From assembly GCF_030684315.1 (NCBI RefSeq), contig NC_081369.1, positions 2,160,689-2,224,688 on the forward strand: 64,000 nucleotides of DNA, in the 5' to 3' direction. A model generated the notes under the pieces. That model worked only from the letters and a program-made list of their open reading frames with translations. It did no database searches and had not been told where the DNA came from. Position numbers and translations under genes: made by a program. Source of the stretch: Stegostoma tigrinum. Its lineage: Eukaryota. Numbering within the stretch: the first letter of the stretch is position 1; each line of letters opens with the position of its first letter. Of the stretch, positions 1 to 64,000 are shown one piece after another.

Positions 1-760
1 TTTAAAGTGAGTGGAGGTAGATATAGATACGGTGTCTTCATATATCAGAGGTAGATTATTTACTCAGAGAGTGGTAGGGGTGTGGAATGCATTCCCGGAG
101 AGGGTTGTGGGGTCGGCCTCATGGGGGGGGGGGCATTTAAGCAGCTATTAGATAGGCATATGGATGATAGTATAAGGTAGGGGTGGAGGTTGGATAGACC
201 GTAGGATTAGGGTAAAAGTTTGGTACAACATTATGGGCTGTAGAGCCTGTACTATGCTGCTCTGTTCTTTGTTCTATGTTCTAAAGTACAGTGGAGGTTC
301 ACCAAGATGTTGTCTGATCTCCAGGGCATGGGTTATGAGGAAAGGTTAAAAAATCTAGAATTGTTTCCATTGAAAAGATGGCAGCTGAGAGGAGACCTGA
401 TAGAGATGTACAAAATTATGACAGGCAGAGACAGGGTGAATAGTCAGATGGTTTTTTTTCCCCCCAGGGTTGAAGTTTCAGTTACCGGGGGCACAGGTTC
501 AAGGTCAGAGGGGGAAGGTTTAAAGGGAATGAGCAAAGGAAGATTTTTTTTTAAACTGAGAGTGGTAGTAGCCTGGAATGTACTACGAGAAGAGTCTATG
601 AAAGCAGGCACATTGATGACATTTAAGTTGGGTACATGAATAGGGAGGGAATAGAGGGATACCCATCAAAAAAATGATAAATTTATTTTTAGATTAATTA
701 GGGCATGATGGTCAGCACAGGCTTGGGGGCAGGGCGATGGGCCAGTTCCTCTGTTGTATT
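1..760 (+). mobile_element. Two adjacent CR1-type LINE 3' fragments
   Basis: RGDLIEMYKIM...WN RT C-terminal peptide and a TTCTATG-type tail near 270-282. Confidence 0.8.
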
Positions 761-2689
761 TTTTTATTCATTTGTGCATTCAGTTACTCCTTAAGAAGAA
801 TTGGAAAGAAAGAAACGAAAAGAGTTACGCAGCAGTAAATGAGAAATTATGGGCTGCACAATAGAAGCTGAATGTGATTAGGATGTGGTCTCTTCATATA
901 TCGTTTACGTATGTTGAAACAGGATGTGTACAGCCTGTAATGGTAAAGTTATTGTCATGGCACATTGCGACATTATTGAGACACAATCAATTAGTTTTCT
1001 GGATAGCCACGAGGGTGCCAGGAGTTGTGGACAACAGACCAGCAAAATGCAGTTGTGACCACAATTAGACCAGCCAAGATATTCTCGAATGGAGGAGTGG
1101 ACTTGACAGCTGAATGGTTTTAATTCTTCTCCGAAATCCAATGTCCTATTTCGTACGGAAGCTAAGTTCATTCGTTGAACCATGGGCGTGCAAACACATG
1201 CCAACAAGCTTAACGTTGTTAAAATAAAAGAACGGTTCTATTTCCTTTCAATGGTTACTTAGAAGTGGTGGTTCTGGGACAATATTTACTACTTCAGATG
1301 GAAAACAAAGTAGAAACAAAGTTATTTTGATTCTTAAAATTCAACAGATAATAAACTGTAAAAATGAATAACGAAGATATTACTTTCTTTGTCTTTAATC
1401 TGAGTCGTTGCAAGGTATTGCAGAGGATAGCGTCGCTAGAGTCACGTGCAGGATCGGGTAAGAATGTTGAATGCACTTCAGTTTAACAACCAAAGGGAAT
1501 CCTTGTCAAACAATGTGGTGAATTTCAGCACAGTTGGGCTTTACCAAGAAGATTCAGTCTAACGAATTACGACTTCCGTACTTCAAACCCAAACAAAAAC
1601 AGAATACTAATGTCACAGCATAGATTTAATTTGGTTTAAATCTGCAGGGCAGTTTAGAATTAAAAGGTGCGAGAAAATCTAATGAGAAACGACGAGAGGT
1701 TAAGCAATTCAAATAGTTGTTCCGCATTCCCGCAGTCATCGATAGTGGATAACTAGATTGGGAAATGCAATGTAAACAGGTCAATTTGTCAGATAAACCC
1801 CGAAAGCGCTGCAGATGCTGTAAACCAGAGACAAAAACAGAAGTTGCTGGAAATGTTCAGCAGGTCTGGCAGCTGCCAGAGTAAGCGGCACAGGCTAGTA
1901 CAACTACAACACTTAAGAGGCATCTGGATGGGAATATGAATAGGAAGGGTTTAGAGAAATATGTGCCAAATGTTGGAAAATGGAACTAGATTTATTTGGG
2001 ATATCTGGTTAACAGGTACGAGCTGGACCAATGGGTTTGTTTCCGTGCTGTGAGCTTCCACGATTCTATATGCTGCTAAACATTCCGTGTTTCAATTTTA
2101 ATGTTTCACTGCACTTACACAGAGCAGGTGTATGAGAGTTACCAGATCAGTAGATTTAAAAATAAATTGAAAAACTGATCATATCATTCTTCTCAGTGCT
2201 GGTGACGTCACTGGTCCAACTGCGCATGTGTAGAGTCGGAGAGCACGGAAGCAGACCATTCGGCCCAACCAGTCGATGCCAAACATAATCAAACTAAACT
2301 GTTACCACCTAGTTGTGCTTGGCCCATATCCCTCCAAACATTTCTTATTCACGTACTTACTTAAATGTCTTACTTAACCTTTGTGCATCCACCACGTCCT
2401 CTCAAATTTCATTCTGCACATGAACCACTCTCTGTAAAAAAAATGCTCACGATGTCTTTTTTAAGTCCTTCTCCTCCCACCTTAAAACATTCCTCGTGGA
2501 AGGTTAGCAGCAGAGGGGAGGGGAATATATCTCTGATGATGGCATTCTGTTCAAGGTGGAGGAAATTACAGTTAATGAACTTCTGGATGTGGATGCTGGT
2601 GGGATGGTAGTTGATGACAACGGGGACCTGTTGAGAGAAGGAAGAGAGGGGATGAGGGGTGAAGTGCAGGAGATTGGTTAGACCTGGCT

Positions 2690-4505
2690 GAGCACTTTGT
2701 ATCCAGAGGTTGGTGGGGTGGTATGTGAGAACAAGGGGGATCCTCTTGGGGTGGTTGTGGCAGGGGCGGGGTGTGAGGAAATGCAGGAGATGCGGTCAAG
2801 GGCATTCTTGACCACTGCGGGGGGAAAGTTGCGGTCCTTGAAGAATGTGGGCATCTGGGATGTGCAGGAGTGGAATGCCTCATGGGTACCCACATGGGCC
2901 CAAGCAATGCCTGCCTCTTTGTAGATTATGTGGAACATTCCCTCTTCCACACCTACACAGGCCCCAAACCCCACCTCTTCCTCTGTTACATTGATGACTG
3001 TATCGGCACCGCCTCTTGCTCCCAAGAAGAGCTCGAACAGTTCATCCACTTCACCAACACCTTCCACCCCAACCTCAAGTTCACCTGGGCCATCTCCAAC
3101 ACATCCCTCACCTTCCTGGACCTCTCGGTCTCCATCACAGGTAACCAGCTCGAAACTGATGTCCATTTCAAGCCGACCGACTCCCACAACTACCTAGAAT
3201 ACACCTCCTCCCACCCACCCTCCTGCAAAAATTCCATCCCCTAGTCCCAATTCCTCCGCCTCTGCCGCATCTGCTCCCAGGAAGAGGCATTCCACTCCCG
3301 CACATCCCAGACACCCAAGTTCTTCCAGGACCGCGACTTTCCCCCCGCAGTGGTCGAGAATGCCCTTGACCGCGTCTCCCGCATTTCCCACAACACATCC
3401 CTCACACTCCGCCCCCGCCACAACCGCCCGCAGAGGATCCGCCTGATTCTCACATACCACCCCACCAACCTCCGGATACAACGCATCATCCTCCGACACT
3501 TCCGCCATCTACAATCCGACCCCACCACCCAAGACATTTTTTCCATCCCCACCCTTGTCTGCTTTCTGGAGAGACCACTCTCTCCGTGACTCCCTTGTCC
3601 GCTCCACACTCCCCTCCAACCCTACCACAACCGGCGCCTTCTCCTGCAACTGCAGAAAATGCTACACATGCCCCCACACCTCCTCCCTCACCCCCATCCC
3701 AGGCCCCAAGATGACTTTCCATATGAAGCAGATGTTCACCCGCACATCTGCCAATGTGGTGTACTGTATCCACTGTACCCGATGTGGCTTCCTCTACATT
3801 GGGGAAACCAAGCGGAGGCTTGGGGACCGCTTTGCAGAACACCTCGCTTGGTTCACAATAAACAACTGCACCTCCCCATCATGAACCATTTTAACTCCCC
3901 CTCCCATTCCTTAGATGACATGTCTATCATGGGCCTCCTGCAGTGCCACAATGATGCCATCCGAAGGTTGTAGGAATAGCCACTCATATTCCGCGTGGGA
4001 GCCCTGCAGCCCAATGGTATCAATGTGGACTTCACAAGCTTCAAAATCTTTCCTTCCCCCACTAAATTCCAAAACCAGCCCAGCTCGTCCCCTCCCCCCA
4101 CTGCAACCCAAATCCAGCCCAGCTTGTCCCCGCCTCCCTAACCTGTTCTTCCTCTCACCTGTTCCCTCCTCCCACCTCAAGCCGCTCCTCTATTTCCTAC
4201 CTACTAACCTCATCCCGCCTCCTTTACCTGTCCATCTTCCCTGGACTGGTTCTTCAAGGACTGCAACTTTCCTGCTGCAGTGGTTGAGAATGCCCTTGAC
4301 TGACCTATCCCCTCCCTACCTCCCCATCTATACTCTCCTCTCCACCTTTCTTCTTTTCTCTCCATCTTCTGTCCACCTCCCCCTCTCTCCCTATTTATTC
4401 CAGAACTCTCTCCCCATCCCCGTCCCTGATGAAGGGTCTAGGCCCGAAATGTCAGCTTTTGTGCTCCTGAAATGCTGCTTGGCCTGCTGTGTTCATCCAG
4501 CTCCA
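2690..4505 (+). mobile_element. Degenerate Penelope-like retroelement (RT C-terminus + GIY-YIG) with an inverted 5' piece
   Basis: MGTHMGPS...YIDDCI RT motif (2870-3244), GIY-YIG peptide (3555-3884), stops and frameshifts. 2690-2885 is in inverted orientation. Confidence 0.88.
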
Positions 4506-5166
4506 GGCTTAGAGCATGCTTGCCTTCATTGGAACAGACACTGAGCACAAGGATAGTCAAGTTACACTGCAGCTTTGTAGAACTTTAGTTAGGCCGCACT
4601 TGGAACATTATGTACAGTTCTGGTCACCACAGTACCAGGAGGATGTGAAGGCTTTGGAGAGAGTACAGAATGGATTTACCAGAATGTTGCCTGGCATGGG
4701 GGATTTGAGCTGTGAAGAAAAGTTGGATAAACTGGGCCTGTGAGTTTGTTTTCACTGGAATGCAGGAGTTTGAAGGGCCACCGAGTACGAGTTTATAAGA
4801 TTGTGAATGACATGGGTAGAGAGAAAAGTATGAGGCTTTTTTTCCCAGAGTAGAGGGGTTAATTACTGGTGACTTCAAGGTGAAAGTCGGGGGCGGGGGG
4901 GGGGGGGGGGAGTTTAAAAGAGATGTGCAAGGCATGTTTTTCAAACAAAGGGTGTTGTGTGCCTGGAATGTGCTAGCAAAGGAGGTTGGAGAAGCAAACA
5001 CTAACAGCAGCATTCAAGAATCACCTGGACGAATACATGTGTAGGAAGGGAATAGAAGGATACAAATCCTGTAAGTGAAGTCAGTTTTAGTATGGAAGGG
5101 CAAAATTTGGCAGCACATGCTTGGTGGGCTGAAGGGCCTATTCATGTGCTATATTGTTCTTTGTTC
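4505..5166 (+). mobile_element. CR1-type LINE 3' fragment
   Basis: LVRPHLEHYVQFWSP...ALERVQ peptide. Confidence 0.8.
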
Positions 5167-5477
5167 GTCAGTCTGCTCTCACGAAATGCACTTGAAATCT
5201 TTCAGATTGCTAATACTCTGAGGATGTTCAAAATATGTTGAAATGAACCAGCAGATCAAATTGGACTGGTTGGACTGTGTTTTTCCTTTCATTGTATTCT
5301 AAAGTAGATTATCGATCCGTTTCATCAATAATTTATGAATGCAGAATGGAATCTTTGAATATGTACTGTAGTTACGTACACCCGTACATGTGTTACACTA
5401 CTGCTAAAATGAAACACACAGTCACTATTATGACAGGATTATCAGCCCAGTTTTTGTTCCATGTTTTCGTGTCATGA

Positions 5478-5995
5478 AGCACATATTCCGCTTGGGAACC
5501 CTGCAGCCCAATGGTATCAGTGTGGATTTCACAAGCTTCAAAATCTCCCCTCCCCCCACTGCATCCCAAAACCAGCCCACCTCGTCTCGGCCTCCCTAAT
5601 CTGTTCTTCCTCCCACCTATCCCCTCCATCCACCTCAAGCCACACCCTCATTTCCTACCTATTAACCTCATCCCGCCCCCTTGACCTGTCCGTCCTCCCT
5701 GGACTGACCTATCTCCTCCCTAACTTCCCACCTGCGCTCAACTTTACTGGCTCCATCCCCGCCTCTTTAACTTATCTGTCTCCTCTCCACCTATCTTCTC
5801 TACCCATCTTCGATCTGCCTCCCCCCTCTCCCTATTTATTTCAGAACCCTCTCTCCCTTCCCCATTTCTGATGAAGGGTCGAGGACTGAAACGTCAGCTT
5901 TCCTGCTCCTAAGATGTTGCTTGGCCTGCTGTGTTCATCCAAATCCACACTTTGATATCTCGGATTCTCCAGCATCTGCAGTTCGTATTATCTCA
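5478..5995 (+). mobile_element. Penelope-like element 3' fragment
   Basis: Homologous to 26110-26620, including the C-rich tract and the CTGATGA...GAAACGTC motif. Confidence 0.8.
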
Positions 5996-7164
5996 AATAT
6001 CACAATAAATTTGTGGTGCTTGATTCGTTCAAGCATTTGTGTTTGTATAAAACTTCTCATTCTTATGAAATACTCAAAACATTGTATCACACTGCATGGT
6101 GTAAAATATAGTTACCGAGATTTTGTGGTACAGTTTATAAGTTTTCTACTCGCGTTATGTGGCCTATTTCTCTTTCAGCTTCCTTCCCGTAGCCGCGGTT
6201 TAGATGACAATCGCTTTTTTCGTGAGCATCAGTATTTTTCTGACTAGATTTCATTGTTAAGTATGGGATAATACATGGCAAATTTGCAATATTTTGTTAA
6301 GATGAATGGCCGCAAGTTCTGTTGGTCACCCAAATGTGCCGAGTGTGTTATATTTGCCGCTGCTGTCTTCCTTCAGAAACTTTGACCTCCCATTCAGGTT
6401 ATCTTCCTCTTCGGTCAGCCCACGCTTCAGGCCCTTATAGGGTTGACATCAAACGAAGTTAATTATATTCTTAGGTTGACTCATCAGCTGAGCCAATTTA
6501 CCATGAAATGACTGCTATTGTTCACAGCCAACTGCTTAGAGAAACAAGTGAGAACTGAGAGCATTTTGCAATATCAATTTGCATTGTTCGTATTCAAAAC
6601 TGGAATGTGCATTTGGGCGGTGTGTGGATAGTTCTTGTCATTTCACAAAAATCTTGCATACATCCTCTGGCATTATGATAACTGAAACATATTATTTATA
6701 ACAATGGAAATGTAAATGTAACGTCTAGGCCCAAAACGTCAGCTTTTGTGCTCCTGAGATGGTGCTTGGCCTGCTGTGTTCATCCAGCTTCACACTTTGT
6801 TACCTTTCTATAAAGAACTTTGTTTGTTGCAGCATTTGGGTGGAGACGGCTAGTTAGCATTTGCTACCCATCCCTAATTGCACTTAAGGACCTGGCCATG
6901 ACCCGCCTTCGTGATTTGTTGCTGTCCCACAAAAGCTGATGTGCCCAAAGTGTCGTTAGAGACCTCGCTCCAGGATTTTGCCAGAAATGCACTGTAATTC
7001 CAGCTCAGAAAGGTATGTGGTTTGGAAGGGAACTTGCGAGTGGTGATATTCCTCTGTATAGAATGCTCTTGTCCTACCAAGTGACAGGGCCGAATGTGGT
7101 ATTAAATGTGCAAGTCTGTTTGTGTATTGATTCAAATGTTATCAAAATTATTTCCTGGATTTTG

Positions 7165-8095
7165 AGCCATAGAGCTATACAGCACAGAAATAGACACTTC
7201 GGTCGAACTCGTCCATACCTACCGGATATCCTAAATTAATTGAGTCCCATTTGCTAGCTTTTGGCCTAAATCCTTCCTATTCATACGCCCATTCAGATGC
7301 CTTTTAAATGTTGTGGTTGTACCAGCCTCCCCCACTCCCTTTGGCAGCTCATTCCATATAAGCACCATTCTCTGCATGCAAACATTGCCCCTTAGTCCCT
7401 TTTAAAATCTTTCCCTGCTCAGCTTAAACCTATGCCACCCAGTTTTGGGCTGCCACACTTCAAGAAAAAGACCTTGTCTATTTACCCTATCCATGCCCCT
7501 CATGATTTTATAGACCTCTGTAAGGTCACCCCTCAGCCTCTGACACTTCTGGGAAAATAGTCCCAGCCTATTCATCCTCTCTCTATAGTTCAATCCCTCC
7601 AACTCTGTCAACATCCTATAAATATTTTCTGAACCTTTTCAAGTTTCATAACATCCCTCCCATAGCATGGGGACCAGAAATGCACACTGTATTCCTATAA
7701 CCAATTTCCTGTACAGCCTCAACATGATCTCCCAACTCCAACACTCAATGCACTGATCTAAATGGCAAGCATACCAAGTGCCTTCTTCACTACCCTATCA
7801 ACCTGTGACTCCACTTTCAAGGAACTATGAACCTGTATTCCAAGGTCTATTTCTTCAGCAACACTCTCTGGGATCTTATCTTCCAGTGTATATGTTATGC
7901 CCTCATTTGCCTTTCCAAAATACAGCATTTCACATTTACCTAAATTAAACTCCATCTGGCAATCTTGGGCCCATTGGCCCATCTGATTAAGATCCCGTTG
8001 TACTCTGAAGTAAGCTTCTTTACTGCCCACCGCACCTCAAATTTTGGTGTCATCTGAAAAGTTGCTATTCTTGGCTCCTATGTTCACATACAAAT
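7165..8095 (-). mobile_element. CR1-type LINE 3' fragment
   Basis: Minus-strand QMEFNLGKCE and RGDLTEVYKIM peptides. Confidence 0.8.
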
Positions 8096-8967
8096 CATAA
8101 CTTCATAAAGTGTACAGTGATAGACGTGATTAATTTTGGAACCTTATTTAGTTCAACATAGTTTTGAGCAACAACAGAAATGAAAACTATACACAGGGGA
8201 ACTCAATTAATAAAAACAAACCAAAGTAAATAACACTCATTATACCACATTTTATTATGAATTAATGGAGAACTGTTACATCAAATACTTCAATGATTCT
8301 AACAGCTATTTCAAGTGTGTATTGGTAAAATACATGAATATGTTGATGCATTCCAAGGTGCCAGTTTACTAAAACAAAATGGCAGCACGTGAAATTTGAG
8401 GCAATGCTTTTCCTCAGACAGAGAAATCCTTCAAATGTAGAAAACAAAGTTTATGAAATGTCATTTAAATGCTGAAAATGGTCATGACTTGAACAGTTAA
8501 GATTGCATACATGGTTAGGGAATTGTAAAGATAGTTTGAATGTGATATGTTCATCATGATTCATGTATTGGTCATAAAATTTATGCAGTGTAGCTTTGTA
8601 AGTATGGTGCCTGAGAGAATACAATTACACTAAAGGCTCAAGTTGCATTAACTTGTTATCCATTGGCATGAATATGATGGGACTCGCTCCCTCTAATTCT
8701 TATTGAAGGTAGGTTAAGGGTGGCTGATGTTTTCTCCCCCCACAGATATTAAGGGTGAGAACAGAAAGTTAAAATGCAGAAGTTGGAGTTCCAACACTGA
8801 TTAACCGTGATTTGGTTAAATGGCAGAGTGGGCTGGGGACTAAATGGACTACTATTATCCCCTTTTTTGCTATTTCTGTTCATGTCCTCACGAATGCCAG
8901 ACTGTTTCAATCGGTAATGACCTTGATAATTACGATTATTTATTTTCATCATTGAACTGTTCTTTTC

Positions 8968-9425
8968 ATTAGCACTGCTGCTTCACGGTGCCAGGGACCG
9001 AGATCCATTCCACACTCGAGCGACCGCTTGCGTGGATTTTGCACATCTCTCCGTGTCTGTGTGGGTTCCCTCCGGGTGCTCTGGTTTCCTACCACAGTCC
9101 AAATATGTGTAGGTTGGGTGGATTGGCCATGTTAAATTGCCCGTCGTGTCCAGGGATATGCAGGCGAGGTGAGAGATAGTAGGAACTGCCGATACTGGAG
9201 TCTGAGATGAACACAGCAGGCCAAGCAGCATCAGAGGAGAAGGAAGGCTGATGTCTCGGGCCTAGACCCTTCTTCAGAAAATTGTAGTTGAGGCGAGTTA
9301 GCCATGGGAAATGCAGGGTTTCTGGGGTAGGGAAGGGGAATGGATCGGTGTCGACTGCTTTTCAGAGGATCTGTGGGCTCGATGGGCCGAATGGCCTGCT
9401 TCAACGCTTTAGAGATTTTATGATT
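8968..9425 (+). mobile_element. tRNA-derived SINE (HE1/V-SINE-like), interrupted by a Penelope terminal fragment (about 9172-9280)
   Basis: ttagcactgctgcttcacggtgccagggacc...tttgcacatctctccgtgtctgtgtgggtt..ccgggtgctctggtttcct core, recognised from memory, plus a CR1-like tail. Confidence 0.65.
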
Positions 9426-11284
9426 GTATAATGCTGTGGCATGAGTCTTGCTCATAAGTAACCAGCAAACATTTTCAATGAAAAGGACTGTTGGGTCAGC
9501 AATTGTAACACTTTCTTTCAGAGCAACGCCACTATTATCTTTTACCCCCTTTTTTGGTGTTCATTTTTCGCTTTATTATATTCTTGCTGCTGCTATTACA
9601 ATTTGCATGTTTCAGTAAATTGCCGACCTGGTGTTTGCCCTGACTGTAGGAAGAAATAAAGACAAATTCTGGTTAGCAAGCATACAGAAAAAAAAGCATA
9701 AACGATAATGCAAACGACTTCAACAATCTCTCAGATTGAATTGAAAACACCTCCAATAGCTTACAATAGAGTCCAATCTGTCAACAGGCACTACCACATC
9801 ATAATTATTAACTAACATCAGACCTCGATCTTTATATCTCATTAACTATTGGAAAGTTAGATCTTAAGCACGCCTGATCCACAATACAGGGAATCTTTCA
9901 AAGAATCTGTCATTACTTAGGATTAGAGATAGTAAGAACAGCTGATGCTGGAGTCTAAAGTAACACAGTGTGGAGCTGGAGGAACACAGCAGGCCAAGCA
10001 GCATCAGAGGAGCAGGAAAGTTGGCGTTTCGGGTGGAGACCCTTCAGAAATTATTCAGGATTACTCTTGTTCCACTGGAACACCATTCCCTTTATTTCTT
10101 ACGAACAGCGAGAAATCATACGTCGCAGTGAATTAAGTCAGCGGAAATAATGCAGTAATCATTGAAATTAGACAGGGCAATATCGTTTTACTTGGAGTCA
10201 TCAAAGCCTCATAATTTACAGATTAGAATTTCATCCCAAAATCCGGCTGCAGAAAATTAATTATTTGCAGTATGTCGTTGTGTAAAGCTAACGTGGCGAT
10301 AAAATAGACATGTTGCGCGTGATTGCATTAAAATTAAACACTTAAACAAAATTCTATGTTGCTGTAATTGATACGAATGTTTTCACGTGTGACTGTGTTT
10401 CTGAAAGGGGTATCGTAGAGTTCCGAACATTTTAGAAATGAACAATAAAGTAAGGGAGCGAGATTATACGCCCACTCACCACTTCTTGCCACAACTACGT
10501 TTTATTTTGTGGAACTTGGTGTAAAACCAGTCTTTCTTCTTGTCATGATGATAACACATATTTTGAAATCACACACTTGCAGTCCCATTTCAAACAAAAA
10601 AATAATCATTTCCAAGACCGTTATGTTCAAATCAACCACAGGTAGGGAGTGTACGCAGCTCTCCTTGTCCTGGTGGCAAAATTCATATCTCATTAACGGT
10701 AAAACGCAAAGCATTCAAATTTTAAAAAAAGTTAAAACAGTTTTCTTTCCTTCAGATGTCCTTCAATTGACATCTTTTTCAAATTCAATCAAGGAACAGT
10801 AGACACATCAGACTATATTAAATGCAGCTAGAAAACAACAGATAGTGGGATAGCAAGGTGCAGAGCTGGATGAACACAGCAGGCCAAGCAACATCTTTGG
10901 AGCAGGAAGGCTGATGTTTCGGGCCTAGACCCTTCTTTAGAAATGAGATGGTGGGGGCTTTGCCCACAAAATTACTAGGAAAGAAAACATCCAATAATCT
11001 GAGGGCATAGCCTACTCAACATTTTAATATCGCTTTCAAGATTTAACCTGTTTTCTATAATTCCACGTTACAACTTAACCAAGCTTCTATTTCTGGTTTT
11101 CTTTTATTGTAGTTATTTACGGAGCTAGGATATGGCAGTGACAACTTTAGAAGGCGGAAATGAACCTAAAACTATTCCTACTGGCTCAATGGAAGCCACA
11201 ACTCAAGCATTTTACTATGCATTCCTCAGGTGAGCATTATTTTTTAACAATTCAAGAAATCTCACCTGAAGGGAGAGGACTGCC

Positions 11285-11309
11285 AATTAATTAATTAATT
11301 AATTAATTA
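11285..11309. repeat. (TAAT)n microsatellite
   Basis: aattaattaattaattaattaatta. Confidence 0.8.
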
Positions 11310-11584
11310 TGATAAAATATCGTGTACTAAAATATTAATGGGGCTATGATCAGTAGTTTGTGTGAATATCCGACGTGATGGATCCAGTAAAATATAAATG
11401 TGAATTGTTAGGAATAACTGAAGCCGCGCGACAAGACGTCAACATGACGTGGTGTTTAGTTGAGTGCAGTGTTCAGAGCAGACGTTCATCGGTTTGGGTT
11501 CACTTTGAGGAAGAGAATTTCAGTTCTCAACAAATAAATTCCTCTAATTTCCTTGTAATGCCTGTAGTTAGGTTATCAATACTT

Positions 11585-13020
11585 AACATAGAAATATGGA
11601 CGATAGGAGTAGGAGGAAGGCATTTGGCCCTTTAGATCTGCTATTCCATTATTCACCTGAATTAGACGGCCGAATCCTGCTTTCTCCCGATAACCTTTGA
11701 TCCCATTCATCCCAAGTGCTTTATCTTGTCACCTCTTTAATACATTCAATGTTTTAGCATCAACTACTCCCTCCTGTGGTGATGAATTCACAGGCTTACC
11801 ACTCTTTGGGTGAACAAATGTCGCCTCATCTCAGTCCTAAATTGTCTACCCTGAATCATCATCCTATGACCCCTGGTTCTGGACACTTCCACCATCAGGA
11901 ACGTTATCCCTGCATCTCCCTGTCTGGTGCTATTAGAATTTTGTAATCCTCTGTGTCTCTTTATAAGCCTCATTCATCTGAACTTTCATGAAAACAATCC
12001 CAACCTAGTCAATCTCCCCGCAAATGTCAGGCCTACCATCCCTGGAATCAGCCTGGTAAGCCTTTGCTGCACTTCCTGGAAAGCAAGAGCGTCCTTTCTC
12101 AGAAAATGGGACCAAAATTGCACACAATATTCCAGGTGTGGTCTCACCAAGGCCCTGTATAACTGCAGCACACATCCCTGCTTCTGTCCTTGAAGCCTCT
12201 TGTAATGAAGGCCAATATACCATTTGCCTTCCTTAGCATCTGCCGCATCTGCATGCTTACCTTCAGTGACTGGTGGACAAGGGTGCCCAGGTCCCACTGC
12301 AAAGTCCCTTCACCCAATTTACAATTATTCAGGTAGCATTCTGCCTTCTTGTTTTTGCTTCCACAGTGAATAAACTCACATTTATTTAAATTATGCTGCA
12401 TTTGCAATGATTCACCCATTTACTCAACCTGTCAAGATCATGCTGAAGGATCTCTGCATCCTCATCACAGTTCACCCTTCCACCCAACTTGGCATCACCT
12501 ACAAACTTGGAGATGTCGCATTTTGTTTCCTCATTCAAATCATTAATATATATTGCAAATAGCTGACGACCCAGCACTGATTCCTGTAGCACCCCACTAG
12601 TTACTGTCTGTCAATTTGAAAAGGACCCATTAATTTCTACCGTTTGTTTCCCCTCTGCTAACCAGTTTCCTACCCACCTCAATACACTTCCCCCAATCCC
12701 ACGCACTTTAATCTTGCACATTAATCTTTTATGTGGAACTTTGTCAAATGTTTTCTGAAAGTCCACATATACCACATTGACCAACTCCTCTTTGTCAACT
12801 CTAGTAGCTACATCTTCATAGAATTCCAACAGATTTGTCAAGCATGATTTCCCTTTCATAAATCCAGATTGACTCTGTCCGATCGTGCCACTGCTTTCTA
12901 AACTTTCTGCTATAAAATCCTTGACAATGCATGGGAGAATTTTCCCCACTGACATTAGGCTCAACTGTCTATAATTCCCTGTTTTCTTTCTACCTCCCTT
13001 TTTGCACATTGGAGTGACAC
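11585..13020 (-). mobile_element. CR1-type LINE fragment (RT domain to 3' end)
   Basis: Minus-strand GNYRQLSL...KSCLTNLLEF...DFQKTFDKVPH, YINDL..KFVGDAK and LVRPHLEYCVQFW peptides with frameshifts. Confidence 0.85.
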
Positions 13021-13484
13021 TAACCTGCTTGTAACAACCTTGTCGGTCGTTTGATATTATTGCTCCTTATTTATTCTATCAAAAAAAAATCATGGCTTAG
13101 AAAGCCTCAACCAAAATGCACTGTGAAAAGGAAATTTATCCCAGATACAAACATGAGCTGACTGCAACAAACATGTTTTCATTTGAAGAATTTCATATTC
13201 CTGGGTAAATGCAACACTGTAATGCTCTCTCTCTTCTAGATCCTGTTGTAAACCAGTTTCTGCTGCTGGCTGGTGTCGATCCTTCTCATCCTCAGATGGC
13301 ATGGTTTGATCCACTAGATCACCGTCTGCCAGGGTCAGCCCTCTCTGGAGTTCCAGGTTGTGGGACACCACCACCATTTGTGAAAAACAACTCAGAGAAT
13401 AAAACAGAGAGGCACCAATATGGCCCAAGCATTGAAATCACACTGGTCTGCTGGATGATGGCACTGTCAGATTTTTTTCATTCG

Positions 13485-13750
13485 TGGGACACGTGAGGAG
13501 AGAACCTTTCAGTACTATTTCTAGACCACTAATCCATAGCCCCAGATAATCCACCATGGCAGATTGTCAAAAAATTATCTGGTTTTCTAATGTCCTTTCA
13601 GGAAAGGAAATCTGCCATCCTTACCTGGTAGGCCAACATGTGACTCCAGTCCAACAGCAATGTGGTTGGCTGTTAATACCCCTTCGGGCAATTAGGGATG
13701 GGCAATATCTGCTGGCCCAGCCAAAGACACCACCCACGTTTGGTGAAAGA
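13485..13750 (+). mobile_element. SINE remnant (probably SacSINE1/DeuSINE-type); a reverse-orientation copy lies at about 35205-35550
   Basis: Shared core ctaatgtcctttcaggaaaggaaatctgccatccttacctgg...catgtgactccag at both loci. The family name is from memory. Confidence 0.5.
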
Positions 13751-16074
13751 GTAAAAAACAAAATACCTGAACAGTACTTCAAGACCTGCCATAGTCCTTA
13801 AAGTGTAATGCTGTTAGGTGAATCGATCTTTGTGAAATGCTAGAGAAAATAATTGAGGTACCAAACATCTTCTCCAGTTCGCCTTTGTTTTTTTTAATTA
13901 AACTATCAGAAATGATGCCATTGTTTTCCCTTCTGGCTGCTACCACACTGTGTCACCCATTATTACACTGTTGAAATGAGTGCTATTTCATTCACTTAAA
14001 TAAAAGGGTCGTTTCAAGTGTTTTCTCCATGGTGGAATTATGTTATGCATTCTATTGAATTTAACAACAGTATCTTTGATGACCTGCTTGGTATTACTGA
14101 CATTTGACTATCTTAGGTAATTAAACTTGTACCTGCATTGGAATATGTAATTTCAGAAATAACAATGGCAGGAGTTCCAAAGGCCTAGACCCTTTGGTGA
14201 TGAAATGTCTAGGCCCGAAACATCAGCTTTCCTGCTCCTAAGATGCTGCTTGGCCTGCTGTGTTCATTCAGCTCTGCACCTTGTTATACCCATCATTGAA
14301 GAACTTGTTTTAATGATTAATAAATAAATGCTGACTGGGCCTCTCTAATTTCAAATATTAGTCAAATATTGATCTTGCTTTGGTGCACCTCCTGTATAGC
14401 CATAACCTTGAATGCTTCTCCCTGTTTAAACACCCAATGACCTGCATGTCCTTATATATTATAATCTGCCTGTTCTGCTCACACAGCAAAACCTAGGTGC
14501 ACATTACAAGAATAAATCAAATCAAAAAAATCAAATAAATATGATTGGAATAATTGGTTTTGATACATGTGTGTAAAGCCACAAACTCCTACAAATCCTA
14601 AGGAATGTAAACATAAGAATTCCATCTGAGGATCAGACCAAAAGACAACAAGTGGCAGTATTGAGAAAAAGTGATGGGGGAGTTTTGAATGAGGGCACAT
14701 ACTTAATAATGAGGAGACAGCATTTAATAATGTAAGACTGAATTTCTCCCTTCAGAGAGTAGTGAATCTCGAGAGTTTTCAACCTCAGAGATTGAGGAGT
14801 TTAATACACTAAAATATTTAAAGTAAAGTGATATGGACCAAGCACAGGCAGGTGGGACTACTTTAGTTCGGAAGCATGGTAGGCGTGGACTCATTGGATC
14901 GAAGGGTCTGTTTACATGCTGCATGACTCTTTGGCACCTTGAGTCTATGACATTTTTGAAACAATGAGAATTTGAGGGCTATGCTGAGCTAGCACAAATG
15001 AGGAATTAAGGCCTGGGGCAGATCAATTAAAATCATACAGCTAACAGAGCAACTTGTGTAGTTGCATGGCATACTCCTACTCCTTTTCTTTATATTGTTT
15101 TACTTTTTTGTTTCCAGCATTCCTCATTTTAGACATATCTTTATATCGTTAGCCAATTTGTATCTCTTCTTTAATTAAATTCATGCTTTCAGTTTGCATC
15201 TAAAGTTGAGGCCCCAGCACTGACAGAACATCTTGCAGCTATTTATAGCTTTCTGACATGAAAATTACATACTTTGTCCCATCTCTGTTCCTGCCAGTCA
15301 GACAGTCTTCTCTCTGTAAACTTATTATAAGCTTAACTGGCAATACTGGAATGCACTTTGGGACTCCACAGTACAACTACTGATTGGTATTTATCAACAT
15401 TTTTATAATATCTCAAAATTTTGAAACAGTTTGAATATCTACACACCCTGCTGCTTGTTTCTTATAACTGATTTCAGCATTTTCCCAATAAAATGTTGAA
15501 GCAAAGTTTAAGAGGCATTAGCAATACTTCAGAAGGATTTAGACAGACAAATAATGGAGAATGGAGAAATATGGATCATATGAGGCAGATGGGCTTCGTT
15601 TAGAATGTCAACATGAATGGTGCAGACATGCTGGGCTGAGGAGCCTTTTGCTGTGCTGTACCTCTCTTTGTAAAATGTGTTGTGGTCATTGGTAGCATGC
15701 TTATTGATTCCCTACTTTCTTGAAGAAAAAGTTTACATTTGTGGTTTGCAATCCACTTTGTGTTTTTCACCATATTAGGAATTTTGTAAGATTGTACAAA
15801 TATATCTAGTTTCTATGTATCCATGTTTTCGAACAGTATGTTGTGGATCCTACCATGAATTAGGCTAATTTGCTTCTGGTAATCTGTGGTGAGGCAGATT
15901 TAATAAATAATTTAGGATTAGAAAATCACTAGAACAGTGGTTCCCAACCTTTTCAGTATCAAGGCACACTTGAGTGGGACAAAAAAATTCCATGGCACGC
16001 CCATTTTTTTCAGTTGATTTGATTGTTCATAAATATTAGATTTACTTGCACTTACAATGGTTAAAAGTAAGCCT

Positions 16075-16775
16075 TGGGTAGTGTTGTAGAAGAGAGAGAG
16101 CGAAGGGTCCAGCTACATACTTCTTTGAAGTTTGCATCACATATAAGCAAATGATTAACAAGGCACTTAGCATGCTTGCCTTCATTGCTCAGACCTATAG
16201 GAGTTTGGACATTATGTTGAGGTTGTACAGGATGTTAGTGAGCTCTCTTCTGGAGTACACTGTCCAGTTCTGGTCACCCTGTTATATGATTATTATTAAG
16301 CTAGAGTTGATTCAGAAGAGTTTTATCAGGATGTTGCTGGGACAGAAGATTTGAGTTATAAGGAGAGGCTGGTAGGCTGGAACTTTTCTCACTGGAGTGC
16401 AGGAGGGTTAAGATGACCTTATGGAGCCTTATAAAATCATGAGGAGTATAGATAAGGTGAATGGTAGGTGTATATTCTCTAGGATGGGGGATTTGAAGAC
16501 CAGGGGTCATATTTGTAGGAGAGGTGAGAAAGATGTAAGACAGACATGAGGGGCAATTCTTTTTTACACAGTGTGTGGGTTCGAGTGTGGAATCAACTTT
16601 CAGATGAAGTGATGCTACAACATTTAAAAGACATTTAGGCAGGTGTATGAATAAAAAAATGTTTGGAGAAATATGGGCCAAGTGCAGGCAGGTGGGACTA
16701 TTTTCGTTTGGAATTATGTTAAGCATAGACTGTTTGGACTGAAGGTTCTCATTCATGCCATATGACTTTATGACT
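16075..16775 (+). mobile_element. CR1-type LINE 3' fragment
   Basis: LLEYTVQFWSPCY peptide and CR1 3' UTR. Confidence 0.75.
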
Positions 16776-17770
16776 TTTTCTCATTGAAAGGTGAAACAAT
16801 CTTGAAGGGCTGAATGTCCTAATTCACCTACATTTTATGGTCTTATGATCTGTGACACCACGTCTAGGAACTTGCCACACTTTGGCCAATCTAAATTCTT
16901 TGTAGTTCGTTTCTCTCTTAGCATTGATCAGCTGGACTTAATTCCATCGGTTTAATCACCAATATTGTACAACTCTTGGGATTTTTATTTCCTTTTTCAC
17001 CTAAAGTGAGGACAGATACAATATACCTGTAAAATGTCTCTGTCATGTTCTTATTTCCTAATATTATTTAATGTTGTCAAACTGTAAAGGACCACAACAT
17101 ATTTAGCAGCCCTAGTTATTATTGGATTGTTTGCTGAACTTCTTACAACTTGTTAGCTTGTTCAAGGTTTCCTGCTTTCCAACTCAAACTTTTCTTCACA
17201 AGTGTTTGAAATTCCCTACCGCTGAGAACTTTTGATCATTCATTGTCGAATCTATTTAAGGCTAAAAAGTTTCACAGAGAACAAAGGGATAGGGTGAGCA
17301 TGGGGAGAAGTTGAGCTGAAGCCATAGACTAGCCATCAGTAAATCAAATATTAGAGTAGATTACAGATGTTATAAAGTAGAGATCAACACCACCAACCCT
17401 CACCTCCCACCGCCGCCCCTCTCAACTGACAACGAAAACTTTTAACTGATTGTAGGGTGACGCAAGCCTTTCTGAGTGTTTCAGAAGTGTGAAAAGTGGT
17501 ATAGCCTGCCTCTCACCACAACCTCCCCCAATCTTTAATAAAGGTATGGTTTAATGAAATAAACTCCTGATACTCACTCTCTCATCAACAAGTAACAATT
17601 TATTTATTTAACTCCAACTGTGAACAAATTAAACTATTAACAAACCAAGCAATTCCCCTTTAACTACCAATTAATTCCAAATAAAACAAGATTTAAGTGA
17701 TATGCTGTTCCAAATAAATACAAATCCCACCTATATTAAATAAAACAATTATAACTTAGCCTGTCTGAGA

Positions 17771-18510
17771 TGTTGTCAGGATAACATCCCATTGATTTCT
17801 ATATTTCTATAAATTAATGTCCCTTATCTGCCTACACATAAGTATGCAGACAATGCCCTAAAACTTCCTGCCCAACTAGAAATTAGGTGTAAAACTTTGT
17901 AACTTCTTACCTTCCTACACATAGGTAAGTGGACACTGCCTTAGGCTTCCTACCTGAATAGAATTAGAGTTAAACTGCAAATCTTTATCTTCCTGCACGG
18001 GGGTATGTGGAAACTGTCTCAAATAAGGTTAAGTGAGGAGCATTTGTATAATGTGAGACTTCTGAAGTATGTAACTTCTGTCTCTGACAAAGGGGCCAGG
18101 GCACTGACTTTTTTTCAAGCCAGACACTTCGGCAACTTGAAATCGCCTCCTGTCATTAGCAGTCACTTCACGAACGGTTGATACTATATCCTGGTCTTGT
18201 TATGTTTTTGATGTAATAACTGTCTTGTATCATGTCTTTGTCTGTTGTAGTAATTGTTTCATGTATCTTACCATTGTGAGATATAAAATTGCTTTATGTA
18301 TTATGCACTTGGGAAAGTATAAAAAACGGAGACTTTCCGCTGCTCGGGGAGAATTGTTGACGAGACTCTGCACTCTGTGCTGGGTTGAGTACAGTGATCC
18401 TCCACAGCTTGTACTTGCTTTGTAATAAAGGATTTGTGTTTTTCTAAACAGGTCAGTACATTGTTATTACATCAAGTCCGTGAGGGTCTCTGAAAACGAA
18501 CCTGACGTCA
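17771..18510 (+). mobile_element. Solo LTR, probably nested in an older LTR-like element (about 17451-19070)
   Basis: Termini TGTTGTCAGG...CCTGACGTCA (imperfect inverted, TG..CA), internal approximately 80-bp tandem units, TATAAAA near 18318 and AATAAA at 18424. No clear TSD. Confidence 0.55.
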
Positions 18511-19268
18511 AAATTACAGCCAGATTACATGTCTTCTGGAATGTTCTGTGACTTCTCCAATGAATTTCCCTGTTAGGAACGCCTTCTCAGTTGAATTCTT
18601 TTGTCAGGAGCATTAACTGCTTGTGCCATAAATATCTTTAATTTAGATGGAACTTACTCTAAACCTTAGAGCATTCTGTGAGAGCCAGTGATTCTTTTAG
18701 AGCTGAGAGGCGTTCTCTTGGCAGATGGTAGTTGGCTGTCCCCTGATTTTCCAAATGCTCTCATCCTTTTCACTCTTGATCACAAATCAATCTCATACAA
18801 CAGGATTGGTCCTATGTTGTCAAAACCATCAGGTTTAAATTTAATTTGTTTTTGGTATCTAAGGGCCTGGTTTCAATTAATTGGCTAAATTCAAATTTGC
18901 TGTCTTGATAACAAGTCCATGGCTTGGTCTGCAAACCATCCAGCCTTTTGGTACAAATGTAATAATTCATGTGCTTTGTGCACCTGCAAATCCCACAAGC
19001 TGCCCACAAACATTGTTTTTTAATCTCCAAGTCTAGAAAAAAAAACACACCATCCTTTAAAGGCACCACAGACTCCTTTCCCCCTATCATTTTATAAACA
19101 TCAATATTTTACAAAGACAAAATTCTAATGCCTTGCATTCTAGTTCACCAGTACTCTACCCAATTTTGCAAAACATAGGCTACATTATTGCTTCCCCTAT
19201 TTCCTGTGCTTTTAGTGAATGGGTTTGTGGGAGGTGGGTAGTCAGGCGAAATTGATATGGAAGATTAT

Positions 19269-19774
19269 TCCAGTTCTGGGCGCCCTATTATAGGAAAGAT
19301 GTGGATGCTTTGGAGAGGGTTCAGAGGAGGTTTACCAGGATGCTGCCTGGACTGGAGGGCTTATCTTATGAAGAGAGGTTGACTGAGCTCGGTCTCTTTT
19401 CATTGGAGAAAAGGAGGAGGAGAGGGGACCTAATTGAGGTATACAAGATAATGAGAGGCATAGATAGAGTCGATAGCCAGAGACTATTTCCCAGGGCAGA
19501 AATGGCTAGCACGAGGGGTCATAGTTTTAAGCTGGTTGGTGGAAAGTATAGAGGGGATGTCAGAGGCAGGTTCTTTACGCAGAGAGTTGTGAGAGCATGG
19601 AATGCGTTGCCAGCAGCAGTTGTGGAAGCAAGGTCATTGGGGTCATTTAAGAGACTGCTGGACATGCATATGGTCACAGAAATTTGAGGGTGCATCCATG
19701 AGGATCAATGGTCGGCACAACATTGTGGGCTGAAGGGCCTGTTCTGTGCTGTACTGTTCTATGTTCTATGTTCT
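19269..19774 (+). mobile_element. Young CR1-type LINE 3' end
   Basis: Uninterrupted 128-aa ORF2 C-terminus (19301-19687) and a (TTCTATG)n tail. Nearly identical to 51557-52060 on the opposite strand. Confidence 0.9.
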
Positions 19775-20614
19775 ATTATGTGGATAAGTGGGTAAATGAT
19801 AGGCAAGTGATCAAGGGTAGATAGTCCAGCTTAACTCACTTGCACAGCAGAGATAGTTGGGTTTAGTCAAATTGTACGTATAACAGGCAATCTGGTCTTT
19901 ATGGAGTAGCCATCAGGTGGTTTATGAGTAATTGTGATGAGTCTGTGACTAGTCAGTGATCAGGGCTATATAAAAACCAAAAGAACTGCAGATGCTATAA
20001 ATCAGGAACGAAAACAAAGTTGCTGGAAAAGCTTAGCAGGTCTGGCAGCATCTGTGGAGAGAGAAAACCGAGTTAACGTTTCAGGTCCGGTGATCCTTCC
20101 TCAGAACGAATCAGGGTTGAGGGCTGATCAGAGCTATGTCAGGTTAGGACAAGGTGGAGTTAGTTTTGTAGATTGGGACAGTTTGATTATTCTTTCTCTG
20201 TTTAGTAAAGCGATTTACTTTAAAAAATATAGTGGATCTGATTTTCATTGCTTGGGCAACTTTTATTGGCCATCACTAATTTTTCCAGTGAAGGTGGCAG
20301 TGAGTAGCTTTTATGATCCATTGCTGCCTACATCATCTGAGGTCATGAACATGACTTTTAAAGAAGAAGGTCCAGGATTTTTACCTCACAACAATGAAGG
20401 AACCATCTCTTTAGTTCCACACCAAGAAGTGAGTTGTTTGGAGAAGAACTTGTGTATTGTGGTATTCCCATGCATCTGTTCTAGTTATCCTTCAAGATGG
20501 TGGTAGGATGGGCTTTGAAAGAGGAGGTACACTAAGGCTATTGGGGGAGCCTTAGTGTATTTCTGCAGTACATTTTGCTGCCAGAAGGAGTGAATTTTTC
20601 TGGATGCATTAGTA

Positions 20615-21530
20615 AATAGGAGCAGGAGTATACCATTTGGTCCTGCAAATCTTCTCTGCCTTTCAACATGATCAAGACTGACCATGCAACTCAGGAACTT
20701 GTTTCCAGTTTATTCCTATAACATTTGATCCCTTAGCCCTCAGAACTGTGTTGAAGTACTTCTTGAAAACATTCAAAGTTTTGACCACTGTCATAGATAA
20801 TTCTACAGGCTCAGCTCTTTCTGGGTTAAAGATATTTCTCCTAATTTCAGTCCAAAATGGCCTATGCCATACCCCTAAACTGTGACCCTGATCCTGAAAG
20901 CCCTGGTCAGCAGAAACACCCTTTCTGTGTTTACCAGTCCAGTCTAGTTAGAAATTTATAGGTTTCTGTCAGGACCATCCCACCATCCTGATTCTTCTTA
21001 GCTCCAAATAGTAAGTTCTTAAGTAACCAGTGTCCCTTCATTCATCAGTCCTACCATCCCATATCTGGTAAATCTTTCTTGCACTCCCTCTATAGCCAGA
21101 ACATCCTTCCTCGGATATGAAGACCAAAACTGCTAACGATGCTCCAAGAGTGATCTCACCAAGGCCTTGTACAATTCCCCAAAGTATCTCTGTTCCTATT
21201 CATGAATCCGCTTGCTATAAAGGCCACCATACCATTTGCCTTCTTAACCGCCTACTGCATCTGCAAGCTTGCCTTCAGTGACTGATGTATAACGACCACA
21301 AGGTCTCATTGCAGGTCTCCCTTTTCCTAATCCATTGGCATTTAGATAATAATCTGCCTCCTTATTTTTGCTACCAAAGTGGATAACCTCACACTTACCC
21401 ACATCATTCTTCATCTGCAATACATTTAACCATCATTCAACTTGTCCAAATCTGAAGCACCTCTGCATCTACAGCTCACCACCACCATTCCCCCCAACCC
21501 CATCCCCGGAATTGTGTCATCTGCATTGAC
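20615..21530 (-). mobile_element. Old CR1-type LINE fragment
   Basis: Degenerate similarity to 11600-12500. Confidence 0.6.
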
Positions 21531-22796
21531 CAATGTGAAGACCAGGGCTCATTTCCTCAAGAGTTACATGGTAATCACTCAGCTAGTACTATGTTAATTT
21601 GATCCATGTGGAACAGGTAGATTGGTCAGCATGAGTTGATGTTGGATTTTACCTTACCTTGTTTCCCTGTGCCCTTGCTACAGAGCTAGTCTATGAATCG
21701 TTGAGTTTGTCAGCTCAGTCTGTGGTGGTGCTCTTGATTTTGGATATTGATGTCTGTTGCCCAGAGCATATGTTGCAGCCCTCAGCCGTTTATAATTAGT
21801 GCTCAACTTGGAGGAACCTGATTCAGCAGTCAAGAGGGTGCATTAAGTGACAATTAGCAAGAGATTTCCTTACCTATGTTTGCCCTGGTGCCAAGAGTTT
21901 TTGTGGGGTCTGAAGTTTACGTTGAGCACTCTCAGGACAACTCCCTCATTGCTGTATGCCACTGTTCCACCATTTCTGGTTGTCATGTTAGTGGGACAAG
22001 ACATGCCAAGAGATGCAGTGGATTTGTTTGGGGCAGATAAATCATGAAGAAAATAATTGGCAATCATCTGCTGACTACACCAGAATCAGGACTCTAACTT
22101 AGATTTGCGAGGCATGTCATATCATCTATTTTGGAATTTATTTTTTCCAGCCCTAAACTGATCCTCTCATGAAACCTTATGTTCAACCTAAAATTCCTGA
22201 ATGTTTGCTAGTACTGATATTAAAAAGATGTGTTTATAGATAACGAGGTCCATCTTTTGTCATTCTTGATTGTTGGAAATAACTATGAAGACCAAATTTG
22301 AATACTTCCACTGTTTAAGAAAGTCATTGGAGTATACTAACTATTTGTAAGATCCTAGAGGAGACATGAACAGCATATACTTACCTCACTATGTACCCTT
22401 TTGTGCAAAGTATGGAACTCTCTGATTTTCAATTCCTGAAGTACTTCTAAAAATAAATTTATAATTGAAAATTAGTTGATGATTGTCAATTTTTGATACA
22501 CTATTGGTTATGGATTCCGGCAACAATAACTGAATAGTACAAGTGATGCAGGATAACAGTATAATTAGCTGAGATTGTGAAACAAACAATCCGCAACTGT
22601 CATTGTGTGATATTGTAGTTTCTGCTTTCTCACATGTAATTATAACCCATTCAGACACTTGTTGTTTACCCATTGAAAAGAAAAACAGCTGATCTTTTTG
22701 AAAGCAACTGAAATTAAGTTTCTGCTGCACATCGCAGCCTCGATGAACACTTTGATCAGATTAGATCAGAAGTCAATTGTGTCTCACTGTGAAGAA

Positions 22797-22890
22797 AGGA
22801 AGTGGCTTTTTGAACGTTTTCGTGTGGGCGAGTTTAAAAGAAAGGGCGCACAATCTGATTGCCTCATGTGATTACACATGAGGCTATTGG
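22797..22890. promoter_or_regulatory. Promoter/enhancer-like motif cluster (ETS AGGAAGTG, inverted E-box palindrome, ATTGG)
   Basis: AGGAAGTG at 22797-22804, GCCTCATGTG-atta-CACATGAGGC at 22861-22884, ATTGG at 22886-22890, and local CpG enrichment. Confidence 0.35.
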
Positions 22891-23009
22891 CTCGATTTAA
22901 CTTTCAGGGTCCTGCAGGATCAATGGAAATTACTGTGCACAGCTTCATGTAAAACTTATAATATTTCTAATCAATTGGGTACTCTGCAGTCTCAATGTTT
23001 TATAAATTG

Positions 23010-24727
23010 TAAATACATCATGGATAATAGGGTAGCTAGTGAGAGAATAGGGCCCCTTAAAAATCAGCAAGGCCATATTTGTGTGGAACCACAGGACTTG
23101 GAGGATATACTAAATGTGCATTTTACAACAATGTTTGCAGTGGAGAAAGATATGGAGGTTAGAGAACTTGGGGAAATAAATAGCAATATCTTGAAAAATG
23201 TCTGTACTACAGAGGAGGAGGTGCTGAATGTCTTAAAATGCATAAAAGTGAATAAGTCCTTGGACCTGATCAGGTTCGCCCTAGAGTTCTGTGGGAAGCT
23301 GGGTAAATGATTTCTGGGCCCCTTGCTGAGATATTTGTGCCATCGATAGCTACAGGTGAGGTGCCTAAAGATTGGAGGTTGTTCAACGTGGTGCCATTAT
23401 TTAAGAAACGTGGTAAGGAAAAGCCAGGGAACTATAGAGTGGTGAGCCTGACATCAGCGGTTTGCAAGTTGTTGGAGAAGATGCTGTGAAACAGGATTTA
23501 CATGTATTTAGAAAGGTAAGGCCTGGTTAGGGATAGTTGACATGGCTTTATGTGTGGAAAAATCATGTCTCACTAACTTGATTGAGTTTTTTTGAAGAAG
23601 TAACCAAGAGAATTGATGCAGACAGAGCAGCGTACGTGACCTGTACGGACTTCAGGAAGGCATTCGACAAAGTTCCTTATGGTAGACTGGTTGGCAAGGT
23701 TAGGTTACATGGAATACAAGGAGAATGAGCCATTTGGACACAGAACAGGCTCAAAGGTAGAAGACAGAGCATGGTGGTGAAGTGTTGCTTTTCAGACTGA
23801 AGGCCTGTGACCAGGAGTGTGCCACAAGGATTGGGGCTACATTCACTTTTGTCATTTATATAAATGAATTGGATATGAACACAGCAGGTATGGTTAGTAA
23901 GTTTTTTGACAATGCCAAAATTGGAGGTGTAATGGATGGTGAAGGAGGTTCCCACAGAGTGCAATGAACCTTGATCAGATGGGCTAACGGGCAGAGGAGT
24001 GGCAGATGGAGTTCAGTTTAGATAAATGTGTGATGCTGCATTTTGAAAGGCAGATCAGGGCAGGACTTACACACTTAATGATGAGATTAATGGCGGTGGT
24101 GCCAAACAAAGAGACCCTGAAGTGCAGGCTCATATTTCCTTGAAAATTGAATCACAGGTAGTCAGCATAGTAAAGAAGGCAGATGGAATGCTTGCCTTTT
24201 ATTGGTCAACACATTGAGTACAGGAGTTGGGATGTCACATTGTTGCTGTGCAGGACATTGGTAGGTCACTTTGGACTCCTGTGTACAGTTCTGGTTCCTC
24301 TGCTATAGGAAGGATGTTGCAAAACTTGAAAGGGTTCAGAAAAGATTTTCAAGGATGTTGCCTGTGTTGAAGGATTTCAACCACAGGGAGAGGCTGAATA
24401 GGCTGGGTCTATTTTCCCTGGAGTGTTGGAGGCTGAGGGCCGACCTCCTACAGGTTTATAAAATTATGAAGGGCATGGAAAAGATTTCCCGGGATGGTGG
24501 AATCCTAATCTAGATCTCACAGTTTAAGGGTGAGAAAGGAAAAATGTAAAAGGGACTTAAGGAGCAACCTTTTCACTCAAAGGGTGGTGCATGTGTGGAG
24601 CGAACTGCAAATGGAAGTCGTGGAGGCTGTACAATTACAAAATTTAAAAAGCAACTGGATGAGTAGGAGGGGTTTGGAGGGATATTGGCCAAGTGCTGGT
24701 AAGAGGGACAAGATTAATTTAGGATTT
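23010..24727 (+). mobile_element. CR1-type LINE fragment, with its 3' end split by the Penelope insertion (resumes 26633-26695)
   Basis: KDWRLFNVVPLFKK..GNYRVVSLTS and CVQFW..LERVQKRF peptides. Confidence 0.85.
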
Positions 24728-26620
24728 GAGATAATGGGAACTGCAGATGCTGGAGATTCCAAGATAATAAAATGTGAGGCTGGATGAACACAGCAGGCCA
24801 AGCAGCATCTCAGGAGCACAAAAGCTGACGTTTCGGGCCTAGACCCTTCATCAGAGAGGGGGATGGGGGGAGGGAACTGGAATAAATAGGGAGAGAGGGG
24901 GAGGCGGACCGAAGATGGAGAGTAAAGAAGATAGGTGGAGAGGGTGTAGGTGGGGAGGTAGGGAGGGGATAGGTCAGTCCAGGGAAGACGGACAGGTCAA
25001 GGAGGTGGGATGAGGTTAGTAGGTAGCTGGGGGTGCGGCTTGGGGTGGGAGGAAGGGATGGGTGAGAGGAAGAACCGGTTAGGGAGGCAGAGACAGGTTG
25101 GACTGGTTTTGGGATGCAGTGGGTGGGGGGGAAGAGCTGGGCTGGTTGTGTGGTGCAGTGGGGGGAGGGGATGAACTGGGCTGGTTTAGGGATGCAGTGG
25201 GGGAAGGGGAGATTTTGAAACTGGTGAAGTCCACATTGATACCATATGGCTGCAGGGTTCCCAGGCGGAATATGAGTTGCTGTTCCTGCAACCTTCGGGT
25301 GGCATCATTGTGGCAGTGCAGGAGGCCCATGATGGACATGTCATCAAGAGAATGGGAGGGGGAGTGGAAATGGTTTGCGACTGGGAGGTGCAGTTGTTTG
25401 TTGCGAACTGAGCGGAGGTGTTCTGCAAAGCGGTCAGATGTCCAAGTTCTTTAAGGACCGCAACTTCCCCCCCACGGTGATTGAGAACACCCTTGACCGC
25501 GTCTCCCGCATTTCCCGCGACACATCCCTCACACCCCGCCCCCGCCACAACCGCCCCAAGAGGATCCCCCTCGTTCTCACACACCACCCTACCAACCTCC
25601 GGATACAACGCATTATCCTCCGACACTTCCGCCATTTACAATCCGACCCCACCACCCAAGACATTTTTCCATCCCCACCCCTGTCTGCTTTCCGGAGAGA
25701 CCACTCTCTCCGTGACTCCCTTGTTCGCTCCACACTGCCCTCCAACCCCACCACACCCGGCACCTTCCCCTGCAACCGCAGGAAACGCTACACTTGTCCC
25801 CACACCTCCTCCCTCACCCCCATCCCAGGCCCCAAGATGACATTCCACATTAAGCAGAGGTTCACCTGCACATCTGCCAATATGGTATACTGCATCCACT
25901 GTACCCGGTGCGGCTTTCTCTACATTGGGGAAACCAAGCGGAGGCTTGGGGACCGCTTTGCAGAACACCTCCGCTCAGTTCGCAACAAACAACTGCACCT
26001 CCCAGTCGCAAACCATTTCCACTCCCCCTCCCATTCTCTTGATGACATGTCCATCATGGGCCTCCTGCACTGCCACAATGATGCCACCCGAAGGTTGCAG
26101 GAACAGCAACTCATATTCCGCCTGGGAACCCTGCAGCCATATGGTATCAATGTGGACTTCACCAGTTTCAAAATCTCCCCTTCCCCCACTGCATCCCTAA
26201 ACCAGCCCAGTTCATCCCCTCCCCCCACTGCACCACACAACCAGCCCAGCTCTTCCCCCCCACCCACTGCATCCCAAAACCAGTCCAACCTGTCTCTGCC
26301 TCCCTAACCGGTTCTTCCTCTCACCCATCCCTTCCTCCCACCCCAAGCCGCACCCCCAGCTACCTACTAACCTCATCCCACCTCCTTGACCTGTCCGTCT
26401 TCCCTGGACTGACCTATCCCCTCCCTACCTCCCCACCTACACCCTCTCCACCTATCTTCTTTACTCTCCATCTTCGGTCCGCCTCCCCCTCTCTCCCTAT
26501 TTATTCCAGTTCCCTCCCCCCATCCCCCTCTCTGATGAAGGGTCTAGGCCCGAAACGTCAGCTTTTGTGCTCCTGAGATGCTGCTTGGCCTGCTGTGTTC
26601 ATCCAGCCTCACATTTTATT
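24728..26620 (+). mobile_element. Young 5'-truncated Penelope-like retroelement (GIY-YIG endonuclease) with inverted terminal arms
   Basis: ORF 25375-26307 contains VYCIHCTRCGFLYIGETKRRLGDRFAEH. 24766-25435 is the reverse complement of 25951-26620. Flanked by the duplication ATTAATTTAGGATTT (24713-24727 and 26618-26632) inside a CR1 3' end. Confidence 0.92.
26529..26562 (+). ncRNA. Minimal type I hammerhead ribozyme motif in a Penelope terminal repeat
   Basis: ct-CTGATGA-aGGGtctaggCCC-GAAAC-GTC-ag: catalytic core CUGANGA/GAAA, stem II GGG/CCC, palindromic ACGT stem III, GUC cleavage triplet. Reverse copy at 24825-24854. Confidence 0.7.
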
Positions 26621-27282
26621 AATTTAGGATTTCATGTCCGCATGGGCAATTTTGACCGAATGGTCTGTTTCCATACTGTACAGCTCTATGACTCTCTGAT
26701 TGTAAATGTCTAAAGCTCACACAAAATAAATCAGTCAGAAACTGATGTTCCTGAATTCCAGCAATATTATATATTTCATTTCATACATATTAACATTGTG
26801 TGAGACAGCTTTCATTGTTTCTTCATTGGTTTTAAAGATTGCTGTGCAATACGAAGCAAAACTTTCAAAGGTTCAAGTTCATTGCACAACCCTAGTGGAT
26901 TTTAAGTCACAGCCAGCAGTCGGTTTTGGGTGATAGCTTGCAATCATTTGGTCTCATTTGTTTGATATGATGGCCAATGGTATTGATTTTACTGAAGTCC
27001 CGACATTACCTCACCACTTATATCAAGGGACAATTGATTCATCTTAGGGGTGTGATCTAAACCCTTAGATTTACTTCTACATCAGATTCTTTGCAATGAC
27101 GTTTTGCTCAAGTTGCAATTTGCTTTTCAGATGTAGTTGTAGGTGTAGTTCATTGATCTAAAAATAAAATCTATTATTGAAAGCATTTCCAGCTGCTTTC
27201 GTCACCATCAGTCAATTTCAGCCTTGCTTTCCGTTATAAATTCCAAAGCTTCAGAGGTATCTTGTCAATTCCATTTCTAAGC

Positions 27283-27328
27283 ATGTTGGTGCTACCCTGG
27301 CTATTGGCTATGGAGGTTATTTACACAG
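27283..27328 (+). CDS. Gene A exon 1, signal peptide MLVLPWLLAMEVIYT(D)
   Basis: ATG followed by 15 mostly hydrophobic codons, then ACAG|GTATTT donor in phase 1, matching the phase-1 V exon acceptor. The 46-nt size is typical of IgSF leader exons. Confidence 0.65.
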
Positions 27329-30300
27329 GTATTTTCATTTGTTATGTTGTTGAGAGAAAAAATGCAACAGATGTTGAGAATCTATTTTTAATTCCAATTT
27401 TGTGTTTAAAACATTTTTGGTTATTGTTGAATGTATTTTCACTCGGAATTGCTATGCAAGATCTGAGATTAAAATGTGAGGATAAATGTAAGATTATGTC
27501 ATGAAATGTAAGATTCTGATAAATGACACCAGCACAATGAGATGGTAAGAACACCAAAGTGTTTTTCAACAAAGGATCGCGCCAGCTCCTTGATCAAAAC
27601 TGTTTGCATACTGTGCTTATGTCTGAGGATATTGTGGAGGTTTTACAGGCAAAATTATTAATTGTCTTTCCAAAATGCTGCATTAGCCTCACAGTTTCAT
27701 TTGACTGATGTGAAAAGTGAGCATGTCATAGAGTCATGGATTCATACATCACAGAAACAGATCGGTCCAACCAGTCTTTGCTGAACATAATCCCAAATTA
27801 AGGTAATCACACCTGCTTGCTCCTGGCCCATATCCCTCCACAACTTCCTATCATGTACTTATACAAATGCCTTTTAAACATTGTCATTGTACCCACTTCC
27901 ACCACTTCCTCAACAAATTAATTCCTCATGCAAACCACTGTAAAAAATTTGTCCCTTATGTATTTTTTAAATCTCTCACTTCTCACCTTAGTGTCCCTGA
28001 GTCTTGAAATTCCTTATCTTAGGGAAATGACAGTTACCATAAACTCTATCTACACCCCTCATTATTTTGTAAACTTCTATAAGGTTGCCTCACAACTTCG
28101 TACCCTCCAGTGAAAAGAGTCACAGCCTCTCCAGAGTTATAGGAACTGCAGATGCTGGAGAATCTGAGATAACAGGGTGTTGAGCCTTTCCAGCCTTTCT
28201 TTATAACTCAAACTTTCCACACCAGCAACATCCTAGTAAATCTCTTCTGAACACTTTCCATCTTAATAATATCCTTCCTGTAACTGGGCAACCAGGATTG
28301 GACACAGCATTCAAGACGAGGCCTCACCAATGTCCTGTCAAACCTCAACATGACTACCCAACTCAAAGACCTGAAGGTAAGCATGCTAAAAGCCTTTTTA
28401 ATCACCCTGTGTCTGTGTGGTACCTGCTGTAACTATACTCTTACAAGACAATTGCGGATGTCATTTTTGAAGAATTTTTTTGTGATAAATCTTAGTAAGT
28501 GCACAGCAATATAGTTTGCATGAACATGTCAGTGGATGTAAGTTGTGCACAAAGAGGCACACAGTTGAAACATAAAAATCAGGGCTTCAGTCGCAACAAT
28601 AACCAGGCTGATAAATATAATGTTATATAGACGCAAAGATTGTGATGACATTGATAAGAATAACCACATGGGAGTGCATATCTAGGATGTTCAACTGTGC
28701 AAAGCTATGATCTAGTTCATCTGACCACGAGTGCACTAAGATTATTTCTAAATTAATTTGCGTGTTAGGATATATGAAGGAGCTAATTCAACAATAAAAC
28801 CGAATGCAAAGCAATTCAAAGGCTTACCTGGGTGGCAGCAGCAACATGCCATTTGATATGCTCTTTCTCAAATGTACTCAACCTGATCACCTCGGTATAT
28901 GCAATTTAAAATGCATCATTATGTTCTGGGCTTCAGAAATGTTCGGTTTTAAGAATTACACGATATCGTATTGCGTGGCAATTGCATAATGGCATGGCAG
29001 ATATGAACTGTTAAAATAAAGTTGTTTTAGACAGCATATTTAGTGCTGGTAGTATTCAATTGCACTCAATTAATGCTCAAAGTATGTATTTGATCATCAG
29101 GAAACATTCCATAATCAACAAGTCAATGACAATTGCTGCATGATTTTTGGCTTCAGCATCACTAATTGCCGTTGCATTTATTTGGTTGCTGTCGATACAG
29201 ATGCTCAGATAAGGGTATCCCAAACTCCCAAATATGCCAACATAATCGCGGGTGGAACCGTTCATCTCTATTGTGCATTGCCTCTTTCCAATGAACCTTC
29301 AGATGTGAGCGTCTATTGGTGGAAACTCGGAAACAATCATTTTCTGCAGTCAAATGAAGGCAACAGAACACAATTTCTTCGTTTGAGGAAGGGTGAGGCA
29401 ACTTTACAGCTGCTGAATGTCAACCATGATGATTCTGGACTTTATTACTGTGGTGTGAGACATTCTGATAATCAAATTGTAAATGGGACTGGATCACAGC
29501 TTGTTATCTATGGTAAGTGGAATGTCCGCATCAAACTATTTCACAAACACACAGAAAATATGAAACCAAGCACATGTCTTCACTGTAAGATTTTATGGTT
29601 GTTCATATTTGGGTCTTCCAAGAGTTCAATTCATACCTTTTAGAATTTAGTTAAAATTCTTATTCATTATTTAATTTAATCAAGACACAGTCTGCTTCAA
29701 TTTACTTTTGAAATGAACAGGAACTAAATACAATATTTGACAAAGTGTCACAAAGTCACATAATTGCTGGATTTAAATAAACATGGTGTATTTTAGAGAG
29801 TGCAAATTTTTCACTGCCCACTGTAAATCTGCCACTGGAATGAAAATATTGTGAAAAAATCTTTATGTGTACGGTAAGTGAAATTGAAACCTCTATCTTT
29901 CTTACAGTAGAACTTTTATTTTAACTGCAGAGTCCTCTGCAACATTCCTGGTTCCATTTTTTTCCCTTTGTATGACGATGATGCTGCTTGTATTGTCAAA
30001 CCTGAGCCTTTTTATACCCTGATGAATAATTATTTCAAAACTGTTTTTGAAATCAAGTTTAGTGCATTTCTATCAGTATTTGTAAGCCAAAAGTAAATCT
30101 AATTTTGATTAATGTGTTTGGGATACTATTTAAAACAGTAATTTAAAAAAATTGATCATGCTTATAATTTTGTTTCTATTAAACATTTATACCTGCTACA
30201 TACAAAGAATTTCAACCTATGTTTATCATTCAATTATTTTAATTGAATAGTTGAAGGTGACTTCAACATTTTCTACATACTAACATAGGAACAGAGGAGC

Positions 30301-33300
30301 TGGAGGAGGATTTTCAGCATCTTGAGTCCACTCTGTCATGCCAGATCACAGTGATCATATTGGTCCATAGCATATTCACACAATATCGCCATGATGACAG
30401 CAGTAGCTCAAAATTGATAAATCTCTGCCTTGAACTTATTGAATGAAATCTGCAGCATTCTAGGGTAGAGAATTCCAAAGATTCATCACCATCTAAGTGA
30501 AGAAAATTCTTCCTCAACTCTGTCCTAAATGTTTTATTTATTTTAAAACTGTGGCACTTAGTTCTTCAGTCCATAACAAGGAGAAGCATCCCTGTTTTTG
30601 TCAGTTTCTACCAAGTCGCCTATCATTCTTTTTATCTCCAGAGAATTTAGGCTTAGTGTCCTTTATTTCTCCCCATAGGATGTTCCCACCTACCCAGGAA
30701 TTAGTCTGATTAAACTCCACTGCACTCACTTTATGGCAAGTATATCCTTACGCAAAGGAAACAGAACTCCACACAGTACAGTACTCAAGACTTGTTCTCA
30801 CCAGTGCTGAAAACAAAAAAAAAATTGCTGGCGATCACTACAGGTCAGACAGCATCCATGGAGATAAAACAAACTAACATTTCGAGCCTAGACAGCTCTT
30901 CATCAGGATTGAAGTGAAGTGTTTAGGGGGACAGTATGTATGCAATAGTGGGGGATTCGGAGAGGGTGTTGGAGTGCTGGGGGAAAAAGGATGTTGATCG
31001 TTCAGATTAAGTGACTGGAATGTGAGAATGGCAGAACATGTGTGGCAGAATGGCAGAATGGTGTTCTAACTGCCAGACTGGAAAGAACAGACAGTCCCAT
31101 TGGGTGGAGGTACAGGAGAGAGGACATGGTGACAGAGAATGTAACAAGAAACTCTAAAAGAAGGGAAGGAATGAGTTTATAATCTTTCAATTTATCTTTG
31201 TGGTTGCCTGTAATTAGTATCTGGAGCTGCACAGTGATGCAGCAGAAAATTGGCACCAGATAGCATAAGTGTTGCTGTTAGCAGTTTGTAGATAGTTAGG
31301 GGTCAGGAGGAAACATTAGTTCTGTTCTATGGAAATAACATTGGTGCTGAATTCAAGTCCGGGAGCTACTAACAGTTTATTGCATCTGCCAGTGAACATG
31401 AGGGATCTGAGATGTGTAATTTGAATGAAGCAGCTTGCTAACTAAAAAAAAGCTAGGAACTTCGACAAATTCAGCAACAGCTCATCAAAGATATGTGTTT
31501 AATAAAAACTGAGATTGTTCCAATGATTAGATGCATGCAAGCAAATGGGAATATTTCATCAGTCACTATATCCAAACCACAGATCATGAACGTTAGCGGT
31601 CCAAGCAGTGATGTGTGTGGTACAGTTCTTACTATGAACTTGTGAATTGTCTTTTTATTCATGTTCTCTATCTATATTATGAGCCGTTCTGCACACTTTA
31701 GCTACATTTAATAATCTTCCATGTGGGATTTCATCAAAAGCTTTCTGAAAATTGAAATACATCACGTTCAACAGTTTCACAGTCTTGATTCTGCCTGGAC
31801 TATTCTCAATAAACTCTATCAGGTTTGTAATACATGAGTCTGCCTCCTTTGATCTATGTTAACAGTGTCCAATCTCACCTCTATTGTCAAATTAATGGGC
31901 CTATTTTCACTCCACATTTTGTTTTAATTATCGGCTTTAAACCTAGAACCTTCTAACCTACATGCACTGTTGAAGAATTAATCGAAATTTTAAAGATGAT
32001 TATCTCTGTAGCCACCTCTTTCAACCCTCTAGGGTGAAGGTCATTGCCATAATTTGTCCATTATCTGTCCTATTAATTGGTCCAATGCTACTTTTTAAAA
32101 TTGATATTAATATATCTCAGTTCTGCATGGTCACTAGACTATCAGATCTTCGTTATTTCATTTCCTTTCTTAAGACAGACTAAAGCTTCTGACTTTGCAA
32201 TTCTATGATTCCTCTGTTCAAAATGATCTCTGTTTGTAATGGGCCTAAAATTGTTCTTTCTAATCTTTTCTTTTTAGGTACCACATCAAGAAGGTTTTAC
32301 AGACCATTTTTATTTTTCTTCTAATTTCAAATTCTTTATAAATCCTTTGGTTCTCCTTTACTGAAATCTAAAAACCCTTCATCCTTCACACTTGCAACTT
32401 GTTGTGACAACTTTATAAGCCTCATCCTTTGATAAAATATGATCTTTTTGCTTTTAATGTTCATTGTTAGCCCTGCCCCCTTCACTTCTTCTATTGAGTA
32501 ATTTTGACCCAAAAGGATATAAGTATTTTCTTAAGTCACTCATGATTACAATTTCCACATTTCCACAAGTACTGCCTTAAATTTGAGTTGCAGTTTATAT
32601 AAATCTCAAGACCTCTGTTGGAAATTCTTGCTGTTTCTTAGCTCCACAGATCCATCCTTTTTTTTACCTGAATGGATCCTTGTCATATACTCCTCACTAA
32701 TATTCTGAGTCCATCACTTACCTCAGCCCAACTCACCTCTGTACTTTTTTTTGCCTATTCCTCCTAAATGTCAAATGCGCTTTAACATTCAGCCTTTCAT
32801 TTTGGTCATTATGCAGTGGCGCCTTCATAATGACAATATATTATATCCCTTTATTTCAACAAACCCATAATTTCACCTTCCTGTTGTGAACACCGTGCAC
32901 TAATGATTTTGCACTGGTATTACTGACGATATTATCATAAATTTTCCCATGGTCTCTTTCTTTTTAAATCCTTTTATTAGTTACACATATTTTATATTCT
33001 TGTAGAATATTAGTTCTGTGTCTTCTATTTTCCACACAGACTGAACACTGAAATAAATCATAAAAGTTACCTATAAGTTAACAGACATAATTATTTTATA
33101 GTGTACTTTCATGTTGTTTGCATCAGTATCCAATTATCATCTCTACTTTCTTAAGTCCCATGCTTGATGGTGCAAAAGGAAAATCTTTGAACTGGTATCT
33201 CCTTTTAGCTATATGTAAAGTACTATGCCATTTGATATGTGTTAAGTTTTCATGTTGCATTGACCTTGATCTATCAGAAAATGAATAATTTTCAACATTT

Positions 33301-36300
33301 TTACTAAGTTTACATCTCTTCTGTAACTTTTTTTTAACAGTTCCCCCACGCCAACTGCATATTGATTGCCGCAAGACTGAACAGAATGCATCGACTTATC
33401 TGGTTCTCATTTGTGAAAGTGTTGAATTTTATCCAGGGAATATAAGTATCAGGTGGTACAAGAATGGTGTGAATGTTGACGATGGAATAAACACAGTTAT
33501 AAAGCTAAGTGCAAAAGGTCTGTTTGAATGTTCCAGCACTTTTGAAGAAAAAGAACCTGTCAAAGATAAGACTTTCTACACCTGCAAATTATCTTATCTC
33601 ACAATTGAAATGACCGCCACCTACCAATTTACTTCAACCAGCAATGAAGGTACAAATATATTTTTGTAACAAATGGAAAAGAATATCTGATGAATACATA
33701 TATGTAGTTAAACAGGTTAAATCTCAGAACTAATGGAAGCAATAGGGTCACTCATTCAAATTTTACATTGAATTCCACGTCTTGATTTTGCTTCAATTCA
33801 TGCTCAGCAAATCACCAACACTGGTGAAGCCAAGAATTACTTTCTGACCTCAGTCTCCTTTGAAAGCCTTGCAGGATATACTGTGTGAAGTTTTTTAATT
33901 TAGAATTATGTGCATTACAGTGCTGTCAAGCAGAAATGGCCCATTTTTTCAAATTCACTATTGACGATGGAATATGGAGATGTGTCTAATGGTTGATGGA
34001 CAATTAGGAGTAAGATATCAAATCATTATTTTCTGATATTTTCCATGCTCTTTTAAAAACACAACAATAGCTTTTCCATCTTTAATTGAACAATAACGTG
34101 GGTTAATTCAACGTTGCAAATTTATTTTTTAACAGTTTTCTTTGTAAAGCTGGGCTGCACTGTACTTTTATTATCATCTGGAAGGATTGGTACTAATTGA
34201 GGGCTGGAATACGCCTCTTGCAATGCCATACTGAGAATAATATTACAACATGCCAGAAATAAGTGTCAGTAACAATTGTATTTTCAGCTCCAGAATGTAC
34301 CTAGTTGATTCACAAAATATGATGCGTGATCTTGAAGAAATTTCAAAACACAATTCATTGTTGAAATGATGTATCGTTGTAATGTTAAAATGCAAGCATG
34401 ACCTCTTTGAATACTGTTCAGTGCTAGTATCTCTTTTTAAATTTGCAAAATTAAAATTTTATTGTTAGCATACATGATGCATATTAATATCACATATTAA
34501 AGCAGCACTTGAAATGGGTAGAAAAATGATTAACAACATACTTGGCAGTCCTTCGAAGCATTGCAGCCCCAGAAAATTTGGATACGTTTTCAAAATAACT
34601 GCAGGAGAATTGAGAAGTGGGAATGGACAATACTGTTTTACAACATAAATCTTATTTTTGATATTCATTTTACAGGAGATGACAGCATATTTTGGTACAT
34701 AAAGGTGTACGGATCAGCAGGAGGTGGAATCTTGATTTTATTGTTGCTAATAGTAATGTGGAGGAGATATCTTTTGACATCATGTAAAGGTACAAAATAG
34801 TTCAGTTGATTTCAGTTCCAAATGCTCCTTCATGTTCATTCATTAGGGAAGAACACTTTGGAAGGCACTAAGGTACTTTGATTGAGGTAGCTGCTCTCTA
34901 AAATCAGAATATTAAATGGGAAAAGTAAGCACATCAGTTTGTCTTGGAACCACAGGTGCAGAGTAACAGAGAATTAACAAATTGTGTCTTTATCAAGATT
35001 TCATCTTGAATATAAAATAGCACTTGGGATATTTAACAAAGAGTTGGTAGCTCTTCTGGCCAATGGAAAAGAGTTATCACCCAACTGATACTGGTATATG
35101 GTTAATTTCTTTTTAATCTAGTTGCTGCAAGTGAGACCTTACTATCCCCAATGAATTTCTGCACTTTTTTTTGCTAGATGTTCAAATCATATGAATAGAC
35201 TTTTAGTCATGGGTGTGGGCATCACTGGCTAGGCCAGCATTTATTATCCATCCCTAATTGCCTAGGCTGTAGATCAGTGTTAACTACTTTGCTGTGGGCC
35301 TGGAGTCACATGTAGACTAGACTAGGTAAGGGATGGGAGATTTCCTTCCCTGAAGGACATTTGTGAACCATTGGGTTATTCTGACAATCAACACTGGTTT
35401 CACGATCATCATTAGCATCCTAAGTTCAGATATTTGTTGAATTCAAATTCCAACATCTGTCATGGCAGGGCTTGATCCCAGGCCCCCAGAATATTACCAA
35501 GGTCTCCAGATTAATAGTCTAGCAATAATACCATCAGGCCATCACTTCCCCAGTAAGCTGCGTGATTTTGAATCAACCACACTCCTGTAATTCTATATGT
35601 AGGCCAGGAAATGTAAGAAAGATAGCTTTTCTTCTACTTACTATGGATTTTCATGTAAACCAGTTACAGTCACAATCACTGGAAGTGATTTTCAATTGAA
35701 TTTAAATTGCATCACCTGTGGTGGTGGGATTTGAATCCATAGTCACAGGACGAGAGACCTCAGGATCATTAGTCCAGATACATTGCCAGTACCCGAGTAT
35801 CCCACTTCTTTGAGCAATGGAAACAACAACAATTAATTGATTGTATTATTGAACACAATGTTGTACAGTGCTTTAAGCTTGTCTGAAACTGTTGTGGACT
35901 CGTGGAGAGTCACTTCAAAATACAATTAATGTTTACTACTTAATTCCAAATATTACAGGGATAGAGAATTTCACAGACCAAGCACCACACCCTGAAGATT
36001 CGGTACGTCATTTTGTCAATCTGTTGTGCTCTGTTATGAAAAATTTAATAGTTGTGACGGTAAATATGACATGCAATGATAGATACATTTATACTTGAGG
36101 TTGAAGTATGCTGTTTCACTCCTTCGGGGAAACTCTTTGAAATATATAAACTAACTACTTACTTCAGACTTCAATGAGAAAATTCAAAACGCCATGTTTT
36201 TCGTACAGGACCTTACTGCAGTCTTTGTATGTCATTGCAACTGATCCCATCAAATAGGATGTATATACAAATTTTGATGCAGTCAGTCACAAAATTGTTG

Positions 36301-38195
36301 CTATTAATATTCAAACCTGCACATGTGTGGACCAAGACGAAGTATGTCAATTTACTCAGTTATTGATCAGCCATTATGTTAATGATGAAATTTTCCAAGA
36401 ACTCAACAATTCAAAGCCTTCAGTCAGGCATTTGCCTCAGCACTATATTGAAACAATTCTTAGGAAAGTGATCAATAACAACTTTTGTGATTGTCTCAAA
36501 GGTACAATATCTCTTCATATCCTTTTTGGTCTGTCTGCAGAGTTGGATGTGATTGTCATCTGGCTGTTTTACCTTTTACCCACCTAGGTTTATTTGCTTG
36601 ATATAATTGTAATGCAGCGAGTCATCTCAAGCAACATATCTGTATTCTCAAGCAGCATTACTTCTTGTATCACAACAGACTTTGTCCTTATTGTGCATTT
36701 CCACTCATGACCCATCCAGGCCAGCAAAACATAGAGCTTGCTCCGATCTGTGCACCAGGCTGGCCATTTTTCTTCATCACTGTCAACTCAATCATTGGGC
36801 ATAAATGATCAGATTGATTTTCAGATACTCAGTGCTGAATGCGAAACATATTCATACCATTAAATTGTGGAAATAAATAAACAATGCCTTCCTTCTCAAC
36901 TACAAATTCTGGACTTCTGCAACCAAATCCAGTTTTTTACTGGCAGCTGGATAAGACTGTCATTAAACTTGGTGCTATATTTGTGCCCATGGTGATGTCC
37001 CCAAAGAAATATTCATAGCTCATCTGCTGCTGAAGCTCTCATCCACATTTCTGTTACTTCAAGACTTTTGTCATAACCATGTTCAGACATCCAAAGTTTC
37101 ATGTTATGTGAGGTCATCCAATGCTCTGCCACCACTTGTCTTTTTTTTGATGTTTCATTGAGCCGTCACTCCTGCAAAAACTGCACCCTCCCCCCCCACT
37201 ACCCCACATCCACTCCAAATTAAGCAATAATGTGGTTTTAATTTTTCAATGCCATTCTTTATTCTTACTTAACTCTATGTCTTTGCCACTGTCCGCTTTG
37301 ATACCTTCTTCAGCCTCCAAAACGCTCTGTCTAGATTTTAATTGTTCCAACATTGATGGCTATTTGTCAGACACAAGGAGAATTATGCTCTGTCCTTGTT
37401 CTAAACTCTCTGCTTCTTCAATTTGTTTTGAATTCTATGATAGTCCTTGAACCAGTGTTTTGCACTTTGTTTTCTCACATTAGTCTCAGTATTGCCTTAT
37501 GCTCAGTCTCATATCTTGCTTCTGTGAATTGCCTTCACCAATTTTACTGTTAAAGTTACTATTTAAATGTATACTTTTGTTACCTCATGTAAGCCTCCTG
37601 CAGGTTGCAAGACAGCTGTACTTTGAATCCAAACATGAATCGTATGCAAAATGAAAATTATGATATATCCTGTCCAAATAATATTTGTTTAAATGTGTAT
37701 GTGTTTGGGAATCTTAATCTTAAAGTTTACGTTAAACTTTCCAACTCTGGTTCACCTATAGAGGTTAGAGATAACAAAGTGTAGAGCTGGATGAACACAG
37801 CAGACCAAGCAGTATCAGAGGAGCAGGAAAGCTGACATTTTGGGCCTGGACCCTTTCTGAACCCGAAACATCAGCCTTCCTGCTCTTCTGATGCTGCTTG
37901 GTCTGCCTTCTTCTTCCAACTCTACACCTTGTTATCTCAGATTCTCCAGCATCGGCAGTTCCTACTATCCTTACTGTGGAGGTTGTTCAGGTTGGTGCAC
38001 ATGCTTTTATAAACAATGTCAAAATAAATGAGTAAACCAAATAACACACATTATTTTATGTTTAATGCTTTGTGTTTAATGCAGAGGGGAGGAAATGAAC
38101 TGTCGCTTTATGCATCATTGGCTTTAACACCATCAATGAAAATGGTCAGAGCCCAATATCAAGAGGAGTTGACTGAGTATGCTCAGGTATGCTGA
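27283..38195 (+). CDS. Gene A: spliced IgSF type I membrane receptor (leader-VJ-C1-TM-cytoplasmic ITIM+ITSM), 311 aa; non-rearranging antigen-receptor-like / SIRP- or NITR-like inhibitory receptor
   Basis: Six GT-AG exons with compatible phases (1,1,1,1,0): 27283-27328, 29201-29512, 33341-33649, 34676-34789, 35959-36002, 38085-38195. Total 936 nt, open from ATG to TGA. Confidence 0.85.
27725..28410 (-). mobile_element. CR1-type LINE 3' fragment in gene A intron 1
   Basis: Minus-strand LVRPRLECCVQSW..VQKRFTRM peptide. Confidence 0.75.
29201..29512 (+). CDS. Gene A exon 2, V-set Ig domain with in-exon J-like strand
   Basis: DAQIRVSQTP...VHLYC...VYWWK...ATLQLLNVNHDDSGLYYCGV...NGTGSQLVIY. Acceptor TACAG at 29200, donor G|GTAAGT at 29513. 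Confidence 0.93.
33341..33649 (+). CDS. Gene A exon 3, C1-set Ig domain
   Basis: VPPRQL...LVLICESVEFYPGNISIRWYKNG...GLFECSS...YTCKLSY. C1 hallmarks L-x-C-x(4)-FYP and W-x-K-N-G. Polypyrimidine acceptor ttttttttaacag, donor G|GTACAA. Confidence 0.92.
34676..34789 (+). CDS. Gene A exon 4, transmembrane segment
   Basis: GDDSIFWYIKVYGSAGGGILILLLLIVMWRRYLLTSCK, a hydrophobic run followed by RR stop-transfer. Acceptor ttttacag, donor G|GTACAA, phase 1/1. Confidence 0.88.
35959..36002 (+). CDS. Gene A exon 5, short cytoplasmic exon (GIENFTDQAPHPEDS)
   Basis: ttacag acceptor and TCG|GTACGT donor. Converts phase 1 to phase 0, as needed to join the ITIM exon in frame. Confidence 0.7.
37767..37970. 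mobile_element. Miniature fold-back remnant of Penelope termini in the last intron of gene A
   Basis: gagataacaaagtgtagagctggatgaacacagc... followed by its imperfect reverse complement ...ctctacaccttgttatctc. Similar short terminal remnants lie near 6720, 9172, 9925, 10840, 14200 and 39700. Confidence 0.7.
38085..38195 (+). CDS. Gene A exon 6, terminal cytoplasmic exon with ITIM and ITSM
   Basis: tgtgtttaatgcag|AGG..., translating RGGNELSLYASLALTPSMKMVRAQYQEELTEYAQVC*. Confidence 0.85.
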   Translation, partial: RGGNELSLYASLALTPSMKMVRAQYQEELTEYAQVC

Positions 38196-38773
38196 GAAAA
38201 GAATGAAAATGCAAATAAAGGCAAGAGGGAAAATACATTATTTGTGTAATGTTACTTTGCTCATTCCACATGCTAGGTTTCTGAACCTTGACCTTTTTTT
38301 TGACTGATAAGCCAATGTGAAAGTGTGCAAATGCTAGTTACGTTTCCTAACACCTGTGTTATAGATAAAGCAAAAAAAAATTGATTGTCATCCGACATAT
38401 GCTGCACAAGAATTGTTTGGATCCAAGAAAACAGAGAAGCCTAAGTTAGAGGATAAAATATCCAACCATGGTCAGCCACCAGGGAAAACCCAAAGAGTAA
38501 CAGAAGAGACTGTCTGCAATGAAGAGGAAGCCACCTAATGTTTCCAGCCATACAAGGCATGCAGATTTCTCATGGCAAATACAATAGCATGGATTTTTGC
38601 TCTAATTATGCAGCCAGTGCTTTAAAAGACACAATGTTTTAATGAAAATGTGTTAACTGCTGTCGATTTGCTTTGTAATTTGTAACTCAACTGTCATATT
38701 CATAAAGTTGACCTGTGGCAAATGTCTGTATGAACACAATTCTTTCATGTTGCAACCAATTTTACGATCCTTG

Positions 38774-38779
38774 AATAAA
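38774..38779 (+). terminator. Candidate polyadenylation signal of gene A
   Basis: AATAAA about 580 nt after the stop, followed by a T/GT-rich tract. A more proximal AATAAA lies at 38214-38219. Confidence 0.45.
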
Positions 38780-41700
38780 CCAATATTGTCTTTATTTTAA
38801 TGAAAAAATGTTGTTTTACTTTGCTGATTTTTTTGCTGTCATATATTCATTGATCATTTCAATGCATCATGTGTTATGAAACAGTCTAAAGAATCCTTAA
38901 CAATCTGAATCTTTGTAATGATCTAGCTCGATAGACCATAATCCTTCAATAAATAGTGCATAGGGTCGCCCCAAGGATAAGAAAATAGGTGTCAGCATTC
39001 CAGGGTTGGTTTGAAAGGCCAAAGAAAAATTACATACACTTGAACAGGCAAACATAAGCAAACATGACTAAATATGTATTACTGCACATGTAGCTAATGA
39101 ACTTAAAACATAAACATTACAGGTCAAAATATTCAGAATGATAATGGGGTAATTATATGCGAACAAACAAAATATGGTAAAGCATCCCTCAGACTGAACG
39201 CTCAAATGGCGTTGCATCTGACACTTATTGAGATAATATCTATGTATCATCAAACTCGACCGAACACCAATCTACTTTGCCAAGGGCTTCCAATTGTTCA
39301 CTTGCAACATCAACGACTGGGATGTCCTAAATGCATCTTTGACTCAGACTGCCTTAACCACTTCTTGGATTTGCACAGTTTACTCTCCACTCCTAGGATC
39401 GAATTCTCCAGATTTCCTGAAATTGCTTGCATGTATTTAATCACTGGAACAATCTCAGTTTTTGTTAAATGAATCGCTGAACTATCGCTGAATTTGTCTA
39501 ATTTACATTTTTTTAAAGCGAGCTGCATGATGCAAATTATGCTCTGGAATCCCTTATGTTCACCTGCAGCTGCAATAAACAATGACCGGCTCCCGGACTT
39601 GGTTTCCGCACTAATATTATTTCCATGGAACAGAGCTAATGTTTCTTCCTGACCTCTAACTGCCCGATGTCTGCTAACAACAGCAGTTGTGCTAACAAGT
39701 TGTAGAGCTGGATGAACTTAGTAGGCCAAGTAGCATCAGAGGAGCAGGAAAGCTGACGTTTCGGGCCTCGACCCTTCTTCAGAAATATTATCTCAGATTC
39801 TCCAAGCATCTGCAATTCCTACTATCTCTGAAGCAGTTGCGCTTCCTAGTGCCACCGTTCTGCTTCGTCACTTTCCAGATCCAAACATCATTTATAAGCA
39901 GCAACAAAAATAAGGTGAAACAAGAGACTCTTAATCTCGCTATATCCCTGATAAATGGCCCTCTCTGAGCTATCCTTAACTAGTCTTTTTGTTGAACAAT
40001 AACTTATTTGCATTTCCTTCAATATGCTGATATATTTTTCTCTTTGCTTTTCAGTGTTCACCAAAGACTTTGATTAATTTTGCATTAGCTCCCAAAACAA
40101 ACTATCCTAAACTGCGTTTACAGCAAATAACATAGACACCATATCATTGACTTAGCAACATCTATTATTTCTTATTCTCGCATTTTCAATCGTTATCCGC
40201 TTAAAGCAACTCCAACATTTTGTGTTTTTCTCTTCCATGTACTTCAATTGCACAGTTTACATTCACTGCAGCTAAACTTAACTGTGATCATTTAAAAAGT
40301 CATAAAATATTTGAACTAGGTATTTGCAACAGATGCAAATTAGTATGCATTATGTTCATTCTGTTGATCATGTCGAAATCAATTGTTCTCATGGAGGGGC
40401 AGAATTAAACTAACTTCTTTGTTTTCAGTATTGCAGAATACATTTGAGTTCCAAATCTCGATCAGTTCAATTGATTATATACTTCCAAATTCCAGACTTA
40501 AGATTACTGGACAGGAACAGCGGGTAATAGCTGCGTATTTTGAACATTATGCTTCGATAATGTAGAATGAACACGGCTTTATTAAAGGAAAATTATGATT
40601 TACAGAGTTTCTGAATGTACTTTAAAATGGAGTATATTATAGTCAGATTTGTTGACGGTACAATCGTTAAGTGGAAAGCAAAATGTGAGTGCTGCATTAA
40701 AAGAAACGTGCAAAGGCGTCTCGCTGGGTTCTGTGACTGTGCAGAAGTTCTGTAGATGGAATGCTGTGCAGGAAAATGCATAGTTGTCCACTTCGGCGAC
40801 TAGGACAGAAAATCAGAAAAGAATTTGACTAAAGAATGTGGAAAGAGGCAAGAGGGATCTAGCTGTTCTCTGACATGTATTTGAAAAACATTATTGGCCA
40901 GGTACACAATAATGAACAAAACAGTATTAGAAAGGACATGAATACTAAGGTGTAGTGCAGGAGGATGGAGCGTAGAAATGTTTTCGCATTGATGAGTTTG
41001 CACTTAGCTAATAAAGATTGCTTTGCCACAAAGTTTTAATCTTGCACAAAAAGGAATGCACTTGCGCTCGTATTGTTCAAAGACCACGTACTTGTTTGAA
41101 TTTCAGAACACTGTTCTCATATGTGGCAAAATTCAGCAGATTGGAACAGACAGGCAGTATGCTATGGAAATTCAACAGGACTGCCGTAATATGTGGGGTG
41201 AAAACAGAATAAAAGTTTCAAGTCTGGTATGATTCTTCTTCAGAATTCAGGGTTCATACTAGACTAAAATCATCCTTCTGAAGAAGGGCTATTGAACTCT
41301 CGGCATGTACTGTTCTTTCTCCACAGGTGCCGCTGTGAAAATCACCAGCAATTTTTGTTTTTGTTTCAGATTTCCAACATCACGCAATTTTTTTTGATTT
41401 ATATTAGGACGTGGAAAAATTGTTTCAAAATAAAGTGCCTCACATGTATCTTCGCAAACAATTGTTGTACTTTGGAATGTTGTTTCTTAGAGAGGTAAAT
41501 AAATATATTTAATGCAATTCAGGTACATCTTGAAGAAACAAGGGGATCAGAAGTTGGAGAGGGGCATGGTATGCATGGTAAAAGTATATAAAAGTAGAGT
41601 AAAGCCAAAATGAGGGTATCCCGGAACTTATTGAATTGAAGCCATGGCTCGAGGAGCTAAACTGTTCAATTGTTTCTGAACTTGCTGTATTCTAATCATC

Positions 41701-42215
41701 AAAACTGCTGAACAAATGAAGAAGTGTATTCCAGGTGACTAAGAATGTAAATACATAACACCTTCCCAATTGGGACAGGTAAATAAAATGTGGAGCCATA
41801 AATAAGTGACTAAAACACAATTTGCACCGTTACTCCAACAGAAGGCAATCCACATTACATTTGCTGTTGTAGTCGGCTATGCAAAGGAGGAATTTATTTA
41901 ATAGCTGCTGCCATTTCAGCATTCCATGACTTCAGATTCCCAGCAGTGCTAATAATTTGCATTTTTCCCACAATACTTTTTGAGAATACTTTTTGCCATT
42001 TTGTTGCCATTCCATGCCAGTTTCATGCGGAAACAGCACAAAACATTCTTATGTAGTTGCTTGGACCAAATGCATTGCATAGCAATCATATTTAACAGCA
42101 AACCGGATATACCAGATAGACCAGTATGATCTTTCTTTTAAGTATCATGATATTTAAAACATTTCAAAGCCCACAGTAAGCAACATAGATTACGTTGCAC
42201 TGCTAGCGTGCAGTA

Positions 42216-42246
42216 TCACGTGACCTTTTTTATATTGGGTGTGGGT
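42216..42246 (+). promoter_or_regulatory. Candidate proximal promoter of gene B (E-box TCACGTGA, TATA-like TTTATAT, GT-box GGGTGTGGG)
   Basis: The motifs cluster about 95-125 nt upstream of the leader ATG in non-repetitive sequence. Confidence 0.4.
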
Positions 42247-42340
42247 CAGTTGGGCTAGTTGGTCAATTGAGAGTCGTGAGGCGAGAAAATAGTAGAACTT
42301 CAGTTCATTCGTTAAAAACGGATATTTTGTCTTGTTCAAA

Positions 42341-42380
42341 ATGACTGCCCTCGCTTTGCTTAAGTGTGTGGTCATCCTAG
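42341..42380 (+). CDS. Gene B exon 1, signal peptide MTALALLKCVVIL(A)
   Basis: caaaATGA start context, hydrophobic codons, CTAG|GTTTGT phase-1 donor, 124-nt intron. The signal peptide continues AFGSASS in the V exon. Confidence 0.8.
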
Positions 42381-45300
42381 GTTTGTTTCGCAGTTTCTAT
42401 TTTAAACCTTTGTGCTCACTCCTGGTTGACTACATCCCTGTCAAATGCAAGTCAGGTCCAGCATTTTATTAATGGATTTTACCTTTCTGTTCTTTCTTTG
42501 AAAGCTTTTGGCTCCGCCAGCTCCCAGGTGTTACAAAGGCCCCAACGCATGGCTGTGAATTTGGGTTCAAATATAAGTATCTTTTGCGAGTTCAGTCTTC
42601 TGTCAGATGACTCAGAAGCGAATATTTTCTGGTGGAGACTTGGCGACAGTGTACTTGAGCATCCTAACTCTGACTCGAGAAGACAATATTTTAAGAGAAA
42701 AGGACAAGGCACATTCAAGATCTTTGACATCGGTCTTCAAGATGCTGGTGTTTATTACTGTGGAGTCCAACAACAAAGTGATATTGTTATTAACGGGACT
42801 GGGACAACACTTGTTGTCCATGGTGAGTTTCATTGTAGCTGTTGCAATTGATGAGAATTCTTCCAAGTTCATTGAATTACTTGAAATGTTTGACATCAGG
42901 TTAATGTGATTTGTGTCTGACGTAAGTATGTTCGTGAGCCTTTCGAATCTCGTCTCTTGCCCATTTATTTTCAATATTCCTTATAAGGTATAAGGGATAT
43001 GTTTTCTTCACAGAATTGATAATGACCAGTCATTAATCAGTGAACCTATTTAAACCTATTTGTATTACTGCAACTCTGACTAGGTTGTTAAGATTACTAA
43101 ATCATTGGAGACTAGTGTAAAATGTTCAATTTGAGTGATGTTGAACCCATTACCATCATTCATATATACACATATCTAATTTCATATGAATAAGTTCTCT
43201 ATTCTGTTCTAATTTCTATACAATTTGGCAATTCTAAAGGTTAATAGTTTGATATTTTGAAACTTTATTGTAGAGTCGCAACAAAATACTTGAACTCTTA
43301 AAAATATTGAAGCCAAAGATGTTTGTCATAAAATGTATGCTTACAGATATAACTGCCCATTTTATATACTATTGCCCTAATTATGCAACTTCCAGAAAAT
43401 GGTTACAGTACTTTGCAATACAAAAGTGAGTTGGGAGAAGAATAATTGTTCAAACACGTAAATAGATGTTTCATTAATCAGTTTATATAGTGAATACATT
43501 CACAGTTCACAGTGGCACGGTAGTGGAGCTTGTGGCAAATTTTCTTGGAATAATTATGAACAGAATTCAGGCTGATTTTCCATAATGCCATAAAATCAAA
43601 TATCTGACAAGCCTTCATTGAATAAACAAATAGCTGTTTATGGTCATTTATAGTTCTAGCTTTTTTTTAATATGTTGACCTTCCCCCAAAATTTCAAATT
43701 GAGCAAGGAAACTTCCATATCTTATCAGGCCCACTATTCCAGAAATATTCCAACATTTAACTGATGGACTTGGGTTGCTCTTTTACTTCAGCTGTTGGGA
43801 TGACTACTGTGTTATACCAGTTCATTTGAGTTGGGAAAACAACCAATTCATGTTTATCCTTTTGGTGGTAAATTATTCCACAGCATATTTGGAAAGGAAG
43901 TATAATATTAAAACTGGAAAAAAAAACTGTGGATGCTGTAAAACAGGAACAAAAACAGAAGTTGCTGGTAAGAGCTCAGCAAGTTTGGCAGCATCTGTGA
44001 AGAAAAAATCAGATGTAATGTTTTCGGTCCTTCTGAGGAGGGGTAACTTCTGTTTTAGTTCTTCAAGTATATTGGCTGACATTCCTCTCTTAATCTGTAG
44101 GACATTGGTGAGACCACATCTGAAACAGTAAACAGATGAATGCATCTCATTGTTATTTTATTTGACACTTGAATCATGAATATCTGTTTTAATTCTATGA
44201 AATACTATGAAATCTGTTCTATGAATCAAAATGCCATAATGGCATTGATATATGGGGCCATATGAAACAGAAGAAAAAGTAAAATTTGTTTTTTTCGAGG
44301 CTGCTCCACAATTCAATATGATCATGGCAGATATATTTGTATTTTGAATAGCGCGTTCTCACCCACTCCCGATGATATTTGATTCCAATGTTTGATAAGA
44401 ATCTACTTATCTCTGTTGAAAAAAACTCCTGATCAAACGCCACCACCTTTAGAGACAAACCTCAAAGACCTAACAGAGAAGGAAATAATCTCCTCAGGTT
44501 GGCCGTAAAGAGTGAGACCTAATTTTAGAACAGCATCCTCTCGATCTGGCTGATCCAGAAGACGAAGCATCGTTTCCATGTCCATCTTGTCAAGACCATT
44601 CAGGATCAAATAAATTTCAATCATGTCATCCTTCACTCTTCTAAACTCCAGTGGAAACAATTCCAGCTTGTCAAGTCTATTCTCTTTATTTCTCTTATTG
44701 AATATTATCATTAACTTGTCGACATATTTGCAGAATGGTGATGATGACCACTCTTTGTTCTTTATTCCTCTTCTGACTTAGCTACTAATGCTTTGCTCCT
44801 TGGGACATTCCTTGTTGGTTCTACCTACCTTTCTGCAGCTACCTCTTTATGTTTGAATGTTATTGTTCCACCATAAGGCCAAATAGCCTGCGACAACACT
44901 TTAGGGATTCTATGAGCCTTGTGATAGAATCCTAGCCTTAGCCATAACCAATAATCATTTATACTGCCCTATCTCTCCTTTTCCTTTCCTGACTGTATTT
45001 CTTAATTTTTGTTGCAGTCATTGTGGACAACAACAATACGGCCCATTACTTCAGCCGCATGCTGTTACACTGGTGGCTCAATTACAGCCCCAGCATGGAT
45101 GCCATGAATCTGAATTAGTTTTTAGTCATTTTCAGTCCCAAATTGGAAACTGCAGTAAAGATTATGATCACTATGACTTTTGGATGAATTCAGTGCAAAG
45201 CCCTTACTAGTGAACCCTGTCTTTCAGCACCTCCTGTACATAGCATTCTTTCAGATCCTTTGATGCTGAATGAAACTGCCCTTGCACCCCCTTTCAGCAG

Positions 45301-48300
45301 TAAATATGGATGGTAAATAAAGGATACTCATCTATTTTTCAGCTTCAGTTCAAAATGAGTGCCCTGATCACAGTGCAAGATTATTGTGGTCACTCCTAAT
45401 GACTGACCACAGGAGTCTCAAGTATAGAATTTTGATTGTTTATTCAAACATATACAGGCAGAGTGTCCACTCAAATGAAAACTCTACTGTCCACAAGAAA
45501 TTCATGAATTCGTAAATTTTAGTCAAGTCCACAAATTCTACCCTTGTCAAAACACAGAACGCAATAAACAGATCTTTCTACTTCTCACCTATAATGTTTT
45601 CTTCAATACTGATCAGTTGATTCTATTCCCTACTTTTGCCTTCTAATCAATTAATCCTTCATGGGTCCCAAAGCTTTCAGGAATATCCCTGCTGTTCTCA
45701 GCCATACTGGTGTTCAAGGCTTATCTGGAAAAGTATTTGTTCAAATGTACTGTGAACATAGAGATCAGTATTTCACATTTTAAGTCCAGATAACTCTCTG
45801 AAATTGGCTATACATGATATGCCTTTGTCAAAACCATACTGACTCTTCCCAGTTAGCTTCTGATTTTCAAAATGAACAATATTTCAAAATATTATCTCTT
45901 TAATGATCGATTCTACAGTTTTACACATCATAGTCACAATGTAAATTCCCTTTAGTTTATTGTTTTCTTCCTCCTTCCTTCATGGAATAGAATGGTTGTG
46001 TCTATTATTTTACAATCTGATGAAACCTTTCTTGAATCTATAGCGTTTTAGAAAATTAGCCCCGATACATCAATCAGTTCATTTACAAGTTCTTTTAGGA
46101 TGAACTTTATCTGGACTCCAGACAGGCCAGATTTGATTAATACAACTTCTTGCATGATTGTAATTTGCTGAATTCATCAAGCCCTTCCATTTCCTGAATT
46201 ATAGCTATTACTGAAATGTATTTTGCACTCTGTGCAGTGAACACAAAGCAAAATATCTGTTCTTGTCAATGCAATTTCATCACTATCTACAATCAACACT
46301 TCATTTTCATTCTCTAGAGAACCAAGATTGACTTTGCTGACTCTTTTCCTTGTTAAATACACTTAGATGCCCTTGCTCTCCATTGTTGCATTGCTATATA
46401 GCTTCCTCTCAGACTCTAATTTCTCTTGGAGATCCTCTGGCGTTCTTTATATGCTGACTAATAATTTAGCCTGGTGCTCATCGTTGGGCAATTGTGTGTG
46501 TTTTGCTTACATTTGATGTTTTCCCTCACTTCTTTAAATAACCATGGATGATGGGTCTTCTCTTTTAGGATCTTTCTTTGTCATGGGAAAATACTTATTC
46601 TGAGTTCTCAGAAACATCTACTTTAATGCTTGTTAATCTGTCTACAGTGATATATCCTCTAGCCTAATATGCCAGTAAACTTCTGCTCACCCAAGATAAT
46701 TCACCATATTGGAGACGTTATCATATTTAACATTGTGAGGAACTGCTCGATGAATGTTGTTGTTTCATAAGTGCTCTTTTAATTACTTGGTTTCCACCAT
46801 CTTAAATTTAAAAATTTAAAATGAAGTATAAGATGTAGTCATTGCATTCTTCTTCTTTTCTGTATATAATAATCAAAAATTTCAACATTGAACAATTTTA
46901 CTTAAACCCCATTATAGCTCCACCGTCTCCTCCAACTATACTATCCAAAATGTCAGATGAGAATTCAAGCATCTATCTGCACCTCATATGTGAAGCAGTT
47001 GATTTTTACCCAGAGGCCATTATCTTCAATTGGTACAAGAATGCTAGAAAGATTACAAATGGAATTAAAACTACACAATACTTGAACTCAGAGGGACTCT
47101 ATCAAGCATCCAATATTCTGCAAGAGTTACAACCAATCCAGGAAGGAAGTTCTTATATTTGTTTGATATTGCATAGCACCCTCCAGGCTCCAAAGTTATC
47201 CACTTACACGGTGTCTAGTTCTAATCAAGGTAAGATGTAACTTTATTTTTGTAAAAATCATTCGGCTGGCTTTTGCTGAGAAATATCACTGTGGCTGGGA
47301 ATTGTCATTTATTGGGAAATTAGGTACTGATGTCTGGGGTCTGCTTGTGGGTATGTAAGCAAGAAATGTAAAAATCATCTCCTCCATATGCTATTGGATA
47401 ACTCACAGTGTTTCATCAGACATGAAATTGCTGTGCATCCTGTGTTAGATACGTGTGACAGTATTTGAAGTATTGCTGTTTAATGAGACTTTCTAAGCAG
47501 AATAGCTACTGACGCTTGAGAGAATAATTTCATGCAAAGAGAAAAATACTCATGAAGAGTTTTCAGTCAACACTGCTAAGTGATCAAGCTGTAGAGAAAG
47601 GAGAAAAAAAATAGGGTTTGATCAACAAGCTGTGGTCTGACAAATTATGTTGATAACATTTCAACATTGCCTTGCATGTTGAGTGGTAAGCTTGATCAGT
47701 AATAAGATCAGCACAAATGAGTATTTTGTTGCATGTAAATGAACACTTTGAAAACTCATGCAAACATGTTTAAAATGTACAAAAATGTACATAATTAATT
47801 CAGTAAGATGATATAAGTTAACTTTGAATCAGTGGAATAGACTCCATTAGATTGACACATCCATATCACAAAGGTAGATGGTCAACTCTGTTGGGTCCCA
47901 AACATTAGTATCAAGACATCACCACAAGATTTGAAACTGCAGTTTGCTAAATCCAACTATCTTCAGTTACTTCATTAATGATCTTCACTTCTTCCTAATG
48001 TCAGAAATGGAGATACTTGCTGGTGATTGGACAAAGTTGGCATCATTGAGGCTCCTGAGATACTGAAGCAGTCCACTTCCATATGCAGGAACCCTCTACG
48101 ACATTCAAGTTTGAGCTTATAAGTGGCAGTTAACTCCACAGAAATGCCGGAAAGTGACCAATTTCAAAAACAGCAACTCTGGTTAGCTCCCCTTGAAGTT
48201 CTAAGATTTTATTAATGATTAGTCCACCACTTTCAACATTCTGGGGCTTACCACTGTCTTTGAACTGCACTAGACCAGGCACATAAGTATTGCGGCCACA

Positions 48301-51083
48301 AGAACAAGTAAGAATATAGATATCTGTGGCATGTAACTCACCCTATATCTTCCAAATCCCTACAATGCTGTTCCAAGTCAGAGCATTGTTCTGTGCTGGC
48401 ACAATGCCGACAATTTTTAACCAACTGGACAATATTGATGACAAAGCCAATGACGTTTCCTTGGCACACAATCCATCACATTCAATATTGATTTCCTTTA
48501 CTACTAACTCACACCACTGTTGTGGGTGATATCCGCAAGGTGCATTCCTGAATTCTGCAAAGCTTCCTATGTCAGATCATACTACTGTGCAATCCACAAT
48601 GAAGAATAAGAAAGATAGGACTCCCATTAAATCACCAGCATCTCCAATCTAGTCACACACTATCCTTGGGACTTGGAATACTATCATTGTTTCAAGCATT
48701 CAAGCAAAGAAGTTGCTATTTTAGTCTGTAGCTTAAATGGAGGAATGGTAAATCTTTCCAGTTGTATTTTCGTCTAGATTTTCATGATCACTATTATATG
48801 AAGGGAATGTTTTACATTAGCATGTAAATACAATCTTGCCATTTAGGCCATAATTTACAACTGCTTGTTCTGGGATAAGAAGCCCAGTTGTCTCTCATGT
48901 GACAGTTGCATTGGAATTGCTTGGTCAAGCAAGGAGTCCATGAATATTTCATGCCACTGTATTGATTGGTATAAAGTTATTGGAGAAACTCATAACTGCA
49001 TAGTGATAAAGCAATGACATTTTCTAATTTATATATGCAATCTTGTGGACTGAGCATGACATACACCCGCTAATGTGAGAAAACAAAATGAGCATTATTT
49101 GACCCACACAAGAAATACAGAGGAATTCCCATTGATCCTGTGGGATTAGAATGAAAACCAAACCACAGAAAGGTGTTTTGAAGGATGTGTTCTTTTCAGT
49201 TGCTCAGTGATGCCAGCAAAAATTGACAACAAACTGTGAACATGATCCTTTGCCAGTTCATTTTAAATCTACCCAGACGCAGGCATCTCCAGACCTATTC
49301 TCGAGCACAGTTTTGAAATACTCGAGTGAAAACAGTTTCAGGCACTTTTTTTTCACTCTTCTCTAGTTGAGTTTGAAATCTTTGGAGGTGCATAACTGTT
49401 TACATATTTCTAAAAGCAGCTTACCTTTCAATTTTAATTGGAACAATGTTTGAATAACAAACATGCACTTAATGAAAAAGAGTTTAATTTCATGAAGCGA
49501 AAAATTAACTTCAGCAACTTTTCAATGTTTCAATCATAATTACAGACATCTCATCAGCCAATGCTTGATAAAATTTCCCAGAATTCAGAGTTAAATTTTA
49601 AATAGGTTTAGGTGCAACATGGTGCTAATATGACCAAATTCTGCTCAGAACCATTCTTTACTCATTTCACATGATAACAAACAGAATGCATTTGAAAACA
49701 TTTCTAAATGCTGGCATTTCACCAATTTTCAAGCTTTAGGACATAGAACAGTTTAGCATAGGAATGGGCCCTTTGGCCCATGATGTTGTGCCAAACTTGA
49801 GCCCCTGGATGGCTTTATACAGCAATGCTCTTCAGGGTCCTGCCATTAACTGCATACTTATCCTTAACATTTGATCTCCCGAAGTGCAGCACGTCATCAT
49901 TACCCAGATTAAACTTCATCCGCCATTTCTCCACCCATATCTGCAAATGATCTATATCCTGCTATATCCTTCGACACTATCCAAAACTCTACCAATCTAT
50001 GTATCATCTGCAAACTTACTAACTCATCAAAATCATTTATGTAAATAGTAAACAGCAGAGGTCCCATTATGGATCCCTATGGAACACCTCTAGCCAGAGA
50101 AACACACTTCCATCATTACCCTCTGCCTTCCATGGGCAAGCCAATTCTGAATCCAAGCAGCAAAGCAACAGTGAATCCCATGCATCTTAATCTTCTAGAT
50201 GAGCCTACCATGAGGGGCTTTGTAGGAAGCCTTCCTAAAATTCATGTGGACAGCTTCCACCTCTTACCTTCATTACCACCTTTGACATATTCTTGAAAAA
50301 TTCAGTTGAATTAGTAAGTCATATCCTGCCCCTCATAAAACCACACTGTCTGTCCCTAATTAGGTCATGTTTTTACAAATGCATGTCAGTCCTATCCCTA
50401 ACAAGCCTCACCAATAGCTTTCCGACCACTGATGTGAGACTCATCGGTCTATAGTTTTCTCGATTGACCCTATTTTCCTTCTTGAACAAAGGAACAGTTC
50501 ACTACTCGTCAGTCGTGTGGGATCTCTCCCATAGCTAATGAGATGCAAGGCATTGTTAGCATTTTTACTATTGCATATTAAATTTTAAATCACTTGGGTA
50601 TGTAACTTCAAAACAAAACTTATTAAAAAAACCAACACCATTGTATTGTAATAGTAATGCTGTTAAATTATTTGTAAAATTCATACAGTACAAAGTCTGG
50701 AATAGAATTTGTAGCATTATGTTAGTTATACTATAGAATTGAATCAGTAACTTGTATCATAATAATTTATAACTGGCCATTCATTTATTGATAAATTTAT
50801 TTTTTGAGATAATCTAGAAAATTCTGCAGTTTAATTTTGTGCTATTTACATCTTGCAGTTCCCAAAATTGGCTTATTAATCCAATTTATATTGGTCATTT
50901 TTCTAATCCTGATTTTGGCCTTCATCCTCATGGATTACTGTAAAGCAATGCATTTCAGAAGGTAAGAATCTACTGAATGAAGTGAAAAATTGTGCCCTTG
51001 TGGAACAACTGAGAAAAATTGAAAGTAACTTGTATATTTCTTGCAGCATGCATAACTTAAACAAACCGTACAGGGACCAATAA
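42341..51083 (+). CDS. Gene B: spliced IgSF type I membrane receptor (leader-VJ-C1-TM-short tail), 269 aa; paralog of gene A
   Basis: Exons 42341-42380, 42505-42822, 46918-47229, 50859-50961, 51047-51083. Phases 1,1,1,2 are compatible and 810 nt are open from ATG to TAA. The terminal exon is the least certain. Confidence 0.83.
42505..42822 (+). CDS. Gene B exon 2, V-set Ig domain with in-exon J-like strand
   Basis: SQVLQRP...ISIFC...IFWWR...FKIFDIGLQDAGVYYCGV...INGTGTTLVVH. Acceptor ttctttctttgaaag, donor G|GTGAGT. Confidence 0.93.
44220..44700 (-). mobile_element. Old CR1-type LINE fragment in gene B intron 2
   Basis: RLDKLELFPLEFRRVKDDMIEIY peptide. Confidence 0.6.
46918..47229 (+). CDS. 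Gene B exon 3, C1-set Ig domain
   Basis: APPSPP...LHLICEAVDFYPEAIIFNWYKN...GLYQASN...YICLILHSTL. Shows the FYP, WYKN and Y-x-C-x-x-x-H C1 motifs. Donor G|GTAAGA. Confidence 0.93.
49740..50550 (-). mobile_element. CR1-type LINE fragment in gene B intron 3
   Basis: Reverse-orientation CR1 tail (acatagaacag...) and RT-like sequence. Confidence 0.65.
50859..50961 (+). CDS. Gene B exon 4, transmembrane segment
   Basis: tcttgcag| VPKIGLLIQFILVIFLILILAFILMDYCKAMHFR, donor AG|GTAAGA (phase 2). Confidence 0.85.
51047..51083 (+). CDS. Gene B exon 5, short terminal tail (S)MHNLNKPYRDQ*
   Basis: 85-nt intron with acceptor atttcttgcag. Reading from phase 2 reaches TAA at 51081-51083, which overlaps AATAAA at 51079-51084. 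Confidence 0.55.
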
Positions 51084-51556
51084 ACCTGAACTATTTATTT
51101 ACCCAGTACTTAACACAGTTGATATTATTCAGAAATTGTTGTGGAATTATGGAATCACATGTAACTTTGAGTGCTCTGTCAGTGAAGCATTATGTTATGG
51201 GTTTCGAAGGATGGATTGCTTTGATATGGTCAGTATTCTGCCTTTTGTGAAGAGCCTGAGAAGCATGTTGTTTGACACAACCAATACTTTTTGGACAGAT
51301 GGCCTAATATCTGGCGTCAGTCTAGTGCTGAAACTGACACACCATATTTCACATTTGTGTGATAAGCAGGGCATCCTTTATTATTGGCCAGCTACATCAT
51401 TTTTTAATATGCAAGATATGTTATTTAAAGTAGACTGAACATTCTTTTCAGGACCAATAGTGGTGACTTGAGTTCCATTCTTCCATAAAATTGACTGAAA
51501 TTGATACTTAGTACAATTTACATTGAAAGATTGTATAAAAGCACTTTAGCTGAAAA

Positions 51557-52245
51557 GAAACATAGAACATAGAACAGTACAGCACAGAACAGGCCCTTCA
51601 GCCCACAATGTTGTGCCGACCATTGATCCTCATGTATGTACCCTCAAATTTCTGTGACCATATACATGTCCAGCAGTCTCTTAAATGACCCCAATGACCT
51701 TGCTTCCACAACTGCTGCTGGCAACGCATTCCATGCTCTCACAACTCTGCGTAAAGAACCTGCCTCTGACATCCCCTCTATACTTTCCACCAACCAGCTT
51801 AAAACTATGACCCCTCGTGCTAGCCATTTCTGCCCTGGGAAATAGTCTCTGGCTATCAACTCTATCTATGCCTCTCATTATCTTGTATACCTCAATTAGG
51901 TCCCCTCTCCTCCTCCTTTTCTCCAATGAAAAGAGACCGAGCTCAGTCAACCTCTCTTCATAAGATAAGCCCTCCAGTCCAGGCAGCATCCTGGTAAACT
52001 TCCTCTGAACCCTCTCCAAAGCATCCACATCTTTCCTATAATAGGGCGCCCAGAACTGGACGCAGTATTCCAAGTGCGGTCTAACCAAAGTTTTATAGAG
52101 CTGCAACAAGATCTCACGACTCTTAAACTCAATCCCCCTGTTAATGAAAGCCAAATCACCATATGCTTTCTTAACAACCCTATCCACTTGGTTGGCCATT
52201 TTAAGGGATCTATGTATCTGCACACCAAGATCCCTCTGTTCCTCC
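51557..52245 (-). mobile_element. Young CR1-type LINE 3' end
   Basis: ORF 51681-52256 (-) QRDLGVQ..LVRPHLEYCVQFW..RGDLIEVYKIM and a (CATAGAA)n tail. Confidence 0.9.
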
Positions 52246-54614
52246 ACAAGGAGCAAATGATAGCTTCCAACTGATTATTGATTGAGCAATAATCTAAACA
52301 AAGTTCCTATTTTTTGTGTTTAGAGATGCATAATGAGTAGTGGAAAAATAGTATTTATTTCAATCTGATCTACCATTCTGCCATTTTCAAAACATTTTTA
52401 GTATCACTGCTTTTACAGTCTTGAAAGTGTGCATGCTTAACATGTCTTAATGACAACATTAGGAAAAATGCAGAGTAATACAGTTGTCTGAATGGTATTG
52501 TGGGAAAAGAACAGTATTTTATAAAAGTAAATGAAATTTTCTATTTCCAGGATTGTCCAAAATAATTTCAGTTAATTTGGGACCTGAGCTAATGGCTTAC
52601 TATACTGTCCAATACATGGATTGTACTTCATCCAGTCTGCAGTGTGGTGAAAGAAGTTTTGTTTTATTATCCTGCTGATTTGTTTCTCTCACAGTAGATT
52701 GCTCTTCGATTGTATAAATAGCCTTTGGATTATTTTCCTGATAATTTACAATGGTTTCAAACATTTTCATTCTTGCCATTTGTGAAAGACACATTTTTAC
52801 ATGTTATGTTTTCTCAGCAGATCTCCACCAGCTACAAAACTATGTTTGAATATCTGCCTAGGAATAATGTTCATGAAATTACCAACTAAAAATTTGTATT
52901 TGATATTATAAAAATGAAAAAAATGCCTCTTTCAGAAATGGGAAGCACTTGGATATCTTGCATGCTGCATTACACATTTTGCAATATTAAGTTCTACAAA
53001 TGTTAGAAGTCAATTTTGCATTAGAAGTTCAATGAGTGCTGCAAATTAAATCCAAATTTCAGCTATCACTCGAAAGATTAATTTAAGTTTAGTCCATTAT
53101 TCATATTACAGCTGTCACAATTTTGAGTTCTACAATGAAAAGTTAAATGCCAACATGTTAGCTCCCTCTGTTAGCGTTAAAATGTAATTTCAGTCAAATA
53201 AGTAAAGTTTAATTGTCTCACTCTCCCAAGCTTCACAACCCATTGTATACAATCTGGCGGCCTGATTGTTTTAGTTTCCAAATCAAGTAGGTTGAAGTAA
53301 ATGGAGTGGAATTTAAGTAATATTCTGGACAGCCTGTAAAAGAATCGGAATTTGTTTTAATTCCAATTGTTGTTACAATATATTTACAATAATACAATAT
53401 ATTTATGGTCATACATTTGGCAAAACCGTAACTGGAAATTAATGACATGTTACATGTTGACACAATGGCATTATATACCCAAGCAATTTATAATTTAATA
53501 AAGCAAAATTAAAATGCTAGTAAAGCTTGAAATTGATGAAATGCCAACAGTTAGAAATACTTTCAGATGTAACCTATTTATTATCATATGAAATAAGGAT
53601 CAAATGGTTCTGAACAGAATTTGGCTGCATTAGTAACACATTCCAATTAAACCTGTGTACAATTCAATTCTAAATTACTGAGGAAGTAGTTCAAACAATT
53701 TCTGATGAGATATTTATCACAATAATTCAAGCATTACAAAGTTCACAAAATTCATTTTATCCTTCAAAAAGTTAAACTCCTTTTCATGAAATCTGATTTG
53801 CTATCCAATTACTTTTTGAATTAAAATTACTACATAAGCGACCTTTACGAATAGTTAAACATCTACAGAGCAATGCTACTTCAAATCCAAACAAAGAGCT
53901 TTGAAGAAAAATACCAGATCAAGTGTATTGAACACAGTATCTTTGGACTCTGTTTATAATATGGGAAGATGTCAAGGAGGAGTCTCAAGTTCTGTGTTAA
54001 GCGGTACAAGTGAACTTTAATCAGAGCTGTTACCACAAATATCAGAGAGGCTAGAGACCACTTTGAATCTGGCTTTCATGGGGAATCCAGTTGTCCTATT
54101 AATTACAGCTCAGATCAGAGGAGACACCAGTGACACTCTGGCTTCCCGAGCAGAATACATTATTTTTAAACATTTTGCATTACAATGATGAGATGCAACA
54201 TTGAGGTCATCTTATATTTCTTCATATTCTAATCACAGGAGATACAAAAAGGTGCTAATTCCTACTGATTGCTATAAAATTCATAATATCAGTTTTAATA
54301 TAAAGTTTGTTATACATAAAGCTACATGGTTCCACTGAATGTCAGAATTCTTTAGCTAACTAGTTTTGAACAGCTTCTGTCCCACCTAAACATGGAAGGT
54401 CAGGTAAAGACTGACACTTCATCTTGCAGGTGCAACTGTAACTCCGTCTATTCTCAAGCTGTCGATAAGAGTGTTTTAAATTGAAGATAGCCCGGAAGAT
54501 TAAATTTACTGACCCCACTCTAAATGTTTCAACGCCACGTCTTTTACTTAATGAAAAAAAACGTCTATTCAAATTCCATCAATAAGACTGAAATTCAATC
54601 ACTTTCACTGCTCC

Positions 54615-55868
54615 AGAGATAGTAGGAACTGCGGATGCTGGAGAATCTGAGATAACAAGGTGTAAAGCTGGATGAACACAGCAGACCAAGCAGCATCAGA
54701 GGAGCAGGAAGGCTGGCATTTCAGGCCTTGACCCTTCTTCAGAAATGGGGGAGGGGAAGGGGGTTCTGAAATAAAAAGGGAGAGAGGAAGAGTTGGAAAG
54801 AAGATGGATAAAGGAGAAGATAGGTGGATAGGAGACAGACCAGTCAAAGGTGGGGGGGGGGGGAATGGAGCCAGTGAAGGTGAGTATAGGTGGGAGGAAG
54901 GGAGGAAATAGGTCAGTCCAGGGAGGATGACAGGTCAAGGGGGCGGAATGAGGTTAGTAGGTAGGAGATGGGGGTGGAGCTTCAGGTGGCAGGAGGGAAT
55001 AGGTGGGAGAAAGGACAGGTTAGGGAGGCTGGGACGAGCTGGGCTGGTTTTGGGACGCGGTCGGGGGAGGGGAGATGTTGAAGCTTGTGAAATTCACATT
55101 GATACCATTGGGCTGCAGGGTTCCCAAGTGGAATATGAGTTGCTGTTCCTGCAACTTTCATGTAGCATTGTTGTGGCACTGCATAAGACCCAAGATGGGC
55201 ATGTCATCTGCGGAATGGGAGTGGGAGTTGAAATGGTTCGCGACTGGGAGCTGCAGTTGTTTATTGTGAACTGAGCGGAGGCGTTCTGCAAAGTGGTCCG
55301 CAAGCCTCCGCTTGGTTTCCCCGATGTAGAGGAGTCCACAAAGGGAACAGCGGATGCAGTATACCACATTAGCAGATGTGCAGGTGAACATCTGCTTGAT
55401 GTGGAAAGTCTTTTTGGGACCTGGAATGGGGGTGAGAGGGGAGGTGTAGGGGTAGGTGCAGCACTTCCTGCGGTTGCAGGGAAAAGTGCCAGGTGTTCTC
55501 CATAGCCTCTCCTTCGTCCCACCTATTCCCTCCTACCACCTCAAGCCCCACCCCCATCCCCTACCTACTGACCTCATTCCACCCCCTTGACCTGTCATCC
55601 TCCCTGGACTGACCTATCTCCTCCCTACCTCCCCACTTACACTCACATTTACTGGCTCCATGCCCACTTCTTTGACTGGCCTGTCTCATATCCACCTATC
55701 TTCTCCTCTACCCAGCTTCTTTGTACCTCTTCCTCTCTCCCTATTTATTTCAGAACCCCTTCCCCTCCCCCATTTCTGAAGAAGGGTCAAGGCCCGAAAC
55801 GTCAGCCTTCCTGCTCCTCTGATGCTGCCGACCTGCTGTGTTCATCCAGCTCTACACCTTGTTATCTC
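54615..55868 (-). mobile_element. Penelope-like element, inverted-arm configuration
   Basis: GIY-YIG peptide on the minus strand (55158-55391), followed by a plus-orientation 3' arm at 55503-55868. Flanks actttcactgctc / actcgcactgctc resemble a TSD. Confidence 0.85.
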
Positions 55869-56889
55869 ACTCGCACTGCTCAACGGCTTGTCTGAATCCT
55901 AAGTTTTTCCAAGACATAATCTCGTTCTCATTTTCCCTTATCATTTGTCTCTGTTATTGTGGGATCAGGCATTTCTTTTAATTCTTGCTAAACTACAATC
56001 TTTGGCAGTCTGTTCTGAGACATCTCTTACCAGACTGTCTCTGACAGATTTCTGCAGCTGTGGTATGTACATAACTCCCTGATTTTGAATTTATAAGATT
56101 CTTTGCGCTTGTCCCTGTTACCTTGGATTTATCTTCTTCTCAAAGCAACCATTATCCTAACTTATGATCATACTTTAATACTGAATTAGGCAAGCTAATT
56201 ATGATCTTGCAGGTAAAAATCTCCACCATAGTTACGCCAACTAAAAATTGAGGGACAACCATTTTGTGCCACCTCTGGCCATTGGGTATCCCAAATGCTT
56301 TCTTTTCCCAAACCATGACTTAAGTTATATACCAAGATATATTTAAGAAACTGCAGTCAAAACTCTCACATTCATGACAGAAATGCTTTGCAGCTCAATG
56401 TTAGGCAACTTTCACATTTATGAACCGGATGCTAGTTTCATGGTGGTTATCATATATGTTATGCACAGCTGGTAAGTTTTAAATCCAAGGAACCAGGAGG
56501 GCTTGTTAAATGTCTTAATGTTGTAATCTTATTGAACAGTTCAAATAGTAGAATGAGTATGGAGCTGTTCCCTGCAAAACTTAAGTTATCCAATCATTCC
56601 AGCAAGAGTCAATAATCATGCAAATTAGTGTGATACACGCTTCAGTTTAATTATTGAAGAATGTTTAAATTTACAGTAAATGGGTGAATATAGCAGGATT
56701 AAACACATCACTGAAGAGAGGTGCTCCACTTTAACATTCAAGAAGTGCACCAATTGAACTAAATTCAATACCTGTCTAATTGAGGAGTGGGAAAGATAGG
56801 GCTTCTACTCAGTTAAAGTTCATGTGGAACAAGAAAAACATGTTGCGTTGGGATTGGTTATACCTACAATTTATATAATGAGATCAGAT

Positions 56890-57830
56890 ACAGATGCCAT
56901 GTCATGACAGAAAAAAAAATGACGAAGGAGTATTTATCGAATGACAAGACACTAGGTAGCTTATAGTAGCAGAGGGATCTTGGGATAATTATTTACAGAT
57001 CTCTGCTGTCAGGAGAGCACATGAATAGGATAGCTAAGATGGCATATGGGGCAATTGCTTTCCTTGGAATAGAGTATAAGAGCTAGGAGGTAATATTGGA
57101 GTAATACAGAGCATTGGTCAGGCCAGACCTGGAGTATAACGTGCAATTCTGGTCACCTCATGGCAGGAAGATGTGAAGCACTGGAGGGGGTACAGAGGAG
57201 GTTCACCAGTACATAGCCTATAATGGACAAATTGAGCTATAAAGAGAGACTGGATAGGCTTGGATGTTTTTTGTTTCAGAGCAGATAAAACTGAGGGAGG
57301 ACATGATTAAATGGTATAACATTATGAGGGGCATGGGCAGGATGAATCGAGAGCAGCTGTGCCCCTTGACTGAGGAGTCAATCACGAGAGGGTAAACTTT
57401 TTAGGCAGGAGATTCAAAGGGGATTTAGGAAAAAAAAATTCACTCATTGGGTGTTGGGAACTTGGAATGCACTGCCTGGGAATGTAGCGGAGGCCGGAAA
57501 TCTTGCAACGTTTTAAAAAAAAAATCTGAATGAGTGCTTCAAATATCATAACATTCAAGGCTATGAGACAAGTGCAGAAAATTGGGATTGGCACACTTTT
57601 AGTGCTAAACTACAATCTTTGGCAGTCTGTTCTGAGACATCTCTTACCAGACTGTCTCTGACAGATTTCTGCAGCTGTGGTATGTACATAACTCCCTGAT
57701 TTTGAATTTATAAGATTCTTTGCGCTTGTCCCTGTTACCTTGGATTTATCTTCTTCTCAAAGCAACCATTATCCTAACTTAATTATGTCATTGCAGACAT
57801 GATAGGCCAAAGGGCCATTTCTGTGCAAAC
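56890..57830 (+). mobile_element. CR1-type LINE 3' fragment interrupted by a 179-bp duplicated segment
   Basis: CR1 ORF2/3' UTR similarity on both sides of 57603-57781. Confidence 0.7.
57603..57781 (+). repeat. 179-bp direct duplicate of 55986-56164
   Basis: Both copies read tgctaaactacaatc...attatcctaactta with no difference seen by eye. Confidence 0.9.
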
Positions 57831-57845
57831 TGAATCTAGGAGATA

Positions 57846-58250
57846 GGCCTTCAGGTTTAGATAGTTTCTAATCAACTTGTCAGAGATGTTATTATACACC
57901 ACTGGATCAAGTAGGAATTATATCTTGTCCTCCTTGTCCAGAGCTACCACTGGACCAAAAGAGCCTGCAAGTCTCAGGTAGACAGTTGAATCAACTGTCC
58001 AGATATGTTGTGAAATATCTTTGAAGCAGATGGGACTTGAATTTAAGCCTCTTGGCTCAGAGATAGGGATACTAGCACTGCACTACAAGAAAGGTGTGGA
58101 GGCCAGGGTAGCTTTTTTAAAAATTTAATCTACCTTTCTAATCAACCTGTTAAGATGTTATTAGACACTTCTGGAGCAGTTGGGACATGAACCGTGCCTC
58201 CCAGTCCACGGGTAGGGGCACTATCTTTGCACCACAAGAGGGCCCAAGTT
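57846..58250 (-). repeat. Three degenerate tandem units (about 120-150 bp) with tRNA-like A/B-box heads on the minus strand
   Basis: Repeated aatcaac.tgtc.agatgtt...ggga.ttga..cctc...cactg.acc.caaga. The reverse strand reads like TGGTGCAGTGGTAG...TTCAAGTCCC. Confidence 0.5.
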
Positions 58251-58734
58251 TGCAGGGTAATGTCCCAGGCCTAAACATTTTCACCTGCATTACAATGGCC
58301 TTTCATTCATTGAAGATTAGAGTTGGGAATTTTACTGATGGTTGTGATGTTGCGCACCACTTGCAACTGATCTATTCTGTGTCCAAATGATGCAAGACCC
58401 AGGATAACATTCAGGCCCGTACTAAAAAGCAACAAATAATATTTGCACAAGAAAAATGCAGGGAAGACCAGCACGAGTTTTATCCAACCACCAAACCTTG
58501 ATATTCAATAACATTACCGTCACTGAACCCTACAAAATTATACCACTGAGGTTTACAATTGACCAGAGATTGGGCTAGATCAGAAACATAAATACCATGC
58601 CTTCAAGAAAAGATTGAAGGGTGAGAAGTTTACTCCCTAATAGCTTAGCCAAAATCCACAAGATGGAAGTCAGACACATTGTGGATATACCTGTATTACC
58701 TGGATAATTTCAACAACTCTCAATAACCTCAAAG

Positions 58735-59900
58735 AACAAAAAAGAACAATGCAGCAGGCCCCTCAGCCCACCAAGCCTGTGCTGACATTTTTTGCCCTTC
58801 CATTCTAAAACTGTCTTCACTTACAGGATCTAATGCCTCTATTCCCTTCCTATTCATGTGTTCGTCCAGGTGCTTCTGAAGTGTTGCAATTGTGTCTGCT
58901 TCCACACCCTCCTCTGGCAGCAGATTCCAGCCATTCTCGGCCCTTTATGTGAAAAACCTGCCTTGCACATCTCTTTTAAACTTCTTCCTGCCCCCTCACC
59001 TTAAGCCTGTGTCTCCAAGTAGTTGATCCCTTCACCCTGGGGAAAATCCTCATTCTTTCTACTCTATCCACACTGTTCACAATCTTATAAACTTTTATCA
59101 ACTTCTAAACTCTTGCATTCCAGTGACAGCAAACTCAGACTATCCAACATAGCTTCATAGCTAAAATCGTCCATACCAAGGAGTATCCTAATAAGTCTTT
59201 TCTGTACCCTCTCCAAAAGTATTCACATCCTTCTGGAAGTGTGGTGACCAGAGCTGTGTGCAATGTTCCAAGTGTGGCCTAACGAAAGTTCTATAAGCTG
59301 CAGCATAACTTGCATAACCTTATACTGAATGCCCCTTCCAATGAAGGCAAACATGCCACTGGCCTTTTTTCACTGCCTTATCTACTTGCACTGCTACCTT
59401 CAGTGATTTGTAGACCCACACACCCAGATCCCTTTGCATTTGAGTACGCCAAAGGGTTCCAGCATCCACAGTATGATTTCCACCTGAAATTGACCTTCCA
59501 AAATGTATCATCTCACATCTGTCTGGATTAACCTCCATCTGCAATTTTTCTGCCCATGCCTCCAACTGATCTATATCCTGCTGTATCCTCTGACAGTCCT
59601 CCTCACTGACTGAAATTTCACTAAACTTTGTATCATCAGAAAACTTACTAATTAGACCAGCTATGTTTTCTTCCAAATCATTTATATAGATCATGAACAG
59701 CAGAGGTCAGAGCACTGATCCATATGAAATACCACTAGCCCAAATTTCCATTCTGAAAAAAAAATTCTTCCACATTCCCCTCTGTCTCCTATCGGTAAGT
59801 TAGTTCTGTATCCATCTTGCCAACTCATTCCTGATGCCATGGGACTTCACCTTCTGTACCAGTTTGCTGTGAGGGACCTTGTCAAAGGCTTCATTGAAGA
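58735..59900 (-). mobile_element. CR1-type LINE fragment
   Basis: MIYINDLEE..ISKFSDDTK peptide (59320-59694, -). Confidence 0.82.
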
Positions 59901-60406
59901 CTTTACCTCGATATCAGAAAAATAACAACCTGATTAACATCTTGAAAGCTTAGTGTCTCCACAACCAGTGTACACTGGCAGCAGAATTTAATACGCACTA
60001 AAAGCAGAGTAAAAATGTGTCAATGTTTCTTAGGCAGCACCTTCCAAACTCACGATGTCTCCCAATGAGACAGAAAAGATGAGGATATAGATGGGAGCAC
60101 CAATACCTGCAATTAACCCTACAGGCCACACATCAGCTCAATATAGAATGAGACTCCCTTTCCTTTGCAGTTGCTGGGACAAAATGCTTGAGCTTTCTTC
60201 CAATCTTGGAAGCTTTCCACAAAGAGACACCAATACCAATTTCACAAAGACCATTTCAGAATTGGAAAGCTATGATGCTTTCACCAGTTGTGCCTATATA
60301 ACAATGAATTACTTAATTAAAATTAAAACTGGAAAAATTGAAGCAGTTGTCACGCAGAACCCATTGAAGCAGACCCATTAGAAACAGTTGATTAAGTGCA
60401 TTGAGC

Positions 60407-61235
60407 TGTCAGAGAGCTAAACACGAATATAAATGGGCGGAGTGGGTATCCAGTCACCAAGGCACCCTTTATTTACAAGTGCATGGCACGTGATACTGGT
60501 CTGGTTTCCTCAGAGGCAGCTCTCAGAGAGAGCAGAATGTCTCACACTCCGATTTATATCTGTCTGCCAGGGCTCCCTGATTGGAATTGGTTAATAGATC
60601 AAATCAGGGAACTCATATTCTATGGGAAAAAAACATTCTGAAAGAACTGTGGATGCTATTGGTCATCAACAAAAATAGGGATTGCTGGATAAGCTCAGCA
60701 GGTCTAGCAGCATATGTAAAAAGCATTCAGAGTTAACTTTTGTCATCCAGTGACCCTTCGTCGTATTCTATGAGGTCCATCCGGTTGACCTCATTATAAT
60801 TGCTATACCCACACATGTCCAAGTCCAGGGACATAAGCCTGATCTTCTCCTTGTGGTCTCTGCTGAGGCATTTTCGTACCACATCCGGCTTTGCCAACTC
60901 ATCCCCAGATATAGTCTGCATGTACCAAACTATGCTGGCTTCTTGCACTCAAAGCATCTCAAATGAAATTCATCCTCTTCCTCTGGCAGTAAAGGCATTC
61001 AGGCTGTGACATTTGCCGTTTCCAGAGCCCATGGGTTCTGACAACCTTTCTGGCAGTTCTCAAGGATGAGGAATGTGTTCTTCCTGTCCAATTGGTGAGT
61101 TCGTAGCTTCCATTGGTCCAAGAGTTTGCTCAGGACCACCTCACCTACCAACTTTGTATGTCATGGGACCTGAACTTGCATTGACCATGTCTCCTACCCA
61201 TGCAGGGTCATTCCTTGGTTTCAGCACCAGACATT
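60407..61235 (-). mobile_element. Probable degenerate Gypsy-type LTR retrotransposon remnant
   Basis: LTR-like block starting tgtcagagagc with a reverse AATAAA, followed by decayed sequence resembling the 3' end of pol. Family assignment is by recollection only. Confidence 0.35.
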
Positions 61236-61721
61236 GTTAGCCAGAGGCTGCAAAGAGAGAGAAGTGTACAAGCTGCTAACGTCGCTGCCTAGGGAGACTT
61301 TAGCCAGAGGCTGCAGAAGCATGCCGCCGACAAAGTTAACAGGATGTACTGAATGCAAAGGTGCTGACACGAAGAAAGAAGCAGATTACGAATTAAAAGT
61401 GAACAGTTGCATGGCCTCACACATGCTGTCACCGGTAAAGCAGGGGTTCATAGCATGAATGAAACATCTGCTAAATTTTTCTTGGCAGTGCAGCATTTTA
61501 CCTGCATAATGGGGCTGAACCTACTTACAATACAAACGTGACATACCCTCATATAGCTAATAATATACAAAAGGGTTAAAGATGGTTCAATTAGCCAAAA
61601 CAGAATTGCCAGGTGTCCACAGGGAAGGTATATCACTGTAAAAGGAGTAAAAACCATTAGCATATTAGCAGGCAACTTAGTGCATCAGGGGGAGAAACAC
61701 GAATGTCAGGGCAGTCAGGTT

Positions 61722-62205
61722 TGTTAGGAACAGCATCTCATATTTCGCTTGGGAAAGCTGCAGCCCAATGGTATCAATGTGAACTTCACAAACTTCAAAA
61801 TCTCCCCTGCCCTGACCGCATCCCAAAATCAGCGCAGCTCATACCCGCCTCCCTAACCTGTCCTCCCACCTATCTACTTCTTCCACTTCAAGCCCCACTC
61901 CATCTCCTACCTACTAGCCTCATCCCACATCCTTGACCTGTCCGTCCTCCCTGGACCGACGTATCCCCTCCGTAACGCCCCACCTACGCTCACTTCAACT
62001 TGCTCCAACACCGCCTCATTGACCTGTCTATCTCCTCTCCACGTATCCATCTTCTATTTGCCTCCCCCTCTCTCCCTATTTATTTCAGAGTGCCCTTCCC
62101 CTCCCCCATTTCTGAAGAAGGGCCTCAGCCCGAAACGTCAGCCTTGCTGCTCCTCTGATGCTGTGTGGCCTGCTGTACTCATCCAGCCCTACACCTTGTT
62201 ATCTT
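61722..62205 (+). mobile_element. Penelope-like element 3' fragment
   Basis: Homology to 26110-26620. Confidence 0.78.
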
Positions 62206-63602
62206 GGGAAAAGGGAGAGACGATCTGGCTCAGAGTATGGAGAACCTGGGCTTATAGCATTGATAAGAAAGAAACTCGAAATAAAAGCAGATATTACTCT
62301 TGCAAGTTCAGGTCTAACCTAGGACAAGGGGAGGAATACAATTTGTCGCAATTAGACTGATCATGTTTGATACTACGGTTGAGATAGCAGTGGATGCAAC
62401 ACGATGAGTGAATGAGCCTCAAGCATCGTAAATGCTGGAAGAATATCCCGTGATCAAGAATGACTCTGCTGTGCAATGCAAAATAACACAAAGTTATAAG
62501 GAATGCAGAGGTGAACTAAATCTGTATTATACAGGAGTGGATGAATTGGCATGCACAGGAAAGAAATTGGCTGTAACTGGAAGGAATGGGCTACAATTCT
62601 CATGTGACCAGAGTTCTGGAGGTGGCATTGGCAGTAGTCCCACAAGGACAAATTAGTTGTCAATTTGTAGGTCCATTTATTGAGCAACCATCAGGAAATG
62701 ATAGTCAAGGTAGTATTTTGGTTCACTGGGATCGCACCTCTGTGAGTACAGGCTGCAGCCGTGACTCATTCAAAAGATATATTGTCTGGGGTGACTGCTG
62801 AAAGCAATTTAAGAAAATTAATTGGATCATCATCAATTCTGCAAGTGATGACATGACACTGGAGGGGAATAGACAAAAAAAGGGCATTGAGAGTTGCAGA
62901 CAGGAGTTTTTGTTGGGTGCTGGGGCCCTTAATAAATTTCAGCACTCATTAGCCCACGTCCTCCAGTGATTAAAACCACATCAGAACCTAAATGAAGTGA
63001 ATATCAGGACAGGATGGAAAGTATGGGTCTAATGCTAGAGGGCATTGGGTAATCTGTCACTTTGATACCATGATATCAGCATTTCCAGGTATGCTTTAAT
63101 TTAACTGAAATGACCGTTCCAGTATGGTGCCCATCTGCCACAAAACGATCATTTGTCTACTGCCTTGAGAAACAATTGAGCAGGAGTGAACTTAAGTCCA
63201 ACAAGAATAGAAAGAAAAGACGACTATTGAGAGTTGGCAGGGGCAGGATATGCATCAGGAGTGGGACCTGTCAACACCCTGGACATGACAGAATTAGATG
63301 GTCAGATTGAATCCCTCCAGCAGAAAATACAGGTCATTACTGAGGAAGTTTACTTAGAACAGATACAAACCAACCATGGTTAGGATGCATCACAAGGGAT
63401 CCTGGACACAGTTAATTTTTTAAAACCTTTACAGGATGCAACAAATTTAATCATTGATCACATGGCCAGTATTTCTTAGGAGGCCCATTAGGCCAAAGAG
63501 TTTGCCATAAATACTCACTGGGTGTTGACTGTGATCGGTACTAATTTGTTATAACTTCATGCTCAACAAATTCCAGGCTGGGTGTCAGATGAACAATTCA
63601 TG

Positions 63603-64000
63603 GAACATAGAACATAGAATAGTACAGCATAGTACAGGCCCTCAGCCCACGATGTTGTGCCGAACTTTTACCCGAAACCTAAGATCTATCAAATCCTCCA
63701 CCCTTACCTTATACTATCATCCATATGCCTATCTAATAGCTGCTTAAATGCCCCTAATGAGGCCAACTCCACTATCCTCTCCAGTAATGCATTCCACAAC
63801 CCGACCACTCTCTGAGTAAAGAACCTACCTCTGATGTCTTCCCGATATCTACCTCCTTTCACTTTAAAACTATGTCCCCTTGTAACAGTTACTTCCACCC
63901 AAGGAAAAAGTCTCTGGCTGTCCACCTTATCTATACCTCTGATCATTTTGTACACTTCTATCAAGTCACCTCTCACCCTTTGTCATTCTGAAGAGAAAAG
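63603..64000 (-). mobile_element. CR1-type LINE 3' end (runs off the window)
   Basis: RGDLIEVYKMIRG peptide and a (CATAGAA)n tail. Confidence 0.85.

What the first reader, a model, noticed from the sequence alone, without database searches (positions are those of the whole stretch)
27283..51083. Tandem pair of non-rearranging, TCR-chain-like V(J)-C1-TM receptor genes
Seen: two intact spliced genes, each leader / V with a J-like G-T-G-x-x-L-V strand fused in the same exon / one C1-set domain (FYP, WYKN) / TM / tail. No RSS, separate D/J segments or hinge cysteine are evident. Established: C1-set domains are largely confined to jawed-vertebrate immune proteins (Ig, TCR, MHC, beta2m, tapasin, SIRP), and a germline VJ-C1-TM protein is the hypothesised pre-RAG ancestor of antigen receptors. 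Inference: this is a family of innate, antigen-receptor-shaped receptors. It may relate to SIRP, NKp30, NITR or described non-rearranging antigen-receptor-like genes (UrIg, PRARP), or be new. The ORF track shows only scattered exons.
Basis: partly seen in the sequence, partly recalled or inferred. Interest (0 to 1): 0.92.

Follow-up and report, generated by a model that had tools for sequence, protein, structure and literature searches.

The report
Shark SIRP-like VJ-C1 receptor gene pair
These are two real, non-rearranging shark genes for membrane receptors with one antibody-like variable domain and one constant domain; they belong to a large, misnamed shark, ray and chimaera gene family whose closest known relatives are the SIRP inhibitory/activating immune receptors, so they are interesting but not a new kind of antigen receptor.

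Summary
The + strand carries two spliced genes, each with a split leader, a VJ-type V exon, a C1-set exon and a TM exon. All splice sites are AG/GT and the Ig exons are phase 1. No RSS is found anywhere in the window. Transcript-like contigs of a closely related species cover gene A's exons only and show the V-to-C1 and C1-to-TM junctions.

Corrections: gene A extends through two cytoplasmic exons, to a stop at 38536-38538. It needs one small exon between 34790 and 38084 that I could not locate. Gene B has a different TM type and a short tail.

Identity: both are diverged members (31-35% identical to each other) of a multigene family found in sharks, rays and chimaera. Pipelines name its members SIRP-alpha-like, Ig-lambda-like, tapasin-related-like, NCR3LG1-like or CD276.

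The family profile aligns collinearly with sauropsid SIRP-alpha from V to tail, skipping one C1 (E 7e-25). The four-tyrosine tails align alone (E 4e-10; shuffles score far lower).

Best reading: gene A is an ITIM/ITSM inhibitory receptor and gene B is a short-tailed counterpart, as in SIRP-alpha/beta. I found no evidence of TCR-like pairing.

Membership in PRARP could not be tested. This scan noted the same family earlier, elsewhere in this genome.

The parts
27283..27328 (+). Gene A exon 1: first part of the split leader (MLVLPWLLAMEVIYT, plus 1 nt)
   Evidence: ATG followed by donor CAG|gtatttt. P0008 residues 1-25 align here. A related-species transcript contig carries 47 nt upstream of the V exon start (record 1).
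29201..29512 (+). Gene A exon 2: end of the leader plus a VJ-type V domain. The G strand reads NGTGSQLVIY, with an N-glycosylation sequon in place of the J-motif Phe.
   Evidence: Pfam V-set E 4.6e-10. Family V HMM 133 bits. AF2 pLDDT 90.7, with a split G strand and no C'' strand. Transcript contigs run 29198-29510.
33341..33649 (+). Gene A exon 3: C1-set domain (EFYP, RWYKNG, YTCKLSY). It has two extra cysteines, at 33367-33369 and 33529-33531.
   Evidence: tblastn with gene B's C1 gives E 5e-21. Family C1 HMM 123 bits. Transcript joints 29510->33340 and 33647->34677.
34676..34789 (+). Gene A exon 4: connecting peptide, uncharged TM (GGGILILLLLIVMW) and juxtamembrane RRYLLTSCK. The donor is in phase 1.
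   Evidence: hhalign against the family gives prob 94.6%, E 6.6e-08. A transcript contig runs 34677-34790 and continues 390 nt downstream.
34790..38084 (+). Intron that must hold at least one small cytoplasmic exon (length 2 mod 3; about 44 nt by analogy with P0008 residues 275-289). Not located.
   Evidence: Phase bookkeeping. An HMM scan of all ORF fragments found nothing.
38085..38186 (+). Gene A cytoplasmic exon: ITIM (LSLYASL) and ITSM (TEYAQ|I)
   Evidence: 34 family proteins hit it by tblastn. hhalign against the family tail gives E 7e-08 with 57% identity to P0008. AG/GT borders.
38365..38538 (+). Gene A last coding exon. The third motif is degenerate (HPTYAAQEL), followed by GSKKTEKPK. 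The fourth and fifth tyrosines of the family are lost. Stop TAA at 38536-38538.
   Evidence: P0008 residues 322-377 align at 45% identity. 45 family proteins hit it. hhalign E 2.2e-05.
42341..42380 (+). Gene B exon 1: first part of the split leader (MTALALLKCVVIL, plus 1 nt)
   Evidence: ATG and donor G|gtttg. There is no RNA evidence.
42505..42822 (+). Gene B exon 2: VJ-type V domain (G strand NGTGTTLVVH)
   Evidence: Pfam V-set E 9.4e-08. Family V HMM 120 bits. The nearest relatives are P0043, P0037, P0168 and P0188, in a clade with 98% support.
46918..47229 (+). Gene B exon 3: C1-set domain (DFYP, NWYKNA, YICLILH)
   Evidence: Pfam C1-set E 1.4e-11. AF2 pLDDT 87.2; the top structural matches are all C1-set domains. 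It is 65-66% identical to P0043.
50859..50965 (+). Gene B exon 4: 'type-2' TM (PKIGLLIQFILVIFLILILAFILMDY) and a short tail. Stop at 50963-50965. An alternative donor at 50961 would join to 51047-51083.
   Evidence: It is the only strongly hydrophobic ORF downstream of the C1 exon. AG/GT borders. hhalign against the short-tail TMs of six family members scores 28.5, E 5.8e-06; shuffles reach at most 17.8. No ITIM-type exon lies downstream in the window.

Best explanation
The window holds two neighbouring, long-diverged members of a multigene family of non-rearranging VJ-C1 transmembrane receptors. The family is found across cartilaginous fish and is the closest counterpart there of the SIRP family.

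Gene A is an inhibitory receptor. Its compact V domain binds a ligand, and one C1 domain acts as a stalk. Its TM is uncharged, and its tail carries one ITIM and one ITSM. Once phosphorylated, these motifs would recruit SHP-type phosphatases, as in SIRP-alpha (inferred).

Gene B has a different ectodomain lineage. It carries the family's alternative TM type and a very short tail. It therefore either signals through an adaptor or acts as a signal-less or decoy counterpart, as in the SIRP-beta/gamma logic (inferred).

Shown here: the gene structures, the domain types, the absence of RSS, splicing of gene A's orthologue in a relative, family membership, and collinear similarity of the family to SIRP-alpha including the tail.

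Inferred: the ligand, the phosphatase or adaptor coupling, and the cell type.
For: Domains and exons. No RSS. Splice joints in transcript-like contigs of a relative, which are absent from the DNA run.

Family:
- The best single-V hits to gene A's V exon, and every VJ-C1 hit whose source I looked up, are chondrichthyan proteins of about 230-490 aa. They carry the same NGTG...L.V, FYP and WYK motifs.
- Many paralogues sit on one chromosome per species.
- P0008 is collinear with all recognised gene A exons.
- The C1 and V trees put gene A with shark and ray sequences (97% support) and gene B with P0043/P0037/P0168/P0188 (98-99% support).

Link to SIRP:
- hhalign of the family against 16 sauropsid SIRP-alpha sequences gives E 6.7e-25 over 305 columns. 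It runs V-d1, C1-d2/d3, TM, and tail.
- Tails alone score 57, E 4e-10, over 88 columns. Sixty column shuffles reach at most 16.3.
- Single SIRP-alpha tails score 42-50. Other ITIM tails of reptile VJ receptors score 16-24.
- SIRP-alpha d3 is the best single C1 match among the five top PDB hits printed domain by domain, at 50 bits.

Gene A's tail exons match the family tail. Gene B's TM matches the family's short-tail TM type. The family switched between ITIM and short tails at least 8 times on the C1 tree, as paired-receptor families do.
Against: - There is only one C1 domain, whereas SIRPs have two.
- In the V tree the one snake SIRP V lies outside the family. The nearest non-shark V domains are reptile multi-VJ proteins and Xenopus NCR3-like V domains.
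- Gene A's tail exons alone do not align significantly to SIRP-alpha, so the link is transitive through the family.
- Gene A keeps only two good tyrosine motifs, and one of its exons is unlocated.
- Gene B replaces the Arg conserved in the family's short-tail TM with Gln. Adaptor coupling is therefore doubtful.
- Gene B has no RNA evidence.
- No synteny with the tetrapod SIRP locus, no CD47 binding and no phosphatase binding was tested.
- No Ig, TCR, PRARP or UrIg sequences were available for a joint tree.
Confidence: 0.72

Rival explanations
1. [quoted passage not shown] 2019 (J Immunol 202:1992). From memory, that paper describes a closely linked pair of non-rearranging VJ-C genes in birds, reptiles and amphibians. 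On this reading they are not SIRP relatives, or PRARP and this family are the same lineage.
For: The architecture is the same (VJ, one C domain, TM). The arrangement as a linked pair resembles what I recall of PRARP. PRARP is listed with SIRP, NKp30 and CD79 among joined-VJ genes (PMC11599192; PMC10751288). An earlier follow-up in this scan proposed this reading.
Against: No PRARP sequence or paper was available. No bird, reptile or amphibian VJ-C1-TM protein of this family appeared in the HMMER search of 1.84 billion representatives (top 150 hits) or in two word-based searches. The tail is specifically SIRP-alpha-like.
Confidence: 0.12
2. A and B are partner chains of one heterodimeric, TCR-like germline receptor.
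For: The two genes are adjacent, on the same strand and diverged, like TCR or Ig chain pairs. C1 domains usually pair with another C1 domain.
Against: There is no membrane-proximal cysteine, and gene A's TM has no charged residue. Gene A has its own ITIM/ITSM tail. Each ectodomain lineage occurs with both tail types in other species, which fits independent receptors. The closest known family (SIRP) does not need a partner chain.
Confidence: 0.06
3. One or both genes are decaying copies (pseudogenes) in a birth-and-death family.
For: Gene A lacks a recognisable exon needed for frame continuity and has lost the last two or three tyrosine motifs. Gene B has Gln at the conserved TM Arg position and no RNA evidence. 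The surroundings are full of retroelements.
Against: All recognised exons are open and have intact splice sites. The orthologue of gene A in a relative is transcribed and spliced, and its contig continues 390 nt past the TM exon. The unaligned segment of P0008 (15 aa) is a poorly conserved linker that would escape homology searches.
Confidence: 0.08
4. They are germline-joined Ig light-chain or TCR genes, or B7/NCR3LG1-type ligands, as some automatic names suggest.
For: Family members are auto-named 'Ig lambda-1 light chain-like', 'NCR3LG1-like' and 'CD276 homolog'. Lambda and kappa V-C units score 67-69 bits against the family profile, slightly above SIRP d1-d2 at 59 bits.
Against: The genes have a TM exon and an ITIM/ITSM tail. 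The V domain lacks the C'' strand. There are no RSS and no V/J/C segments nearby. B7-type V domains lack the GxG J-like strand, and none is in the top 50 structural matches of the V model. The tail is homologous to the SIRP-alpha tail.
Confidence: 0.02

Closest known systems
SIRP family (SIRP-alpha/PTPNS1/SHPS-1, SIRP-beta, SIRP-gamma)
   Same: Both have a non-rearranging V domain with a J-like G strand, followed by C1-set domain(s), a TM and a tail. The inhibitory members have a four-tyrosine tail with the same order and similar spacing (ITIM ... KK.P ... xEYAx ... ITIM ... xEYAx). Both have short-tailed counterparts with a basic residue at or in the TM. Both are multigene clusters. Profile-profile alignment is collinear over the whole length.
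   Different: This family has one C1 domain instead of two. Its V domain is compact and has no C'' strand. The J-motif Phe is replaced by an N-G-T sequon that is nearly invariant in the family. The family is much larger and turns over fast (orthologue-level identity is only about 50-65% between shark orders). Its V domain does not group with the one snake SIRP V. The ligand is unknown.
PRARP (Fu et al. 2019)
   Same: Both are non-rearranging VJ plus a single C domain, membrane-bound, and described as closely linked gene pairs (from memory and from citations in PMC10751288 and PMC11599192).
   Different: The comparison could not be made, because neither the sequences nor the paper was available. 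No tetrapod protein of this architecture surfaced in my searches.
UrIg / UrIg2 (Flajnik et al. 2023, 2025; PMC12227049)
   Same: Both are elasmobranch, non-rearranging, and have a single-exon VJ with a split leader and C1-type domains. UrIg2 V-C1-C2-C3 (9dmx) is the second-best PDB hit of the family profile.
   Different: UrIg has three C1 domains and is secreted. UrIg2 has 9-11 C domains and disulfide-linked V domains. Neither paper text mentions an ITIM tail for them. Per domain, UrIg2 scores below SIRP-alpha and IgL (53.6 bits for V-C1, 30-39 bits for single C domains).
NKp30 (NCR3) and the Xenopus/reptile multi-VJ receptors
   Same: The V domains are the nearest non-shark relatives of this family's V in my sample. 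Both have a glycosylated G-x-G J-like strand. NKp30 is among the structural matches (Z 13.1, tied with many others).
   Different: They have no C1 domain. The sequon sits two residues later (G-N-G-T rather than N-G-T-G). Their ITIM tails are not collinear with this family's tail.

Membership tests
SIRP family | N-terminal V-set domain encoded with its J-like G strand in one exon, non-rearranging | tested here: met
   Pfam V-set. NGTGxxLxV lies in the same exon. No RSS. hhalign of V_A against SIRP d1 gives prob 93%, E 3.8e-07.
SIRP family | Two membrane-proximal C1-set domains (d2, d3) | tested here: not met
   There is only one C1 exon per gene. The family-SIRP alignment skips one C1 domain. 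A few family models have two C1 domains (P0048, P0132, P0159), but these two genes do not.
SIRP family | SIRP-alpha-type cytoplasmic tail: four tyrosine motifs forming ITIMs | tested here: met
   This is met at family level. Tail-to-tail hhalign scores 57, E 4e-10, over 88 columns; shuffles reach at most 16.3. Other ITIM tails score 16-24. Gene A itself keeps an ITIM, an ITSM and one degenerate motif. Its exons alone are not significant against SIRP.
SIRP family | Activating/short-tailed counterpart with a basic TM residue that binds DAP12 (SIRP-beta) | tested here: inconclusive
   Gene B has a short tail and the family's alternative TM. However, the Arg conserved in that TM type is Gln in gene B, and the only Lys sits at the outer boundary. 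No adaptor binding was tested.
SIRP family | Orthology by phylogeny and by synteny with the tetrapod SIRP locus | tested here: inconclusive
   The V tree does not join the family to the snake SIRP V. The C1 tree has SIRP d2 and d3 on very long branches.
SIRP family | Binding of CD47; recruitment of SHP-1/SHP-2 | not testable with these tools
   This needs binding assays.
PRARP | Sequence relatedness to the chicken PRARP pair | not testable with these tools
Rearranging antigen receptors (Ig/TCR), incl. germline-joined shark IgL | RSS-flanked or germline-joined V(D)J within an Ig/TCR cluster; a C region without its own ITIM tail; TCR-type charged TM or secreted/Ig-type end | tested here: not met
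   There is no RSS and no other V, J or C segment in the 64 kb. Gene A has an uncharged TM and an ITIM/ITSM tail.
UrIg/UrIg2 | VJ followed by three or more C1 domains; disulfide-linked homodimer | tested here: not met
   There is one C1 exon and no membrane-proximal cysteine. UrIg features are taken from PMC12227049.

The most novel reading that the evidence does not exclude
The family is the SIRP lineage in its ancestral two-domain form (VJ-C1-TM-ITIM), kept only by cartilaginous fish. On this reading, a germline receptor with exactly the architecture postulated for the pre-RAG antigen-receptor precursor still exists. It would exist as a large, fast-evolving paired inhibitory/short-tail family that could be studied functionally for ligands, polymorphism and cell type.
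Probability: 0.25. Interest if true: 0.7.

Novelty: new variant of a known kind. Interest (0 to 1): 0.45.

Why it matters
SIRPs, NKp30, PRARP and UrIg are the main exhibits in the debate on which germline VJ(-C1) gene the RAG transposon split. A SIRP-like family with a single C1 domain is present in sharks, rays and chimaera. That would push the SIRP-type inhibitory tail and the VJ-C1 membrane architecture back to the gnathostome root.

The family would also give shark immunology a candidate paired-receptor system analogous to SIRP, KIR, LILR or NITR.

On the practical side, dozens of RefSeq models carry five or more contradictory names (SIRP-alpha-like, Ig lambda-like, tapasin-related-like, NCR3LG1-like, CD276). 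These could be unified under one family.

The two genes in this window are ordinary members of that family, not a unique locus.

Tried and rejected
- **Complex prediction:** I ran gene A's C1 exon against gene B's. It returned no verdict (score 0.00). That counts neither for nor against pairing.
- **Gene A's missing exon:** an HMM scan of all ORF fragments in 34790-38084 gave nothing above noise. An alternative donor or acceptor cannot fix the phase.
- **ITIM-type exons for gene B:** tblastn with 85 family C-termini found none downstream of gene B's C1 exon.
- **Gene A's tail exons against SIRP-alpha, one at a time:** not significant.
- **Structure searches:** VIA-align gives ties. The V model matches NCAM Ig1, IgNAR V, TCR V-beta and CD79b at Z 13.7-15.0. 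The C1 model matches MHC II, IgG, UrIg2 and IgNAR C domains at Z 13.0-13.7. These confirm the fold classes but do not discriminate between families.
- **ESM Atlas look-alikes:** only generic Ig clusters.
- **Literature:** searches for UrIg, PRARP, SIRP with shark, NKp30 with shark, and ITIM with shark found no description of this family. The PRARP paper and the first UrIg paper are not held.
- **Joined exons:** All searches and folds of window sequence were done exon by exon, by reference. Full-length comparisons used database relatives (P0008, P0043 and others) as proxies.
- **Gene B expression:** not tested, because the single read-laying run went to gene A.
Full report
**What is in the sequence**

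On the + strand between 27283 and 50965 there are two genes with the same plan. Pfam calls the two large ORFs at 29140-29640 and 42426-42848 V-set (E 4.6e-10 and 9.4e-08). It calls the ORF at 46842-47237 C1-set (E 1.4e-11). tblastn with these exons finds one more C1 exon at about 33340-33650. It also shows that the two genes are only 31% (V) and 35% (C1) identical.

HMMs built from the family score these four exons at 120-133 bits. Nothing else in the six-frame translation of the 64 kb scores above 7 bits. There are therefore exactly two V and two C1 exons, and they are far above chance.

Reading the borders gives these models.

Gene A:
- leader 27283-27328
- VJ 29201-29512
- C1 33341-33649
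- connecting peptide and TM 34676-34789
- cytoplasmic exon 38085-38186
- last exon 38365-38538

Gene B:
- leader 42341-42380
- VJ 42505-42822
- C1 46918-47229
- TM and short tail 50859-50965, with a possible alternative splice from 50961 to 51047-51083

All borders are AG/GT, and the leader, V, C1 and TM exons are in phase 1. The leader is split as in Ig/TCR genes. The J-like strand (NGTGSQLVIY in gene A, NGTGTTLVVH in gene B) lies in the V exon itself.

A scan for heptamer-12/23-nonamer signals found none on either strand. No cysteine lies between the C1 domain and the membrane.

**Transcript evidence**

No run on record as RNA holds the V exon of gene A. Two runs of a related organism (coded A; kind guessed as RNA) hold part of it.

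Laid on 29150-34850, their contigs are about 94% identical. They cover the three exons and an intronic repeat block only, with zero depth in unique intron sequence. They carry joints 29510->33340 and 33647->34677. These are the predicted V-to-C1 and C1-to-TM junctions, to within the 1-2 nt blurred by substitutions.

One contig starts 47 nt upstream of the V exon, in sequence that does not lie on the stretch (the leader). Another continues 390 nt beyond the TM exon. A run of organism B (100% identical, evidently genomic DNA) covers everything continuously and has none of these joints.

So the orthologue of gene A is transcribed and spliced as modelled in a close relative. Gene B and this species' own RNA were not tested.

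**Open points in the models**

Gene A's TM exon ends in phase 1, and the exon at 38085 starts in phase 0. A small exon (length 2 mod 3) must therefore lie in 34790-38084.

The Heptranchias relative P0008 is collinear with every recognised gene A exon. It has 15 unaligned residues exactly there. That linker is not conserved in the family, and my HMM scan did not find the exon.

Gene B's 3' end is predicted only.

**What family they belong to**

A HMMER search of 1.84 billion representatives with gene A's V exon returns three kinds of hit:
- giant multi-Ig proteins;
- many proteins of 230-490 aa that match over the whole V domain at up to 53% identity;
- some reptile, Xenopus and gar multi-V proteins.

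Every VJ-C1 hit whose source I looked up comes from a cartilaginous fish. The species include Heptranchias, Heterodontus, Carcharodon, Cetorhinus, Mustelus, Scyliorhinus, Chiloscyllium, Hemiscyllium, Pristiophorus, Mobula, Hemitrygon, Hypanus, Pristis, Narcine, Amblyraja, Leucoraja and the chimaera Callorhinchus.

The pipelines name these proteins 'tyrosine-protein phosphatase non-receptor type substrate 1-like', 'SIRP beta-1-like', 'Ig lambda-1 light chain-like', 'tapasin-related protein-like', 'NCR3 ligand 1-like' or 'CD276 homolog'. In each species many paralogues sit on one chromosome. For example, about twenty Heterodontus models lie on the 99.65-Mb record and nine Heptranchias models on the 66.5-Mb record.

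The family shares these features:
- VYWWK.GE and DSGVYYC in the V domain;
- a nearly invariant N-G-T-G-S/T-x-L-x-V strand, that is, an N-glycosylation sequon where the J motif has Phe;
- VPPTPL, FYP, TWYKNG, GLYE.SS and YTC.VSH in the C1 domain.

In separate C1 and V trees, gene A falls with Heptranchias, Pristis, Mobula and Hemitrygon sequences (97% support in the C1 tree). Gene B falls with Mustelus, Scyliorhinus, Heptranchias and Pristiophorus sequences (98-99% support in both trees). The two genes thus represent two old sub-lineages. Gene A's sub-lineage predates the shark-ray split. They are not a recent duplicate pair.

**Tails and membrane anchors**

The family has two anchor types.

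Type 1 has an uncharged TM (...GCAGGGL.FLLL..IIGK.C) and a tail with up to four or five tyrosine motifs. Gene A has this type:
- LSLYASL fits the ITIM consensus.
- TEYAQ|I fits the ITSM consensus.
- The third motif is degenerate (HPTYAAQEL).
- The later tyrosines are lost.

Type 2 has a conserved Arg near the outer end of the TM, D/E-H at the inner end, and a tail of about 10-20 residues. Gene B's exon at 50859 matches this type (score 28.5, E 5.8e-06; shuffles reach at most 17.8). It has Gln at the Arg position and a Lys six residues upstream.

Of 92 family models, 36 have a TM plus an ITIM-type tail and 14 have a TM plus a short tail. The C1 tree needs at least 8 switches between these two states. 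Relatives of gene B's ectodomain carry ITIM tails (P0043, P0168, P0188). Relatives of gene A's ectodomain carry short tails (P0013, P0022, P0012). This is the pattern of paired inhibitory/activating receptor families.

**Comparison with known families**

Against PDB sequences, the family profile ranks UrIg2 (9dmx) second and SIRP-alpha (2wng) fifth of more than 10,000 hits. Per unit:

| Target unit | Bits |
|---|---|
| Lambda V-C | 69 |
| Kappa V-C | 67 |
| SIRP-alpha d1-d2 | 59 |
| UrIg2 V-C1 | 54 |
| SIRP-alpha d3 (single C1) | 50 |
| UrIg2 single C domains | 30-39 |
| IgG CH3 | about 29 |

I then fetched genuine SIRP-alpha sequences of crocodilians, birds, snakes and lizards and aligned 16 of them.

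hhalign of the shark family against this alignment gives probability 99.6% and E 6.7e-25. It forms one collinear path: V to d1, the single C1 to the first half of d2 and the second half of d3, TM to TM, the KGK juxtamembrane, and the tail.

The tails alone align over 88 columns with score 57 and E 4e-10. Sixty column-shuffled controls score at most 16.3. Single SIRP-alpha tails score 42-50. The ITIM tails of the reptile VJ receptors, which have the most similar V domains, score 16-24.

The shared pattern is ITIM-(x)KK(S/T)P...-xxYAx-...-(L/V)TYA(A/D)LD-...KxxKP...-(T/S)EYA(E/S), with similar spacing.

Ig, TCR and UrIg chains do not have such tails as far as I know. This is therefore the most discriminating character I could test, and it points to SIRP.

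**Differences from SIRP**

- There is one C1 domain, not two.
- The V domain is compact. The AlphaFold model (pLDDT 90.7) has strands A, A', B, C, D, E, F and a split G, but essentially no C' or C'' strand. Its best structural matches are I-set NCAM domains, IgNAR V, TCR V-beta and CD79b, all tied.
- The V tree puts the family (94% support) next to turtle two-V proteins. Beyond these lies a reptile/Xenopus NCR3-like group. The one snake SIRP V lies further out. That sample was chosen by similarity to gene A, so it is biased.

The C1 model (pLDDT 87.2) is a standard C1-set fold. Its best matches are MHC II, IgG, UrIg2, IgNAR and light-chain constant domains, all tied.

**Mechanism**

Shown: gene A encodes a type I membrane protein with a VJ domain, a C1 domain, an uncharged TM and ITIM plus ITSM motifs.

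Inferred from the established behaviour of ITIM/ITSM receptors, and from the tail's homology to SIRP-alpha: ligand engagement leads to tyrosine phosphorylation and recruitment of SHP-type phosphatases, which damps activation.

Gene B has no signalling motif. Its TM type carries a conserved Arg in other members, which suggests coupling to an ITAM adaptor there. Gene B's Gln makes that uncertain for this particular copy. It may be a decoy or adhesion-type member, as SIRP-gamma is.

I see no support for an A-B heterodimer. A complex prediction of the two C1 domains gave no verdict (not evidence either way).

**Literature and novelty**

UrIg is VJ plus three C1 domains and is secreted. UrIg2 is VJ plus 9-11 C domains (PMC12227049). 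Both are clearly different from these genes.

PRARP (Fu et al. 2019) is cited as a joined-VJ, MHC-linked gene (PMC10751288, PMC11599192). The paper is not held, so PRARP membership is untested.

I found no paper that describes this cartilaginous-fish family. Most subscription journals are outside the library, however.

The same family has been noted several times in this scan, elsewhere in this genome. One further gene lies about 18 kb beyond this window's end. I treated those notes as leads and tested the SIRP-like reading myself.

**Verdict**

These are non-rearranging VJ-C1-TM receptors, but they are best described as two members of a SIRP-like paired-receptor family of cartilaginous fish. 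They are a single-C1 variant of a known kind, not TCR-like chains or a demonstrated antigen-receptor ancestor.

**Constraints**

Window sequence was searched and folded exon by exon, by reference.

Noticed in passing
window 33367-33369 and 33529-33531: Gene A's C1 domain has two cysteines beyond the canonical pair: HIDC in the A-strand region, and FEC where the family has YEV/YEA. They lie on strands that are not neighbours in a C1 fold, so they may be free or interchain.
   Followed up: no
window 50859-50965; family proteins P0022, P0013, P0165, P0187, P0075, P0085: The family's short-tail members share a distinct TM. It has a conserved Arg near the outer face (P/H-R-F/L-I/V-L) and D/E-H at the inner face. 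Gene B has Gln instead of that Arg.
   Followed up: partly
window 25098-26307 (also 2572-5871, 54927-55522, 61700-62360): These are copies of a retroelement with a GIY-YIG-like endonuclease ORF (Pfam PF01541, E 8e-04, below the Pfam cut-off). They are flanked by inverted duplicates of the same ORF (25098-25454 on + and 25920-26288 on -), which looks Penelope-like.
   Followed up: partly
window 12611-13009 (-), 19301-19687 (+), 51681-52256 (-), 307-639 (+): These are LINE-type reverse-transcriptase fragments (RVT_1, E 1.8e-11 for 12611-13006) and repeated C-terminal ORF pieces. One copy lies just downstream of gene B.
   Followed up: partly
window 30296-31250 and 31633-31823 (intron between V and C1 of gene A): Summed contig depth here reaches about 2,500 in the DNA run (about 5 elsewhere), and there are many internal joints in all runs. 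This is a high-copy repeat that also appears in the transcript-like runs.
   Followed up: no
proteins P0010, P0041, P0062, P0144, P0127, P0097, P0120 (not in the window): Turtles, a gecko and a viper have receptors made of 2-5 tandem VJ-type V domains with ITIM tails. Pipelines name them 'pIgR-like', 'titin-like' or 'CD22-like'. Together with Xenopus NCR3-like proteins they are the nearest non-shark relatives of this family's V domain.
   Followed up: partly
proteins P0048, P0132, P0159 (two C1) and P0155, P0107 (two or three V): Some family models contain duplicated C1 or V domains. Either domain number varies within the family or neighbouring genes have been fused by the gene predictor.
   Followed up: no

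What the first reader, a model, noticed from the sequence alone, without database searches (positions are those of the whole stretch)
29201..29512. Compact, IgNAR-V-like V domains (short FR2-CDR2 region) in both receptors
Seen: only 58 (gene A) and 57 (gene B, 42505-42822) residues lie between the canonical B- and F-strand cysteines, and WWKLG/WWRLG replaces WYxQ. Established: conventional Ig/TCR V domains have roughly 64-75, while shark IgNAR V domains have about 60 because they lack much of the C'/C''/CDR2 region and work as single domains. Inference: these germline V domains share the VNAR-type fold, either as a relative of the NAR V lineage or by convergence.
Basis: partly seen in the sequence, partly recalled or inferred. 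Interest (0 to 1): 0.75.

Follow-up and report, generated by a model that had tools for sequence, protein, structure and literature searches.

The report
Shark receptors with trimmed antibody-like tips
Two neighbouring shark genes that show no sign of DNA rearrangement are predicted to encode cell-surface receptors whose antibody-like tip is as short as, and predicted to fold like, the shark single-domain antibody, likely by independent trimming in a large shark, ray and chimaera family of probable on/off immune receptors.

Summary
Observation confirmed: 58 (A) and 57 (B) residues lie between the cysteines, and WWKLG/WWRLG is present. Both exons are germline V+J exons of V-C1-TM genes with no recombination signal above chance; A is an open 366-aa gene with ITIM and ITSM motifs. 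The short V is a family trait (53-58 in 59 of 59 aligned rows), with members named from sharks, rays and a chimaera. A confident model (pLDDT 90.6) has a vestigial C' and no C'', so the fold claim holds. It is not VNAR-specific: NCAM Ig1 (I-set), VNAR, TCR V and CD79b lie within about 1 Z unit, identity to VNAR (21-25%) is no higher than to TCR, and six reptile V domains outscore the best VNAR on the family profile. Best reading: independent trimming in a SIRP/NKp30/PRARP-type paired receptor family (about 0.7). No tree with VNAR or NARTCR could be built, so kinship is not excluded (about 0.12). Added here: the J-Phe/Trp pairing position is an N-glycosylation site in 40 of 61 members, which would block V-V pairing. 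The scan noted this compact V before in other genomes (three notes) and this family repeatedly in this genome.

The parts
27283..27328 (+). Gene A leader exon (predicted), phase 1
   Evidence: tblastn match to the leader of P0008; ATG and GT donor; no RNA support available
29201..29512 (+). Gene A V exon (the finding): strands A to G with J-like G-T-G in one exon; Cys24, Trp39, Cys83; 58 between the cysteines; sequon N-G-T at the J-Phe/Trp position
33341..33649 (+). Gene A C1-set exon, with two extra cysteines
   Evidence: Pfam C1-set E 1.2e-08; splice sites and cysteines
34676..34789 (+). Gene A transmembrane exon (uncharged core)
   Evidence: 19-residue hydropathy 2.1
35959..36002 (+). Gene A cytoplasmic exon 1 (predicted from AG/GT and phase only)
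38085..38186 (+). Gene A cytoplasmic exon 2: ITIM SLYASL and the first part of ITSM TEYAQ-I
38365..38538 (+). Gene A last coding exon to TAA; third tyrosine motif degenerate
   Evidence: whole model open, 366 aa
42341..42392 (+). Gene B leader exon (two possible phase-1 donors, after 42380 or 42392)
42505..42822 (+). Gene B V exon: Cys27, Trp42, Cys85; 57 between the cysteines; same sequon at the J-Phe/Trp position
46918..47229 (+). Gene B C1-set exon
   Evidence: Pfam C1-set E 1.4e-11; 66% identical to P0042
50859..50961 (+). Probable gene B transmembrane exon of the family's short-tail type (Gln where several relatives have Arg; Asp at the inner end); GT donor follows, and read-through stops at once
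   Evidence: tblastn 54% to P0163, E 0.008; acceptor read from the context printed, where my exon start was one base off; link to gene B is inferred

Best explanation
The exon encodes a short, germline-joined V-J domain, predicted to lack the C'' strand, at the tip of a predicted V-C1 membrane receptor that likely acts as an inhibitory member of a cartilaginous-fish paired receptor family, and its likeness to shark VNAR is likely convergent. Shown: exon structure, open frame, cysteine spacing, no recombination signal above chance, ITIM and ITSM motifs in A, a large family with the same short V. Predicted: A/A'-B-C-(trace C')-D-E-F-G topology. Inferred: the family's ancestor shortened the C-C' loop and C'-D stretch of an NKp30/SIRP-type VJ domain before chimaeras and sharks split; the domain works unpaired, because the J-Phe/Trp that cores VH-VL and TCR pairing is mostly an N-glycosylated Asn, whose sugar would cap the old interface beside the conserved second Trp; ligand binding would lead to tyrosine phosphorylation of A's tail and SHP-1/SHP-2 recruitment, as in SIRP-alpha and PD-1 (own knowledge), while short-tail members such as B would activate or act as decoys.
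For: Family: 429 proteins at E<=0.001, 150 listed; 59 chosen by eye as family plus A and B align with almost no gaps; every family member whose name was looked up is a shark, ray or chimaera protein. Spacing 53-58 in 59 of 59; Trp to C' anchor 8 residues in 59 of 59. Family is one clade: 99/93 on 35 of 66 rows, 98/98 on 15 of 43 rows with the C'-D columns removed. Model pLDDT 90.6, one bridge at residue 47, no strand from 48 to 55. Structure ties: NCAM Ig1 Z 15.4 (rmsd 1.8, 98 aligned), VNAR 15.2-14.3, TCR V 14.9-14.2, CD79b 14.1, NKp30 13.0; Foldseek TM to query 0.81-0.84 for NCAM, 0.69-0.79 for VNAR rows. Identity to VNAR 21-25%, to TCR 17-26% (29% for one TCR). No VNAR among 42, 55 and 51 PDB sequences hit by A, B and P0170. 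On the same profile best VNAR 51.5 bits and CD79b 51.6, but 6 of 32 outgroup domains score 54-70. Short V domains recur elsewhere: reptile receptors 51-62, snake SIRP-like 61, ray multi-V protein P0075 60. RSS scan no better than shuffles. Asn at the J-Phe/Trp position in 44 of 61, full sequon in 40 of 61. Tails: of 60 longer proteins 23 have ITIM-like motifs, 24 a hydrophobic segment without one, 13 none found.
Against: VNAR is rank 1 in Foldseek and fills 20 of 50 rows in the second look (VNARs are also abundant in the PDB). It is one of only two single-V entries in the top 60 of the profile search. The top ESM Atlas cluster for both genes is auto-named 'putative Antigen receptor (Fragment)', 107 aa, 0.96 and 0.95, which may be a VNAR cluster (naming recalled, not checked), though a PD-1 cluster scores 0.95 and 0.94. 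The outgroups were found with gene A as query, which favours them. No tree holds VNAR, NARTCR, Ig or true TCR V; the family's sister group is unresolved (71/82). Only A was modelled with an alignment; coordinates could not be inspected, so the glycan cap is inference. No expression, ligand or signalling data.
Confidence: 0.7

Rival explanations
1. The family's V is a non-rearranging sister of the NAR V lineage: one compact single-domain VJ gene gave both this receptor family and, after RAG-transposon invasion, IgNAR V and NARTCR V.
For: Same taxon range, similar length (58 against 60) and predicted topology; VNAR top in Foldseek and tied top in Z; best single-V profile match together with CD79b; possible VNAR cluster first in the ESM Atlas. 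PMC12227049 (Discussion read) speculates that the first antigen receptor was a single-domain VJ like IgNAR V; the V-C1 profile also hits UrIg2 and Ig light chains.
Against: Identity to VNAR is at TCR/NCAM level; no phmmer hit to any VNAR; other receptors score higher on the profile. By recall only, VNAR keeps the longer antibody-type C-C' loop, a shorter CDR1 and a longer D-E loop, whereas this family has cut the C-C' loop (8 residues to the C' anchor), so the residues are lost at different places. CDR3 is fixed at 8-10 residues and A and B have no extra V cysteines.
Confidence: 0.12
2. The short V is old rather than newly trimmed: it comes from a compact V/I-intermediate domain of early jawed vertebrates shared with CD79b and with reptile multi-V ITIM receptors, and VNAR is unrelated to that line.
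For: CD79b matches A over its whole length, is top single-V profile match, Z 14.1. Five reptile compact domains score 55-70 bits, the best non-family scores, and lie on the family's side of the first tree (89/77). PMC11599192 (passages) lists CD79, NITR, SIRP, CD8, NKp30 and PRARP as one set of joined-VJ genes.
Against: With the C'-D columns removed the reptile group no longer sits with the family and the deep forks are weak; equal length inflates profile scores; CD79 was not in the trees.
Confidence: 0.13
3. The domain is an ordinary I-set adhesion domain recruited onto a C1 receptor, with no V ancestry.
For: NCAM Ig1 has the top Z and top TM-score; Robo, titin and contactin lead the sequence searches through summed domains.
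Against: Pfam V-set beats I-set by five orders of magnitude in A and two in B; GxG J-like G strand in 57 and 59 of 61 rows, CDR1- and CDR3-length loops; best full-domain sequence relatives are VJ-type immune receptors.
Confidence: 0.05

Closest known systems
IgNAR V (VNAR) and NARTCR V of cartilaginous fish
   Same: Cysteine spacing 57-58 against 60; predicted loss of C''/CDR2 with a trace of C'; Z 14.3-15.2, rmsd 1.6-2.1; likely unpaired.
   Different: Germline-joined, no RSS; fixed 8-10 residue CDR3; one C1, TM and ITIM/ITSM tail instead of IgNAR or TCR-delta constant regions; 21-25% identity; glycan site at the J-Phe/Trp position; residues lost at different places (VNAR side recalled).
SIRP family (SIRP-alpha, -beta, -gamma; PDB 2wng, 4i2x)
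   Same: Joined VJ tip on C1, paired tails with and without ITIMs, tandem clusters; SIRP-alpha is the best non-Ig hit with a C1 domain for the V-C1 profile (107.5 bits); databases often name members SIRP-like.
   Different: One C1 rather than two (SIRP architecture recalled); shorter V; V domains do not group with the three SIRP-like domains sampled; CD47 binding untested.
NKp30/NCR3 and NCR3-like genes of frog, turtle and gecko
   Same: Joined VJ exon; gene A V is 34-35% identical to frog NCR3 domains; turtle NCR3-like domains are nearest in the first tree (98/62).
   Different: NCR3-type proteins fetched here have no C1 and 62-66 residues between cysteines; NKp30 Z only 13.0.
PRARP / VJ-C1 genes (Fu et al. 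2019; Ohta et al. 2019)
   Same: By recall: non-rearranging VJ-C1 membrane genes with ITIM/ITSM tails, in pairs. Seen here only as citations in PMC10751288 and PMC11599192.
   Different: Could not be compared: neither paper is held and no PRARP sequence was identified among the hits.
I-set domains (NCAM Ig1) and CD79b
   Same: Same predicted topology; Z 15.4 and 14.1.
   Different: Family has a J-like GxG strand, V-set profile and C1 partner; not tandem adhesion domains; no ITAM.

Membership tests
IgNAR V / NARTCR V | V split from D and J, with recombination signals | tested here: not met
   G strand lies in the exon, GT donor follows; best RSS-like site near A has 4 mismatches (28 of 200 shuffles as good), near B 6 (196 of 200); V-C1 introns 4 and 4 (103 and 93 of 200) (consensus signals recalled)
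IgNAR V / NARTCR V | About 60 residues between the canonical cysteines | tested here: met
   58 and 57 against Cys22-Cys83
IgNAR V / NARTCR V | No C''/CDR2, very short C' | tested here: met
   predicted model of A only, pLDDT 90.6; Z 14.3-15.2 to VNARs
IgNAR V / NARTCR V | Joined to IgNAR constant domains or to a TCR-delta V-C | tested here: not met
   single C1, TM and tail exons; no other V or C exon of the family in the window
IgNAR V / NARTCR V | Sequence affinity to VNAR above other V domains | tested here: inconclusive
   21-25% identity and no phmmer hit, outscored by 6 of 32 outgroup domains; but best single-V profile hit with CD79b and possible ESM match
IgNAR V / NARTCR V | Groups with NAR V in a tree | not testable with these tools
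   no VNAR or NARTCR sequence among the 181 proteins stored at that point (recalled motifs)
I-set | Short C', no C'' | tested here: met
   definition from PMC8470474
I-set | I-set rather than V-set sequence pattern | tested here: not met
   Pfam V-set best in both genes; GxG in the G strand
SIRP | V-C1-C1 ectodomain (recalled) | tested here: not met
   one C1 exon per gene
SIRP | ITIM/ITSM tail in inhibitory members, tail without ITIM in others | tested here: met
   gene A SLYASL and TEYAQI; family counts
SIRP | V domain groups with SIRP V | tested here: inconclusive
   separate from three SIRP-like domains, deep forks weak
NKp30/NCR3 | V-only ectodomain with charged TM (recalled) | tested here: not met
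   C1 exon present; A has an uncharged TM core and an inhibitory tail
PRARP / VJ-C1 | Orthology by sequence and synteny | not testable with these tools
UrIg / UrIg2 | VJ followed by three or more C1 domains | tested here: not met
   architecture from PMC12227049; one C1 here; the family profile aligns to UrIg2 V only from strand E onward

The most novel reading that the evidence does not exclude
This family is the living non-rearranging sister of shark IgNAR/NARTCR V: a compact, single-domain VJ-C1 surface receptor of the kind that the RAG transposon invaded, so that VNAR's I-set-like shape is inherited from a cell-surface receptor rather than lost from a conventional antibody V.
Probability: 0.12. 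Interest if true: 0.85.

Novelty: new variant of a known kind. Interest (0 to 1): 0.42.

Why it matters
A multigene family of VJ-C1 receptors with ITIM and non-ITIM tails across sharks, rays and chimaeras would be a main candidate for their NK- or myeloid-type on/off receptors; databases mislabel members as SIRP, tapasin, B7-H6 or light chain, and ten paper searches found no description (two key papers could not be read). If the short V is convergent, it is a second natural route in the same animals to a C''-less unpaired V domain, apparently using a glycan instead of polar substitutions, which warns against reading cysteine spacing or fold likeness as NAR kinship. If it is kin to NAR V, it would bear directly on which gene the RAG transposon invaded.

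Tried and rejected
Single-sequence fold of A failed (pLDDT 36.8) and was not used. Two word-index protein searches for longer relatives found nothing; the full HMMER scan found the family. No whole genome is held, so synteny and copy number were not tested. No RNA holder listed. No VNAR sequence could be obtained: none among stored proteins, none printed in papers by motif search (one supplementary file of PMC12865624 searched; bioRxiv supplements are closed). BTLA, a recalled compact ITIM/ITSM receptor, is not listed in the top 50 rows, which does not exclude it. No complex prediction was run, since the claim is absence of pairing. Paper searches without a description of the family. Rows left out: of 150 hits 59 went into A1; near-duplicates (P0047, P0112, P0130, P0136) and non-family hits were left out; one search dropped one duplicate; one search kept 13 family proteins plus A and B and dropped three long or poor NITR-like rows. 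Rejected: pseudogene (A is open, B's V and C1 are open), rearranged germline-joined Ig light chain (TM and ITIM tail, no F-G-x-G), UrIg.

Full report
Observation. The coordinates are exact exon limits with AG and GT ends and phase 1 on both sides; read from 29203 and 42507 they give open V domains of 103 and 105 residues with 58 and 57 residues between the two cysteines and the motifs WWKLG and WWRLG. Pfam V-set is the best family for both. In an alignment of A, B and 59 relatives the first Trp is invariant (61 of 61), so it is the canonical one; the second Trp (52 of 61) takes the place of the Tyr of WYxQ, and the Gln position is variable. Contigs of two DNA runs of one study cover the A exon without a difference; they may be the assembly's own data.

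Genes. Translated searches of the window with 68 family proteins and splice-site checks give two genes on the + strand. Gene A is leader, V, C1, TM and three tail exons, open over 366 codons, with an ITIM (SLYASL), an ITSM across a splice (TEYAQI) and a degenerate third motif. Gene B is leader, V, C1 and probably a TM exon at 50859-50961 of the family's short-tail type. All splicing is predicted: no RNA holder was listed. Each V exon holds its own G strand with G-x-G, and no heptamer-nonamer pair near either exon or in the V-C1 introns beats shuffled sequence (best 4, 6, 4 and 4 mismatches; 28, 196, 103 and 93 of 200 base shuffles as good). So these are germline-joined, non-rearranging VJ-C1 genes.

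Family. A scan of 1.84 billion representatives gave 429 proteins at E up to 0.001. I picked 59 of the 150 listed as family by eye, so the spacing count is partly selected; all 59 rows with both cysteines have 53, 55, 57 or 58 residues between them (15, 5, 3, 36 rows). Members whose names were looked up come from Heptranchias, Heterodontus, Carcharodon, Mustelus, Scyliorhinus, Hemiscyllium, Chiloscyllium, Mobula, Pristis, Leucoraja and the chimaera Callorhinchus, under labels such as SIRP-like, tapasin-like, B7-H6-like or light-chain-like. The family forms one clade with all columns (99/93) and with the C'-D columns removed (98/98), so it is not grouped by its shortness alone. Of 60 longer proteins, 54 have a C1 motif, 23 an ITIM-like tail motif, 24 a hydrophobic segment without one (some are truncated models or wrong picks) and 13 none. 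The short V therefore predates the chimaera-elasmobranch split (inference) and is not special to this window.

Fold. With the 61-row alignment AlphaFold2 gives pLDDT 90.6 and pTM 0.83: strands at 6-8, 11-14, 20-25, 36-41, 56-60, 65-70, 79-86, 92-94 and 98-102, one bridge at 47 and nothing from 48 to 55. That is a trace of C' and no C''. Foldseek ranks a VNAR first and NCAM second, with TM-scores to the query of 0.69-0.79 for VNAR rows, 0.81-0.84 for NCAM Ig1 and 0.80 for NKp30. By Z, NCAM Ig1 has 15.4, VNARs 15.2-14.3 (20 of 50 rows), TCR V domains 14.9-14.2 and PD-1 14.3; among 48,161 representatives NCAM1, NCAM2 and a skate VNAR tie at 15.0, then CD147 14.4, TCR V-beta 14.3, CD79b 14.1, NKp30 13.0. 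Rows within 1 Z are ties. PMC8470474 (passages) states that VNAR is topologically like the I-set, and PMC12051499 (passages) that PD-L2 also lacks C''. Gene B was not modelled.

Kinship or convergence. For kinship: the structural ranks above; a VNAR (51.5 bits) and CD79b (51.6) are the only single-V entries in the top 60 of a 13-row V profile against the PDB; the first ESM Atlas cluster for both genes is named 'putative Antigen receptor (Fragment)', possibly VNAR, level with a PD-1 cluster. Against: structure-based identity to VNAR is 21-25%, to TCR 17-26%, to NCAM 20-23%, whereas family members share 30-52% with A in alignment A1; A, B and P0170 hit no VNAR among 42, 55 and 51 PDB sequences; a profile rebuilt from the same alignment gives 54-70 bits to 6 of 32 outgroup domains, five from reptile multi-V ITIM receptors and one turtle NCR3-like (these were found with A as query, a bias in their favour); A is 34-35% identical to frog NCR3 domains in local alignments. 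Equal length alone raises profile and Z scores. Short V domains recur in other VJ-type receptors: 51-62 in reptile receptors, 61 in a snake SIRP-like protein, 62 in shark IgSF6-like, 60 in four domains of ray protein P0075. The family has 14 residues from Cys to Trp, 8 from Trp to the C' anchor and 43 from Trp to Cys in A; from recall, not from a call, VNAR has 13, about 12 and 46, that is, it keeps the antibody-type C-C' loop. If so, the two lost residues at different places. The direct test, a tree with NAR V, could not be run, and the family's sister group is unresolved.

How it likely works. In Ig and TCR the J-encoded Phe or Trp before G-x-G is the core of V-V pairing (own knowledge). Here that position is Asn in 44 of 61 rows, with a full N-x-S/T sequon in 40 of 61, including A and B; six more have a sequon two residues on; no row has Phe or Trp (one search lists 60 rows' residues; the last, P0069, has Arg). 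A glycan there would cover the old interface next to the conserved second Trp. This is inferred from position, not measured on the model. It points to an unpaired V, reached by another route than VNAR's. The CDR3-like loop is 10 residues in 51 of 59 rows, so diversity comes from gene number, not recombination. Gene A would bind a host or microbial ligand and recruit SHP phosphatases through ITIM and ITSM; short-tail members would counter it. Ligand and cell type are unknown.

Known relatives and novelty. It works most like SIRP-type paired receptors (SIRP-alpha 107.5 bits against the V-C1 profile, behind Ig chains, UrIg2 and titin) but fails the SIRP, NKp30, UrIg and NAR architecture tests. 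PMC12227049 (introduction, results and discussion read) and PMC10751288 (passages) discuss UrIg, NKp30 and PRARP as joined-VJ genes and do not describe this family in the parts seen; PMC11599192 (passages) lists the joined-VJ set; PMC12865624 and PMC13640736 (passages) gave VNAR numbering. Ten searches found no description, but Fu 2019 and Ohta 2019 are not held and may list shark VJ-C1 genes; supplements of the MHC and UrIg papers were not read and could do so too. Earlier notes of this scan report the family in this genome and the same compact-V point in other genomes with the same verdict; they are unchecked AI notes and no independent support. My first reading, written before seeing them, was already convergence in a paired VJ-C1 family.

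Verdict. Real feature, fold claim supported by prediction, NAR kinship unlikely but untested by tree. New variant of a known kind; interest 0.42.

Noticed in passing
window 29482-29490 (gene A) and the same position in gene B's V exon: The J-Phe/Trp position carries an N-glycosylation sequon in A, B and 40 of 61 family rows, a possible glycan cap on the V-V pairing face.
   Followed up: partly
window 42341-50961: Gene B looks like a hybrid: its V and C1 are closest to P0036/P0153 and P0042, and P0042 and P0153 have the long tyrosine-bearing tail, but the TM exon found is of the short-tail type, with Gln where P0013, P0022, P0165 and P0166 have Arg.
   Followed up: partly
window 33341-33649: Gene A's C1 has two extra cysteines (exon residues 9 and 63) and Tyr in place of the usual F-strand His; these could form an extra or an inter-chain disulfide.
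   Followed up: no
window 38365-38538: Gene A's third and fourth tyrosine motifs are degenerate or lost compared with its close relative P0008.
   Followed up: partly
   Followed up: partly
window about 24800-25450 (-) and 25920-26580 (+): An inverted duplication: open frames on opposite strands give identical translations, part of a retroelement with a GIY-YIG-like endonuclease stretch (Penelope-like, class recalled); similar pieces lie near 2400-4500 and 54600-55900.
   Followed up: no
P0101 (Chiloscyllium, 781 aa): A bamboo shark protein model made of tandem antigen-receptor-like V domains with 72 residues between cysteines and in-exon G-x-G strands; may be a real multi-V gene or a mis-joined model.
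   Followed up: no

What the first reader, a model, noticed from the sequence alone, without database searches (positions are those of the whole stretch)
38085..38195. Gene A tail has a PD-1/CD33-type ITIM + ITSM tandem
Seen: SLYASL (S/I/V/L-x-Y-x-x-L) and TEYAQV (T-x-Y-x-x-V), with tyrosines 23 residues apart at the C-terminus. Established: a proximal ITIM plus distal ITSM recruits SHP-1/SHP-2 in PD-1, Siglecs and NITRs, and ITSMs bind SAP-family adaptors in SLAM receptors. Inference: a TCR-shaped ectodomain wired to checkpoint-type inhibitory signalling.
Basis: partly seen in the sequence, partly recalled or inferred. Interest (0 to 1): 0.7.

Follow-up and report, generated by a model that had tools for sequence, protein, structure and literature searches.

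The report
Cartilaginous-fish inhibitory receptor with relocated motifs

Summary
Both motifs are present in frame, with tyrosines 23 apart. They lie in a V(J)-C1-TM gene that aligns without internal gaps to a sharpnose sevengill shark protein. The claim that they end the protein is probably wrong. The V of TEYAQV is the first codon of a strong splice donor, and a missed 57-codon exon at 38365-38538 matches the homologue's end (25 of 57 identical; next best 13). Splicing gives TEYAQI, still an ITSM, so the pair survives in either form. The 23-residue pair is a family trait (12 of 13 homologue pairs). In this gene the pair sits one exon upstream of its usual place, and the motifs of the last exon are broken. 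The family is chondrichthyan, clustered, and includes short-tailed members with a transmembrane arginine. The closest working model is SIRP-alpha or BTLA (Ala at pY+1, SHP-1-capable), not PD-1, CD33 or a TCR. SAP binding has no support. No RNA data were available, and gene A is the most eroded intact member tested, so decay is a live rival.

The parts
27283..27328 (+). Gene A leader exon (predicted; first ATG in the homologous stretch, phase-1 GT donor)
   Evidence: tblastn of P0008 residues 1-25 to 27259-27333, E 0.003; open joined frame
29201..29512 (+). Gene A V exon with the J-like motif in the same exon (non-rearranging VJ); its acceptor lies about 12 nt downstream of the place implied by the homologue
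   Evidence: Pfam V-set E 8.4e-11; 53% to P0008; no RSS found; 3-residue gap against P0008
33341..33649 (+). Gene A C1-set exon
   Evidence: Pfam C1-set E 6.8e-09; AG/GT, phase 1-1
34676..34789 (+). Gene A transmembrane exon, inhibitory-member type, no charged residue in the core
   Evidence: Family inhibitory-TM profile E 1.4e-08
35959..36002 (+). Gene A first cytoplasmic exon (44 nt, phase 1-0)
   Evidence: AG/GT; gap-free alignment to P0008
38085..38186 (+). Gene A second cytoplasmic exon (tail module I): ITIM SLYASL 38103-38120; ITSM tyrosine with TEYAQ ending at the donor
   Evidence: 64.5% over 31 aa to P0008; tail profile E 1.7e-06
38187..38364 (+). Predicted 178-nt GT-AG intron; if retained it adds Val-Cys-stop (38187-38195), with AATAAA at 38214
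   Evidence: Donor rank 36 of 3321 and poly(A) scan; AATAAA background 0.92 per kb
38365..38538 (+).
   Evidence: 25 of 57 ungapped identity to the last 57 aa of P0008, next best 13, same stop position; tail profile E 7.7e-06
42341..50966 (+). Neighbouring paralogue gene B: leader from about 42341, VJ 42505-42822, C1 46918-47229, TM 50859 to stop, short tail without tyrosine motifs
   Evidence: Pfam; model; short-tail TM profile E 0.0094; leader match

Best explanation
The region is the second-to-last coding exon of gene A, a germline-joined VJ-C1-TM receptor of a clustered cartilaginous-fish family, and it carries an ITIM and an ITSM 23 residues apart that likely act as a two-site dock for SHP-1/SHP-2, making the receptor a predicted SIRP-alpha-like immune brake. 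Shown: exon chain, motifs, spacing, homology, family make-up. Inferred: the main mRNA splices 38186 to 38365 (about 75%), giving TEYAQI plus 56 residues; a retained-intron form would end TEYAQVC (about 25%), and both keep the pair. Inferred mechanism: ligand binding clusters the receptor, a Src-family kinase phosphorylates both tyrosines, and the tandem SH2 domains bind in parallel (N-SH2 on the ITIM, C-SH2 on the ITSM) as shown for PD-1 and BTLA. Ala at pY+1 predicts SHP-1 recruitment. Inferred history: the working pair moved from the last exon, where relatives keep it, to this exon by point changes, while the last exon's motifs decayed. Ligand and cell type are unknown; a self cell-surface protein on leukocyte contacts is the working guess.
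For: The seven-exon GT-AG model is open and aligns to P0008 with gaps only in the leader. Consensus motifs as defined in PMC8631942 are met in both forms. The same 23-residue spacing occurs in 12 of 13 homologue pairs. The terminal exon keeps frame, length and stop; 57 stop-free codons occur in 2.5% of shuffles and in 222 of 7433 intron windows. In relatives the residue after the module-I tyrosine motif is Thr in 19 of 27 matches, so that site is not normally an ITSM; gene A has Ile. pY+1 Ala is the SHP-1 determinant (PMC8631942). Family tails resemble the SIRP-alpha motifs ITYADL, LTYADL and TEYASI (PMC5413580). The best Atlas clusters for P0008 are SHPS-1-like and SIRP-alpha, both 0.96. Short-tailed TM-arginine members exist: 11 of 119 rows, or 6 of 70 after merging near-identical rows.
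Against: No transcript or binding evidence. Gene A keeps only 30 of 39 conserved V+C1 columns; 66 of the 67 other rows keep 31-39, and the one lower row lacks a C1 domain. The losses include a His kept in 66 of 67. Its branch is 0.50 against 0.18 for P0008. The V acceptor is displaced and the leader is short. Ser at pY-2 is the weaker ITIM variant (recalled). The motif-relocation history rests on one close orthologue-like protein (SH-aLRT 82, unstarred) plus the family consensus.
Confidence: 0.68

Rival explanations
1. Gene A is a decaying or relaxed copy. The ITIM and ITSM consensus matches in this exon are drift products of an already tyrosine-rich module, and the receptor signals little or not at all.
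For: Lowest retention of conserved columns among rows with both domains (30 of 39), long branch, shifted V acceptor and all three last-exon motifs broken.
Against: All seven exons are open with GT-AG sites and there are no internal indels against P0008 over about 350 residues. Both disulfide cysteines and the core tryptophan of each domain are kept. The tyrosines of this exon are kept while those of the next exon are lost.
Confidence: 0.17
2. One reading: the protein ends at TEYAQVC by intron retention and intronic polyadenylation, the downstream exon has been dropped (explaining its motif loss), and the tail is a terminal PD-1/CD33-like tandem.
For: Open read-through to TGA at 38193 and AATAAA at 38214; motif decay in the downstream exon; three Callorhinchus database models show the same Val followed by non-homologous sequence, though these may be prediction errors.
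Against: Strong donor (rank 36 of 3321), intact acceptor, and a downstream exon with preserved frame, length and stop. Val is automatic on read-through of a phase-0 donor. AATAAA occurs 0.92 times per kb. This rival changes the tail length, not the predicted inhibitory mechanism; its odds are counted inside the best explanation.
Confidence: 0.25
3. The second motif works as a true SLAM-type switch, binding SAP/EAT-2 and turning the receptor activating in cells that express the adaptor.
For: TxYxxV/I consensus is met; ITSMs in some receptors bind SH2D1A/SH2D1B (PMC8631942 introduction).
Against: The ITSM is a single one behind an ITIM, the layout of PD-1, BTLA and SIRP-alpha that recruits SHP phosphatases. 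It has Glu at pY-1 like those receptors, whereas SLAM-family SAP sites usually have a hydrophobic residue there (recalled). The family has separate short-tail TM-arginine members for activation.
Confidence: 0.08
4. Gene A is a B7-H6-like ligand (V-C1-TM), and the tail motifs serve trafficking or reverse signalling rather than inhibition.
For: B7-H6 is among the tied top fold matches of the P0008 model (Z 15.9, rmsd 5.0, 193 aligned); several members are labelled NCR3LG1-like or CD276 homologue by databases.
Against: The fold hits are tied with unrelated two-domain Ig proteins. A J-like GxG motif, repeated ITIM/ITSM modules at fixed spacing and short-tail TM-arginine sisters are receptor traits.
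Confidence: 0.07

Closest known systems
SIRP family (SIRP-alpha/SHPS-1, SIRP-beta1, SIRP-gamma)
   Same: Germline VJ-type domain followed by C1; tail built of ITIM + TEY-type motif pairs; paired inhibitory, TM-basic and short-tail members. SIRP-alpha (2wng) matches the family profile over V+C1 in one stretch, E 8e-32; top Atlas clusters.
   Different: One C1 instead of two; TM Arg near the outer end rather than Lys (SIRP-beta1 Lys recalled); many more paralogues. Ig light chains and UrIg2 score as well or better on the ectodomain, so orthology is not shown. CD47 binding untested.
PRARP / VJC1 genes (Fu et al. 2019; Ohta et al. 2019)
   Same: Non-rearranging VJ-C1 IgSF genes (named in PMC10751288 and PMC11599192); TM and ITIM/ITSM tails are recalled from the Fu abstract.
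   Different: Described (recalled) as few-copy genes in bony vertebrates. Neither paper was held and no PRARP sequence was available, so kinship is untested; 60 of 61 profile hits were chondrichthyan.
BTLA and PD-1
   Same: Proximal ITIM + distal ITSM at similar spacing (25 residues in both, from the Tyr numbers in PMC8631942; 23 here). The ITIM shares YASL with BTLA's IVYASL.
   Different: PD-1 has a single V domain and a stalk (PMC11599192) and Gly at pY+1; chondrichthyan PD-1 candidates are separate genes said to lack conserved ITIM motifs.
UrIg / UrIg2 (shark non-rearranging antibodies)
   Same: Single-exon VJ plus C1 in elasmobranchs; the UrIg2 structure matches the profile at E 2.8e-36.
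   Different: Three or nine C1 domains, liver/gill expression, MHC or AgRC linkage; ITIM and ITSM are not mentioned in PMC12227049.
TCR chains / Ig light chains
   Same: Leader-VJ-C1 domain order.
   Different: No RSS or split V-J, no CD3-pairing TM charges, a long signalling tail, and an N-glycosylation sequon where the J-motif Phe/Trp normally packs the V-V interface (position recalled).

Membership tests
ITIM/ITSM inhibitory immunoreceptors | Cytoplasmic S/I/V/L-x-Y-x-x-I/V/L motif | tested here: met
   SLYASL behind the TM exon; consensus from PMC8631942
ITIM/ITSM inhibitory immunoreceptors | Distal T-x-Y-x-x-V/I motif at tandem-SH2 spacing | tested here: met
   TEYAQI if spliced, TEYAQV if not; 23 residues
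ITIM/ITSM inhibitory immunoreceptors | Phosphorylation-dependent SHP-1/SHP-2 binding and inhibition | not testable with these tools
   Needs biochemistry; pY+1 Ala predicts SHP-1 capacity
ITIM/ITSM inhibitory immunoreceptors | Expression on leukocytes | not testable with these tools
   No RNA run was offered for this sequence
PD-1 (PDCD1) | Single IgV domain plus stalk | tested here: not met
   V plus C1-set; PD-1 definition in PMC11599192
CD33-related Siglecs | Sialic-acid V-set domain followed by C2-set domains (recalled definition) | tested here: not met
   Second domain is C1-set; the V domain has the ordinary B-F cysteine pair and a J motif
T-cell receptor chains | V and J split by RSS and joined by RAG | tested here: not met
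   J motif in the V exon; 2 heptamers per V-C1 interval, none with a nonamer within 3 mismatches at 11-13 or 22-24 nt
T-cell receptor chains | Basic TM residues for CD3 assembly and a short tail (recalled definition) | tested here: not met
   Uncharged TM core and a tail of about 115 residues
SIRP | VJ-C1-C1 ectodomain | tested here: not met
   One C1 exon only between V and TM
SIRP | Tail with repeated ITIM + TEY-type pairs | tested here: met
   Family tails have two modules; gene A keeps one working pair; SIRP-alpha motifs from PMC5413580
SIRP | Paired members with a basic TM residue and short tail | tested here: met
   11 of 119 rows by pattern, isoforms unmerged; 6 of 70 merged. The residue is Arg; adaptor binding untested
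SIRP | Common descent (phylogeny, synteny) with tetrapod SIRP | tested here: inconclusive
   25% identity and hhalign probability 99.0 to unnamed P0099, which I read as SIRP-like from recall; Ig light chains match equally; no genome held for synteny
SIRP | CD47 binding | not testable with these tools
   No shark CD47 at hand; needs a binding assay
PRARP / VJC1 | Non-rearranging VJ-C1-TM with ITIM or ITSM (recalled) | tested here: met
PRARP / VJC1 | Orthology by sequence and synteny | not testable with these tools
   Source papers not held; no named PRARP sequence among the hits
NITR | V domain followed by an I/C2-type domain (recalled definition) | tested here: not met
   Second domain is C1-set

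The most novel reading that the evidence does not exclude
Gene A belongs to an unnamed, single-locus, paired receptor complex that is older than the shark-chimaera split and is the cartilaginous-fish counterpart (sister of SIRP, or an expanded PRARP) of KIR/LILR-type self-sensing systems, built from the same VJ-C1 unit as antigen receptors. Gene A itself records a hand-over of the SHP-docking ITIM-ITSM pair from one tail exon to its upstream repeat, arranged so that spliced (Ile) and intron-retaining (Val) forms both keep the ITSM.
Probability: 0.35. Interest if true: 0.7.

Novelty: new variant of a known kind. Interest (0 to 1): 0.45.

Why it matters
The motif pair itself is ordinary for inhibitory receptors. 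What matters is the family. The innate inhibitory receptors of cartilaginous fish are poorly charted, and germline VJ-C1 genes are central to models of how antigen receptors arose (PMC12227049, PMC10751288). This clustered family, with inhibitory and TM-arginine members, carries conflicting database labels and was not described in the papers I could search. It offers direct tests: which ligand, which cells, SIRP or PRARP kinship. The case is also a general warning: any exon ending T-x-Y-x-x at a phase-0 donor yields a false terminal ITSM when read through.

Tried and rejected
Expression: no RNA holder listed, which is no evidence either way. Two contig sets of unrecorded type were laid; one contig in each spans 37944-39749 with no other letters or gaps, so the last exon's A-run is not an obvious assembly error, but these runs may be the assembly's own source. 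Own genome not held, so no copy count or synteny. A search with the V exon against longer proteins found nothing. Extra phase-0 exons between 36003 and 38084: 10 mechanical candidates, rejected because the alignment to P0008 has no gap there. No second TM exon for gene A and no inhibitory TM or tail exon for gene B inside the window (next-best E 0.36 or worse). Fold search of the P0008 model did not separate families, and SIRP was not among the 50 rows shown. The ectodomain-only Atlas search did not name SIRP. Pfam on 86 frames (85 of 96 frames of at least 85 codons, plus the last exon) found only 2 RVT_1 and 1 weak GIY-YIG hits, so no synteny marker. Searches had one-base boundary errors, and one search had them for gene B; searches corrected them. 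Literature: ten searches found no description of this family; six member accessions gave 0 papers. Supplements of PMC12227049 had no hit. In those of PMC10751288 all 10 'substrate 1-like' rows are reedfish. Fu 2019 and Ohta 2019 were not held and may cover the family. No complex prediction was run.

Full report
Observation. The window is repeat-rich DNA with two tandem immunoglobulin-superfamily genes on the + strand. In gene A, SLYASL (38103-38120) and TEYAQV (38172-38189) lie in one frame behind an AG acceptor at 38084, with tyrosines 23 residues apart and a stop at 38193. Such motifs are cheap by chance: 251 ITIM-pattern hits, 17 ITSM-pattern hits and 2 tandems in six frames, against 0.285 tandems per shuffled window in 200 shuffles. 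What makes this one real is its place in an open leader-V-C1-TM-tail exon chain (Pfam V-set E 8.4e-11, C1-set E 6.8e-09). That chain aligns to P0008 (XP_067853494.1, Heptranchias perlo) with gaps only in the leader region. The alignment also supports the 36002-38085 splice.

The gene model needs correcting. The Val of TEYAQV is encoded by GTA directly after CAG. This donor ranks 36 of 3321 GT sites by a simple matrix with recalled frequencies, better than three of the gene's four other scored internal donors (ranks 16, 147, 357, 357). Tails of relatives hit a further stretch at 38368-38535 (E 4e-08). From an AG at 38364 it reads as 57 codons and TAA. It is 25 of 57 identical, without gaps, to the last 57 residues of P0008; the next best place in six frames scores 13. 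It stops at the same position, and only 2.5% of shuffles and 222 of 7433 intron windows are open that long. A tail profile built from relatives finds exactly these two exons (E 1.7e-06 and 7.7e-06; next 2.3). Splicing gives Ile at pY+3, which still fits TxYxxV/I (PMC8631942). A retained-intron form is possible, with AATAAA 19 nt after its stop, but that hexamer occurs 0.92 times per kb here. With no RNA data, I put the spliced form at about 75%.

The family. A profile of 30 relatives returned 61 proteins, 60 of them from sharks, rays and chimaeras; the other was a weak flatfish MUC18 hit. That search needs shared words, so distant relatives can be missed. Rows with a contig length share one length per assembly (16 Heterodontus rows, 8 Heptranchias rows), apart from short unplaced Chiloscyllium pieces, which points to one cluster. 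Database names conflict: SHPS-1-like, SIRP-beta-like, tapasin-related, NCR3LG1-like, CD276, Ig lambda-like. Among 70 rows merged at 85% identity (including genes A and B and one outgroup), 27 had ITIM tails, 6 a TM arginine with a short tail, 10 short tails, 15 longer tails without a strict ITIM and 11 no TM. These classes come from patterns on predicted models. Tails are built of repeated modules, and 12 of 13 ITIM-ITSM(-like) pairs in relatives are spaced at exactly 23 (one at 20; one of the 12 may itself be a read-through model).

What is particular to gene A. In relatives the canonical pair usually sits in the second module, and the first module's distal tyrosine is followed by Thr (19 of 27 matches, isoforms included), so it is not an ITSM. 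In gene A the second module's motifs are all broken against P0008: the ITIM has lost both hydrophobic anchors, and two tyrosines have become His and Cys. The first module has gained Ser at pY-2, Glu at pY-1 and Ile at pY+3. I read this as a hand-over of the docking pair, inferred from one close relative (SH-aLRT 82) and the consensus. Against a healthy gene: it keeps 30 of 39 conserved ectodomain columns, where 66 of 67 other rows keep 31-39; its branch is long (0.50 against 0.18); and its V acceptor is displaced.

Mechanism. PD-1 and BTLA bind SHP-1/SHP-2 bivalently through ITIM and ITSM. A medium non-polar residue at ITIM pY+1 (Ala in BTLA IVYASL, SIRP-alpha and Siglec-9) allows SHP-1 recruitment, while PD-1's Gly prevents it (PMC8631942; abstract, introduction and passages). 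Gene A has Ala, an uncharged TM core and a tail whose counterpart in P0008 is modelled at low confidence, consistent with disorder. The best reading is an inhibitory receptor able to recruit SHP-1 and SHP-2. SAP binding rests on the consensus alone. The domain order is TCR-like, but no RSS was found, there are no CD3-pairing charges, and a near-invariant Asn-Gly-Thr sequon opens the J motif, which by recalled Ig geometry would hinder V-V pairing.

Comparison. It works most like SIRP-alpha: similar tail motifs (PMC5413580 passages), top Atlas clusters (0.96), a one-stretch V+C1 match to 2wng (E 8e-32), and paired members. It is not shown to be a SIRP: it has one C1, and Ig light chains and UrIg2 match the ectodomain as well or better. 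PRARP/VJC1 has the same layout by recall and is named in PMC10751288 and PMC11599192 (passages), but its source papers were not held. PMC12227049 (first of eight parts, passages and supplement search) has no mention of ITIM, ITSM, SIRP or VJC1 in its main text. Ten library searches found no description of the family; most subscription papers are outside that library. Earlier agents of this scan reported what appears to be the same family in other genomes; those are unchecked notes, not support.

Verdict. The motifs are real and the inhibitory reading is probably right, but the terminal exon and the PD-1/TCR framing are probably wrong. It is a variant of a known kind of receptor within an apparently unnamed chondrichthyan paired family. 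Interest 0.45.

Noticed in passing
window 42341-50966 (+): Gene B has a short-tail TM exon of the type that carries Arg in relatives but has Gln there, while its three nearest relatives (P0042, P0214, P0167; 53-60% identity in V+C1) have inhibitory-type TM and tails: a possible exon swap, decoy form, or a second TM exon beyond the window.
   Followed up: partly
window 29180-29200 (+): No AG at the V-exon acceptor position implied by P0008; the usable in-frame AG is about 12 nt downstream and shortens the signal peptide.
   Followed up: partly
window 33341-33649 (+): Gene A's C1 has an extra cysteine, and His changed to Tyr at a column kept in 66 of 67 relatives.
   Followed up: partly
proteins P0149, P0206, P0207 (Callorhinchus models): Database models show the same Val after the module-I motif followed by non-homologous sequence, probably the same donor read-through producing an apparent ITSM.
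   Followed up: partly
proteins P0012 versus P0154/P0211: Close ray relatives differ by Gly versus Arg at one TM position, together with short versus ITIM-bearing tails, suggesting a repeated origin of activating forms (model truncation not excluded).
   Followed up: no
PMC10751288 supplement, reedfish chr12 table: Nine SHPS-1-like genes are listed on reedfish chromosome 12; whether they are bony-fish relatives of this family was not tested.
   Followed up: no
proteins P0020, P0040, P0095, P0096, P0132, P0150: Multi-V receptors with ITIM-like tails that also match the family profile; the two looked up (P0096, P0150) are from squamates and carry CEACAM-like and titin-like labels.
   Followed up: no
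window 24800-26700, 12100-13100, 51550-52300, 59300-59700: Retroelement remnants (GIY-YIG and RVT_1 hits); frames at 24813-25974 and 25333-26710 suggest an inverted pair of Penelope-like copies.
   Followed up: no
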